A stretch of 63,286 nucleotides of DNA, filler included, from Bonamia ostreae (GCA_040357525.1; 53 parts of 53 records of this genome joined end to end with filler, not necessarily neighbours in it); one strand, 5' to 3'; shown: positions 1 to 63,286, counted from the whole stretch's first letter. Made by a program: numbers and translations. Notes: generated from the letters alone by a model not told the origin.

Positions 1-950
1 AAAATAATATATGCGAGGACAAAACGCCAAGAGGATTTCGAATATATCTGCAACTTTGATTACCCCAAAAGACTTGATATTTTAAATCGAACACCAGGAA
101 CTTCAAAAGTTTACAAGCATGTGCATTTTCAGTTCGTATGCAAATACATTTTTTATAACATATCACCATACCTTAGAAAGCGTTTGCAAATTTTTTCGAG
201 GGATTATCAACTTTATTTTGTATTTGTAAATAACACACGATAGCACTATAAGTTTATTTTCGGTTTTTGTGCAAATAGTGCTCATGCAGTCTTTCAAAAT
301 ACACGGCAAAGTGTGTGGAAAACTTTTGGAGGAATTTTGAGTTCTATTTTGCATTTGAAAATAATATATGCGAGGACAAAACTCCAAGAGGATTTTGAAT
401 GTAAGTAACTTTTATTCCTCCAAAACATTTGGTATATTAAATCGAACACCAAAAACTTCAAACGTTTACAAAGGTGTGCATTTTCAGTTCGTATGTGAAT
501 ACATTTCGTATAACCTTTCGCCATACCTCAGAAAGTGTGTGCAAAACTTTTCGAGGGATCATTAATTTTATTTTGTAATTGTAAATAACACACAATAGCA
601 AATTACATTTGCTTTCGGTTTTTATGGAAATAGTGTTGATGGAATCTTTAAAAATATACGACAAAGTGTGTGGAAAACTTGTGGAGGCATTTTGAGTTCT
701 ATTTTGCATTTGAAAATAATATATGCGAGGACAAAACGCCAAGAGATTTCCAATACCTGCAACTATGATTCCTCCACAACGTTTGGTATTTAGAAACGAA
801 CACAAAGAGCTTCACAAGTTTACAAAGATGTGCATTTTCGGTTTGTACGCAAATACATTTTGTATAACCTTTCGCCATACCTCAGAAAGTGTGTGCAAAA
901 CTTTTCGAGGGATTATCAATTTTATTTTTTATTTATTAATAATACACGAT
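1..950. repeat. Tandem satellite-like repeat, unit about 356 bp, about 2.7 diverged copies
   Basis: AAAATAATATATGCGAGGACAAAAC starts at 1, 358 and 713; the ORFs called here are repeated translations of one unit. Confidence 0.9.
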
Positions 951-1103
951 AGGAGAACAAGGCCGAGGAAGAATTCGGATATTGACAACTTTGATTTCGA
1001 TCTTAATATTTGGGTATATACCCAAAAGAACACTTGCTTAGGAGTTTCGTCAATCATGGATTTGAGAGACACTGCAAAGGGAATATATTTCAACGAGCGG
1101 GAC

Positions 1104-1203
1104 NNNNNNNNNNNNNNNNNNNNNNNNNNNNNNNNNNNNNNNNNNNNTTAATTAATTAANNNNNNNNNNNNNNNNNNNNNNNNNNNNNNNNNNNNNNNNN
1201 NNN
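1104..1203. other. Artificial contig linker (44 N + TTAATTAATTAA + 44 N); first of 52 copies
   Basis: The same 100-bp spacer with stops in all six frames recurs about every 1.2 kb; flanking contig lengths fall monotonically from 1103 to 1089 bp. Confidence 0.99.
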
Positions 1204-1281
1204 ATGCCACATTAAATTTTGTACAGAACATTAAAATCGAAAGGTCTTAAAATTCTAAAAGTTAGCAACATGCAATATAAT

Positions 1282-2152
1282 TTAATGCCATATAATTTTG
1301 AAACATCCGAAAACCTCAAAAATGACTTCAGATTTAACATTTGTTCCACAGGCTATTTCCTGCTCTAAAGCAGAGACGTCCATTAATTTTCTGTTTTTGA
1401 CGGAACGACTAAGTTCCGACAGAATTTTAACGTGGCGAACAACGAGATCTGATTTTTCCAGAATATCTGGAGAGTTCTCGATAAAATGTTCCAGTTGGTC
1501 GATCGAATCCATTTTCTGTGATTTTCTAGCGGAAGAAGAAAAATTTAGCACCAGATTTTTAGCTTTTATTCCTATTTGCGAAAAATTTAAGTCTTTATTT
1601 TTCGCAAAAAAAGGGTCTTCCCTGTCATTGAAGACAAATTGTCTCGTCTTAATTTTTTATAAAAAAACCTTTTGTTTGTCCAAAACGGTTATTTTGTCTT
1701 TAACGATCCCGAAAATCTCATGCACCATCGCTTGGTAGCTCCATGGAAACAACAGCGGAGTCAAAGGATCTATTCTTCTGTCTATAATCAAAACTATTCC
1801 GTCTTTGTTACTATTCGAACTCGATTCGACAGCGGTCGATTTTGAGAGTTCGGATTGAATTTCTGTGGCCAACAACATCGATTCTTCCGAAAAAGCAGAA
1901 TATCGTATTGTTGGCGACATTTCGAATAAACTCAAAGCCGATATTATGGCTTCGACGTCTTTTTCGAAAACAATTGACGGCGGCAGCAGAGAAACGTTGA
2001 AGACGTCGAACGGGTTTTCAGGGAAAGCGTTGGAAACGAACAAATTTGAATTCAGAGGACAGAAGTTCAAGGGGAATGTGTTTGCGGAGAGAACTGTCTC
2101 GTTTACGTCGATTTCTGCTAGTTTTCCCATTATTTGGTCTGAAGGCGTTTTG
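1282..2152 (-). CDS. VPS45: Sec1/Munc18-family protein VPS45, partial and spliced (protist)
   Basis: IIDRRIDPLTPLLFPWSYQAMVHEIFGI and FIENSPD...VVRHVKILSELS...VSALEQEIAC match Vps45. A 21-nt GT-AG intron at 1648-1668 joins the two ORFs in frame. Confidence 0.88.
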
Positions 2153-3348
2153 CTGTAAACTTTTTATCACAAATTTTTTTAGTATCTTTTTTAACGTTTT
2201 TGCACAATATTTTAAACATTTTGTTCATTTTTTTAAAACATTTTGTTCAATTTTTTTTTAAACATTTTGTTCAGTTTTTTTAACGCTTTTGCAAATTTTA
2301 AACATTNNNNNNNNNNNNNNNNNNNNNNNNNNNNNNNNNNNNNNNNNNNNTTAATTAATTAANNNNNNNNNNNNNNNNNNNNNNNNNNNNNNNNNNNNNN
2401 NNNNNNCAATCATGCATATCTCAACAGTCTACCTAACAGATCGAGAACTTTAAAACGTCCTAGCTTTTTACACGGGTGTTTTCTTTTTGTTACCGATACA
2501 AAAGCTAATCTCTCAAACGACTACCTCAGTCGATTCGAATGGTTGATTCTTACTCTCCCTGATAAAAGAAATGATGACAAAAGATGACAAAGAATAAAAG
2601 TGCACATGTAACAATCAGAACAGGGTACACGAAAGGTGAATGATGAATTGGAATGATGAGTATATTTATACAAAGATCAAGGCAGCCAATGGAATAAGTT
2701 CTTTTGATATGTTTTTATGGAAACAAATGTATGTTTTTCGTTATGTAGGCATAATACAGGTTACACTAAAGGAGGACAATGAATTGATTAATATATCAAA
2801 TGATTATAAAATAACCAATCATGTCACTTGTTTTGTTTGTTTCCATGACAATTTAAACTGAAATAAAGTTTGAGACTTTAGATACTAGTGTCATAAATCA
2901 TACAGCAGCCGATTGAGTAACATCGGAAGACAAACTCGGTTGCTATTTTATTCTTTGGAATTTAATCTCTTTGTAAGGTAAGGATTTTAAACATATATTG
3001 AATACTTTCGACAGATATAAAATTGAATACATAAAATAGCGATTCTTAATTTTACACTCAGGTGAAATACCAAATAAATGTGATCTGATCTTTTTTACGT
3101 CAAACTCGCATGTCCTATATGAATTGACAATGATATGAAATTATTGATTACAAATTGCAAAAGTTTACAAATGTCTTTAAATAAACGTATTATTTTTAGT
3201 GTAAGTGATATATATTTATTTAGTGGGACAGACAGAGATGTATATGTCGGACATTTAAACTCCCAGCTAAGTACCTTTTAATACTGTAGGTTAATGATGT
3301 ATTTAAGTAAACATTCAAATCTACAACATATTTCTATTTTAGTAGAGC

Positions 3349-3508
3349 ATGGAATCACACAGATGCGACGTTTGCGGAAAAGGGTTTGCAAGGGAAGACA
3401 ATCTTGCACAGCATAGAAAAAGCACGATCAGTATCAACGTTCAGATTGTCCCCAAGCCTTTGCAACCGCAACTTATTTAGACAAGCATCGACAATATAGG
3501 CATAATCA
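3349..3508 (+). pseudogene. Degenerate tandem C2H2 zinc fingers
   Basis: MESHRCDVCGKGFAREDNLAQHRK, then after a frameshift in an A-run near 3417-3421 KHDQYQRSDCPQAFATATYLDKHRQYRH, where the first Cys codon reads CGT. Confidence 0.65.
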
Positions 3509-3608
3509 NNNNNNNNNNNNNNNNNNNNNNNNNNNNNNNNNNNNNNNNNNNNTTAATTAATTAANNNNNNNNNNNNNNNNNNNNNNNNNNNNNNNNNNNN
3601 NNNNNNNN

Positions 3609-4379
3609 GTATAAGTATGCCAAGGTGTTGGCTTTCCTCGCTCCATTCTTTGCCGATAAACTGTAAGTAAACCAAGAAGTTTCTTCTCGTCTAAGTATAT
3701 GTACATGTATATCGTATGTCCCTAACTGCAGTGATTGCCTTGATGGTTCATTACCAAATTAAAAATAATTGGACATGAGCAAATTACCAAAAGGTCTAAT
3801 AGTATAATTGTCGTTTCCCATTTCAGAACAACGAGCGATTTGGATGAATCCGATGATGAAAATGAGGATGAACTTGGTATGACCGAGGACAACCTTAACA
3901 TGAGTAGACCTGAAACCCCTGAAGAAGCTGCTTTAGAAACATTTGTATCATCAAGGGGAACGTCTAAAAAGGACTCAAAACGTGAAGGAAAACGTTCCCA
4001 AGACGAGGTGGACCAAACCATATGCAATTACTTCAAGAAGGCCTCTGTTCCGGCCAAAGCAGCTGAAAAGCCAGATGACGTGGATTTATTCCTTCAGCCA
4101 ATGGTTGGTACAATCAGGAAGTTGCCAGCTCGCCAGCGGGCTGAAGTGAAGTTCAAAATTCACGAGGTCGTACACAAGGCAGAAATGTCATGCATGTATC
4201 CACCAGCAATCACTCAGCCACCATTTCCTCAAACCTGTTCATCCTATCCATTCGGGCCAACTTTAGATATGCCCCGCCAGCAAAATGCAATGTACGAAGC
4301 AGTAGTGGGTAAACCTACTCATAGCGCCTCTTTGGCCACGTCTTCAGATGTGGATAGTGTGCACTATAGTCAACTGTAG
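3609..4379 (+). CDS. MADF/Myb-SANT plus BESS DNA-binding accessory protein of a PIF/Harbinger transposon, partial
   Basis: Exon 3609-3662 (YKYAKVLAFLAPFF), GT-AG intron 3663-3826, then an exon carrying the BESS-like motif DDVDLFLQPMVGTIRKLPARQRAEVKFKIHEVV. Confidence 0.75.
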
Positions 4380-4483
4380 TTACTGGTTTATTTGCTAATG
4401 TAAATTAAAAAAAATGAAGTAAATTTGATTTATATTGTTCAAGTTTTTTCTTTAAAACGTTACCACATTAACAAAAAGCTTAC

Positions 4484-4709
4484 CTCAAACAGACGGCAAG
4501 TCGTTCTCTTGGTGCAATTGCCTTCCGTAAGTTTGTGTCCTCTATCCGAATGTCATCCTCTATCAGTCCGAGGACGTAGTCGAATTGGCATTCTGTCATC
4601 CTAAAATAATCACCAAATTTTTCTGGGTGGAAATGAAGCTCCTGCACTAGGTGATGATATTCACCATATATACTAGGCCTCTGAAGGATTTCGTGTACAT
4701 ATAAACGCC
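4484..4709 (-). mobile_element. PIF/Harbinger transposase (HARBI1/ALP1-like) N-terminal exon
   Basis: RLYVHEILQRPSIYGEYHHLVQELHFHPEKFGDYFRMTECQFDYVLGLIEDDIRIEDTNLRKAIAPRERLAVCLR, followed by a GTAAGC donor. Missing from the ORF track. Confidence 0.85.
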
Positions 4710-4809
4710 NNNNNNNNNNNNNNNNNNNNNNNNNNNNNNNNNNNNNNNNNNNNTTAATTAATTAANNNNNNNNNNNNNNNNNNNNNNNNNNNNNNNNNNN
4801 NNNNNNNNN

Positions 4810-5564
4810 AATTTAATGTTGTTGACCAGTTTGAATCTAGTGTCGTCGAGTAACTGGCAACTGGCGCAGAGGTACTACAGTCAAACTGGCTTTCTGATGT
4901 AGGACTTAGGGGTATAAAGAGATAGAAAGAGGTGAAAGACAAATTTCTACTATGTTGAAACTGTATTATCGAAATTATTTAAACCTACATTTTGATTCTT
5001 TTTTCTAGTCTTCCTTTTTGTTTTTGAAGTACAAAAGATTTAACTTCATAAAAATCAGTTGGCCAATAGTTTAGTACTTAAACAATATGAAAATGTAATG
5101 ATTAAAGAATTTAAAGAATAGGTATTTAATAAACGTTCAACATATTTTGGTACGTTATATTACACAAAAATTCAATCTTTACCTTATTAATGACTCATTT
5201 TCTTTGGCAATTGTACTTATGTCGTATGGTAGCTTGGAAAGGAAGGTGATGGAATATAACTTCAATAAAGAGAGAAAGAAAAATGTAAAACAAAACGCAT
5301 ATATAGCATTTATTTAATTATTTAGGTTAAAAAAAATCACTAACAAAGGATGTCACCTTTAGCGTCTTCAATAAAAGAGCGATAACTCTTAAATGTCGTT
5401 AATAGATTTCTTTAACTTTTCTACCCCAAAAAGAAATTAGATCAGATTGTTTAATTTTCATTTAACAAAATTACACTCACGGGGTTGGAGACGCCTCCAC
5501 TTCCAACTCTTCCCCCATCTTTTTCCACATTTCCTCAAACGTTTCTGTTAATTCTGTCTCGTCA
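4810..5564 (-). CDS. Two candidate exons of an unknown spliced gene
   Basis: Exon 5481-5564 (DETELTETFEEMWKKMGKELEVEASPTP, GTGAGT donor) is phase-compatible with exon 4810-4904 (PTSESQFDCSTSAPVASYSTT). No family recognised. Confidence 0.3.
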
Positions 5565-6137
5565 CTGTGGTAAAAACGTATAATTGAGCCTCACGAGCAA
5601 TCATATTTTCTTTTAAAAATTATTATTAATCTAAATCATAACATTCTCAGTAAAAGTTATATAAATACAAATTATAGCTATTGTAGTTTGATAATCTTGT
5701 TAATCAACTTTAAGCTTTAAAAAAAAGAGAAAATAAAATTATCTTTAATAAATAAAAAAGTTACCAAAACTTTTCCCAAATAAGAAAGCGAAAAATAAAA
5801 TTAAAATATTCTAAGTAAATAAATCAAAGTTACCGAAACTAAGTACAAGAACTCTCCTAAAAAAAAAATATATTTATATTAAAACATTTATTTTACAGAT
5901 ATTATATTGANNNNNNNNNNNNNNNNNNNNNNNNNNNNNNNNNNNNNNNNNNNNTTAATTAATTAANNNNNNNNNNNNNNNNNNNNNNNNNNNNNNNNNN
6001 NNNNNNNNNNTGTAACCGACAAAATTATTAAATTGCTTTATTAAATTGCTTTTTGTTTCTATAAGGCGATAAATAAAAACAAATTGCGTCTTGTTTTACA
6101 AAATTAGAACGAAAAATTTGTAAAAAGTGTAATCTCT

Positions 6138-7111
6138 TTAATATAGCAACAGATACATCTTCTTTGAAAACCTTTCTTCTATTGTCAAATTTTTATTTTC
6201 GTAAGCTCCAATTTTTTGAACACATTTTTGAATAACATAAACCCCCAACAAATCCGTTGAATCTTCTGATTCCAGTCTCTTTTCTGTTATCAGCAATCTT
6301 CCTAAAAGATATTCGATATCGCACGTCAAATTTGGATATTTCGTGTTGTTTCTGAAAAGCTGTATGAAGCATGACGACGGTATTTCTATAAAATTATTAT
6401 AATCAATTTTGTATTCTGGAGTGAAGTCACAGCAAATGAAAAAAATTATCATTCCTAGTCCCCACGAATCGAATGAATAGTCAATCGCAGTATTGTAATA
6501 TGTCAGTTCCGGAGGTTTTGAAAAAAAAGAAGTAGTAATGTTTTCATCGTTGATTCCAGGTCTTCTGCTCATTCCGAAGTCACAGATTTTTATTATGCCA
6601 TTTTTTGTCAAAAGAACATTTTCTATTTTTAAATCGTAGTGAACAACTTCTAATTTATAATGGAGGTAGTTCAATGCAAGAGATATCACTCCAATTATCA
6701 CTTCTATTTTTAAAATATTTAGACGATAACAGAAATTTAAATTTTCTTGTAAAACCAATGACTTCTTCTGTTAGATCAAAATTCATTTTTAGGTAACTAA
6801 ATTGTTTATAAAAAACTACAAATCTAGTTCGCATCTTTCCATGGCGATAAGGATAAATTTATCTAAAACGAAGACGTGATGCATTTTCACAATATAAGGG
6901 AATCCATCAACTCTCGCGTTCCACAATATATCAATTTCAGTCTTTGAACACAACAAATCTATTTCAGTCTTTAGAATTAATTTGAATGCGTAATGTTGAC
7001 TTTGTTGGTCAGTCGCTTTGTTTTATTTTTAAATAACCTTCGATGATTACTCCGTTTCCGCCTTTCTGGATGATTTTTACAAAATGAAATTCCTTCAAAT
7101 TTTTCTTGTTG
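6138..7111 (-). CDS. Divergent Ser/Thr protein kinase, spliced (protist)
   Basis: Gly loop IQKGGNGVI, YAFK, HYDLKIENVLL, DFG, KPPE and DSWGLG are restored by removing introns 7016-7037 (22 nt), 6797-6816 (20 nt) and 6704-6755 (52 nt). Confidence 0.9.
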
Positions 7112-9220
7112 NNNNNNNNNNNNNNNNNNNNNNNNNNNNNNNNNNNNNNNNNNNNTTAATTAATTAANNNNNNNNNNNNNNNNNNNNNNNNNNNNNNNNN
7201 NNNNNNNNNNNTTATAGGAATTATAAGATTGGTCAATGATATTCATCTTCAGGTAAAACTTTTGCTAACTCTCTCGAAAGTAACTAGACGTGTCCACTCT
7301 ACAAAATTATACATCCGCTCCTGGAATGTATCTCACCTGATATATTTAAAGTACAGAAAAATAAGTAATATAGCAAAAATAATCTTTAATTCGCGATAAA
7401 CAAAATTTTTCATAGAAGTAGTTTACTGTGGGATTTTTTTTTTTGGGGGGGGGGTCGCTATTGTCAATTTGATGTAACCTTGGCGGATGACATTTTAAGG
7501 TTCATTGCTGTCTGAAATGCTTCATACAAATTGTTAGCCACGTTAAATATTGCCTACGTATTACTTCTTTTCTCTGATAAAGATATAGGGTTCACGGCGG
7601 TTATGACCAATCGACAGGGATGATCACTGCAACTACAGCTCTACTTTTGCAGTATTCTTCACTGTTACTGCAGAAAAGGGATAGATAATTCATATTTTCG
7701 AATGAGTTGATAATTGAAATTCCTCTCAATCATTAACAACTTTTTTTTCGTTTTATGGGACTGGTTTTGATTTTAAGAAGCAGTAAATTTAATGTGTTTT
7801 TGTTAGACCATCGCCAATCATTTATGGAGATGTTGTATGATTATATACAAAATACAACTGATTTCCACGATGTGTAAGCATTTTAACAGCACTAGAACCC
7901 CTCTTTATAAATAATCAGATACAGGATGCAAAATGGTATTTGTTTACAAATAAGCATATATCATTCAAAAGTACGACAATAATAGTATCATTTTCATTGT
8001 ATCATGGTTAATACAAACGGTTACTAAATAGTTGACGATTTGCAATCATCTTTTGGGAATCAGTAGACATTTGGAAACAAGTAAATGCCAAATTCCCTCT
8101 AAGAACAGTGATCGATCACATAACTCAAAGAGATAAACTATTCCATATTCCACTTCCATTCTTCACTTTACTTATTTACAATCACGTAACTCTATTAATA
8201 TTCTTAGCTAAACAACAAAGTATTCCACTTCTAACCACTTTCTCGAAAACATATACAAAAACAGACAATAATCATATTGAGTTCATTGATTACGACAAAA
8301 TATGTGTATTTANNNNNNNNNNNNNNNNNNNNNNNNNNNNNNNNNNNNNNNNNNNNTTAATTAATTAANNNNNNNNNNNNNNNNNNNNNNNNNNNNNNNN
8401 NNNNNNNNNNNNTAGCTCATTAGCGAGGCAGTATAATTTTCCCATTTATTGTCCGCTACATTATTGTGGGTCATCTACTCTACGACTTTTCCAAGTATAA
8501 GGGAAATTCATTTTCAAGTATTTTTTCTATCACTGTCCTGTTTACCGTCACGAAAGATGTAGGTCACTTGAAAGGAATACATGATCCCACTAAGAAATTA
8601 TTACGCAAATTACTGTCAGTTTATCTCTATGCGACAGGGAATCATAGATAAAAACAATCCTGTTGTACAAATACAACGTCTATCTTTGGTAATGAGGTCG
8701 CTTGAACGACGATAAGTCCTTATACCTGTACATTGCACGTACGCACTAAATTGAATTATGTATAGGACATAAACTTCAAGAGAAAGTGAGTTAATTCTTG
8801 TTCATGCTTCCTGGTGAGGGCAACAAGGTGAGTTACTGTATACGTTAAAGCTTGCTCACATCTACACGTAATTTAATTTGTCGAAATGAACACCAAATAC
8901 CTTCACATGTGTTGAACTTATAATAACAGTGTCTTTACATGTAGGGTTTTAAGAATATTTCAGACTTATATAATGTTTACGTGAAAATATAATAAAATTA
9001 GTTTTATTGTAAATATCTTGATCACAACGCTATCGTGGAAAGAGATAATTAAAAGTTTGGGTGATTGTAGACGTTTTGTAAGTTATGTTGCATTTCAAAA
9101 TCCATGTCATGCTTTTTTTTTTCGGGAAGAACTTTATTTATCGTTTTGTGATACACATATATGGTTGGCTGTTGAACCCCTTTGTAACATCAACTTATAT
9201 ACCTAACGATGTATATCAAT

Positions 9221-9513
9221 GAAATTAAGACTTAAGGAAAATACCACGATTTGTACATGGAGACAATCGTGCATTTTCTGGCAAACATGTTTGAAGGTTT
9301 TCAAGGTTTCTGCCTTGAAATGTATGCTATGACTCCACGTGACACCGGAATTAGTTAGGCAGGTTGCTATTTTAAAAAATGACGGTGTAGAGCTCGAGTT
9401 GGTAACCGATCCAGATATGCATCGTTTTGTGGAAAGGGAGCTCATAGGAGTATTCCTATGATTTCACAAAATATGTCAAAGCCAACAATCCTTATCTGAA
9501 GAACCAAGGTATT
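9221..9513 (+). pseudogene. Decayed protein-primed DNA polymerase B of a Polinton/Maverick-type element
   Basis: Across stops and frameshifts: IKT*GKYHDLYMETIVHFLANMFEGFQGFCLEMY, GVELELVTDPDMHRFVE and KYVKANNPYL, matching pPolB motifs GEYHDLYLKTDV, LELLTDxDMHLFIE and YAKANNPY. Confidence 0.8.
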
Positions 9514-9613
9514 NNNNNNNNNNNNNNNNNNNNNNNNNNNNNNNNNNNNNNNNNNNNTTAATTAATTAANNNNNNNNNNNNNNNNNNNNNNNNNNNNNNN
9601 NNNNNNNNNNNNN

Positions 9614-10714
9614 TTAAACGTCTTTCCTAATGAATATTGTTTTGTAAATTGACGTACATCCCTATTAAATCCTTTCGTTAACCTCATCTTAATAAATGGA
9701 GAATCTAATAGATATTTAAAATCTTTAGCTGCACTTTTGGGATCAGTAGTAAGTAACGCAATCTCTTTAATATATTTATAAGTATTTACATTAGCTGCAT
9801 AAGCAGGGAATGAGGTTAACTGTGTCACAATAAGCTTTGGATTTATTCCTAATGAAGCACCTACAGCATTAGTCCAAAGCCTATCAATAAGTTTATCAGA
9901 TAGCATTCTTTCTATGTTAGTTCCATCACTAGCTATATCATTAAGATGTTTTGTTAATAGACTATATAAGTTTGTTCCTTTTTGCTGTTTAATAGCTCCA
10001 GCTACTTTTGGATTAGAAAGGATACTATTTATATCCTGTATTGTCTTACCGAAAGAGGCAAAGAATAACATTTGATCTTTATAATCAGATACCTTTTTAG
10101 TGGTACCTTCTTTCAATCCTATCTCACTATTATGTATTCTTTTAGCAATAGCATTTCTTCCAAGAACATTAGAATTAGAATTATAATCATCTGAATTTAA
10201 AGCGTCTTGTTTATTCCCAATAATAACATCTGGAGAATATCCCTCACTATAAGGCATATCAGTGTAGTACATCTGTTGATATGTAGGATTAATTTCTCCA
10301 TAAGCCCAGGAATAAAATTTAGATATATCTTCAGCATATTCTAATAGACTAGGGTTATCACTAACGATCTCATTGATATGATTCATAAGTTTATTTACTG
10401 ATGCTTCTGTGTATTTATTGTTTTTCATCATCCTGTTCTCGAAATCAGGATTTAAACTCATAACATATAAATCACATATTTGGTCTAATGACATCTCTTC
10501 TAAATCAGTATCCTTTTCTGTCTTACCCTCTATAGTCTTTTCAAGTATTATTCCATTATCTTTAGTCTCTTCATGAAATTTATCACCATACTCATCTATT
10601 ACTTTTTCATGTGCTCTATCAATTTTCCCATTAGCTGTAACCATCAATTTCTCATAGTTCCGTCTTGCAATCCTAATGGGTTTTACTAAAGCATCTTTCA
10701 TTACTTGCAAAGCT
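9614..10714 (-). CDS. Internal fragment of a large phage-like protein (possible virion-internal or polyvalent protein)
   Basis: Intron-free frame open across the whole contig, with prokaryote-like composition. SLGINPKLIVTQLTSFPAY resembles segments of giant phage virion proteins; function not established. Confidence 0.5.
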
Positions 10715-10890
10715 NNNNNNNNNNNNNNNNNNNNNNNNNNNNNNNNNNNNNNNNNNNNTTAATTAATTAANNNNNNNNNNNNNNNNNNNNNNNNNNNNNN
10801 NNNNNNNNNNNNNNATTTCTAATATTTGCTAATTCGCTTTTTTGTCAACTTTTTGTAAATTTTCGTATATTTCTGAAAGAACTCCAATAG

Positions 10891-11915
10891 GTTTTGTTGT
10901 CGGCTACACAAACCAAAAAAACAAAAGATTTGGCAAAATTATCGTTCAAGAAAACGCAGTTTTACGTTGGCGTTGACGACAAAGAAACGCATTCAACGAG
11001 ATTGGGTCTCGAACAGGTTTTTAGTCCAAACTGAAATTTGTACCAAACTTAATTTTTTTGCTTTTTCAAATTTTTTTCATTGCCAAATATCAAATATTTC
11101 TGTTTCGACTTTTTTGTCAAATTCTTTAAAATGTTTTCTGTTTGTCTTTTCTTGTAAACAATTTGGTCAATTAAGGGATTTGTGATAGTGGAACCAGAGA
11201 AGAAGTTTCTGTTGCTTTATTCTTTTCTTCGGCGTAACAGAAGAAAGAAAACAATTGTTTTTCTGTCAACTTGCAGTTCGACGCGTTTTTTTGCAGAATT
11301 GCTAAACTACATTGATATTCCCGTTCTCGAACTTCATGTTTGACAACATTTTTGAAAACATTTTGTCACAAAATTTCAAAGACATTTTTGAAAACATTTT
11401 GTCCAAAATTCCGAAAACATTTTTAAACAACTAAAATTTCGCTTTTTCAAAAAGGGCAAATTGAAGCAAAGCAAAAGAACCAGCACGTTTTTTGAATTTT
11501 GCAACGCCAAAAATGGCTGTTTGTTGGCGACTGATGTGGCCGCGAGAGGATTGGATGTTCCAGAAGTAGATTGGATCATCCAATATGATCCTCCAGACGA
11601 CCCAAAAGTTTTCTTTCAAAATATTAAATTTTAGTCTTATATTCATCGAGTCGGAAGAACAGCGAGAGGTCTTAACGGTCGAGGAAAAGTTTTTAACAAT
11701 TGATTTCTTTTACAAAAACGAAAAAAAATTTGAAAAAAACTAAATTTGGAGACTAAATTAATAAAACGGTTTAAAATTTAGGCGTTGATATTTTTGCAAC
11801 CGACGGAAACAAAATTTCTTCAAATGTTGTCGGAAAATAAAGTGCCGATGAAAGAATTCAATTTCCCTAAAAACAAAATTTCAGATGTTCAATCGCAACT
11901 CGAATCTTTAATTGA
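10891..11915 (+). CDS. HAS1: DEAD-box RNA helicase HAS1/DDX18, partial and spliced (protist)
   Basis: [64 protein letters not shown] and ISDVQSQLE. Introns 11017-11175, 11338-11454, 11608-11634 and 11689-11781. Confidence 0.95.
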
Positions 11916-12673
11916 NNNNNNNNNNNNNNNNNNNNNNNNNNNNNNNNNNNNNNNNNNNNTTAATTAATTAANNNNNNNNNNNNNNNNNNNNNNNNNNNNN
12001 NNNNNNNNNNNNNNNTGTGTTATGTTGTTTATATTACTGATCTTCGATTTTAAAGAAAATGTGAACTATGTCACTATGTAAATTGAAAGCTGTCTCCATC
12101 TAAACTTTATTATGTTTTAAAATATCGGTAATTGCATTTCAACTACAAGGTAGAACTGAGTACTGACTTAATTTGTCAATCAACTAACGTGTTATCAACA
12201 ACTTTTTTTTTTTGGATATCTATAGAATTTGTAAAGTATTCGGAAGTGATCGATTTTATTTAAACCCTTAAACCTGTGTGTATGGGGATACCCTTTTGAT
12301 CATGTTTTCTTGTTACGCCTTTGTTACTATGCATTATTACGCCTCTGTTTTGAGTTGTTACGCCATTCATTTGCATTATTATGCCTTTACTTCGCGTTAT
12401 TTTCTTAATGATCCTAATCGGCTTTCATGCTTTTGTTTTCAGACATTGACGATGACTTCGTATGTAACTGCAATGAGGGAATTAAGACCCAACTACTTGA
12501 GAAGAAGTATTCATTAGTTGTTGAAAATGTCCCCCACGCAACACCAGACATTGAATTGTCTGACATTGATGATTCTATACCGCCGGTTAAAGAATATGTC
12601 CTTCTTTCTTAAGGTCTTTTTTTCTTCCCTCTTTGAATCTCTATATTGTATTAATTCATGTCTTAATTTACAG

Positions 12674-13019
12674 TTTGTAATTGGGAAAAAGAAGAGGAAC
12701 CCCCGCCCTGTGGTGGAAGATAATTATCGAGTGGACATCATAGGAATGATGGCTCTCCTTGATGCCCCTCAATATGCCGGAGAGTGGCCTCAAATAGGCC
12801 AGGTGGTATCAGTGGACACAGATAGTGTCGACGTCCATTGGTACCGTGGTAGCAAATTATCCTCCTGGAAGCCATGTAAAAAAAAGTTTAAGAGGTTCAA
12901 AAGGACGTAAAGAAAACTGGATTGAAAATGTCCAAGCCTCTTCCATCGTTGCTACATTTAAATTAACTCCATCAGGGAATTTGCCGAAGAATATAAGGGA
13001 AACAATTGATAATTATTAA
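12674..13019 (+). pseudogene. Terminal exon encoding a Tudor/PWWP-like domain, frameshifted (host, probably transposon-associated)
   Basis: YAGEWPQIGQVVSVDTDSVDVHWYRGSKLSSWKPC continues as GRKENWIENVQASSIVATFKLTPSGNLP after a shift in the A8 run at 12878-12885. Confidence 0.4.
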
Positions 13020-14415
13020 GAATGAATTTAAATTGATTGTCCAATTGGGATAATGGAATAATGGCTCAGTTGAGTGATGTGGCCCATTGTATAAATAGGG
13101 ACAATCTTTAAACATNNNNNNNNNNNNNNNNNNNNNNNNNNNNNNNNNNNNNNNNNNNNTTAATTAATTAANNNNNNNNNNNNNNNNNNNNNNNNNNNNN
13201 NNNNNNNNNNNNNNNTTCATTACTCGACCATATGCTATTGATTACAGTAACAATAACAAGTAAGTTACCTACATTGTCCAGTCTATTTCTATGGATTTTG
13301 ACATCAGGCTTATTGCAAACAAAATTTAATTTGCTATACCTTTAGTTGAAATTGTTTTAAACAAATGATTCCAACTGTAGTATAAAATGAATTTGTTGTA
13401 TGCATACACTGAAGTAGTTTTCGGAAGTGATGTTAGAACATCTTGGCATTTTGAAGCAGTGGCCAAACACTGGAAATTACCTGTGGCGATTTATGTTGTT
13501 TGAGCACAGGTTTTCGTTCATCGTTCACCAACCGCTCATGTTCATTCGTTAACTGACAGTGCGTTCAGCGTGCGTTAACCGTTCAGTCTTTGTCTTTGCA
13601 TTGCCATCCGGTAATCCAACGTGAAAGGATTGATTATTATAAAGAGGATAGGGTTTGACAATGTGTTTTTTTGTTGATATCATATATGCAAATTTGATTG
13701 GTTGCGCCCTCCTTACTTTTTAGGAAGTAATAAAATGGTAGTGGAATAGCATTATTTCTACTGAATTCACCCCAACTCCCAGTAGCATCTATGCATATAT
13801 TATCAACCTTTCATGAGAACGATAAATGCAACACTTTTACTATGTTGTTTTTAGATTGAATAAATTCGGAACTGAAGAACAAGTATTTTTCTAATTTAAT
13901 TTCGATTTATAACAACCGAGGAATTTTTTCGAAAGTTTGGACCCAAAATTCAATCTACATATTCTTGAGCAATTCATTGAAATAAACTTCCTTCTAAAAC
14001 ATTATAGGATTTGAATGATATTACCTATTAACTTAAATTGTATATACATGTATAAATGGTATACATGTAAAATGTCAACAGGTAATTGCTACATACTACT
14101 TCGCAACATTTGATGCGATCAGTTGTGAATAATCGTTCTTAAAAATACTAAACAACGTCTTGAATTATTCATTGATTATTTTTCTTATTAACTGCTGTTT
14201 GAATTATCGTGTCCTATAAAATACTTTTTGTCATGTAGGAACTATCTAACAGCTTTAGAAGAAACAAATACATATTCAATTTGCATGTACCGGTATATAT
14301 ATATATATATATATGNNNNNNNNNNNNNNNNNNNNNNNNNNNNNNNNNNNNNNNNNNNNTTAATTAATTAANNNNNNNNNNNNNNNNNNNNNNNNNNNNN
14401 NNNNNNNNNNNNNNN

Positions 14416-14540
14416 CTTTCATTAGTACCATATCCCATTTGTGGTGTGTCCAGGGATCCGTGTTTGTCTTACTCTTAATTTTATATAATTTATAGGAGCT
14501 AAGCGAATGACCATTGTTCATTATCTTTACCTGTTCAATT
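14416..14540 (+). repeat. Dispersed host SINE-like repeat family (oyster-type)
   Basis: CCAGGGATCCGTGTTTG...TTATAGGAG...TTATCTTTACC. Related pieces recur in independent contigs at about 7212-7255, 7575-7630, 33871-33950 (-), 53464-53520 (-), 53690-53767 and 59819-59855. The oyster assignment is from recall. Confidence 0.6.
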
Positions 14541-15615
14541 CTATGATTGTGTTACCATTAACTGTTGCATATAAAATATTCCTTATGAGCATACGTTAAT
14601 CTCAGTTGAGCGGAAGACAGATGTGATATATATTGATCTGATAATTAATGTGTATCTTCTGTCACGCAATCATTACCGCTTCTTCTTTAAATCTAACTTG
14701 TTTAGCAGTATTCTTGAATCCAAGTTTATTCAAACAAAGGATCACCCCTTTGCAGGGATATCATGTTTAGAAAGAGAGAAAACAGAAATGTGAGTGCAAG
14801 ATAAGAAACATGAGTTTCCTCATGATACACTGATCATGAAAACCAAAACGTACCTGAACGTTTTATTCCACGATTGTCATAATTGGAATTTATTCATTCA
14901 ATAACCCTAGGGTGGAAACATTTAAAATTCATATCTGAAACCACAACGGAACAGTTGTTTTTTTTTTAATTCGTACGCAAGCATCGTTCTATGAGGTGAT
15001 GTAATTTTAACTGCAAAGGCAAATCCACATTACGATATGTAAAATCTTTAGTTCCGAATGCATTGAATTTTCTCTGAATTAAAAGTTCACATAAAGAACT
15101 TTATATACTGGCAGTTACACAACTAACATTGTGAATAATTAAATGAACATACGGTAAAAACCTTGTTACAGTGAATATTTACTAACAATATTTAGTTCAA
15201 ACTAAATCAGATTCCAAATTCACCATTTTCAGAGTTTTTGACTGTGAATTTGACACAAAATCTTCAACTTCGAAACACAAGTGTAGTGTTTTGAATGTTT
15301 GTACAATTCCTCGCGTTCATTTTAGCAAACTTGCGCTCGCAAATCCCCCTTTCCAAAAAGAGCATTGTAAACTATGTGCATTATGGTGGAAAACAAACAT
15401 GACTATGACAGTGAGGTCAGGGTGTCCGGAGAGCAAACGTCGCGTATATTACTACAAATTGTTTGTCAATACATAAACAAGCATCGCACACGTAGTTAAA
15501 TCCCTGACTTAACTANNNNNNNNNNNNNNNNNNNNNNNNNNNNNNNNNNNNNNNNNNNNTTAATTAATTAANNNNNNNNNNNNNNNNNNNNNNNNNNNNN
15601 NNNNNNNNNNNNNNN

Positions 15616-16271
15616 TTTTCATCTCTTTGCTCGAATAGAATAGCTACATTAGGCAAATAAATAGTATATCTTAAGCCTTTTTTTGCATATTCATTATTGT
15701 TTAATTCTTTCGTCTGATACTTAATAGGTGTTGAACATACAAGATATTGTAAGATGTTGTTATCATACAAGTAATCTAAAGCATTCGCACTATTGACCTC
15801 GAAAGGATATGGAGAAGCTCTTTCAATATCAGCATTGAAATCCTTGAACTCTGTTACAATAAACGTGTTTGGGTCAGTATGCTGCAATTCGATGAATCTT
15901 GTGTCCATATAATCGTCTAACGATTTATCTCCCCAGAATCGCCCCAAAATATCCTCTATTTCAGATAAATTCTTCTCATCGTTATCCTTGTATTTCAATA
16001 TTCGTGACTTTGAAGAAGATCGAGGAACCTTGTAAGCAACATCCATTAGATTGCTACACACCGATGTTATGATGTGTTCAGTAATATTAACTCTTTGTTC
16101 AAATTCTTCGTCAGTCTCTCTACGAACGAATTTTTTAAGCATGTCGTTCATACCATCACCAGTAATTAGCGTTCTGTATAGCTTAGCTAAATCGACTGTG
16201 TGATTATAATTAGCGTGTCTTGCACCATTAATTACTCTTATAAGCAACTTTATAGCCTGTTCTCTGTCCAT
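15616..16271 (-). CDS. Probable phage portal protein, N-terminal part
   Basis: Starts 43 nt after the terminase stop on the same strand; KFVRRETDEEFEQRV is typical of portal N-termini; no introns. Confidence 0.7.
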
Positions 16272-16313
16272 ATGTTTATATTTTAATTTAATGCAAATAT
16301 AATGTTTAATTTA

Positions 16314-16715
16314 CTAACCATTTGATCTTATATATCTAGTGTATAAATTCTTTAATACCTTAATTATCAGATAGTCCGAAGCGTCAGACGTGTGTCCTCG
16401 CTCCTGGTAACTTTCACCTGTTGATGGATCTTTTACAACCTTTTTCTCCTTTTTCCCGTTGATATCTTCTTTAATATATTCGTAATCACCTATCAAGTTT
16501 TTACACTGGGGGTCGATCTCAATGGACCATCCATCTATTTTACCCTCAAATAGTTTATTTATAAAGTTCTTACGTGAGATTATCCCTGGATTACTCCTTT
16601 CTACCCTATTTGATCCATTTGATAGGTAAGGTCGCAATACTCTACGAATGATGTCATAGTACTTCTCCTTTGATTCCGTTGTCCTGGCTTTTGCAGTAGC
16701 ATCACCATAGTAAAA
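16314..16715 (-). CDS. terL: Phage terminase large subunit, C-terminal nuclease domain
   Basis: The frame is open to the contig edge: FYYGDATAKAR...SNPGIISRKNFINKLF...IDPQCKNLIGDY...GHTSDASDY, the RNase H-like TerL motifs. Confidence 0.85.
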   Translation of the reverse strand, partial: FYYGDATAKARTTESKEKYYDIIRRVLRPYLSNGSNRVERSNPGIISRKNFINKLFEGKIDGWSIEIDPQCKNLIGDYEYIKEDINGKKEKKVVKDPSTGESYQERGHTSDASDYLIIKVLKNLYTRYIRSNG

Positions 16716-17081
16716 NNNNNNNNNNNNNNNNNNNNNNNNNNNNNNNNNNNNNNNNNNNNTTAATTAATTAANNNNNNNNNNNNNNNNNNNNNNNNNNNNN
16801 NNNNNNNNNNNNNNNATGCAGATAATAGGACAGTGGTAAGCTGTCCAAACATAACTGTTAACTCCAGCCAAGTGCGGGATGTTTTTGTGACATCGTGTTT
16901 CCTCAATCAAGTTTTCGTCCATGGTGATGCAAGTCGTGTGCAAGTGCATGCTTTAATGGATGGTGCACTGTGTGGTAAGTGATTATACTTTTAGAATCTT
17001 ATAGATTTTTAATGTTGGATCCACCAGTTTTAGATCTTTGAATTTATATACATCGGGTTCGTCATGTATAAATTTGTATAA

Positions 17082-17335
17082 AGATTAGTTCTATGTACAT
17101 TTAATTTTTCTGAATTCAAGTTATTTGTAAACTACCTCATTTCGAGTAAGAGGATACATTTTGTTGCTTACTTTCAAAATGATATTGGAAGTTTATGGCT
17201 TACACAAAAGGGCATTACTTGTGTAGAGATTAGTGTCATGTACATTTTAATTTTTCAGAATTCAAGTTATTTATAAACTACAGCTTTTGAGTAAGAGGAT
17301 ACATTTTGCTACTTATTTGTAAAATGATATTGGAA
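17082..17335. repeat. Two-copy direct repeat (period 145 bp) in a host intron
   Basis: AGATTAGT...GAATTCAAGTTATTT...GAGTAAGAGGATACATTTTG...AAAATGATATTGGAA starts at 17082 and 17227. Confidence 0.85.
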
Positions 17336-18195
17336 ATATTTCAATGTTTGTAACTCTTTTTTAAAACAAGTATGTTGTAATATATATATTTATTAGTTCT
17401 GTTTATAAATGCTTGGATTTAGAAAAGTAAATGTAAAGATTTACTGTTGTTGTTTGTATATCAATAAATTAAAAATTTTATCCAGACTTTTTTTTCTTTT
17501 CTTTCAATATCTTTGATAAGTTTAAAGATGACAAATGACATTCAATGTTTTGGTTGACCCAAAAAATAACTTAATTAGGAACTTTAATCAATGATAATCA
17601 ATGTAATTGAATTTTTAAAAGTGTTGACAATTCTGATAGTTGAACACAACTGAATTGGTGAACATTAAAACTAGAATACAAGTTCTGATTTAAAAAAAAA
17701 AATCTTTGAATAACAATGACTTGTGTTGTACCAACATGATTTGTGATGCTAGCTTAGTTTTGCAGGATAGATATGGCAGAGGGTAGCCTATTGAAGGAAA
17801 TTCTTGACTCCTTGCAAGATGTCGACAGCATCAATTTATTCGCTGAAGCCAATGGTCTGATGGGAGACGCTGAGGTCGAAAACCGATTAAAGGAAGTCCA
17901 CTTTAATAAGTTATNNNNNNNNNNNNNNNNNNNNNNNNNNNNNNNNNNNNNNNNNNNNTTAATTAATTAANNNNNNNNNNNNNNNNNNNNNNNNNNNNNN
18001 NNNNNNNNNNNNNNACTTACATTTCTAACTCTTTACAATGTTCGCATTTCCAATATTCCTGACATTCATCTTAAAATAGACTTAAAAACAAACTCAAATA
18101 ATAAGATATTAAAAGATGACAATGCTGTTTTCAATTCAAATGTAGGGTTTCTAAGTGACTATGTCAAAAAGCACCAAATTATGATTTTAGTGCAG

Positions 18196-18981
18196 GTGTA
18201 ATTTTCAAGACCCATTTTTGCTCTTCCATCGACAGAGACCTATCCAATTGTGGGATTTGCTCGACCAAGTTGGCGCTACCCGTCTCATAGAAGAAATCAA
18301 ACGAACGCATGAAGGTAAAAACTAAGTTTCTTTTTAGACATTTTTAGACATTTATAAGTTCCTCAAGTATTGGTGTGAGGATTTAACACCACTATTCACA
18401 GAGTCTTCCAAACATTTATCAATAATAAAATCTACCTTGTCCTTGATACTTTCATATAAAAAAGGGATATAATTAAGGGTACCATTTTAAGAATTGAAGA
18501 ATTGAGTAGGTTGGTATTTTTTTATTGTTTCACTGAAAACAACATTTGAAATAAATTTATTTGTTATGGTAAATGTTTGTTGAAATACATGCTGAAAATA
18601 CTAGCTTCTATTTTCAAGAATACACACGTGATATGCAATGCAAATCAACTGATGAATTGTTAAATTTGTACCGACATGTTTTCTATCATAATTATCTTAT
18701 TTTAAAAAAACCCAGATGACCTTTCCCCATTGTGTTATCGAGGTTTTGTGTTTTAATTGATGCTATATTGTTGACATTTTCTGAGAAATATTTCTAGTAA
18801 TAATTATATATTTTGTGCAAAAGGTTTAGGTATTCCTCCACTACTGACGAGGTACATATAAATTCGAAAAGACAAAAAATAGCCTGCATCCTTAACACTA
18901 TCTTTATTTACAGAAATTTCAGACGAACTTCAAATGATTGACAGGATATTGGTGAATAAATCATGGAAGAGTCTTAATACG
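18196..18981 (+). CDS. Two candidate exons of an unknown host gene
   Basis: AG/GT-bounded, phase-compatible exons CNFQDPFLLFHRQRPIQLWDLLDQVGATRLIEEIKRTHE and EISDELQMIDRILVNKSWKSLNT. Confidence 0.4.
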
Positions 18982-19281
18982 GTACTGTTCTGAACTTTTT
19001 TTCATGTACAGAGTAATATAAACTCTTCGACTCTCAAACGAGCAATCCCCCCCCTCACTATGCCGCTCACAAGTTTTTGTTGAGCAGATCAACTCGATAC
19101 ACAATATATTTGGNNNNNNNNNNNNNNNNNNNNNNNNNNNNNNNNNNNNNNNNNNNNTTAATTAATTAANNNNNNNNNNNNNNNNNNNNNNNNNNNNNNN
19201 NNNNNNNNNNNNNTTTTATCCTTTTCTTCACTGTTATTCGAAAAGCTTCGCCATTAATTTTATCCTTTTCTTCACATTAAA

Positions 19282-20312
19282 GGAAGGCTTTTTCGAGCTT
19301 AAGGAAGAAAAAACTGAATTTCCAGTGTCTCCGTTTGAAACTACTTTCGACTCGAACCCGATTGTAGTGTGCCCCGTTTGTCTGGAGGATTTACAGAACG
19401 AGTCCAAATGTGTTCTCACTCTGTTGTGCGGCCATAAGATGCACGTGGGCTGTCTCAGTTCTTCGTCTGTCTGTTGTCCGATCTGCCGCTTTGAAATAAG
19501 TTCTGCGAAGCATTTCTCGAAATGCGATTTTTGCGGCGCTCAGGGACAGCTTTGGTTTTGTCTCGTTTGCGGAAGCACCAACTGCGAAAGGTTCTGACTA
19601 AAACTTAAAATTTGCAGAGACGGGCATTCTCTGCGGCATTTCGAAGAAACGGGGCACGTGTACTCTCAAGATCTCGACACCAAAGAGGTTTGGGACTATG
19701 GCGAAAAGCAATTCGCGTCCCGACTTATCTTCTCAGATTGCGGGAACAAGATCGTTCATTACTCGAGAACGCGAAAGCAATCCGATCAGAGAGCACTCGA
19801 AGAAAAGTTCGACGACAAAGTTTTGAGAAACGCGGTCAAGTTCGACAAGCTAATTGCGGAACACTCTCTTTTGCAGCGAGAACATTACGACAAATTGACC
19901 AACAAAATGCGTTCCGAAGAAGAGCTGAAAAGAAAATCGATAAAAGAAAAACTTGAGAAGCTCGAATCGAAAAAATCGGATTTGCAGGAAGAAAATAAAG
20001 CTTTTAGAGGAAAAATATCAGAAATGGAAAAATCGATCAAATCAATCGAGACGAAAGAAAAAGCTGTTGACAAAAAATTAAAAACACTGGAAAAGGTCAA
20101 CACAGCTTTACTGATAAAACAAGGCAACGTCCGAAAAGAATTTGATGCTTTGGAAAACAAGAAGAAACTTTTTTACAATGATGCTCTGGAGAGGAAGAAA
20201 AACAGAATAAAAGAGCTTAAAGACGAAATTGAAGATCTGAAAAAACATCTGGACATCGAAGAAAAGCTCAAAAAAAGAGACGCTTTGGATGGAGGAAACA
20301 TGATTAGAGTGA
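19282..20312 (+). CDS. BRAP: BRAP2/ETP1-like E3 ligase (RING-H2, ZnF-UBP, coiled coil), partial (protist)
   Basis: CPVCLEDL...TLLCGHKMHVGCL...CPICRF, LWFCLVCG and GHSLRHFEETGHVYSQDLDTKEVWDY. A 27-nt intron at 19591-19617 joins the two ORFs. Confidence 0.9.
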
Positions 20313-20412
20313 NNNNNNNNNNNNNNNNNNNNNNNNNNNNNNNNNNNNNNNNNNNNTTAATTAATTAANNNNNNNNNNNNNNNNNNNNNNNNNNNNNNNN
20401 NNNNNNNNNNNN

Positions 20413-21399
20413 TTCGAAGAATCGTTTTATCGGAGACTGCGAAAACGTATCCGAACTCAAAGACGGCAAAAAATGCCATTTTTGATCGCAGTCAAAGTTT
20501 TCCGGCGAATGCTCGGAACAATAAACAAATCCGTTTTTAGACGATTTCTGCCCGATCAACGGCGTGACGCAATATTGGTCTAAAGCGGTTTCCAAATGTC
20601 TTTTCGGCAATTTTGTCTCAAACTCGAACCCACAATAAACGCTATTTTTGAGTGCGCAGAGCGCGTGAAAGACTTTTCCACAATCTTTCTGCGAACAAGA
20701 TATCAGTTTTCCGTCCATTCCTGCGCACTGGAAACATTTTCCCGCTCCGTTTTCGATTTTTTTCTTATTGTTCTTTTCTGACTCGTTTCGCGGAAGAATC
20801 TCTGCCATGAAAAACAGATTGCCGATTTTGACAGATCCGTCCAAAAGAGCGCAAGCAACATGGATCCAATCGCCGTTTTGCGATATTTTGAGTGCGCCAC
20901 CTTTGAAGGAACAGCGCCCACATTGCGCAGAACTTTTTTCGCCCGCGACGCAAACATCGCAGAACCAGTCGTTGGCCTCGTCCGACACTCCATAGCACCG
21001 TTGATGGACCGCGATCTCGCAAAACGGGTTGGAGCAGAACACGAAAAAATCTCTGTCGAAATGAACCGGAGAATAACAGACGGAACAACGAGTTTCCGAG
21101 TTGAGCTTATTTCCGGAATTCGTCAGTTGGTCGAAGACAAAGTTGTTTGCGGTCAAATCGAAGATGTCCAAATTGGACGGGAAAGAATCGCCTTTGAGAA
21201 TCGGACGCGGCATCGATTCGGCGATGACTTTTCTGTCCGAATGCAAAGCGCATCGCAGAATCGGCTCGGCGAACTCGATTTTGGCACTATTGCTCAGATT
21301 GTTTCTGAACGAAATCCAATGGAATTGTTTTGATTCGAGTGCGCAGGACAAATGGAAGAAGCGCGCACATTCGGTTTCGTTGTAATTGCATTTAAGCAA
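20413..21399 (-). CDS. PHD/ePHD (PZP) chromatin-reader protein, BRPF/JADE/AF10-like, partial
   Basis: CSVC...FVFCSNPFCEIAVHQRCYGV...WFCDVC...CGRCSFKGGALK...WIHVACAL...CFQC...ISCSQKDCGKVFHALCA...YCSEHS, preceded by the tail of another ePHD. Confidence 0.88.
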
Positions 21400-21611
21400 A
21401 TTTTTGTGTTTTGAGTTGTTTTCGCAAAGATGGCATTTCTTTGTAACGAAAGGATTTTTTAATTGCTTAATTTTGACAAAATTTTATCAATTTAAAAAAT
21501 AATCGGATTACNNNNNNNNNNNNNNNNNNNNNNNNNNNNNNNNNNNNNNNNNNNNTTAATTAATTAANNNNNNNNNNNNNNNNNNNNNNNNNNNNNNNNN
21601 NNNNNNNNNNN

Positions 21612-21990
21612 GTCCTTTTTGGCGCCATTTTTATTTACCGTTTTTGACTATTTTTGGTTATTTTTAACGCCATTTTTATTTATCGTTTTTGACTATTTTG
21701 GTCATTTTTATTTACCGTTTTTATTTATTGTTTTTGACTATTTTTTGTCCTTTTTGGCGCCATTTTTATTTACCGTTTTTGACTATTTTTGGTTATTTTT
21801 AGCGCCATTTTTATTTATCGTTTTTGACCATTTTTGGTCATTTTTAGAACCATTTTTATTTATCGTTTTTGACTATTTTTGGTTATTTTTAGCACCATTT
21901 TTATTTATCGTTTTTGACTATTTTTGGTCATTTTTACCGCCATTTTTATTTATTGTTTTTGCCATTTTTAAACGTTATTTTTTTTAATGT
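21612..21990. repeat. 45-bp minisatellite, about 8 copies, in the intron upstream of an AMPK gamma exon
   Basis: Unit GCCATTTTTATTTAYCGTTTTTGACTATTTTTGGTYATTTTTARC; it explains the spurious 15-aa repeat ORF. Confidence 0.95.
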
Positions 21991-22050
21991 TTTGACTGTA
22001 TTTTAACTCATTTTTTAACTCAATTTTTTGTCATTGATTGTTAAATTTAG

Positions 22051-22636
22051 AAACATTAAATCCGAAAAAGAAGAAAATAAAATCGATAAAAATCGAAGAC
22101 AGCCTTTTAAAAGGAATTAGAATTTTGCAATTTGAAAAAATTCATAGACTTCCTATTGTTCAAAAAGATTGTGACAGAGTGCTGTGTATTTTGAATTATC
22201 AACGCATTTTTAGATTTGCGATTAGAAGAGTTTTTATTTGCAAATCAAATTTAATTTTCAAATGACAAAAATTTTATAACAAAAAAAATTGACAAAAAAC
22301 AAAAATTTTATTAAAAAAGTGCTTATTGGACGAAACATTTTCGCCTTTAATGCGCGAAATAAATCTTGGCGATCTAGTAATAAGCGGTTTGGGAAACTTC
22401 ACCAATTATTCAACCGCAAACATAAACGATCCCATTCTTCAAGTTTTGTCCAAAATTCGCGACAAAAAATTGTATTGTCTTCCTTTAATCAATAACGAAG
22501 GAATTTACATCGACAGTTTTACAAGTAGCGACGTTCGAGTTTTTTTTAATTAGAATTAAAGTTTTTAGCTTTAGACGGGAACCACAGAAAATTGAATATT
22601 AGTACGAAGGCTGCGTTGGGAAATCATCACAACAGA
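22051..22636 (+). CDS. SNF4: CBS-domain AMPK/SNF1 gamma subunit, partial and spliced (protist)
   Basis: DSLLKGIRILQFEKIHRLPIV...LCILNYQRIF, GLGNF...LPLINNEG...FTSSDV and KLNISTKAAL align with the AMPK gamma CBS repeats. Introns 22230-22319 and 22539-22561. Confidence 0.8.
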
Positions 22637-22830
22637 GTTCTCGATATGACTTTTTTAATTAGGAAATGATTTCAATTTTTTTTAATTATTTTAACGAATT
22701 TTTGAATTTNNNNNNNNNNNNNNNNNNNNNNNNNNNNNNNNNNNNNNNNNNNNTTAATTAATTAANNNNNNNNNNNNNNNNNNNNNNNNNNNNNNNNNNN
22801 NNNNNNNNNATAAAAAATTTTGTTTTCCGA

Positions 22831-23801
22831 TTAAAAACCGTTTTCATTTAACAACGAAACAAAAATTTTTCCGTTTTCCAAAACTTCCACAAAAAACCGA
22901 TTTTGTCCCGTTTTGAAACGAAACCCATTTTCATCCAAATTTAACGGCACTGCTCCCAACGCCGACGACAGAATCTGATAAACTTTTCCAAATCGCAATT
23001 CGTTTTCAGCTCTCATTTTCTCTTTCTCTTTTTTCTCTTCGAACTCGTTCACTTTTTTCTGTTTTTCTTTCAATTTGGCCATTCTTTCGTCGTTTTCTTC
23101 GATTTTGCGTTTCAGATCGCGAAAATGTCGTTCTTCGAGCGATTGCAGCGATTTGTCGATGGACAGTCGATTTGAATAAAGAAACGCGTTTTTGTTGTTG
23201 AGAGAAAGAAGGATTTCCTCCAGTTCCGAACATTGTTTGGAGAGAACGAAAGTGCAAATCGAAGAAATTTTGTTTTTGCGATTTATTTTTTCCGATTCCG
23301 TTTTTTGTTCTTCGATTTTCGCCGTTTTTCGGATCAATATCTAATTTTTAAAATTTTGATTTTTGGAATTAAATCGAAAATAAAAACTTCCGCGACGGAA
23401 ACATCTTCGATTTTTTCGACGAACTGTTTAAAATTATTTTCGTTTTTGCCAAAATCGTTTATTTCGTTTTCCAATTTTTCGACAGATTTTTCGGTTTCGT
23501 AAATTTCGGTCTCCAATTTTTGAAGTTCGGTCGACAATTTTAGAGAAAGCGGTTTTTGCAGAATAAAAAATTTTAGTTTTTCGGAAAATGATTTTGGTTT
23601 TGCAAAATCTTGTTTCATCGGAAAAGCCAAATTTTGCATGTTTTTGGCTAAAAATTTTGAATAATATTCAGAATTTGTTTTTCTTTGTTGTTTTTCGATG
23701 TTTTTTTGGGGATTTTCTGTTTTTTTGTTTGGGCTTTTGAGATCTTTTTGGAGATTTTTCGTTTTATCGTTTTGTTTGTTTTGTGATTTGAATTCTGTCA
23801 A
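22831..23801 (-). CDS. Unknown coiled-coil protein, spliced (protist)
   Basis: Two K/E-rich ORFs are joined in frame by a 47-nt GTTTTT...TTAG intron at 23341-23387. Confidence 0.65.
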
Positions 23802-25217
23802 TGTTTTGTAATATGTTGTTTGTTCTTCTTTGGTTTTTGTGGCGAATTAAAATATAAAATAACAAAAAATAAAAAGAAAAAAACAATAAAAAAAGAAATC
23901 AAAACATNNNNNNNNNNNNNNNNNNNNNNNNNNNNNNNNNNNNNNNNNNNNTTAATTAATTAANNNNNNNNNNNNNNNNNNNNNNNNNNNNNNNNNNNNN
24001 NNNNNNNGGTAGAGAGAGGGTTAAAAGCTTTACCAAAGATAGATGTCACAAATATGCAAAATAAATGCTAAATTATTATTCTAAATGCACATATTCCCGG
24101 ACTATCGCAATATGGAACCCAAATATGATTACTACCACTAAAACATCAACAGTATTGCTAGTGCCCTACGGCGCTAGCAATGAATAGTTACTTCATATGA
24201 ATAATATTTTTTTTCTTTTAGATCTTTCATTTCCGAATTTGTACAAAATTCTTCTATACACGTATCTTACCATCCTTCGCGTTGTAAGTTTCGCGCGCTT
24301 TTAACCAATGGGACTCTTCGGAACACCTTTCTCTTCCCGGTAAGAAATTACTTTAGTTGACACACGAAAACAAGATGTTTATTTCTTACACTTCCCAGTC
24401 ACTTTTTTGAATCATAAATATGATTCATACAGAAAATAGATAAGCGAGGTAAAAACCGAATGCTATGGGGGAAACTTCAGCTGATCACCAGGGTAGCATG
24501 TGACCGTACCTGTGAGGGAAAATCTGGAAGGATATGCACAAATATGTTTTTCTGAATTGAAAAGGTTTTATAAACAATTGTCAAGACAATTCTATTTTTT
24601 TTTTAATTGTTTTGTAAGGTTCAGATGGTTTTCTAATTCAAACATATTTTATAGGCCTTAAATGGGATTCCGTAGTTTGTGCACATGAAGTATTTTTTAT
24701 TCATTCATAAACAGAATTTACATGACAATGTATTCAATTTCAATTAATTTATTTCAAACCACAAAATGGAACATGAGGTGTACAATATATCAATATACAT
24801 AGTAATGGAAGCAAACTGATGTGATTATGGAGGACAGACATATTCATATACAAGCATGTTTGCTATCAAATTACATAATTTAGTCAATTCAGTGGAGTTA
24901 GTAGTTGACGACAACGCAGAATATCTGTAAAAATTAGGTTTGTTATCAAACGTTTTAATGCAAATATTCCTTCCTGCATTAACAAAAACTGACATTCTTC
25001 AAGATGTGGTATTCATCGGCTCGCTATTCACCTCAGCAACGCCCAATAAAAGAGGCAATTTACCAGTATTGTTGTTCACGAAAAAGTAACGATAACGAAT
25101 AGTGANNNNNNNNNNNNNNNNNNNNNNNNNNNNNNNNNNNNNNNNNNNNTTAATTAATTAANNNNNNNNNNNNNNNNNNNNNNNNNNNNNNNNNNNNNNN
25201 NNNNNAGAGATTAAATC

Positions 25218-26039
25218 TCATCGACTAAAAATGGCAATTTTCGACTTGCAAAATTGTAAAATTTTGGGTGAAATTATTGCAATTGATAAAATTTGAGTAA
25301 GTACTGCAACAAATTTCGCAAATCTAACAACAATTGAGCAAAAATAAACCCAGTCCTCCTGTTCAGTTTTGGCGTGAAAATAGCGAAATATGGCTCGCAA
25401 CGAAGTTTTGTTTGACAAAATTATCTTCATTCTGATTGCTTGTCGGATATCACTGAGACTTAGTGCTTCCAAAATGTGTCCCCTGTCCATTATCTCAACC
25501 GAATCCAGCAAATTTTTGAGAATCTGCTCACTATTTTTGGGAATCGGTTTGATTAGCATTTCTTTCGAGGGAAGATAGTCAGACTCGAGCGCGCCCCGAA
25601 TACTACGCTTGTTGCGATGGACGACAATTTCTTGGAGAACTTTTTGCAATTTGTTGCGATTGCATCTCCGTTCGTTGTCTTTGACCTGGTATATCGTCTT
25701 GTATGTATTAATCTTCTGCGCCGACGGGCAGTTAGGCCTACACGAGTCTTCTATCGGAGATCGGATTTCGTCATCTTGGAATGGCGAACTTGATTGCCAT
25801 TCGCGTTCCCGGTGCATTCGGGCATGGTTTGGTCGGCGGTTTTCGAATTGCCGCGGAGGAATGCCGTATCCGATTTTCTTGATGCTGTTCATCAGCGCCT
25901 GATTAGCGTTGTTTCCCGCGACTGGCATCTTTGGAAGATGGTGGTTCGGGATTTGCATTCCTCTATGTATGTTTTTCTGCATGTTGTGCAGCGACATATT
26001 GTGCAGCCCTTTTAAGCTGATGCCAGTGTTCGGCATCAA
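25218..26039 (-). CDS. Unknown protein with an M/H/P/N-rich disordered region followed by a helical region (protist, internal exon)
   Basis: 273-aa ORF preceded by an AAG acceptor and an intronic minisatellite; no family recognised. Confidence 0.6.
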   Translation of the reverse strand: MMPNTGISLKGLHNMSLHNMQKNIHRGMQIPNHHLPKMPVAGNNANQALMNSIKKIGYGIPPRQFENRRPNHARMHREREWQSSSPFQDDEIRSPIEDSCRPNCPSAQKINTYKTIYQVKDNERRCNRNKLQKVLQEIVVHRNKRSIRGALESDYLPSKEMLIKPIPKNSEQILKNLLDSVEIMDRGHILEALSLSDIRQAIRMKIILSNKTSLRAIFRYFHAKTEQEDWVYFCSIVVRFAKFVAVLTQILSIAIISPKILQFCKSKIAIFSR

Positions 26040-26055
26040 TCCCTTTTAGTTTTAA

Positions 26056-26303
26056 GTTTATCGATCAATGTCAATTTTTTTTAGTTTATCGACCAAAGTC
26101 AAATATTTTTTAAGTTTATCGATCAAAGTCAAATATTTTTTAGTTTATCGATCAATGTCAAATTTTTTAGTTTATCGACCAAAGTCAAATATTTTTTAAG
26201 TTTATCGATCAAAGTCAAATATTTTTTAGTTTATCGATCAATGTCAAATTTTTTAGTTTATCGACCAAAGTCAAATATTTTTTAAGTTTATCGATCAAAG
26301 TCA
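26056..26303. repeat. 27-30 bp minisatellite with a three-unit higher-order period of 86-87 bp
   Basis: GTTTATCGAYCAAWGTCAA units start at 26056, 26084, 26114, 26143, 26170, 26200, 26229, 26256 and 26286, in ABC-ABC-ABC order. Confidence 0.95.
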
Positions 26304-27600
26304 NNNNNNNNNNNNNNNNNNNNNNNNNNNNNNNNNNNNNNNNNNNNTTAATTAATTAANNNNNNNNNNNNNNNNNNNNNNNNNNNNNNNNNNNNNNNNN
26401 NNNCAAACCCACCATACAGCCTAAACACCCCCATCACTGACGTCTTCGGACCCCAAACAACTCAGACACTGCGCCCCCTCCCCCCCCCCCCCCCCCCCCC
26501 CGTTATGAAATTCCTGGATCCGCCACTGGCAATAGCCAAATCGAACGATAAACAGGTCCATAAAAATAAACATTATTGTTCATATTTTACTGAACATTTC
26601 AGCTATGATGATATCCTTATTCTATAGAAAGAGTGGGTATTGATAACTTTTTTTTCTCGTGCATATTTTACTTTAATGATGTGCATGTTGAAGAAAATAT
26701 TTTCAAATTGTCGGTACGTGCATCTATTTGATTGGCAAAGAAATTTCAATTATTTTCTTAAATCATATCATATTTTGTCTACTGAGAATGCATGATGATA
26801 TCCAAACATAAATGATGCACGATCCAGTCTGATCACCTTATGTATTGGTTTAAATACGTTCTTTCTAATGTACTTCTTTTACCTGCATTACAAACGAAAT
26901 CACGCAAGCCAGTCATGTTTATTTGAATCAAAGGCATATCTGGAAATTCCAAGTAAAATATAATGGGGACAATATTTTCTATAACCATCCGTGATTGTAT
27001 TGCATACATTTTCATTCCAATAGAGAAATGGGGAAATGGACGTCATACACTGTATACAACTTTAGAAAATTGCAACATATTCCGAATCGAGTCACAATTA
27101 ATAGCTACTAAAATAAAGCTGTCATTCAGAGCTCGAATCTAGTGTATTGTATGTGGAACAAAGGATTGTTGATTGATAAACGATAAACTCCCATACACAT
27201 CAACAGTATCAAAATATCACGAGATTCACCAGACATTCGGATGAGTCCATATAAACATATTTAGAATTGGAATATACACTTCTCAAACACCTTGTCTTGT
27301 ACTTCATTTACACTCATTTAGTAATATATAATAACATTACTTCACTAATACTAGTTACATGTAGTATTTGCGATTAAATCCTTGTCCCGCGGATGAGTAT
27401 GGTTCAATCCCGATAGACAAAGGTACGATATTTGTGTGCAATCTGTGTTTCGGTTTCAAAGAGATAACCCGTAGAGATCCGGGTTAGAATATGTCCTCAG
27501 NNNNNNNNNNNNNNNNNNNNNNNNNNNNNNNNNNNNNNNNNNNNTTAATTAATTAANNNNNNNNNNNNNNNNNNNNNNNNNNNNNNNNNNNNNNNNNNNN

Positions 27601-27692
27601 TCAATAATTTTAACGCTGACAATTGTGCCGCCAGTGGCTATAATTAGAACATGGGAATTTGTATTGTGTTCTTTTGGCATTCCTGTGATCAT
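27601..27692 (-). CDS. L-asparaginase/glutaminase family protein, N-terminus (protist)
   Basis: MITGMPKEHNTNSHVLIIATGGTIVSV contains the asparaginase active-site signature ATGGTI; truncated by the contig edge. Confidence 0.65.
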
Positions 27693-27894
27693 TTTGACAA
27701 TCGCTATTTATATAAAACTTACAAAAATTAGCCAAAATATTATCGATAAAACTTTTTCAAAAAATTAGCCAATATTATTAATTTTAAATTTACAAAATAA
27801 TGTCAAACCATTTCAAGCAAAATGCTGCTAAATTTGTTATTCAAATGCTTAAATATAAAATAAGCTCAAAAACTAAATTTTGCGATAAAACTTA

Positions 27895-28685
27895 ATGGGA
27901 ATCATAGACAATACCAATCTGGATCATATAAGAAACGGAGAAATGTAAAACTTTTTAACTCAAAAAGACAATCTTTCTGCGGTGCATCGTCTGTAATTGT
28001 CATCAAATACAAAGACGGCGTAATGGCTATCGCTGATACATTAGGATCATATTTTTCTTCCGCTCGATTCACCGACGTTCGAAGGATAAAACGAATCGGG
28101 TCGTCTGCGCTCATTGCCGCCTCAGGTGACATCGCCGATTTCCAATTCATTGCAGCAAAATTGAAAAGCAAAATGTTTTAGACCTAATTTTCCACAGAAA
28201 AAAAGATATCCGTCAAGATGACGGATTTGCTCTATCCCCAAAAGAACTCTTTAACAGTGCTTCAGTGATGATGTTAGAAAAAAGAATGGACTTCAAACCT
28301 CTTCTTAACACAATAGTGGTCGCCGGTTTCCAGGACGGCAAATCGTAAAAATAACTTAAAGTTCAGTTTCATCGGAACAGTCGATCAACTTGGAACTTCT
28401 TACGAAGAAGATTTCGTCGCGACAGGATTCGGTTTGCACATGGCCGTGCCAATTTTACGCGAAGAATGGCGCCCAAACTTAACTGCCGAAGAAGCAAAAA
28501 ACTTACTCGAAAAATGTGCGCGCATTCTGTTTTACAGAGATTCGCGCGCGATGAATCGATTTGTAATCGCTCAGTTAATTTTGCGAAATGACGAAGCTGA
28601 ATGTGAATATCATTGTTCAAAGCCATTTTCTCTCAAAACGAAATGGGATTTTAAAGGATTTAAAGAAGAAGAATATAATGACTAG
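27895..28685 (+). CDS. PSMB4: 20S proteasome subunit beta-7 (PSMB4/PRE4), complete, three tiny introns
   Basis: SVIVIKYKDGVMAIADTLGSY..ARF, ASGDIADFQ, PLLNTIVVAG, VATGFGLHMAVPILRE and ILFYRDSRA. Introns 27945-27967, 28175-28197 and 28345-28366. Confidence 0.95.
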
Positions 28686-28796
28686 ATATTTTGTCANNNN
28701 NNNNNNNNNNNNNNNNNNNNNNNNNNNNNNNNNNNNNNNNTTAATTAATTAANNNNNNNNNNNNNNNNNNNNNNNNNNNNNNNNNNNNNNNNNNNN

Positions 28797-29525
28797 CGAA
28801 CGAGCAAATCTTCTGCAAAGTCTCCTTCAAAAAGTTCTAGGATTAGTTTTGAAACCAGCGGTTGGTCTGTTAACAAGACCAATTCGTTCAATTTGTAGTG
28901 GCTTTTGTTGTCGAAGGCTTCGAAAAGTTTGTTGATCAACTCGTTTTGGTCCATTCTGTGCCGCATTTTCCTTTTCTTCTTTTGTCTGTTCCCCGGTTTG
29001 TTTTCGGCCAAATCGCTGTTTGCGCCTGTTTGCAAAATTTTTTCTTTCTGAAAATCGGTTTTTGCGTCCTTCTCTGTCATTAAAGTCGTTGCGCTAAAAA
29101 TTAATATTTCACCTCCTCGAAACTTCCCAGCGCCGCAGTTTGTTTTTCAAATAGCGTTTGTACGCGCTGTTTTGCACCGGTCTGCAATCAACCGTTTCGG
29201 AAAGCAACGCTTCCGAAGCGGTCTCCTCAAGTTCTGAGGGCTGTTTGAAGAGGATCATCTCTTCTTTCCGGAAAAGGGGATCGAAAGAGTCCCGTTTTTG
29301 CAGGTTGAACATGTTGGGCAAATCTGCTTCTGGCAGATTTGCGGAGAACGAGACCCTTTTTATGGTCTCGAAGGGCGCCAAAACGAACTCGTTGGTCGAG
29401 TTGAAATGACCGAGCACATTTTGGGCGTCGTTTCCTTTGTGTTCAAACCATTCCCGCGCCAAGAATTGCGGGATCTTTACAAGCCAGCGCTTCTTGCGCT
29501 CTGAGCTTTTACTATACACAGACAT
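28797..29525 (-). CDS. GTF2F2: TFIIF beta subunit (RAP30/Tfg2), 3' truncated
   Basis: WLVKIPQFLAREW at the N-terminus and winged helix RMDQNELINKLFEAFDNKSHYKLNELVLLTDQPLNFLKETL. Two 19-nt introns at 29094-29112 and 28837-28855. Confidence 0.9.
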
Positions 29526-29573
29526 CTAAAACTAATTTTAAGCTTTGCTAAAGATTAAACTCGGTTTGCGATA

Positions 29574-29886
29574 ATGGTACATTTGCTTAATTAAAAGACA
29601 AAAGGAACCTCGTCAAAAGGTAAGAACAAGAACAAGAGCCACGTCGTCTGCGTTCGTTGCGGCAAAAGGTCTTACCACGTTCAGCACAACAGATGCGCCT
29701 CTTGCGCTTATCCCGCCAAAAAGATGCGAAAATGTTTTATTTTCATCGGTAGATAATTGGAGCATAAAGGGAAAGCGTCGTCGGACGCAAGGAACTGGGC
29801 GCATGCGCAGACTGAAAAAGGTCTTTCGACGAGCTAGAAATGGCTTTAAAGAAGGCACTCAGGCGAAGAGCACAAAAAGTATTTGA
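29574..29886 (+). CDS. RPL37: 60S ribosomal protein eL37, complete; missed by the ORF track
   Basis: [82 protein letters not shown]. Introns 29577-29597 (21 nt) and 29734-29752 (19 nt). Confidence 0.97.
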
Positions 29887-31188
29887 ACGATANNNNNNNN
29901 NNNNNNNNNNNNNNNNNNNNNNNNNNNNNNNNNNNNTTAATTAATTAANNNNNNNNNNNNNNNNNNNNNNNNNNNNNNNNNNNNNNNNNNNNCCTGCCAC
30001 CTGAATTCCATACTTCCTGATGACAGGCCGCGCACAAGTGCGGTCTGTTCTTATGGGTTACTTTCAAAATGTAAGTGCGTTTATAGAACTGCTTAATCAT
30101 TTTTTCGTTTCTCCGGGTTTGATGCATATAATTCAAAAATGTAATAAACATTGTAGTTGCCCATTTCTACTGCCTTTGTTTCTGGTTCAATGTATTTCAT
30201 TTATCAATTTAGTATTGTTTACTATGGAAATTAAGATAGTATGACTTCACAATTAACTCTTACAATGTAGTCCTGAAGGGATATACAAAATACATATCGT
30301 CAATGTGATCCGATCTGAATAAAAAAAATGATTTCTTTCATCCTCTGCGACCTGATACCTTTGACACCTGTGTCAAGTTGCTTTCTGGTAGCAACCTGTG
30401 GCATGATTCATTGATGCTTGAAAAGCTATAAAATGATATCAGCAACCAAAAGATAAACGCCTCTTTGAATTAGAAATATTGGGTGACACATGCTCCCTGT
30501 GCATACATTGAGAGTAAATATATCAATATCCTTATTTTCTGCCTACGCTTGAATTCTGTTTCCGGTTTGCTAAAATGCCGAACGAATGTATTCAGTGTTT
30601 CACCATACTATTAATAAGCACATTTTTGCATTTCAAAGGTATTGCAAGTACATTCTTCACATTAATCGATTTAATCACGCTTTTACATGTAAACGTAAAT
30701 ATATTTCAAACTCGTAATCTAAATGTTCAGTGCAATTTACAGAGGGTAAGTCTGATTGAAAGTTAAACATTTCAAAAACAAAATTCTACAGACAAAATCA
30801 TTTTCATGCAAATTTACTGACGAATGATGTTTATATCTAAGTCCCCGTTCTATGTTAAAAATGCAATAATTTTAATTTCATTTCATTTTGGTGCAATGCC
30901 ATGTTTGATAACAACTAAACTAGATTGGAATTGAAAACCTACGGTGTTATGAGCTAATAACCCTTATTCATGATAAACCCTGTATCACAATTTCAGTCAT
31001 CTTGGATCTATACCAACCACCCCTGGAGGTTAATTCGCGGACTTTAGAATCCGGATCTGATTTTAACAAGAACCCCACAGGCCTTAATNNNNNNNNNNNN
31101 NNNNNNNNNNNNNNNNNNNNNNNNNNNNNNNNTTAATTAATTAANNNNNNNNNNNNNNNNNNNNNNNNNNNNNNNNNNNNNNNNNNNN

Positions 31189-31620
31189 GTCTTCCTCCAC
31201 ATTTCTCCGATTGCTGCCTACTTCACGCCTTTGGGTTGGATTTTAAAACCTGACATAGGCAAGAAATTGTGTCTATTCCTGCACAGAACTGTGTTATTTC
31301 AGGCATTGTCCTGTAAATCAATAAAAAGATTGTGGAGAAGATGAAAATGGAAAAGCTTAAGAGGACAACAATGACAACCACAGACAACAAATTTTCTAAA
31401 ATGCAGAATTGGAAGAAAACTAAAAAAAAAATGTTTCACATTTGAATGGAGTCAAATTTTACCTGTAGTAGATGTATTGTTTGATTAGCATCGCCAAGGT
31501 TGCTTGTACAGTTTCAACTTTTAATCTGTATGCATTGGTGTATCCTTGGCTTATCAGCCAGTCCCCATGCTTGCATAGAAACCTTTCAAGTTTTTTAACA
31601 TCATCTGCTTCCTTCAGCTG
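31189..31620 (-). pseudogene. Host exons resembling a G2E3-like HECT-domain region, with a stop codon
   Basis: Exon LKEADDVKKLERFLCKHGDWLISQGY...MLIKQYIYYR splices to TMPEITQFCAGIDTISCLCQVLKSNPKA*; the resemblance is weak. Confidence 0.3.
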
Positions 31621-32711
31621 AAAATAGTTATTGTTACACAATTCGCTTTTGGAAAAAAAATTCAAAACATAGTATGTACAGCATTTTTGAAGAAATATAA
31701 ATTATTTGTTTTACAGATTAACAGGTTGCTGTTAGTTGTACAAATATCTGCATTGCCATTTAACCATGAAAGGGACACATATCACAAACTAGACAGTGTT
31801 TCCATAACAATCCTCAAGTGATAATGTGAATAATTCTATTACTCTAATAAAACATGAAGTATCTCTTAACGATAATTATGTTTAAAATGAACAATTAGTA
31901 AAGCCGATACTGGGATAGCTACCAGGAAAGGGTCTTGACTATGCTGGTCCCTTCTAATAACAATATTGATTCCTCTGCATCATACAGGATGCTTTAATTA
32001 TCATCTCCATAAAATTTAAGCACATGTCTATATCTATTTTAAGTTCATGTATTTCTTAGGAAATGTTTTAGCCCCATGAAATGGTTACTCCTTTCCAACC
32101 ATCATTGCATCTCAGTTTTTTTCTCTCTCGACTTTTTTGGTCATGCTTGCAAATGATGAGCTTTTCTTGCTAACTGACTTTATGTTGATGAGTTACAGAT
32201 CCAGAGTTTAATGTTGAATGATCCATTTTTATAAAAGAAATTGCCCTTAAGGTAATTCCACCCTTCTAGACTTACAGGTTCAATNNNNNNNNNNNNNNNN
32301 NNNNNNNNNNNNNNNNNNNNNNNNNNNNTTAATTAATTAANNNNNNNNNNNNNNNNNNNNNNNNNNNNNNNNNNNNNNNNNNNNTTAAAATTAGATCCAT
32401 TTTTTGGTAATTTAATGCGTTACAACTTTTTTTGGTAATTTTGACATAAAACATTTTTTATGTCAATTTTTATATTGCGTTACAACTTTTTTCCGATTCA
32501 ACGATTTGTAGTTATTTGGTAATTTAATGCGTTATTGAAGTCATTTTATTCTCACATTTTATTCTCACGTAATTGAAGTCACATTTTCAAAAACTTTTTT
32601 ATAATTTTGTTGAGATAATTGTTTTTATTCTTTGATTTTTTTCGGCATTAAACAGTTTGGAATTAAATTTTTTCACACAAAAATCAAAACTTTGTGGAAA
32701 AAATAGTTATT

Positions 32712-33398
32712 TCAAAATTTATTTATATTGGCGCACAAGATTTCGCAATTTCGCAATTTTCTAGAACCGGTCAGTGCCTTAATAAAAAGAGAATGAGTTA
32801 CTATTAAAATGTTTTTTTCTTTTCTTGTTAAAATCCAATCAACAAAATTTTTGGTTCGTTCGTTAACTTCTGTGACGCTTTCCTTAAAATTTTTTTGTTT
32901 TTTGTCTCTCCACCAATTTTCTTTTAAGCGATTGAATCTTATTTTCGAAAATGTTTCTCTCAGTTTTGCGGGTTTCGATCCGACTTTAAAAATGTTAAAT
33001 TGTTTTTGCAATTTTTGCAATTTTTGGAAATGTTTAAAAAAACTGTCTCCGTTATTGCGTCTAATTTCACTGACGAGAGGATTGACGATCAGCGGAATTT
33101 TTTGATGTTTGGTTAAACCAAGTAAATCAAATTTTTTATCGTCGACGATATCCGAAATGGGCCATTTCAACACTTCTGCGACCGGAAATCTGACCCCGAC
33201 TTTGCTGAGCGCATAACGTTGTGTGGCTAAAATCAACCCCGGAGATTTAGTCAATTGTCCCACGGGGAAATTACATGAAACGGCGAAATCTTTTGGCCTT
33301 GAAATCGCCAGAGCGGTGAGAATCGCTCTTTTGTAAGGACTTGTTACTATCAAATCGATTTTGTTTTCTCCCCAAAAGTCCCGTTTGAGGAGTTCGTG
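32712..33398 (-). CDS. Histidine phosphatase (phosphoglycerate mutase-like) family protein, last exon (protist)
   Basis: IDLIVTSPYKRAILTA, KESVTEVNERTKNFVDWI...KNILIVTHSLFI and LRNCEI. Confidence 0.85.
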   Translation of the reverse strand, partial: HELLKRDFWGENKIDLIVTSPYKRAILTALAISRPKDFAVSCNFPVGQLTKSPGLILATQRYALSKVGVRFPVAEVLKWPISDIVDDKKFDLLGLTKHQKIPLIVNPLVSEIRRNNGDSFFKHFQKLQKLQKQFNIFKVGSKPAKLRETFSKIRFNRLKENWWRDKKQKNFKESVTEVNERTKNFVDWILTRKEKNILIVTHSLFIKALTGSRKLRNCEILCANINKF

Positions 33399-36300
33399 CT
33401 GTAAATATAAACTTTGGCAAATCCCTTTTTATTTTTATTTTCTGAAAGGTTGCTAAAATTACGTTTTAATGCGAAAATTGNNNNNNNNNNNNNNNNNNNN
33501 NNNNNNNNNNNNNNNNNNNNNNNNTTAATTAATTAANNNNNNNNNNNNNNNNNNNNNNNNNNNNNNNNNNNNNNNNNNNNAGTGATTTCAAGGAGAAAAT
33601 ATAAGGCAAGTGTAATAGAGGACTGAAAGTTTAGATGGACAAATTCATTACTGCACAAGACATTTCTAGATATCAACCAAAATATTCACTTATAAAAGCA
33701 GATCCATTAAATCATTTAAGAAAATTGGTGAAAATAAAGACTCTTGTCCTGTCAAATTGATCTTTATTTGATTTGTTGATTTGACAAGACAGAACTTGGT
33801 CATGTAATACTGAACACTCGATTTGAATAGAAATAAACACTAGGAGGTTAAAATGAATAAAATTGTCAATATGAAAAAATGAAGACAACGAACAGGGATC
33901 ATCTCATATCATATATGATAACAAATTAAGAGCAAGGCACACACGGACACATTGAAACACTATACCATGTTTGGTTTTGGTCTACTTTTAAAGAAATCAA
34001 ATCCCAACATGGGGATTGTTTTCTTTGATGTTCCAATATTTACTTTCAACCCGACGACACTTGCATCTGTGGACTTAGTGTCATCATTCATCTTAATGAC
34101 AACCATGTAAGTGCATGACAATATCAAAGTCTTTTTTTTTTTTACACCGAGCATTAGTTTTGAAATACAAATAAGTTGATATGAAGGCACGAAAGTGGGA
34201 CAATGAAATATCTCGAAAAGTTTCTTACAATCCACGTTTCTTGAAATTTTATCTTATTTGCATATTACATTATATATATTACAAATCTAATTATTTGAAC
34301 TTATCATCTATATTCATAATGATATTATTTGAAAAATAGAAATTTAAGACAAGTGATTGAATGTCATAAAGAGAAAGAATATCGTAAAGATTGAGATTCT
34401 CCTCAAAAAGTTCGAAATTCAGAGATCATTGGTCCCGATATTATGAAAAGCTTTAAAGTCCGTATTCCGTATTGAAACTCCAAATTCGTTTAAATCCGAG
34501 GTTATAAATACTAAAACTTTGTTAAACCCAGACTCGTACTCAATTGGTTCATGTACCGAAGAAGTTTCAAGAATGATTACAGCATCAATAATTAAATTAT
34601 TATCTATGGAATTTATAGACTTTTTCACTAGCAATAGTTTCCAATTTTTATTTTATTATATCCAGTGATATAATGTNNNNNNNNNNNNNNNNNNNNNNNN
34701 NNNNNNNNNNNNNNNNNNNNTTAATTAATTAANNNNNNNNNNNNNNNNNNNNNNNNNNNNNNNNNNNNNNNNNNNNTATTTTCTTTGTTGTGCTATTTAT
34801 AGTCAATCTGACGATTTGCGTGCCTAATGCCAGGGAGGATTTTACAAGGTCGGCTTAAAATGCTTTAAAATGTATAATTTATTTGTGGACAAGATTGACC
34901 TATAACAGTGTGGAATTGAATTAATTTCCACAAAGATACCATCCCAGCAAGACACAATTCAGCACCTCAACAGGCGTAGAAATTCTTTGTCTGCGGTGTT
35001 AAGTTTATTTATCTTGAAGCAGACAATATTCATTAGGCGTGACTGTATATGCATTTGATAGTGATATGTGACTAGGTTTGCTAGTTCTGAGGCAAATTAC
35101 GAGATTGTTTTGAATAATTCAGAGAAAACATCCCCCCACTGAATACCGGATATCCAAAGTGGTGATTACTTATCCGAATTATTCAACATCACCGAGTTAT
35201 TCAACTTATCCAAATTAACCCAATTTTGTCCCCTCCAGATTGAAACTATGCAATTATTCATGTATGAAAGAGATAACAATGAAAGCACATTCAACACAGT
35301 CAGAAGACAGATATGGTCGATTGCATGGAAGTATCTATTAAAAAGTGATATAGTGTGTAAAAAGGCTCTTTAACACGTTCAAATTAATTTCATGAAAGAA
35401 GGGAAAAGGATTCAGGAAATGAAAGTTATTTTTCTTAAGTTGGATTGAAAGAAGTTTCCTACTGTGAGGATACAGTTGTATGGTATTGGGATGATAGAAA
35501 CATTGTACTCAATGCTATTAATTTTGCAATTCAGAATTTGAGAGGAATGCACGTGGACTGCTGTAGTGGTGTATCTGATGAAAACATGTCAATGACAGCA
35601 AACGGAGTTTTGAAATGGTACCCAGTAGCAATCATTAATACTCTTTCGAAAAATAACAGGAAACATTAGCAGCACTTTTGTGAGACCTACATTTACTGCA
35701 TCGTTTCACTTTCTCTCGGTGGAAAAACCAAAATGAAGACCATAGGTATACAGAGATGCACACGAGAATAAACAATTATCATAAAGTCGTAAAGAACATG
35801 GGTTAAAATGCCGACTAAATGGATATTTACTTTCTCCTTAAAACGGTTCGCATCCGAGATTTGGAGTAATGNNNNNNNNNNNNNNNNNNNNNNNNNNNNN
35901 NNNNNNNNNNNNNNNTTAATTAATTAANNNNNNNNNNNNNNNNNNNNNNNNNNNNNNNNNNNNNNNNNNNNTAAACATTGGTGAAAACCGAATTAATTTT
36001 ATTAATTTATATGGCCAAATTATGATAGTCTTGGATTTCACGAAAAGCACACGGCAACTCCAGTAGATTGTGATAAATAAATGATTATTTTATTCTTTGT
36101 GGGGACTGAACACCTTTTCAATCATTCAGAGGTTATTAATCCTAAATCCTACGATAAACTTGTTTGATTATGATGATGAATGAGTTAAATATTGCTGATT
36201 ATTACAGAATTCTTAACACGAAAAAGAAAATATACACAATGAGAAGGATACATCCAATTAAACGGGGCCGCAGTGACTACATTTTGAATTTTAGGGGTTT

Positions 36301-37208
36301 TTTTTGGTCTAATATTATTGAACACTTTGAAATTAAACCCCAGTATAGATCTAACCACACTTAATAGAAAACAAGTCAGTATTTCCAAGACCCAGATGAA
36401 GAGGAATCTGAATCTTTGGTTTGTGATTCTGTTTCCTCATGGAAATAGGAGGTTACAATATATCATTCTACATTTTAAAAGATGAGATTGATCAGCTAGG
36501 AAATTCCTAATTAGTATTTGGAAAATAATACCCTAGGTATTAATCATTCTTTATTGAAGGAAATGCAATCTGCTTTTAAAAATTATGGCCATACGTGACG
36601 TTTCTGACATTTCTCTAAACTTTATTTTATGATATGAAGAATTCTTGTATTATTTCCGAAATGGATTGACAAATTATAGTAACATTGCAATAATTTGTAC
36701 ATCGGNNNNNNNNNNATACAAGGGTCCCAGGTTCAACACCCGACTGTTCCAAGGGATTTTCTCTCCTTCGTTGCTACAGTAATGTCCATTATACAACTCA
36801 CTGTGATACACAAGACTTTACTTGTTTATTGGCTACAACCAGGTACATTTAAAACATGATAGTTCAAATACAAATATGGTAATGTCCATCAATATTTTTT
36901 TGTAGAAACGAGATAGAACCCATTTGAATTGTACGTGAAAGGTAAAAAAAAAAAAATAATACATATTGTTGAGAAACGTAGCATATGTTGTTTATAAAAG
37001 AAAATCTAAAAAGGAACACGAGAAGACCGAAGACCACTTGTATGAAGGAAGAAGAAAACCTAGAGANNNNNNNNNNNNNNNNNNNNNNNNNNNNNNNNNN
37101 NNNNNNNNNNTTAATTAATTAANNNNNNNNNNNNNNNNNNNNNNNNNNNNNNNNNNNNNNNNNNNNCGTTTGTTAAGTTATACATTGCCATTCCTCCTGA
37201 TCATTATT

Positions 37209-37454
37209 CTACTCGTCATAAGCTTCATTGGTTCCCTCTTTGTAATAAGGGCATTCGGTTTCTGATTTATACCAATCGTTTTCTAAATTATAAGGTACCC
37301 TGTTATCATTTTCTAATTCGCCAGTCATACATTTGTCCTCAAAATAATACAAGCAATCGTAACTCTTACAAAATATCATGGATTGCAACGTTATTATTTT
37401 GCCTTCGAATGTTGGGCTTGGCTCAGTAACTCCCTCAAAACATTTCTTACGCAT
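37209..37454 (-). CDS. Phage-like small Cys-containing hypothetical protein
   Basis: Overlaps the upstream ORF stop; part of a tightly packed same-strand operon with Shine-Dalgarno sites. Confidence 0.7.
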   Translation of the reverse strand: MRKKCFEGVTEPSPTFEGKIITLQSMIFCKSYDCLYYFEDKCMTGELENDNRVPYNLENDWYKSETECPYYKEGTNEAYDE

Positions 37455-37575
37455 ATTTATAACCGCCCTTCTCCAGCATTTCTATACCCTTTTTAACCAC
37501 TTTTTCTCTGTCTAGGTTCAACCGTTCGGCTAAACCGATAAGTTCGTTATTTAAGCGTTTATTAAAGTTATTCAC
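37447..37575 (-). CDS. 42-aa ribbon-helix-helix/CopG-like protein
   Basis: GTG start after AAGGAGG; MNNFNKRLNNELIGLAERLNLDREKVVKKGIEMLEKGGYKYA has an RHH-like helix pattern. Shorter than the ORF-track cutoff. Confidence 0.55.
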   Translation of the reverse strand: MNNFNKRLNNELIGLAERLNLDREKVVKKGIEMLEKGGYKYA

Positions 37576-37590
37576 CCGTTATCCCTCCTT

Positions 37591-37932
37591 TTATAATATC
37601 CCTATGTAAGAATTGTAGCACATGGGCGTCTCCCATTTTTCGTAATTTCCATTATTTATAATTTTAATTACATTGTTACATGATTCTATTTCGTATATAG
37701 TGTTATTTTCAGAAATTATTGTATAACTTCCGTTTGTATTTGCAAGCACTTTAGTTTTGTAAATTTCTTTTTTAATTCCTCCATCTTTTAACCAATCGCA
37801 AAACTCGGCTTTCGAATATTGTGGTTGTTCTCCGTATTTTTCAATGTGCCTTAGTAACATTTTTAACCAACCCTTGTAATTTACAGAACAGTTGTTTTTC
37901 AATTCTTTTAATATTGCTTTTTTATTTTTCAT
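37591..37932 (-). CDS. Phage-like hypothetical protein
   Basis: 113 aa, preceded by AAGGTGG, coupled to the upstream stop codon. Confidence 0.75.
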   Translation of the reverse strand: MKNKKAILKELKNNCSVNYKGWLKMLLRHIEKYGEQPQYSKAEFCDWLKDGGIKKEIYKTKVLANTNGSYTIISENNTIYEIESCNNVIKIINNGNYEKWETPMCYNSYIGIL

Positions 37933-37933
37933 G

Positions 37934-38107
37934 TTATCCCACCTTACTTTCTATTATTATTCTTTTTTTACCGCCAATTTCTTCTACGTAAGTATAATAC
38001 TTGTCACCTTTAGTTAATCCTATTGCTTTTAGCTGTTCCGTTAAGAGTAATGCCAATGAAGTCATTCCGCTGACTTGAACTTTTTTAAAATCTTGATTAG
38101 ATATCAT
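37934..38107 (-). CDS. 57-aa AbrB/MazE/SpoVT-like DNA-binding protein
   Basis: AGGAGGT ribosome-binding site; MISNQDFKKVQVSGMTSLALLLTEQLKAIGLTKGDKYYTYVEEIGGKKRIIIESKVG fits the swapped-hairpin pattern (KVQ.G.SL...GL..GD...IIIE). Confidence 0.65.
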   Translation of the reverse strand: MISNQDFKKVQVSGMTSLALLLTEQLKAIGLTKGDKYYTYVEEIGGKKRIIIESKVG

Positions 38108-38152
38108 GTTGTTACCTCCTGTTTTTATTAGTTAATTTCTTAACTTGAATAC

Positions 38153-38181
38153 ATTCTAACACTTTTCTAAAAGTATGTCAA
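38153..38181 (-). promoter_or_regulatory. Near-consensus sigma70/sigmaA promoter with extended -10
   Basis: TTGACA (38181-38176), 17-bp spacer ending TGT, then TAGAAT (38158-38153), about 45 nt upstream of the first ATG. Confidence 0.85.
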
Positions 38182-38184
38182 GTA

Positions 38185-38221
38185 TAAAATAAAAGAAGTT
38201 GAAAATTAATTCAACCTCTTT
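38185..38221 (-). terminator. Intrinsic terminator just upstream of the promoter
   Basis: The minus strand reads AAAGAGGTTGAA-TTAAT-TTTCAACTTCTTTTATTTTA: a hairpin plus T-tract. Confidence 0.65.
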
Positions 38222-38479
38222 AGGGAAGATACAACTTCCTAGATATTCGAGTGCTCAACCCNNNNNNNNNNNNNNNNNNNNNNNNNNNNNNNNNNNNNNN
38301 NNNNNTTAATTAATTAANNNNNNNNNNNNNNNNNNNNNNNNNNNNNNNNNNNNNNNNNNNNGGAGTTTGTGGTACAACTCTAATATAAGAAAATTATGAT
38401 TTTTGTGGAAAATTCAATAGAGACGGTTCTACTTTTCTCGTTCAGTAATCTTCAAAAACAATTTTAGACATCCCATCTT

Positions 38480-38775
38480 ACCGTTGCTTTTCCCCTACGT
38501 ATTTACTCTTAGGAGGGGCTACATGGCTCTTTATTTGAAAAACAAACAGTGATTTCAATATACGTAAGGATGATCGGTGGCAAGTTTGGTATGGAGATAA
38601 GCCCAGTGGTTTTTTTAGAAGCTGAAAATGTTTCATTGACGATAGACACTCATACTATTTTGATCAGAAACGCCCCATTAAACCTTTAGTTCTGATGAGG
38701 TAAATTGTTAAATTGCGCATTACAAACGGAGGACAAATATAAAAATCGCCTGAATAACTCAGGTGACTTAATATC
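38480..38775 (+). repeat. Degraded oyster-type satellite monomer with Helentron-like end motifs
   Basis: GGCTCTTTATTTGAAAAAC...AAGGATG...CAAGTTTGGT...GCCCAGTGGTT...AGAAG resembles the Cg170/HindIII-type monomer, followed by CTCAGGTGA. Recalled similarity only. Confidence 0.5.
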
Positions 38776-38909
38776 GACAGTCATTCTCTTCCTACATATT
38801 CGTTAGAATATGTCCCTATATTCAATTCTATGAAAAGGCATTAACTTTATGAACGATTACATGTAAAAACAAAAATTATAAAGATGATATATTGCATTGA
38901 AAGACTTAC

Positions 38910-39203
38910 GATTTGGAATATCAAAGGATATTGCATTACTGATCCCCTGACCATGTTCATTTTCTACCAAAACTCTATACATTCCTTCATCAGCTTTCTC
39001 CACATCAAAGATGGTAATACTTGGTTTAGCTGGAAGATGTCTTTTTTCCAAATACTTCTGAGGATGTTTGTTTAAAAGCATTTCTTTTCCATCTTTTATC
39101 CATTTCGGAGCTTTCGTTGGGAAGCTAGAAACAACGTCGGCAGAGAGTAACAAAGACCTTCTCTTTTCGTTGAGGGTAACGGACAAAGACACACTTGGTA
39201 CGA
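38910..39203 (-). CDS. Single immunoglobulin I-set exon (host)
   Basis: 294-nt phase 1-1 exon with a GTAAGT donor; KWIKDG and SITIFDVEKADEGMYRVLVENEHG. Confidence 0.85.
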
Positions 39204-41946
39204 CTATTTGAAAATATAGGAATACATGGTTAGGGATACGCTCAATCAAAACGACTGACACACAACTTTTAAGAAATCCAATATAAATGCTACCATAAGA
39301 CACTAGAGAGAAAAGATTAAAATTACAACGTTTGAAAAATTTGAAACCATTATTAATAAAATTGAATTATTGAAATGGTTCTACACAAAAAGAAACAAAA
39401 CCACTTGCAGTCGACTTCAGTGCAACATTTATATAGATCGACGACGTTTTATCTCTNNNNNNNNNNNNNNNNNNNNNNNNNNNNNNNNNNNNNNNNNNNN
39501 TTAATTAATTAANNNNNNNNNNNNNNNNNNNNNNNNNNNNNNNNNNNNNNNNNNNNCAGATTTTGTATCATACCATAAAACTCCTCCAAAAGATATATTT
39601 CTTTACTGTTTTATATATATTTTGATATAAACATTTTGCTAAAACCCATAACGTCAAACGAGGGTGGAATTACTTTAAGCCCCAGAGTTTTGTCCACTAT
39701 TCAGTATACACTACTATTTTATTTGATATGCTAGTGTACGAAATCATAAGACCGGTGTTTGCCGTCATTCATAGACTATCGATTTTAAGCATAATAACCT
39801 CTACTACTACAGCAATGACCGGTTTTGATAGTTCTATGCAAACGTGTCATTTTTCAAATAGTATTATGGCACAACTTCAACTATCAAAGATGTTCTGACT
39901 AAAACATGTTCAACTCAACATTTAACAGCACTACAACATTAGCTATCAACAATCAATGAGAAGTAAATTTGATAATTTTGATTATAATTTTTATGATTCA
40001 TGTTTATGTTAGAAACCCTACATTACGACAAACAATACATATATGAAATATTTATCAACTACACAACGTATAATCTATTTTGAATATATCATAATAAATT
40101 GATTACTAGTACAGTTAATCTTCAAAGTTGCACTGTGTGTCGGACGTCACATTCACTGTAAGAGTTCCTAATGGTGTTGTGTTTCTGATTTCAGATATTT
40201 TGCTGAATTGCATGCTTGACATAGTTCATATGAAGTTTAGCTATTAAAGTCAATTACTATACAGCTACGTCGAGCTTCAGTTTGAATTTCATGACAAATT
40301 CCAGCATATATCTTTCAAATGATAATAAAATAATGCGAGTTAATAATAAATTCACAGTAAACTCTCCCATTCTTTCACTTAAAAGATAACGCCAGACTGC
40401 AGTCTTTGAAATACATTATCTACGTTAAACAACATTTCCCCCTGGTCTTTTGCAGATGCAGATGCGACATGCTTTCTTGGTCTACTAGGAAATGGAAGTG
40501 ATGTCGATGATTCACAGTGCTTATTCTGCTTTATGTAATGTGGACATCTGTAGATACGTCTGCCACGGAGGTCATTGTCACATGGTGACTGAAAGTTTTT
40601 ATATCAGAGATGTATGCTCTAAAATAGAGTGGAAAGTGATAAAGATCTCAGNNNNNNNNNNNNNNNNNNNNNNNNNNNNNNNNNNNNNNNNNNNNTTAAT
40701 TAATTAANNNNNNNNNNNNNNNNNNNNNNNNNNNNNNNNNNNNNNNNNNNNATCGTTGTTGTTTTTTGTGACCATACCATGTATATGACTCATATGTTTA
40801 TGAAATTGAAGTTTGCATGAATGTTAAAAAATATGAATGTTATGCTATTTTGAAATAATTCCATTCTATCAGTTTGTAAATGATTGATCCGCGTTTATTG
40901 CATATCTTTAGATTCAGATGACTTGGGTAATCTTATATCTTCAGACACACTGGAAAATGGAACAACAGATAAGGCGGAACAATCCTCTTCAAAGCCTGCT
41001 TAAGCACCGACCGGTTATATGACGGGAGGTCGAGGTCCGACACATAGAGATTTAAATGGTTGACAATTGCAGTTGTTTGAACTACATGTAAAGTAAATCT
41101 CCGAAATGTGATATCCATTATTTTCTTCATATAATATAAGCATTCAGTTAAATCTGGTCATAGCTGACTCTATATGTCTTTTCGGGCAACTACCCTTGCA
41201 AGTTTCTGTTTACATTAGTTTGTTTTCTCAACTTGACATTATTAGGATTAATCTTTCAATATCGAACATAGATGATGTGTTTTGGTTGTTACTCATGCGC
41301 CATACCTTGTGTATTTCCAATCGTTGTATTGTACAATGCATGCTTCGTTTTTGTTGCGTAGGTCAATTTCAATTTCCAAAGACAAAATATGATTGCCAAT
41401 TTAATTTCTTACAATTTTGTATGTTATTTCACTACAAACTGGCACTTTCTTAATCAAAGCCCAATGAAACTCTCGTTCGTTTACATAGTCATGCATAATA
41501 CTATTGGGTAATTTGGTCATGCAACATCGTGATACAACTGGCAACAACTATAGATTGCATACATTTCTTTGACACACCTTGAAATATGTGTTGTGTTTTT
41601 GTATCACGTATAGTTCAAGGTCGTAATCTTTTAATTAAATTCTATCAGAAGAGACATATAATGTATATAGATATAGTAGTGATTCATTAGAAATGTGTCC
41701 TGCGTTGCACCATAACATATATATTTCTGTATTTTAAATAAACTCATAAAAACTCAATACGATCTAAAACAGACTGCATTATGCACATTGTTCGTTGTTT
41801 TTGGGGTTTTTTCTTTCTATGTCCTGCTTATGCCGTTTTAAATACTNNNNNNNNNNNNNNNNNNNNNNNNNNNNNNNNNNNNNNNNNNNNTTAATTAATT
41901 AANNNNNNNNNNNNNNNNNNNNNNNNNNNNNNNNNNNNNNNNNNNN

Positions 41947-42150
41947 TTATTGATTTTTTATTTGATCTATTTTTATTTAATGATTTTTTATTTATTGATT
42001 TTTTATTTGATCGCTTTTTATTTATTGATTTTTTATTTGATCTATTTTTATTTAATGATTTTTTATTTATTGATTTCTTATTTGATCGCTTTTTATTTAA
42101 TGATTTTTTTGATCGCTTTTTATTTAATGATTTTTTATTCGATCGCTTTT
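41947..42150. repeat. About 15-bp AT-rich minisatellite in the intron upstream of the PIWI exon
   Basis: Variants of TTTTATTTGATCKMT and TTTTATTTAWTGATT; explains the spurious MIFYL-repeat ORF. Confidence 0.9.
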
Positions 42151-42176
42151 AATTCGATTATTAATATTAAAAAAAG

Positions 42177-43001
42177 TCTTCTATAATCCATGTCATCCTT
42201 CAGCGCGCTACAAATCAAGCCGGATTAGTAAAAATAGGAAGAAGCTATTACGAGAAAGAAATGATGAACGAAGACGAATTTTTGCTGAAAGATTACAACA
42301 TCCGCCTGTTTCGCGGATACAGCATGAACATCGAACAGACCATGAAAGGGCTCCAGCTCACCGTCGATCTTTCCCACAGAGTTGTGTCGACCATCAACGC
42401 TTCCGATCTGATCGACTCCTTCGACAAAAACTTGAAGCCGCTCCCGCCAGGCGGAATGACCAAAGGTGCTCCCGTCAAACAACACAAAGGGGAAGTTCTG
42501 AGGGGGTACCACCGAGGAGTGCCCACCATGAACAAGGCCTTCGCGGCGAACCAGATGTTCGACGACAGAGACAAGGAGAACACCCCCGAGATCCAGCGCA
42601 GAGCAGAGGAAGAGCTCGTGGGACGCTCCGTGATCACGACGTACAGACTGCGCAATTGGCGCATCGACGCGATCGAGTGGGACAAGAACATCGACAGCAC
42701 TTTTTCGTGGAAGAAGAAAAGCGGCGAAACGGTCAAGATCTCGTTCAGAGACTACTTCTACACCAATTACCGCCTAAAACTGGTAAGCAAACGCTTCGGA
42801 ATGTTGGTGAGCATGCCGAAGTCGAGACGCGGGAAAGGGCCAGACAAGTTTTATCTCCCGCCGGAAGCTTGTTATTTGACCGGGATGTCCAAAAAGATGA
42901 AAGCGGATTTCAGGATGATGAAGAGAGTGAGAGACATCGTCTCGCTCACGCCCCCGAAGCGCTTCGAGGCCATCGAGAACATCACCAGAGATCTCAGCAA
43001 A
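42177..43001 (+). CDS. PIWI-clade Argonaute, internal exon covering the end of N, L1, PAZ and the start of L2
   Basis: LVKIGRSYY, IRLFRGY...GLQLTVDLSHRVV, LVGRSVITTY..NWRIDAIEWDKNIDSTF, ISFRDYF...Y and YLPPEACYLTGMSKKMKADFRMMK. AAG acceptor at 42176 and GTTTTT donor at 43002. Confidence 0.9.
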
Positions 43002-44971
43002 GTTTTTTGATAGAATTTTTGTCATTATTTATTGAACGAANNNNNNNNNNNNNNNNNNNNNNNNNNNNNNNNNNNNNNNNNNNNTTAATTAATTAANNNN
43101 NNNNNNNNNNNNNNNNNNNNNNNNNNNNNNNNNNNNNNNNATACTTCAAATAGTCTAGACACTATGAAAATCATTCATGTTTGACCATACAAACAGTTAA
43201 TTTAAACTGCTGATTTTTAACACGTGCAAGTTCAAATTCCTTTAGAGGAGAGCAAAATAAACACTTGACCTCGAATATTGTGGCATTGCGAGGCTTCAGT
43301 ATCGGATTTTGGGAATTCAGTAATACAAAATTATGGAATAAGAAAATGCACAATTGAGAGTGCACAGTTATACACTTTGCATGAATGGAACTTAGTGTAA
43401 AATGATGACAATGGACAGCGGAGTGCTGATGTAGTTTGTTGTTATTTATTTGTTTTTCTTTGATACACCTGTTGAGGGGAAAACAGCATGGATATAAAAT
43501 CAATCAGATCCTCAACTAATGCTTCGTTTCTGCTGTGCTGCCTTTAAAAATAAGCAGCATTTTATACATAATGACCGACTAGAGCTACACGGAGGTCACA
43601 TGAATGTGGGTTATCACCATTATAGTTTAAATGTCGTTTTTAAAAAAAATATTTTACTCCATAAATAGAATTGTAACATAGGATCAGCTTGATAATTCCT
43701 GATTCAATCCTTGAATCTGTGTATCCACTTCACTATTCACATATTTGTTTTAATTGATCCCGAGATAGATTTACTAGCATTATGTAAATCTATGTCACAA
43801 CCTTTACATCACGTTTTGCCTGTCTAGTAGTCATATCGGTATCGCTCATGCAACATGTTGTCAAGCACAAAAAGTAAATTGATATAATACCCGACTCTCC
43901 AATAATAAGGTGGAAAAACGAGTTATAGTTGAGTTAATTGTGACTTCATTCACTCCAAACTACAACGTTCACTGCCAACATTTTACACAAAGCCGTTTTC
44001 GGCTATATATCCCGTAGTGCTGAATATTCGGTGTTGATTACATGTATTTCGTAACTATTTCCGGGGAATCATTTAACTGTACATTCAGAGACACAACATT
44101 TGTGATATATGGAACATTTCAAAAAAGGTAAAATCTTGAAGCATTTTCCTATAATGGCAGTTCTGTGCTGTAATAAATGTCAAATGACAGTTTAGATAAA
44201 CTCAGACTCTATATTGAACGGTTTGTTGAATGTNNNNNNNNNNNNNNNNNNNNNNNNNNNNNNNNNNNNNNNNNNNNTTAATTAATTAANNNNNNNNNNN
44301 NNNNNNNNNNNNNNNNNNNNNNNNNNNNNNNNNTCACTTGAAGATATATATCTCAGTAGATCAGGGTTATCCGTTTCTATCACGGATGCGAGTCCTCGGG
44401 AATGCACAGGTAGTGTACCCTTGCACTTTACATGAACTTTGGTAGAAGCGGTGGAATACTCTAATTTGCACGCGATGGAGGACATTGAAAAAGAGATATC
44501 ACTCATAGAGTAAAAGCTTGAAGAACTGAGAGAGCACAGTGATGAGGGAGAGTTTCCAGGCTTCAACACCTGTGAACCCGAGTGGCAAAACTGCTCCAGA
44601 CAGAGACTCAGTTGTGACAACACGCATATCAACAGAAGTCTGCCAGTCTACGATGGTAGATAATCCGCAGAATTGCGAGGAGATGCCAAAACCAATATAA
44701 GATGACGATAATCGGAATTTAGCAGATAGCGCAAGGGTCAGATTACGCATGGAGAGCGCACAGGAATCATTGGCTGTCAATGCCTTCCACACGCCTCTTA
44801 TGATAGATTCCTATTTTACAGAAGGCGCAAGATACAAACCGACTGTTACGGCGGGTAATGAAGATTCTCTTTTACCGGAAATAACGCGGAAACGCAGATA
44901 TCACAAAGTAAGATTATCTAGTCCAGAGAGCCAAGTGAATGCGCACATGGGGAATCATTCTATCCCGAATC

Positions 44972-45426
44972 AAATAAAAAAACAAACCACATATGATGGA
45001 AGGGGTTCTTGGTTAGATTGACATGCCCATTTCGAACCTTGCGCTGAAATAAATGGCCGGAACGATGCTTGTATATTGCAGTATCACTTAGAGGTAATGT
45101 GCAAGGAGTCCTAAGAAACTTGCCGAAGGGTGCAAATCAAAATTACAGGGCCCCAATGCGTGCGCTAGAAGAGAGATCTGCAACCCCAAGCAATACAGAA
45201 TTGTATTGCGTCCAGATGCGAAAGTGACGGCAAAAAACTGGAGAAACCCTTCCAAAACTTGTAAAAGCTATCAAAAGTCTGAATTTTTTCATTTCCAACA
45301 GACTCTAGCTAAATTGATATACTATGTGAAAATACCAATTTGTTGAGTCACTTGCGAACTCGGAAATGCGATTTCGAATTTTGGAATAGGGGTCGATTAA
45401 TTTTTTAGTAGCAATCCAATTTGCTG
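44972..45426 (+). mobile_element. Decayed Ty3/Gypsy gag
   Basis: TTYDGRGSWLD*HAHFEPCAEING, AVSLRGNVQGVL..L, ALEERSATPSNTELY..Q...RQKTGETLPKL and QFVESLANSEMRFRI, with stops and frameshifts. Confidence 0.85.
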
Positions 45427-45526
45427 NNNNNNNNNNNNNNNNNNNNNNNNNNNNNNNNNNNNNNNNNNNNTTAATTAATTAANNNNNNNNNNNNNNNNNN
45501 NNNNNNNNNNNNNNNNNNNNNNNNNN

Positions 45527-46590
45527 CTGAAACCTGCTTAGGATATAGGTAGAGCCACGGAAATCATTGCCGAGCAAGCCGATGAATTCAAGGATAGTGA
45601 TGGGAACCTGAGTTATACTTTAAATGCAATTAGAGTAAATAAGAAAACTCAACTACACACCAAGACGGGTGGTTTACAGAAATCACACGCTTCCGTTGTG
45701 GGTGTAAAACCCACGTGGGTAATGATTGTACAATAACAAAAAACAAAACATGTTACAAAGAAAGACAGTTCGCGAAAATGTGCAAGGAAAACCAGGTAAG
45801 GACTACGATCATAAATACATTCAAGCAGTGGGACTGTTCCACATCGGAACATGACTTTGTATCCACTATTAATGATAAGAATACTAATGTACTTTATAAA
45901 ACCTTAAGTAGGGGGAGCATCAGTGAAAGTATAGATTGACTTGGGTGCTAGGTATAACATTCTAAAGAAGAAGATATCTGAGTGCCAACAAAATCTTAAT
46001 GAAGTTTTCAGAGAGTTCAAGAAGATTATTTCCTTACAGATTAAAGGACCCATGAAAGATGGAAAAGACATTAAACACAGATAAAGAACATGGACCATGT
46101 AAAAAAGAAATGCCGAGTTAGCAGTAGTTCAAGGTGATAACATTCCACTGCTCGTCAAACATACTGCGGTCTTTCGTGGAGTCTTGCTTCTTTGTACTGA
46201 GGTGTAGACAATATTTCCTCCATTACTGCCGAAATTGACAATTGTTGGGCAGAGGAAAAGTGTATGCGATGAAATAGGAAAGCTAAAAATCGCTTTAAAA
46301 TCCATGTTGATGACACCATAATACCTATAGCTCAACCGCTGAGGCGCTTATCATTCAACGCCAGAAAATCAGTGCGCAAGTACATGAACGAGCTAGAGGG
46401 AAAGGACATAATCGAGAAGGGGAATGAATCCTTATCTTTTATGTTACAGTTAGTTATAGTTCAAAAGCGAGATGGTGAAATTCGAATTTGTGTTGACTCT
46501 GTCGAGATGCTTCGCGCCATTACCGCTGTAAAACGAGAACACCATCCGGTCTCTACAATGAAGATGCTAGAAGATATGCTTTTATATAAT
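45527..46590 (+). mobile_element. Decayed Ty3/Gypsy gag-pol (knuckle, protease, start of reverse transcriptase)
   Basis: IDLGARYNIL (protease-like) and LKIHVDDTIIPIAQPLRRLSF...ELEGKDIIEK...LVIVQKRDGEIRICVD...AVKREHHPVST; many disablements. Confidence 0.85.
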
Positions 46591-46718
46591 GCTTTATTTC
46601 TGCGCTATATGTATTGAANNNNNNNNNNNNNNNNNNNNNNNNNNNNNNNNNNNNNNNNNNNNTTAATTAATTAANNNNNNNNNNNNNNNNNNNNNNNNNN
46701 NNNNNNNNNNNNNNNNNN

Positions 46719-47810
46719 TGCGTTTGATAAAATTTTTTGTTGAATAAAAATTTTTTTATCAAAAAAGTGACTGCGAGTGATAAAACGAAACTAATGTACC
46801 AAACCTGTTTAAAGGCGACAAAAAATAGCAACAATAGTGAAGGATTGCTAAAACTATCCAGTTCAATCTCAGAAACACTAAAATCAGTCAACACTAAAAA
46901 TAGCGATGATCCGATTTGTGCAAAAAAATCAGTTTGCAAACATTTTTCCAAAGCTTTGGCGGATTTACATTTAAGATCCGAAAAAACTTTATTTTCTTCA
47001 AGGTTAAAAAACTTTTACAAATTGGAAAAGTTAATTGCAACTTTCAAATTTGAACGCTAAAACTTAAATTTGAAGAATATTGGATTTTGTGAGAACAGGA
47101 AAATATAAACAAGAAAAGGTATTATCGTTAATGCAACCAAAATTTGTTGGCGGTTACAGACAAAGCGAAAAAACAAAAAACTGCCATTTAGAAGAGGACG
47201 AAATTGATTTTGACGACATTGTTTATGATGATAAAGACGATCACGATAAAAAATCTTTTTCGAGATTTCACAGAATCGCAGAATTAGTTAATAAAAATTT
47301 AATGTTAAAAACAAAAAAGACACAAAAAAGAGTATCGAATAGCGACTTAAAAAAGTTGGTAAAATTTGAGAAATCGCTGGACAAATATAGAGTTGACCCG
47401 AATGATATAGGAAAAAACATGAAAATGCTCGAAGGAAATTCAAAATTCTATTCGGTCGCCAAATTGAATTCCCATTTTGGCAAAATTTTAGATTTTAATA
47501 ATTATTTGAAGCAATTGTTTGGAAAGAAATCTTCCGATTTTGATGGTAAAAATGTAATGGTCATTTGTCCGACTTATTTTTCGGCTCTAAATAAGATCTT
47601 AGCCGAAGAAAGTGGCAGAATAGTAAAATTATATGCGAAAATGAGTGCTTTTGTTAGTTTTAACAGCAAATTTCCGGCTGTTTTGAGCAAAAAGGACCAA
47701 AAGCTTTTTGGGTTGAAAAACTTATTTGATTGTGCTTATTTAACCGAAGCTGCTTTGCCTCATTCAGCAAACAAAATGTTTCTAAATGGAATTGAATTGG
47801 ATAATAAAGT
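46719..47810 (+). CDS. Peptidase M13 (neprilysin/ECE-like) N-terminal domain, partial (protist)
   Basis: KTKLMYQTCL, LVKFEKSL, YSVAKL...LDFNNYLKQLF, VMVICPTYFSALNKILAEE...VKLY and DCAYLTEAALP occur in M13 N-domain order. Intron 47003-47075. The HExxH motif lies outside the contig. Confidence 0.7.
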
Positions 47811-47932
47811 NNNNNNNNNNNNNNNNNNNNNNNNNNNNNNNNNNNNNNNNNNNNTTAATTAATTAANNNNNNNNNNNNNNNNNNNNNNNNNNNNNNNNNN
47901 NNNNNNNNNNTAACAAAACTCCAAAAAACAAG

Positions 47933-48659
47933 GCAATTTGTTGCAATGCTTCGTCGTTCTTCCTCTGATTTATTTTTCTTTCGTGAGGAAAAATCCGTAC
48001 AAGTACATAAGTCATTACTTTTCTGCTGTGATCACCGCTTTCTCTACTTCGAGCAGCGCTGCTGCTTTACCCTTAAATATTCAGTTTTTACTGTTACATC
48101 GAACACAAAATATTGTCACCTTAAATATTCAATGTCGAAATCACTTCAAAATATTGTCACCTTTAAAGGGGAGCGTACAAAAGTGGCATAGACAAAAATA
48201 TTGCAAATTTCGTGTTGTCGTTAGGAGCAACTTTGAATATGAACGGATCCAGTCTTTATTATCCGATAACAATTATCTTCATATCGTTTATGTACAAGAA
48301 ATCAATCGATTGGGGAACGCAATTTCTGATGTGCTTCATTACTGCTTTCGTGACAGTCGGAAATGCGCCTGTAATTAAGTTGTAACATTAAAGATTCCCT
48401 CTGGATCATTTGTCTATCTTTTGCTGGTTGGCAATGCCGTCGGAATACATTTGCCGGCGGAAGCTGTGTCTCTTATTTTTGCTGTCGATCCGATCATGGA
48501 TCGCATAATAACAGTTAATTTTGTGTAAAATCGATTAATTTTGACGTTTTTCTGTAAAAGGCAACAAATGTCTGTGGAGATTCGTTTGCCGTCGCAATTA
48601 TCGAAGTTTTGAACAAACGTTTAAACAAAAGAAGGAAAGTTAAAGGTAAACAAAATTAA
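47933..48659 (+). CDS. SLC1/DAACS dicarboxylate-amino acid:cation symporter, C-terminal half (protist)
   Basis: TAFSTSSSAAALP, FVLSLGATLNMNGSSLY, GNAPIPSG and AVDPIMDRIITATNVCGD. Introns 48084-48168, 48371-48393 and 48514-48560. Confidence 0.93.
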
Positions 48660-48749
48660 AAAAAAAGAAAATGTTGAGAACAATGAAAAATCTTCAACGG
48701 AAAAACCAGAAAATTGAGAAGAATTAAATGATGTAAAAAATTTGTAAAT

Positions 48750-49002
48750 TTAATCATTTCCAAAATAATTGTTGTCATCAGAGATTGAAAAACGTTTTTT
48801 TGTGAATCGCTTTTCGTTTTTATTCTGTTTATTAGAATGTTCAAAAAATGGAAAAATAAACTTCAAAATCGTCATTATTTTCAAAGCAATCAACTTTGGA
48901 GTCGTAAACAAGCAAATTTAGAATTAGTAGAATGTCTTCCGGACTGAAATTTTCCATTTTTCGTTCTTTGAAATATTCAATTGTTTCTTCCAATGTCGAT
49001 CC
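48750..49002 (-). CDS. RPC34: RNA polymerase III subunit C34/RPC6, C-terminus (protist)
   Basis: STLEETIEYFKERKMENFSPEDILLILNLLVYDSKVD matches the third winged helix (EDIxxILxxLIYDGKVE). 37-nt intron at 48825-48861; convergent with the SLC1 gene. Confidence 0.7.
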
Positions 49003-49205
49003 NNNNNNNNNNNNNNNNNNNNNNNNNNNNNNNNNNNNNNNNNNNNTTAATTAATTAANNNNNNNNNNNNNNNNNNNNNNNNNNNNNNNNNNNNNNNNNN
49101 NNAAATCATCAAAATTTCATTTCTAAACTAAAAAACTTTGAAAAATATTGAAAATTTTCGACTATAAAAACTTCAAAAAATCAAAAAATCATCAAAATTT
49201 CATTT

Positions 49206-49955
49206 CTAAACAAGTTCCGACTGCCACTTTTTCAGTTTACTCTCCAATTCCACCGCTTTTTCTCCGTTCGAAAACATCAAAACATATTTTTTCACTTTAT
49301 TGATGCCATGCGAAATCTCCACTTTCCTTTCTCTCCGCTCAAACGACACTTCTTTTACAAATTTTAGCAAAACTTTTCCACTCGAAAAACGCCACGTTCG
49401 CCGGAAACACTTCTTTCTTAAAATTCAGTTCGTCCTTTACACACAAAAACTTGTTTGAGCCCACTACGACAAGGATTTTAATGTTGCCATCTTTCGAGAT
49501 CGGGTCCAAAGCGAAAAAATAGTCGACAAAGTTTAATCCGACATGTCTTCCGCCCTGTGATTTTCTAAGAATGTCTGTTATCTGCGCCTCGTCAGCGTTA
49601 TAACTTTTTATGCTCTTTTCTTCGCCGTAGAACATTCTCGGAAATCGTGTCGGTCGCAGTCGCTATTTTTTGAAGTTTGGAAATGTGACAATTTTTAAAA
49701 TGAAGTGTTTTTGTCGTTGTAACAATGAACCTGTTCGATGGCCGGGAGTGTGTCTGAAATGGATGTGGAGAACGTGGAAATGGCATCTGCCATTCCAGAA
49801 AGCGGTTTTGCGACAAAGCCGATCGCTCCTTTCGCTGCGCCTTTGAAAATGCCTTTCGAACCGGACTCTTTAATTTCGCTCAATGGCATTGTCACTATTC
49901 CTGTTACACCCGAAGCGACGCTTTTTCCGAATCTACTTGCGCCGCAGTACAATCC
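49206..49955 (-). CDS. VPS13: VPS13-family lipid-transfer protein, C-terminus (protist)
   Basis: SVASGVTGIVTMPL...GIFKGAAKGAIGFVAKPLSGMADAIS and RFPRMFYGEEKSIKSYNADEA. Introns 49663-49730 and 49352-49373. Confidence 0.88.
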
Positions 49956-49959
49956 CTTT

Positions 49960-50194
49960 TCGTTTTAAATCGATTTTAAATAAAATTTTGTCGTTTTAAA
50001 TTGATTAAAATTAAAAAGTTGTCGTTTTAAATCGATTTTAAATAAAAAGTTGACATTTTAAATTTATTTTAAATAAAATATTGTCGTTTTAAATTGATTT
50101 TTATTAAAATATTGTCGTTTTAAATCGATTTTAAATAAAATATTGTCATTTTAAATTAATTAAAATTAAAAAGTTGTCGTTTTAAATCGATTTT
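49960..50194. repeat. About 30-bp intronic minisatellite abutting the VPS13 splice acceptor
   Basis: Repeated TTGTCGTTTTAAATYGATTWWAAATWAAA units run to the contig edge. Confidence 0.92.
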
Positions 50195-52676
50195 NNNNNN
50201 NNNNNNNNNNNNNNNNNNNNNNNNNNNNNNNNNNNNNNTTAATTAATTAANNNNNNNNNNNNNNNNNNNNNNNNNNNNNNNNNNNNNNNNNNNNGGGTAC
50301 CATTTTAATCTCATGCTTGATCTTGAAAATAATTCCAGAAAATGTTCATCGCTAACTGTTCTTCTAAATATCTTCCTATTCGTCTGTTTCTAATTCGTTT
50401 TCCGTATTTTCCACTAAATTTTCATTACAATTATAGTCACCCTTTTCAGTGTGACGATGCAGTTGGAAAGAGGATGCAAACATCAAACCACAATCTAGGC
50501 GAAAGGGATAAATTGTTTCGCTCTCACTTTGTTTCTTTGAGTCATCGCTGATGTCAGGGTGTAACTTCCCTTGTTCTAGATTTTTGCTGAAATATTAACA
50601 TGTAATCTCCGTGATTCCATCTTGGTTTGCTTTCTTTTCCTTATGCTGAATAACTTCTGCATAATGTAAGCATTACTCATGGTATGTGCACCATGGCTGA
50701 GATGCATAGTTCGGGGGGGGGGTCAACAAGAATCATATCTTCACGAGTTTATACCCAGTACTGTTTATACTATTCACATATCAAGGACGTATCTCATATA
50801 TCAAAGTAGATGAACACCTTTCTCTTTTTGGTTCTGGAAATGTTCGTGACATAGAATGCACTCAGTTGTCTTCAAATGCCAACCATCATATGACTCGATA
50901 CTGAGAAATAGATTATCTGGATCTGTACTTAGTCGCCATTCTGTTCAGTAAGTAAGAAATGAACGAGCTTTCGTATTGTTTTAGGTATAAAAACACTGAT
51001 GTAAAATATTCGTTCACAAAGTTGTAAAATTTGCTCCGAGGCCTCAACTTTAGTCCTTGGAACTATACATCTCGTTTTCTGGAGTATAAGGATGTCGGTA
51101 TCGTTGACTTCAGACACCGCAGACATGGGCGGCGGCAGACGCTCCAAATCAATGCAAGGAATTGTCCTTCTATTTTTCATTACTACATGCAGTTATACTC
51201 CGATACCCTATAAAATAAATTGAAATATTAAATATATCTAATAATGCATATAAGTGCACTTGCATTCCATTTATATTCCAATATCTTTTATCATTCATCC
51301 TCGACAATATACTTCAATTTCTCTCTTTGATCTCTACAACTCAATATGATCCAAGGTTAGCATTATTAAAATTTGACCTCAAAGGNNNNNNNNNNNNNNN
51401 NNNNNNNNNNNNNNNNNNNNNNNNNNNNNTTAATTAATTAANNNNNNNNNNNNNNNNNNNNNNNNNNNNNNNNNNNNNNNNNNNNAATTGTCTTCGCCTT
51501 TCATAGCTAATTTCCCCCCCATTGCTATTTTTTTTTTATTTTTTGACACAGAGTACTATTATATTAGAAATCCACGAAAGAAAACGTTAGGGATATTCAG
51601 AAAATTGCATTTAAACGGTCATTGACAAGAACTTGTACTTTGTAAGAAGATTAAAAGGAAAGCAATTTTTTTAAAAAGTGGGTTTTTAAAATTTTGTTTA
51701 AAAACGTTAATGTTTTGGCAGCTTTACCATGTTTCGAAAGGTATATGATACATAACATATTTAACCGAGAATGACAAATGGGTATCCACGTGACAGATGA
51801 AGCTGCACTCTAGCCTCTTTTACATTAATATTTCTCCTATTTCATTGCTTTATTCAGATGGTGTAACAATATATTTTGAATTGTTGCAAGATGTTATAAA
51901 TATTAAAACGTTTTGGATGGAGAAATCAAACACCTGCATCATAGAATATGTTTCAAGACGTTTGTCTTTATCCAAATAACAAGTGAATGTCTGCGTGACA
52001 TGTAACTTTAGACGCTCATTTGCTATTCAAAAGTTTAAGATGCTTAAGAAATAGTTTTAAATGCCCTTTTATCACAATGTCCCATCTCTAAATACCAAAA
52101 CGTATTCATTGTAAACCAAAGCAAAGCTGTAAAGGTTTACTTAGATTACAAACTGATATTTATTATGTAATATGTTTGTTATGGTTTTAGGAAAACCACC
52201 TGTTTCTTCGTTATTTTGAATAATTTAAAAGTTGAATTAAACAAACCAAGTAATCTTCACGTTAGAACATCCATATTTCAAACATTTTTAATACTTTAAA
52301 GATACACACAGTCGTCTCTCTAATTTCTCTCCATGAATTATAATTTGGGAGTCTTTTGTGTGATTCTCTTTAGTACATAGATAGAATATACACTGTTATC
52401 AGTTTACTAATGGCTAGCGACGTTGACATTTGGTTATTTTTGTGCTCTGGAACTCACTTCCAATCCATATTGGGAATCACACATTCAGTTTTAAATTTAA
52501 AACAGTTGTAAAACCAATCTAAACTCATTTTTATAACTGCGATTTTAATATTTTGAATGTATCTGGCATTTAACAANNNNNNNNNNNNNNNNNNNNNNNN
52601 NNNNNNNNNNNNNNNNNNNNTTAATTAATTAANNNNNNNNNNNNNNNNNNNNNNNNNNNNNNNNNNNNNNNNNNNN

Positions 52677-53348
52677 ATATAACTAAGGAATATACTAGTT
52701 CAACGGAATGGGTTCGGAAATATTGCCAACGATTTGAAAGACAGCACTTAAAAGTAGTTGTCTTTGGCAGGTAAAACTTAATTCATCATGCTTAAATGTA
52801 TAACAGATAAACATACGGTATGGGAAGCTTGAACTGTCCCCGTAACACGACTTTCATTTTCAATTGAATGAACAATGTATGCATATTTTTCTGATGAATT
52901 TTTCAAAGATAGCAAATAACGGTTCTTTTTAGATATATTATCATAAAAGCGTGCCTTTTTGTGAAAAAATAATAATAGTGAATTATTATTTGAATTATGA
53001 TTAAGACTGTTTAATTGAGAAAGAATCGGTTGACCCGATACACATTTACCCAACCGTTGTATCAATTATTCGTAAAACATATTTGATACCTTATTACCGA
53101 GGCTTCACGTCATAATTTGTTGTTAACAAACTAATGTAACGCATATCACGCTTTCAACATTATTGAACCCTGTATTTCACAGCACATCCAGTGGAAAGAG
53201 TACTACAATTAATGCTATTCTTCACAATACCATTGCACCAACAGGAATGGGACACATAACGAACTGCGTTTTTGAAATCAAAGGATCACACGGAAAAGGA
53301 AATATTTCTTTCAGGATCAATAACGACAATAAAGATTATAACATTGAG
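52677..53348 (+). CDS. Mitofusin/Marf-like dynamin-family GTPase, two exons (host)
   Basis: RQHLKVVVFGS|TSSGKSTTINAILHNTIAPTGMGHITNCVFEIKG versus mitofusin [24 protein letters not shown]...LPSGIGHTTNC. Intron 52771-53182. Confidence 0.85.
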
Positions 53349-53867
53349 GTAAACAATTCATGCAACTTTCACATCATGAATAATCTACAAACATATATTT
53401 ATTTTATATTCACTGGCATCATTGAAAGAGGTTTTGTGAATACTTGTTCGTGTATGAAAAGATGAAAATAACTAACAGTGGTCAATCCAACATCTCCTAT
53501 AAGGAACTCGAAATTAAGTGTTTGGAAAACATATACATCTGGATTAACCGGGGGAGGTGTAAATGTAATTGGAAATAAAATCTAAAAACTTGGGGAGATG
53601 GTTCATTCATTCGACTTTTTGAGGAGCACTTCTCATGACAGTCCGTAAACTTGAAGCTAGGTCATATGTTTCTCCAGGTCAATAAATTGATCAAAGGTAA
53701 ACGGTGAACAGAGGATGATTGCCCTCCCACACCCCTGATCCTACTTGTTATTTGTACATAGGTCCATNNNNNNNNNNNNNNNNNNNNNNNNNNNNNNNNN
53801 NNNNNNNNNNNTTAATTAATTAANNNNNNNNNNNNNNNNNNNNNNNNNNNNNNNNNNNNNNNNNNNN

Positions 53868-54680
53868 CTTATTAATCCCTTTATTGAAAGATTTAAAAGA
53901 TAAAATCTTTATCCCTTCTTCTGCCCAATCGGAAGAACTCTTGATAAAAAATGGCTTAAAGGTCGGTTGCTTGAACCAACATCCATTAATCGATGTCACT
54001 TTAGACGGCGTCGACAGTATTTTTGTCGAAGAAAATGTTGTTTTTAAAGGAAAAGGTTCTTATTTGAAGCCATTCAATTTAAGTTTTAAATCGTATTCAC
54101 AAACTAAAAATTTGATTTTCGATTAATTCAAAAATCGGAGATTCGATTACATAAATTATTTTTTAATGAGCTTTTATTGGTTAAAAATTTATTTTTTTAT
54201 CGATATTATTGTTGTATGAACAATTTGGAATTTTTTTGCGGTTAAAATCTAAATCACTAAATTTTTGAATTCGAAGGCGGTTGTTTTCTAATGGAAAAAG
54301 TTTTAATCGCAAATTCTAAAAAAACCATTTTGGTTGGAACGAGCGATAAAATAATCAAAAAAAGCGATTTGTCTAAATTTTCGATATCGATCGAAATTTT
54401 GCCAAAATGTCTAAATTCTTGTCAAAATTTTATAAAATCAAATTTTGACGTGCAAAACATGAAAACGCGTCAATCGGAAAAGAATAAAATCGGTTATGTC
54501 GTTAGTGACAATGCTAATTTTATTGTCGATGTCGAATTTCAGCAAACTTTTGACAAATTTGATCAGTTTCTAAAGTTTGTTGAAAATTTGGAAATGAAGC
54601 TTAATCAAGTTCCTGGCGTTTTCGGAACTGGCATATTTCTAGATATGGTGGATATTTTTGTCACTGGAGATTGTAAATGA
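53868..54680 (+). CDS. RPIA: Ribose-5-phosphate isomerase A, 5' truncated (protist)
   Basis: IPSSAQS, IDVTLDGVDS, FKGKGGCFLMEKVL, IEILP, VVSDNANFIVD and LNQVPGVFGTGIF. Intron 54056-54276. Confidence 0.9.
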
Positions 54681-54704
54681 ATTTTTGTTTTGGTTAAATG
54701 TGTA

Positions 54705-54860
54705 AAATTTGCAAAAAAAACGGAAAAAGATTATTTTTAATAAAATTTTTATAAAATTTGCAAAAAACGGAAAAAATATTATTTTTAATAAATTTTTTTT
54801 TAAAATTTGCAAAAAAAAACGGAAAAAAGATTATTTTTGATAAAAATTGCAAAAAGCGAA
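54705..54860. repeat. About 50-bp tandem repeat, three or more copies, downstream of RPIA
   Basis: AAAATTTGCAAAAAA(n)CGGAAAAA(n)ATTATTTTT is repeated. Confidence 0.85.
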
Positions 54861-57132
54861 ATAATTTAATCAAATTTTGTGTTTGTTCTTACGACTTCGC
54901 TGCGATTGAATAATCTAAATTTTTAAAATTTAATAAAAAATGATGTTGTACCTCAGAANNNNNNNNNNNNNNNNNNNNNNNNNNNNNNNNNNNNNNNNNN
55001 NNTTAATTAATTAANNNNNNNNNNNNNNNNNNNNNNNNNNNNNNNNNNNNNNNNNNNNTGTTTTCTTCACCTTTCATTGAATATTATCTAACATCCCATG
55101 TTTTAGCACAATTACATGATGTATTGATAAAAGTTATTTCGCATGGTGATAAGTATGTTTGCACACTCTATTTTACAAAATTAAATCGCTTGTCGAAAAT
55201 TCACTACAGTCTAGAAAATAAAGTAAACATTCTTTGAATGGAAATGGACAAAGTTCTTAAACACTGATTGAAATGCTATTTTGGCCACGTTCGAAATTTG
55301 CTTCTTCAAATATCGGTCAACAGTACTTTTACTTGAAGGCTACCATTGTTATTACTGCATTACTCTATATAAAACAACTTTCATTTGCTAAACATCAATT
55401 AGATTAGACATCACGTGGTACAAACATTGTTAACTTTTAAATAACTCGATCGGCCAAATGTTAGGGTTAGGGTTATGAGAGCGGAGTTGACCGAAAACCG
55501 AAAAACTGGCTAGCAAATATGGTACAATGCGGAGTTTATTTTTACTAATGAAAATTCTACTAGAAGTGATATTGCACATAAGCGTTTGAAAGTACATGTA
55601 ACTCTAAACTCAAATTAAGTATATCTATTATTCTGTACGTTGTTTAAAAAACCCATCATGCAAGTTTATATACATGTGTATATTTAAAACGTTTCTATGA
55701 ATATTATTGACCCCCCTCCCCAAGAAAATTAACTTGATCATCCATCTAGACAAAACGATGAATCAATTTACATGTAAGTATACGAGGCAAGTCAACTGAA
55801 TTTAACACCCTCACAGGTATCTAGAACGTTTCATAAATTCAAAATTTCAGGTATAAATATTCGTTCATTTTAAATGCTGAACTACTGAACTTCCTCATTC
55901 ATTCGAAAAATATAGGTCAACTGCAGCATATAAAACAAGTTTGATACTATGCAGCATTTCCGATGTTCTAAAATATGAAGTTATTTAGAATTTAACTGAA
56001 TTGTCTACAGAGATTCTACTATGTTACTTATCAAAATAGATCGATTGCAGCATCAGAAAATTCAGTACAGATTTAAAGATTAATTATTAGATTCAGTGGG
56101 TTATGCATTCCGCAACACATGCCGACTTGCTCGGGCATGCGACTGTTGNNNNNNNNNNNNNNNNNNNNNNNNNNNNNNNNNNNNNNNNNNNNTTAATTAA
56201 TTAANNNNNNNNNNNNNNNNNNNNNNNNNNNNNNNNNNNNNNNNNNNNCCCGGTCTCTGTTCATGTATATATACGATATCATTAAGTACAAACGTTGAAG
56301 AAAGTATCTTCCTGATTGTAGTGGTTTTCTTGATACATTTGTATAAACTTATCAAATGTTTTGATTATAAAATGGACTGTTTTCATCCCGGAATGGCCTC
56401 CAGGTCACGCAGGCGAATGTGATAGGCATTTCCTCTTGAACGTAGGTCATTTGTAAACAATGTGAATATAGATATAAAACTACTTTGTAAATATAAAACG
56501 TCTGATTTAAAGTTAGGGAATTCCGATAGAAATTGACGTAGAGTGTCAGTAGTATAACACGACTAAACAGGGAGGTCAAATGAGTGCAGTTTTGAGTACG
56601 GTCGATAGTGCAAGTGTCAGTGAATCCAGATGGCCGGGTGCCAAGTGCGGACGAGCTAGAGCGGCAGGTGTCGGCCAAGCAGACCGGATGCAAAGTGCGG
56701 TCGATAGTGCAGGTGTCAGCGAGTCAAGTTGGCTGGATGTCAAGTGCGGTCGAGTTAGACCATTATGGTGACGTCATCAATGCAGGAAATAAAGAACTAC
56801 ATGTTATTTTCCTAAGTTTTACCAGTGTTTTAAAAAATGATAAAAGTATTAGTTAAAGTTTACACTTTATTTTATTAAATAAACAATTAAAATTGAAAAC
56901 GTTTACACAAGTCTTGTCACAATTTTACACAGTTAAGGTCGATTAATAGCGGGGCGGAGCAGGTGTCAAGTGTAGGCCAGGCGTCAGTTGTAAGCCATGT
57001 ATAAGTTGAAGATGTCAGGTGGAGATCAGGTGTCAAGTGTAGGCGTGCCAAGCTGTCCTAGTGGGAAAGTGCGCTCGAGCTAGAGGGTTATAAAACCGCG
57101 ATACAGACGCCACGTTGTCACTTTGCAGCATA

Positions 57133-57338
57133 ATGCAGGATTTAGAGAGAAACATAAGGGAGCAACAATTGCGATATTTGCTACGACATATCCAGTTACA
57201 GAGAGCGCGTGGATTACAACTCCACAGACAGAATAGGGAGCTACGGAGAATTTTAGAGCAGGGTCGCAAAACAAAAGTACAAAACCAGCAACCAAGAATG
57301 TTAGTGTGGGAATACTATCGCATTCAACTGCATGAAAG
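57133..57338 (+). CDS. Unknown R/Q-rich ORF start downstream of a TATA box
   Basis: TATAAAA at 57089-57095, ATG at 57133, frame open to the contig end. Confidence 0.4.
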
Positions 57339-57438
57339 NNNNNNNNNNNNNNNNNNNNNNNNNNNNNNNNNNNNNNNNNNNNTTAATTAATTAANNNNNN
57401 NNNNNNNNNNNNNNNNNNNNNNNNNNNNNNNNNNNNNN

Positions 57439-58528
57439 ACAAAAACCTTTCATCAATGCTAGAAAACAAGATTCCATAATCTTCACAAACGCACATCGAT
57501 CGACAATATTTTCAATTATTTTAAAAGTTGTTTCATACTCTTTTTTAAGACTAGAATAGAGAATTAATTTTTTGTTATTTCTTTTGTACAAAATGTCGGT
57601 ACAATCGGAGAGGTCGTTGAAAATGGTTTTGTAACCGATAAAAAGAACAATTTTTTCAAATTTTTCTGGCATTATTGTTTGTCCAACTCTCTTTTTTTAG
57701 AAATTTATAAAATTTTCTGTTTAGCAAAAATCAATTTTAAACTTTTGACGTATTTAAATTTTCAAATTCGAGATCCAAAAGGGCAAGAAGAGAATCGATC
57801 GATTCTTTTGCAACAAAAATGGTCGAGGCGATGGCTAGTAATTTTTCTAAATTCAAATTTTTGTTTTTCTTCAAAAATTTCTCAACGTTTTTCAATTGTT
57901 TTTTCTCCTTTCTCGGGGAAAAGTTGATATAGAAATTTATGTAATCCATCTTTTTTAGTAAAAGAAACATTGAGAACAAGTGAAAAATGAAAAACATTGT
58001 CGCTCAAATCAAAGTTGAGAAACGAATTGATCAACAGTTTGTAGAGAGCCAAAGTATTTTTAGAAAAAATCTGCAAAGTGTTCTCCGAAAAAATACTTTT
58101 CTTGTAATTCGAAACGATGTCCAAAGCGTATTCTGTCAAACGATTGAACTCTTTTTGGATTCTTTTTCCTTCCAAAATAACTTTTTTCGGAGAGACATCA
58201 TTTTCGAAAATGTTTTTTTGTACGACTTCCAATTTGACGATCTTGTTCGAAATATCGTTCACCAATATTTTCTGATCTCTCGCGATGTGGTTTTTCAGAA
58301 TTAAGCCAGGTTTTAACAAAAAGGGTTCGAGTTCGCTGTAGAAACTCTTTTTCTGCTTTTTGGTTTTCCAGCTGCTCAATTTCAACAGATTGTAAATCTT
58401 TACGGAGAGAGAAAAGGTTTTTTTGGTTTCTTTGTTGGTCAGAACCAGTTTAATTTCTTCGAATCGGAATTTGTAGTATTTTAAAATTTCGATTAAAGGG
58501 CCCTTTGAATGAAATTTATTTTACAGAA
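57439..58528 (-). CDS. Unknown protein, spliced (protist)
   Basis: Three ORFs are joined in frame by GTT...AAG introns at 57950-57995 and 57691-57742. Confidence 0.65.
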
Positions 58529-58628
58529 NNNNNNNNNNNNNNNNNNNNNNNNNNNNNNNNNNNNNNNNNNNNTTAATTAATTAANNNNNNNNNNNNNNNN
58601 NNNNNNNNNNNNNNNNNNNNNNNNNNNN

Positions 58629-59299
58629 CTGTTCAATCGGCGCTGTTTTCGCGCCATTTTACTCGAAAAGCATTATTTATGTTCTTTACGGGAAAAGATG
58701 GCTGAGCTCCGGCGCAGACGTTCTTTTGATTTTTTATGTCATCTGCATCATCGTTTTTTAATAACGATAAAAAGCTAGAAGCCTTAAAAGGCATTTCAGA
58801 CGCCCTTTTGAACACTTTAACAAAGAACGAAGATGTTTTGGGCTTTTTTGTGACAGAAACGATATCCGATTTGATCGGAATTTTTACTTTCGTTGTTTTT
58901 GCGACGACTTACGAATTTGCTTACAAATCGCCGTTTCGCCAAAATCCCAAATTTGCGAAAAAAATTGGAGTGATGACATTAGTGACAGGAAAATTTATTG
59001 GGATTTGCATGCGATTGATGGCTTCAATCGCATATTCGGCTTGGTACTCGAAGCAGAAAAAGGGGGATTTTGGGAAAACAGATCAAATCGATTTGTTTAA
59101 AAAATCTCTGCCGCCTAAAGATTCAATGTTTATGTTTTTTGTCGTTTTTGTGATTTTGCTTTTGTCGCATCACAAATTCGATATTGGGAACATTGAAGAA
59201 AGATATTTGCGGCGAGTTTTTAGTCACTCCGTAGTGGGATTAGCTTGTCTTTTCTTTTGCGCCCTTAAATTCTATTCGGATTTTAATAAATTTTTATGA
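58629..59299 (+). CDS. RFT1: RFT1 (MOP/MATE-fold dolichol-oligosaccharide translocation factor), C-terminal part (protist)
   Basis: VFAPFYSKSIIYVLYGKRWLSSGADVLLIFYVICII|LEALKGISDALL...IGICMRLMAS...HSVVGLACL follows the RFT1 C-terminal pattern. 22-nt intron at 58753-58774. Confidence 0.72.
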
Positions 59300-61789
59300 G
59301 CTCATTTTTTAAGCTGTTTTTTTAATTTGATTTTTTAATAATGTACATTTAAGAAATATTGCTGACGATTTATAGAAGCTTTGTTATTAAATAATTACAA
59401 TAAAATAAAATTGTTTATATTTTATTGTAAATATTTAATATTGTAATGGAGATTGTAAAGAGCGCTATATTTGCAATAACAGCGGGGATTGTAATCGGAA
59501 TGTTCTTCTACAAAAATGAAAAACTAGACGACGACGGTTGCTAAATTTTGAATATTTATCCAGATAAAAATGACAATATTTAAAGACTTGACATTTGTCA
59601 GATCAATCGCTAGCTACGTCGCTTTGTGGATTGCTTTTGTCCTTTGTTTGATAAACAAAAAATGTGCAAATCGAAAATCCACTTTTTCGCCTGAAGAAAC
59701 AGCTCAAAAAAGTGAATCNNNNNNNNNNNNNNNNNNNNNNNNNNNNNNNNNNNNNNNNNNNNTTAATTAATTAANNNNNNNNNNNNNNNNNNNNNNNNNN
59801 NNNNNNNNNNNNNNNNNNGAGATTGATCACTGATCTTCATCTTCACTTTTTTCATTTTGTTAACAGTGCTGACTGGAAGTTAGGAGTAAATGGACATTTC
59901 TATATGTACATGTACCCACTTATTCCCTGCGTTTTATCTACCCAGATAGCATCAACTCTGTTTCATTCAAGAATTACAACATTTCTTAAGTAGGATTCTG
60001 CGAATTTTACAGGAAGGGGGAAGCGATTTATGTTGATACTGCTATAACTAATCATTATGTGTGATAACTAACCTCAAATATAACTATGTTCGACTGTTTT
60101 GTTGAATTGTTAACGATACGACTATTCTTTTTAATATTCGCTGGTAGTTGTAAAGTAAATATGTCGATACTTTACCTCTCTAATTCCGTTATAGTTCAAT
60201 GATATGACATATTGTGTTTGCTATATATTGCAGGAACTTGGAAATGAATAAATATTGGGTGCCGTAACTGACACATCTATACTCAGACGAAAATATAGAT
60301 ATGATTATTTCTGGTATATGAAATACTAAATTTGGCTTAACAATGGACATCTACTTAGCGACATGAATTCTGGCGACGTGATAACAGATTTATGAAATGT
60401 CATTTTTACTAACATTATATAATTCGGGTAACTTTAACATTTATCACATTTTTGGTGGCAACTATTTTTTTTCCGCAAAATCACTATTATTGAGGAGAGC
60501 GAACAAATGCGGAGTTCGTCCCGTCCGAACTTAAAGTTTACCCTATATACGGTTACTTCATCAGATCCGTAAATGTTAAATCTCAATCTGAATAACTTTA
60601 AATTGGATTAGCTTGATGATAAAGTGAAAACAATGAAGCGTGATTAATTAGATAAATCACGTTGAATGTATAACTAGGCATCCGTTGCTATGCTTTGCTT
60701 GACCGAGAAGCTGTGATTGTACATACGTTTCAACATTCTTTGTGTTTCAATGAAAACCAACGCTTTTGTCATCCATTAGATTTACGAGATTGATTACTGA
60801 CTGATCACTGATCATTTTACTTTTCCATGTGTTAAAACTGCCCCACTTATTTATTCGATTGTTAGGACCTTATTGACATATATTTCAACTACGGATAACT
60901 CCGTTTACNNNNNNNNNNNNNNNNNNNNNNNNNNNNNNNNNNNNNNNNNNNNTTAATTAATTAANNNNNNNNNNNNNNNNNNNNNNNNNNNNNNNNNNNN
61001 NNNNNNNNGGGCCTTAATAGTCAACTGAGTATCACACAGAAATCGTGCATATATAATGCAGTGTTGCACGTTGATGGTGCAAAGAATGCATCATTTTCGT
61101 TAATCTGAGAAGTGATCAATGAATATATTAAATGTGAGGACATCAATGAACATTGCATTGACTAAATAACTTTCGTACAAGGAATAAGCTTGTTAAAAGT
61201 AAGTTCTATGCAATAGTTTTGAAATTCTAAAGGGTAACTAACCGGATACAGATGATTGACAAAACCATCCCCAAGCGTAGCAGTGATTCACAGTGGAAAC
61301 AATTCAGAACATATGTTCATATTAAGATAATAAGTAAGCTGCAAAAGTTACAGAAATGAAGAAAAGGCAAACTTACCAAAGCACCATACTCTCAAAAGAT
61401 TACACTCACAGTATTTTGATAAAGTATTTACCTGCTGGCAATAAGTGCATTTCTTAAACACAATGTATATCTAAATCAAAACACCAAGCTTTTCAGGAAG
61501 ATGTATTGTAAATAATATTTATAAACTTTTAGGTTGCTTTCTGGTGCCAATGAATCAAAAGTTGCACAAAATAAGGTAGAATATTTGGAAGACTAAAGGT
61601 ATCTGATCATTAATTCCATACTGTTTAGACTAATGAGTGAATCTAAGACTTCCATGAAAATTTGGTATTTATATATAAAAGCAATTATAATATACTTGCA
61701 TGAATTGTTACAGAAGCAAAATTTGTGTAAGAAATAAGAAATAGTGCACTGTAGTTATCAAAAAATTTATTTGAATGATTTTGAGATCA

Positions 61790-62008
61790 TGTCTGTAAAT
61801 TCGCAAGATGTTATTTTTCTCCTGCTGAGATTTTAAAAGTTCCTCTCGAAATTTCTGCATTTTTTCTCTCTCCTTCTGTCTCTCTGCCTTTTCTTCTTTC
61901 ATGTACATTTGAAACCATTCTGCCATCTCTTTCCTCGATTAGTTCTTCTTTTTCTCCTCCCGACATGATCCATCCAATTCCTTTCTTTTCAGTTTCATCT
62001 GCATTATC
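61790..62008 (-). CDS. Coiled-coil terminal exon, possibly from a transposon accessory protein (host)
   Basis: WFQMYMKEEKAERQKEREKMQKFREELLKSQQEKNNIL; the frame is broken upstream. Confidence 0.3.
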
Positions 62009-63286
62009 TGATTTAATATAATAAAATGTTAAAGAAAAGAGGGAATGGACTGCTGTGTACAATATACAAATACAAGGGGCATGGAATCTATCAAAAANNN
62101 NNNNNNNNNNNNNNNNNNNNNNNNNNNNNNNNNNNNNNNNNTTAATTAATTAANNNNNNNNNNNNNNNNNNNNNNNNNNNNNNNNNNNNNNNNNNNNGAT
62201 TCTTGAAATATTTTAAACATTTACAAATAGTTATTTAATATTTTTAAACCATTTCTTGGGAAGGGAGGGGGGGGGGGGTAACCTATGTCCGTAAGCTCAA
62301 AAAGATCCATTTCTACCCTTCAAAGTTTTCCATTCCTTTTTTTTTAATAACTTCCACATTGGAATAGCCATTTTGGAAAATGAAGTAATTCAAAACGTGG
62401 GTGACAGTCTTAAACTCTCCTTGAATATTGCCCCAAAAAATCTCTATATTTTTGTACTTTCTAATGTAGTTTTTCGAATAGAAATCCTGGGTTGCTTGCG
62501 TTCAAAAAATCCATTTTCGAGTACTTGCATCTATTAAAGCTCATGATATTAACATACATGTGCATACACATATCAATTTCATCTAGTTCAAATATATTAA
62601 TTTTTGTTTTGCTATAATAAAAAAAACGTATGCAACGAAAGGAAGTGATATGCATACTCGCATATATTCTTGGGTAAAAAAGATAACATAAAAAGGATTC
62701 GATTTACAGTACCAAATATAATATTTAATGTCCGACCTAACAAATATAGTGTAACTCGAGTACATATCGTTGCTGATAAGACGCACCTTCTTATTTCAAA
62801 TACACCTGCCCTGTCAGGTAAACAAACAATTATTGAAAGTACACGCCCCGTTTAAATTTCTCACGTACATTCAGGAAATTCTCTTGCAACCATTCTCAAT
62901 ATGCTGGTATCATCAGTACACACATATCACCCCACGTTGTCCCGTCCGTTACACCCAGACTAATCATGTCTACTTCAAGTAGTCTGTGATAAGGCAATTG
63001 ATCATCATGTGATCATATTACAAAACACTCTCTACCATCGGCTCATACATTGAAAGAGTAAGGAACGACAACTCTGCATGAAAATTGACTACAAAAACGA
63101 AGGTTAAAACAGTTGTGCAACTTAGATCAATCATTTAAAGTTTTATGTCTAAAGTTTTCTGGAAAAAAATCTCCAGTTTATTTAAGTTTAGTAGAAAGGA
63201 CTATTTCAAGCAATATTATGTGTCATATGCTTTAGATATTACTGTGTGGATAAATTATACTCTATATGCATTATGCATATATGCAA

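Follow-up and report, generated by a model that had tools for sequence, protein, structure and literature searches.

The 19–27-nt introns found in this DNA are real, and we favor, with modest confidence, the view that they and their longer neighbors are ordinary GT-AG spliceosomal introns of a single eukaryote, belonging to a known ultra-short-intron class in which the splice sites say little beyond GT and AG and carry a moderate, lineage-specific preference for T. That the introns are real follows from two observations: a contig from sequencing run X3 skips four stretches that are retained in DNA, and a public protein, P0002, is the translation of a spliced gene.

The window (the whole stretch of DNA analyzed, 63,286 nucleotides) is not a single locus. 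It is made up of 53 unrelated contigs of approximately 1.1 kb each, joined by N/TTAATTAATTAA linkers, and is a chimeric mix of organisms that includes at least three sources, namely a eukaryote whose AT-rich DNA is dense in introns, an animal whose introns are ordinary, and a source of phage-like open reading frames (ORFs) without introns. The "protist" and "host" labels used in the first-pass annotation were reasonable names for two different genomes. Canonical host-type donors do exist, as that annotation had stated, for example GTAAGT at position 38909, which follows an I-set exon on the minus strand, and, following a Dynamin_N exon, GTAAAC at 53349. However, GTAAAA, which had been counted with GTAAGT and GTAAGC among the host donors, is not host-specific, as it starts two of the three tiny introns of the proteasome gene described below.

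The 17 contigs that carry the introns analyzed here probably all derive from one organism, a fast-evolving eukaryote with compact genes, divergent proteins, AT-rich non-coding DNA and up to four introns per 1.1 kb. TAA, TAG and TGA are all absent inside the long open frames of these contigs, which therefore give no sign of a reassigned stop codon. A PIWI-type PAZ domain and the peptidase M13 and SDF domains (Pfam) may point toward an animal, whereas the proteasome subunit, which scores 191.5 bits to 7qve and approximately 163 bits to "beta type-4" entries, may point away from one; no relative was found at more than 53% identity.

The transcript evidence is a single 791-nt contig (depth 2007) from run X3, whose label as RNA is a guess. 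In the plus-strand gene for a DEAD-box helicase, this contig skips a 159-nt intron at 11017–11175 (GTTTTT..TTAAG; joint 11014>11174, cut +2), a 117-nt intron at 11338–11454 (GTTTGA..AAAAAG) and a 93-nt intron at 11689–11781 (GTTTTT..ATTTAG), all of which are kept in the DNA runs X1 and X2. It also omits a 27-nt intron at 11608–11634 (GTTTTC..TTTTAG), at a depth of 2007.6 of 2007.6 in X3 and of 0 in X1, X2 and X5. The 117-nt intron contains a 36-nt tandem repeat. Could these stretches be strain indels, or assembly artefacts of the X3 contig and of the protein record, rather than introns? X3 and the window differ by a handful of bases, with eight of nine X3 records 95–99% alike, and this, like the guessed RNA label, leaves some room for such an account. 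Nevertheless, we regard it as highly improbable: each of the four skipped stretches begins with GT and ends with AG, their removal yields one open reading frame, the stretches are present wherever covered in three DNA runs from different studies (X1, X2 and X5), and the letter-for-letter match to a 240-aa proteasome subunit requires the excision of three more GT..AG stretches.

Those three lie in the plus-strand gene for a proteasome beta subunit, where P0002 is identical to the translation of 27895–28685 minus introns of 23, 23 and 22 nt. These are located at 27945–27967 (GTAAAA..AAAAAG), 28175–28197 (GTTTTA..CACAG) and 28345–28366 (GTAAAA..TTCAG), and the excision of each is required for identity. 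P0002 could itself be a computed gene model.

To these seven supported introns, all of which have GT..AG ends, we added 18 that are anchored on ORFs or Pfam domains and on which GT..AG ends are imposed by construction. The resulting set of 25 is our own, and not the list of 16 tiny introns behind the first-pass annotation. Several of the anchored introns leave little choice of boundaries. On the minus strand, a 21-nt intron (1648–1668; GTTTTT..TTAAG) separates two Sec1 exons (Pfam profile positions 79–241 and 253–358 on two ORFs) and has three frame-keeping solutions, every one starting GTT; a 22-nt intron in a protein kinase gene (7016–7037; GTTATT..CAAAG) is the sole solution of up to 60 nt; a 68-nt intron in a VPS13 C-terminal region (49663–49730; GTTCAT..AATAG) is the sole solution of up to 100 nt; and a 19-nt intron (57950–57968; GTTTCT..AAAAAG) starts GTT in every solution that uses the same acceptor (19, 28 and 46 nt). 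On the plus strand, a 90-nt intron in a CBS-domain gene, for which the Pfam matches are weak (22230–22319; GTTTTT..AAAAAG), is the sole solution of up to 100 nt; a 27-nt intron in a RING and zf-UBP gene, with Pfam matches on both exons (19591–19617; GTTCTG..TTGCAG), is the only short solution, the alternative being 60 nt and GTCTCG; and a 46-nt intron in a peptidase M13 gene (47030–47075; GTTAAT..TTGAAG) starts GTTAA in all four solutions listed.

For others we took the shortest solution. These comprise introns of 20 nt (6797–6816, minus; GTTTTT..TTTAG; the other of two valid solutions is 23 nt, GTAGTT), 23 nt (22539–22561, plus; GTTTTT..TAAAG; ambiguous among several solutions), 47 nt (23341–23387, minus; GTTTTT..AATTAG; unique acceptor with in-frame donors at 47, 56, 62 and 80 nt), 19 nt in a TFIIF-beta gene with Pfam matches on both exons (29094–29112, minus; GTGAAA..TTTTAG; alternative 52 nt, GTTTCG), 23 nt (48371–48393, plus; GTAATT..TTAAAG; three solutions with a single acceptor common to all) and 22 nt (58753–58774, plus; GTTTTT..AAAAAG; alternatives 37 nt, GTCATC, and 55 nt, GTTCTT). 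A 52-nt intron (57691–57742, minus; GTTTAA..AAAAAG) has a 61-nt alternative (GTCAAA), and a 221-nt intron in a ribose-5-phosphate isomerase gene (54056–54276, plus; GTTCTT..TCGAAG), with exons matching Pfam profile positions 2–53 and 50–169, could instead be 194 nt (GTTTTA) or 260 nt (GTATTT) long. The remaining choices follow what we take to be conserved family patterns. An 85-nt intron in an SDF transporter gene (48084–48168, plus; GTTTTT..TTAAAG) was chosen over a 76-nt alternative (GTTACA) by a presumed SDF family motif, and a 47-nt intron (48514–48560, plus; GTTAAT..TAAAAG) over a 38-nt alternative (GTGTAA), likewise by a presumed family motif. The 21-nt intron previously proposed at 6704–6724 (GTCTAA) is in frame and free of stops, but a frame join that removes 52 nt (6704–6755, minus; GTTTTA..AATAG) better suits what we assume to be the usual kinase family spacing.

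Intron lengths are bimodal: 13 of the 25 introns are 19–27 nt long, with a mode of 22–23 nt, and the rest range from 46 to 221 nt. Donors begin with GTT in 21 introns (9/13 tiny and all 12 of the longer ones, the latter as the first-pass annotation had also reported) and with GTTT in 15. Position +3 is T in 21, A in three and G in one, and a G at +5 occurs once, in the helicase intron at 11338 (GTTTGA), and in none of the 13 tiny introns, again as annotated earlier. With a purine at +3 in 4/25 and this single G at +5, the donors do not follow the canonical U1-complementary form, GTRAGT. The exon base at -1 is G in nine of 25 (a hand count from the flanks), and the U12-type donor [AG]TATCCTT is found in none of the 25. 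Acceptors are AAG in 15 cases, TAG in seven, CAG in three and GAG in none. No polypyrimidine tract precedes the AG: A and T predominate from -4 to -8, A being the base in 10–15 of 25 introns, and at -3, -7 and -8 alike A occurs in 15/25 (p = 0.027 at every one of these positions, against an expected 0.390), a marginal excess at -3. Within the tiny introns T gives way to A, from T60/A42 in the first half to T40/A59 in the second (Fisher p = 0.011), and a YTNAY or TRAY word lies 7–20 nt from the 3′ end in 11 of 13, such words being common in AT-rich DNA.

How much of this exceeds plain base composition? AAG makes up 45.2% of NAG triplets on the sense strand and 44.3% outside ORFs, and the AAG acceptor is not enriched but explained by DNA composition; AAG is indeed common at acceptors, as first noted, but the originally reported 8/16 gives p = 0.44. 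Likewise, a base frequency of 8.5% G is enough to account for its absence at +5 from all 13 tiny introns (P = 0.32). For the donor, T follows GT at 46.9% of 754 sense-strand GT sites and at 53.2% of 77 non-ORF GT sites, and with T next to GT this often (roughly one site in two), T at +3 is in part compositional. GTT is approximately 1.6-fold more frequent at donors than at non-splice GT sites (p = 0.0013 for all 25 introns). When compared with the deep intron interior, where T makes up 0.398, T at +3 is in clear excess (p = 7e-6), at +4 to +6 the excess is marginal (15–16 of 25; p = 0.01–0.03), and +7 and +8 are at baseline. The first-pass annotation had held that its proposal would fail if T were no more enriched than intronic composition predicts and the snRNAs were canonical; T exceeds that prediction at +3, the only position clearly off composition.

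We consider a complete lack of donor preference distinctly unlikely; in that case the GTT excess would reflect T-rich composition, a small sample, and the choice of gene models in the earlier set and in ours. This explanation draws on the high non-ORF background, on the fact that introns of the same gene are not independent, and on the modest figures obtained from the subsets: GTT starts five of the seven supported introns (p = 0.28), the 11/16 reported earlier for tiny introns gives only p = 0.066, and picking non-GTT alternatives adversarially wherever valid lowers the count to 11/25 (a hand count), that is, to no enrichment. On the other hand, among introns whose GTT status is the same whichever solution is taken, 11/13 start with GTT (p = 0.02 under the most stringent null and 0.006 when compared with all GT sites), GTTT is found in 5/7 supported introns (p = 0.04), and the departure of +3 from interior composition is pronounced. 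The first-pass observation is partly confirmed, and the part of the pattern that holds up is the absence of canonical RAGT and YAG signals.

A specific GUUU(U) donor read by a co-evolved snRNA, through a U1 5′ end complementary to GUUUU or through pairing of the U's at +3, +4 and +6 with the U6 ACAGA box (A-U, G-U, A-U), is in our estimation unlikely. The frequencies of T at +3 and at +4 to +6 would suit such a donor, and so would the uniform GTT start of the 12 introns above 30 nt, which indicates that the signal goes with the donor rather than with short length alone and counts against our preferred explanation. Also counted against the latter is that evidence beyond ORF logic exists for only seven of the 25 introns. 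Yet the motif is not strictly kept: 4/25 introns, among them 2/7 supported ones, have GTA or GTG donors, GTTTGT occurs in 0/25, U is present at +7 in 11/25, G at +5, which U6 pairing would favor, is found in 1/25, and the enrichment of GTT is only about 1.6-fold. Canonical U1 begins with ACUUACCU and the canonical U6 box is ACAGAGA; a search confined to the window returned no match to any Rfam family, whether at the gathering score or at E ≤ 1.

Precedents for a changed donor come from Entamoeba, where, as reported in the preprint of Roy and Bowser (2022; bioRxiv 10.1101/2022.06.08.495308), a donor U-rich at +3 and +4 is matched by a co-evolved U1 whose ACAAAC is complementary to GUUUGU, and U6 ACAGA pairing is likewise described. 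There, 88–90% of Entamoeba donors are GUUUGU, 97–99% are GUUUGN and 78–83% have U at +7. The present introns resemble those reported there in having U rather than purines at +3 and +4, in their AT-rich sequence, in candidate branch motifs of the AUUAAU kind and in the frequent use of TAG acceptors. Unlike the strict Entamoeba donors, the ones described here lack GTTTGT, carry G at +5 once and have U at +7 in 11/25, and, whereas Entamoeba is intron-poor in that account, the genes here are intron-dense and half of their introns are shorter than 30 nt.

Another likeness is to myxobolid myxozoans (Thelohanellus, Myxobolus and Henneguya) and Dicyema japonicum, which have sub-30-nt introns with reduced 5′ and 3′ motifs, A's upstream of AG, and canonical U2 and U2AF (Hadjez et al. 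2026, PMC13644364). Shared with these are a large class of 19–27-nt GT-AG introns, an AT-rich genome, divergent proteins, reduced motifs at both ends, no polypyrimidine tract and A's before AG. The bimodal lengths with a long tail recall the quartiles in table S14 of that study for T. kitauei (21/22/54) and M. rasmusseni (20/22/61), in contrast to the narrow range given there for D. japonicum (Q10–Q90, 22–32). The donors differ, being "GTa" in those animals and having A at +3 in 3/25 and T in 21/25 here; in the part of the supplementary alignment showing RPS13, the first intron of both T. kitauei and D. japonicum begins GTA. Since the published ultra-short-intron animals use GTa, not GTT, the present organism is none of those analyzed. 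In size range, and in having a spliceosome that handles introns below 30 nt, it is also comparable (by size, not donor motif) to Stentor (15–16 nt), Paramecium (20–35 nt) and the Bigelowiella nucleomorph (18–21 nt), as these are mentioned in PMC2222250, PMC13644364 and PMC9505925.

The claim that an undescribed mechanism is at work is not supported. Both mechanisms proposed in the first-pass annotation have published precedents (PMC13644364 and the Entamoeba preprint), and the GTT-starting tiny introns are a variant on what is known from a few reduced genomes. The second of those proposals, in which splicing requires little more than GT and AG, fits both the data and our preferred explanation. 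The sites lack RAGT at +3 to +6, a polypyrimidine tract and any preference for a pyrimidine at -3. Under that explanation, recognition would occur across the very short intron itself, the A-rich stretch just upstream of AG would probably contain the branch point, and the T excess at +3 and, more faintly, from +4 to +6 would reflect in part local composition and in part a moderate lineage-specific preference. A bolder reading, which we think unlikely, is that the organism represents a lineage new to splicing analysis, perhaps a parasitic animal or a protist not sampled so far, in which ultra-short introns go together with a true GUUU-type donor read by a re-tuned U1 5′ end or by U6 pairing that replaces U1.

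If a genome-wide preference for GTT(T) is confirmed, this organism would provide a natural test of 5′ splice site choice without U1-type complementarity in genes with many introns, whereas the published cases of changed donors (Entamoeba) are intron-poor and the published ultra-short-intron animals are GTa. Should a GUUU donor with a re-tuned snRNA prove true, it would add a second, independent example of a 5′ splice site co-evolving with an snRNA, this one outside Archamoebae, and the first among intron-dense genomes. If the preference fails, the analysis still shows that this "genome" window mixes organisms, and that plain DNA composition accounts for the AAG acceptors and for much of the GTT excess.

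The window consists of 53 contigs of 1,089–1,103 nt each, ordered longest first and separated by 52 linkers of the form N/TTAATTAATTAA/N (e.g. 1104–1203 and 7112–7211); one contig also has an internal gap of 10 Ns. Because the window is a series of joined contigs, the span 6704–58774, over which the first-pass annotation described unusual splice signals, crosses about 45 unrelated pieces, and any feature spanning a linker is meaningless. A Pfam scan of the 134 stop-to-stop ORFs of at least 75 aa, read together with ORF maps, sorts the contigs into three kinds. About 17, referred to here as the tiny-intron contigs, carry compact eukaryotic genes set in AT-rich non-coding DNA, with matches to Sec1, Pkinase, Helicase_C, RING and zf-UBP, PHD, CBS, Proteasome, TFIIF-beta, His_Phos_1, PAZ, Peptidase_M13_N, SDF, VPS13_C and ribose-5-phosphate isomerase. 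Animal-like contigs contain an I-set exon, a Dynamin_N exon, a BESS motif and a tandem repeat at 1–952 (355-bp unit, 2.7 copies, 84% matches) that lies on a contig without a Pfam match and resembles a satellite from the animal genome. The third kind has long intron-free ORFs with only weak PHROG matches: ORFs at 9616–10713, 15618–16715 and 37212–37950, all on the minus strand, match no Pfam family, two of them weakly match PHROGs of unknown function (phrog_9880, 4e-6; phrog_4279, 3e-4), and all three probably come from a phage or bacterium represented in the same assembly. A run of about 11 Ts followed directly by about 9 Gs at 7435–7457, on a contig whose ORFs of at least 75 aa have no Pfam match, may be an artefact of the assembly or the library.

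The tiny introns (19–27 nt) are real. Searching sequencing runs with the contig at 10815–11915, which carries a helicase gene, identified five runs, none recorded as RNA; one of these, X3, is guessed to be RNA. A single 791-nt X3 contig (depth 2007) omits 27 nt at 11608 (11608–11634) and also skips stretches of 159 nt (11017–11175), 117 nt (11338–11454) and 93 nt (11689–11781), all four gaps having GT..AG ends, and the skipped stretches are retained, where covered, by contigs from the DNA runs X1 (1,118-nt record), X2 (1,029 nt) and X5. In X1 and X2, one contig each links 10864 to 11722 across 1,186 other letters, a link that likely reflects either a structural variant or a repeat also present at another locus. 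An exhaustive protein search with the last exon of the proteasome beta gene returned P0002, a public protein of 240 aa that is 100% identical from the exact residue at which the acceptor had been placed. A script established that P0002 equals, letter for letter, the translation of the window from 27895 to the stop at 28685 minus 27945–27967, 28175–28197 and 28345–28366, and the same sequence is present letter for letter in the protein atlas. P0002 is possibly a computed model, and we counted it as independent yet weaker support. Word searches of proteins returned the window's own ORF alone in the first instance and nothing when the isomerase and transporter were searched for in spliced form.

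On the other contigs, we enumerated every GT..AG pair joining neighbouring ORFs in frame and chose the shortest solution, with four exceptions: the intron at 54056–54276 was chosen by Pfam profile coordinates rather than shortness, and the junctions at 6704–6755, 48084–48168 and 48514–48560 were decided by the expected family motif. A junction on the VPS13 contig with too many solutions was left out, as were uncertain 3′-terminal joins on two contigs, that of the kinase and the one at 58629. The resulting set comprises 25 introns, 7 with outside support and 18 from ORF joins, with lengths of 19, 19, 20, 21, 22, 22, 22, 23, 23, 23, 23, 27 and 27 nt for the tiny class and 46, 47, 47, 52, 52, 68, 85, 90, 93, 117, 159 and 221 nt for the remainder. 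A mechanical ORF-joining scan was rejected as evidence (490 candidates for GT..AG against 496–954 for seven control dinucleotide pairs), and so were two dynamic-programming gene finders, one over-permissive and the other prone to fusing adjacent introns.

Donors in this set begin GTT in 21 of 25 cases and GTTT in 15 (+3 is T in 21, A in 3 and G in 1), and acceptors are AAG (15), TAG (7) and CAG (3), never GAG; among the 13 tiny introns the counts are 9 for GTT and 7 for AAG. On the sense strand of the 17 contigs, GT is followed by T at 46.9% and by TT at 21.4% of 754 GT sites, and AAG makes up 45.2% of 851 NAG sites; the hardest null, non-ORF DNA, gives 53.2% and 32.5% (77 sites) and 44.3% (61 sites), respectively. 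Against the latter, the 25 introns yield p=0.0013 for GTT, p=0.004 for GTTT and p=0.08 for AAG. The introns whose GTT status is independent of our choices (the 7 supported, 3 that allow a single solution and another 3 for which every alternative is GTT) begin GTT in 11 of 13 cases (p=0.02 against non-ORF DNA, 0.006 against all GT sites), and the 7 supported introns alone give 5/7 for both GTT (p=0.28) and GTTT (p=0.04). Picking a non-GTT alternative wherever available lowers GTT to 11/25 by hand count. Relative to deep intron composition (T 0.398, A 0.390), T is enriched at +3 (p=7e-6) and at +4 to +6 (p=0.01–0.03) and is at baseline at +7 and +8, and A is enriched at -3, -7 and -8 (p=0.027 each). 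These chance tests indicate that the GTT preference is composition plus a moderate excess, the precise size of which requires many more junctions, and that the AAG share reflects composition.

Half of the signal described in the first-pass annotation (AAG and part of GTT) is base composition. The many GTT donors recur in kind in our set, with composition accounting for part of them (p=0.066 on the annotation's own numbers); AAG at about half of the acceptors is likewise recovered and is explained by composition (p=0.44 on those numbers); and the tiny introns do lack G at +5, as is expected from a G content of 8.5% (P=0.32 for 13 introns). The statement that longer introns also start GTT is borne out by all 12 of those above 30 nt.

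The robust part of the observation is the absence of canonical splice signals. A purine occupies +3 in 4 of the 25 introns, G occupies +5 in 1 and, by hand count, G occupies the last exon position in 9; a pyrimidine tract is absent, and -3 is most often A. The first half of the tiny introns is T-rich and the second half A-rich (Fisher p=0.011), and the longer introns show this trend more weakly when their first 10 nt are compared with their last 10 (p=0.045). Most of the tiny introns hold words resembling TTAAC, CTAAT and TTAAT at 7–13 nt from their 3′ ends, as raw occurrences. Pairing of the 5′ T-run with the 3′ A-run into a hairpin was considered and rejected: with mononucleotide-shuffled intron cores as the control, the mean z over the 13 tiny introns is -0.19, and z falls below -2 in a single one (58753–58774, z -2.63).

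Animal-like contigs of the same assembly have canonical sites. The I-set exon (contig 38362–39456, minus strand, donor at 38909) is flanked by TTTTCAAATAG and GTAAGT, the Dynamin_N exon (contig 52677–53767, plus strand, donor at 53349) by TTTCACAG and GTAAAC, and the acceptors ahead of both are pyrimidine-rich, which fits an animal genome mixed into the assembly. GTAAAA, previously given as a host-type donor, is not specific to the host, as it starts two of the three tiny introns of the proteasome gene.

Candidate sources considered for the tiny-intron organism were a dicyemid, a myxobolid and an archamoebid. Its proteins are divergent. For the proteasome subunit, the closest non-self relative among 1.84 billion representatives is 53% identical; 39 P0002-related loci in JGI metagenome contigs reach at best 47% identity, none of them from this organism; and no exact 31-mer match was found in metagenome_contigs or genome_contigs. 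Compared with PDB sequences, the M13 exon had no match at E<=0.001 and the Vps45 exon scored merely 58 bits. The proteasome subunit scored 191.5 bits with 7qve, presumably a plant entry, about 163 with entries named beta type-4, which we assume to be mammalian, about 155 with 6qm7, 116 with yeast-named entries and 102 with 5fmg. Since long frames are open without TAA, TAG or TGA, there is no hint of a changed code. Near contig-wide frames without an intron encode a PAZ region resembling PIWI-clade proteins (279 aa, 42171–43007, plus strand) and a PHD-finger protein (357 aa, 20413–21483, minus strand), so intron density is very uneven among the organism's genes. On many of these contigs a repeat scan found T-rich minisatellites beside genes (units of 15–135 nt, 2.6–14 copies; 21612–22015, 26050–26303, 41947–42158, 49960–50194, 54703–54845 and 2187–2291), which create long spurious ORFs (e.g. 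21613–21984) and may be a signature of the organism's intergenic DNA.

A canonical U1 5′ end (ACUUACCU) could pair with little beyond the GU of these donors. In myxobolids and Dicyema, motifs are reduced to GTa and AG, the As that precede AG are a proposed branch point, U2 keeps a conserved branch-point-binding region and U2AF is likewise present (PMC13644364): an ordinary spliceosome managing on minimal signals. In Entamoeba, GUUUGU(U) is almost universal and U1 carries ACAAAC; the authors point out that the U6 ACAGA box is another possible pairing partner for U at +3/+4 (bioRxiv 10.1101/2022.06.08.495308). The introns described here resemble those of myxobolids in their bimodal length profile, unlike the narrow profile of Dicyema, as tabulated in PMC13644364, whereas their donor letter differs from that of all six myxozoans and D. 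japonicum as described there. With the motif here loose (some donors are GTA or GTG, and +5 to +7 vary), an ordinary spliceosome with minimal signals would fit better, and GTT in 12/12 longer introns may keep an Entamoeba-like pairing of donor and U1 alive. An Rfam scan of the window (gathering score and E<=1) gave no matches, and no splicing-protein domain is among the Pfam matches of its 134 ORFs of at least 75 aa. A literature search for a GTT-type donor in tiny-intron organisms returned the Entamoeba case alone, which does not imply that such a donor is unpublished. The suggestion of an undescribed mechanism is not supported, as both routes, minimal signals and an altered donor with U1, have published precedents. 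On present evidence, the feature and the organism that carries it are both real, and the mechanism is not a new one: the introns form a GTT-leaning variant within the known type with ultra-short introns and weak signals, based on 25 introns, 7 of them with outside support.
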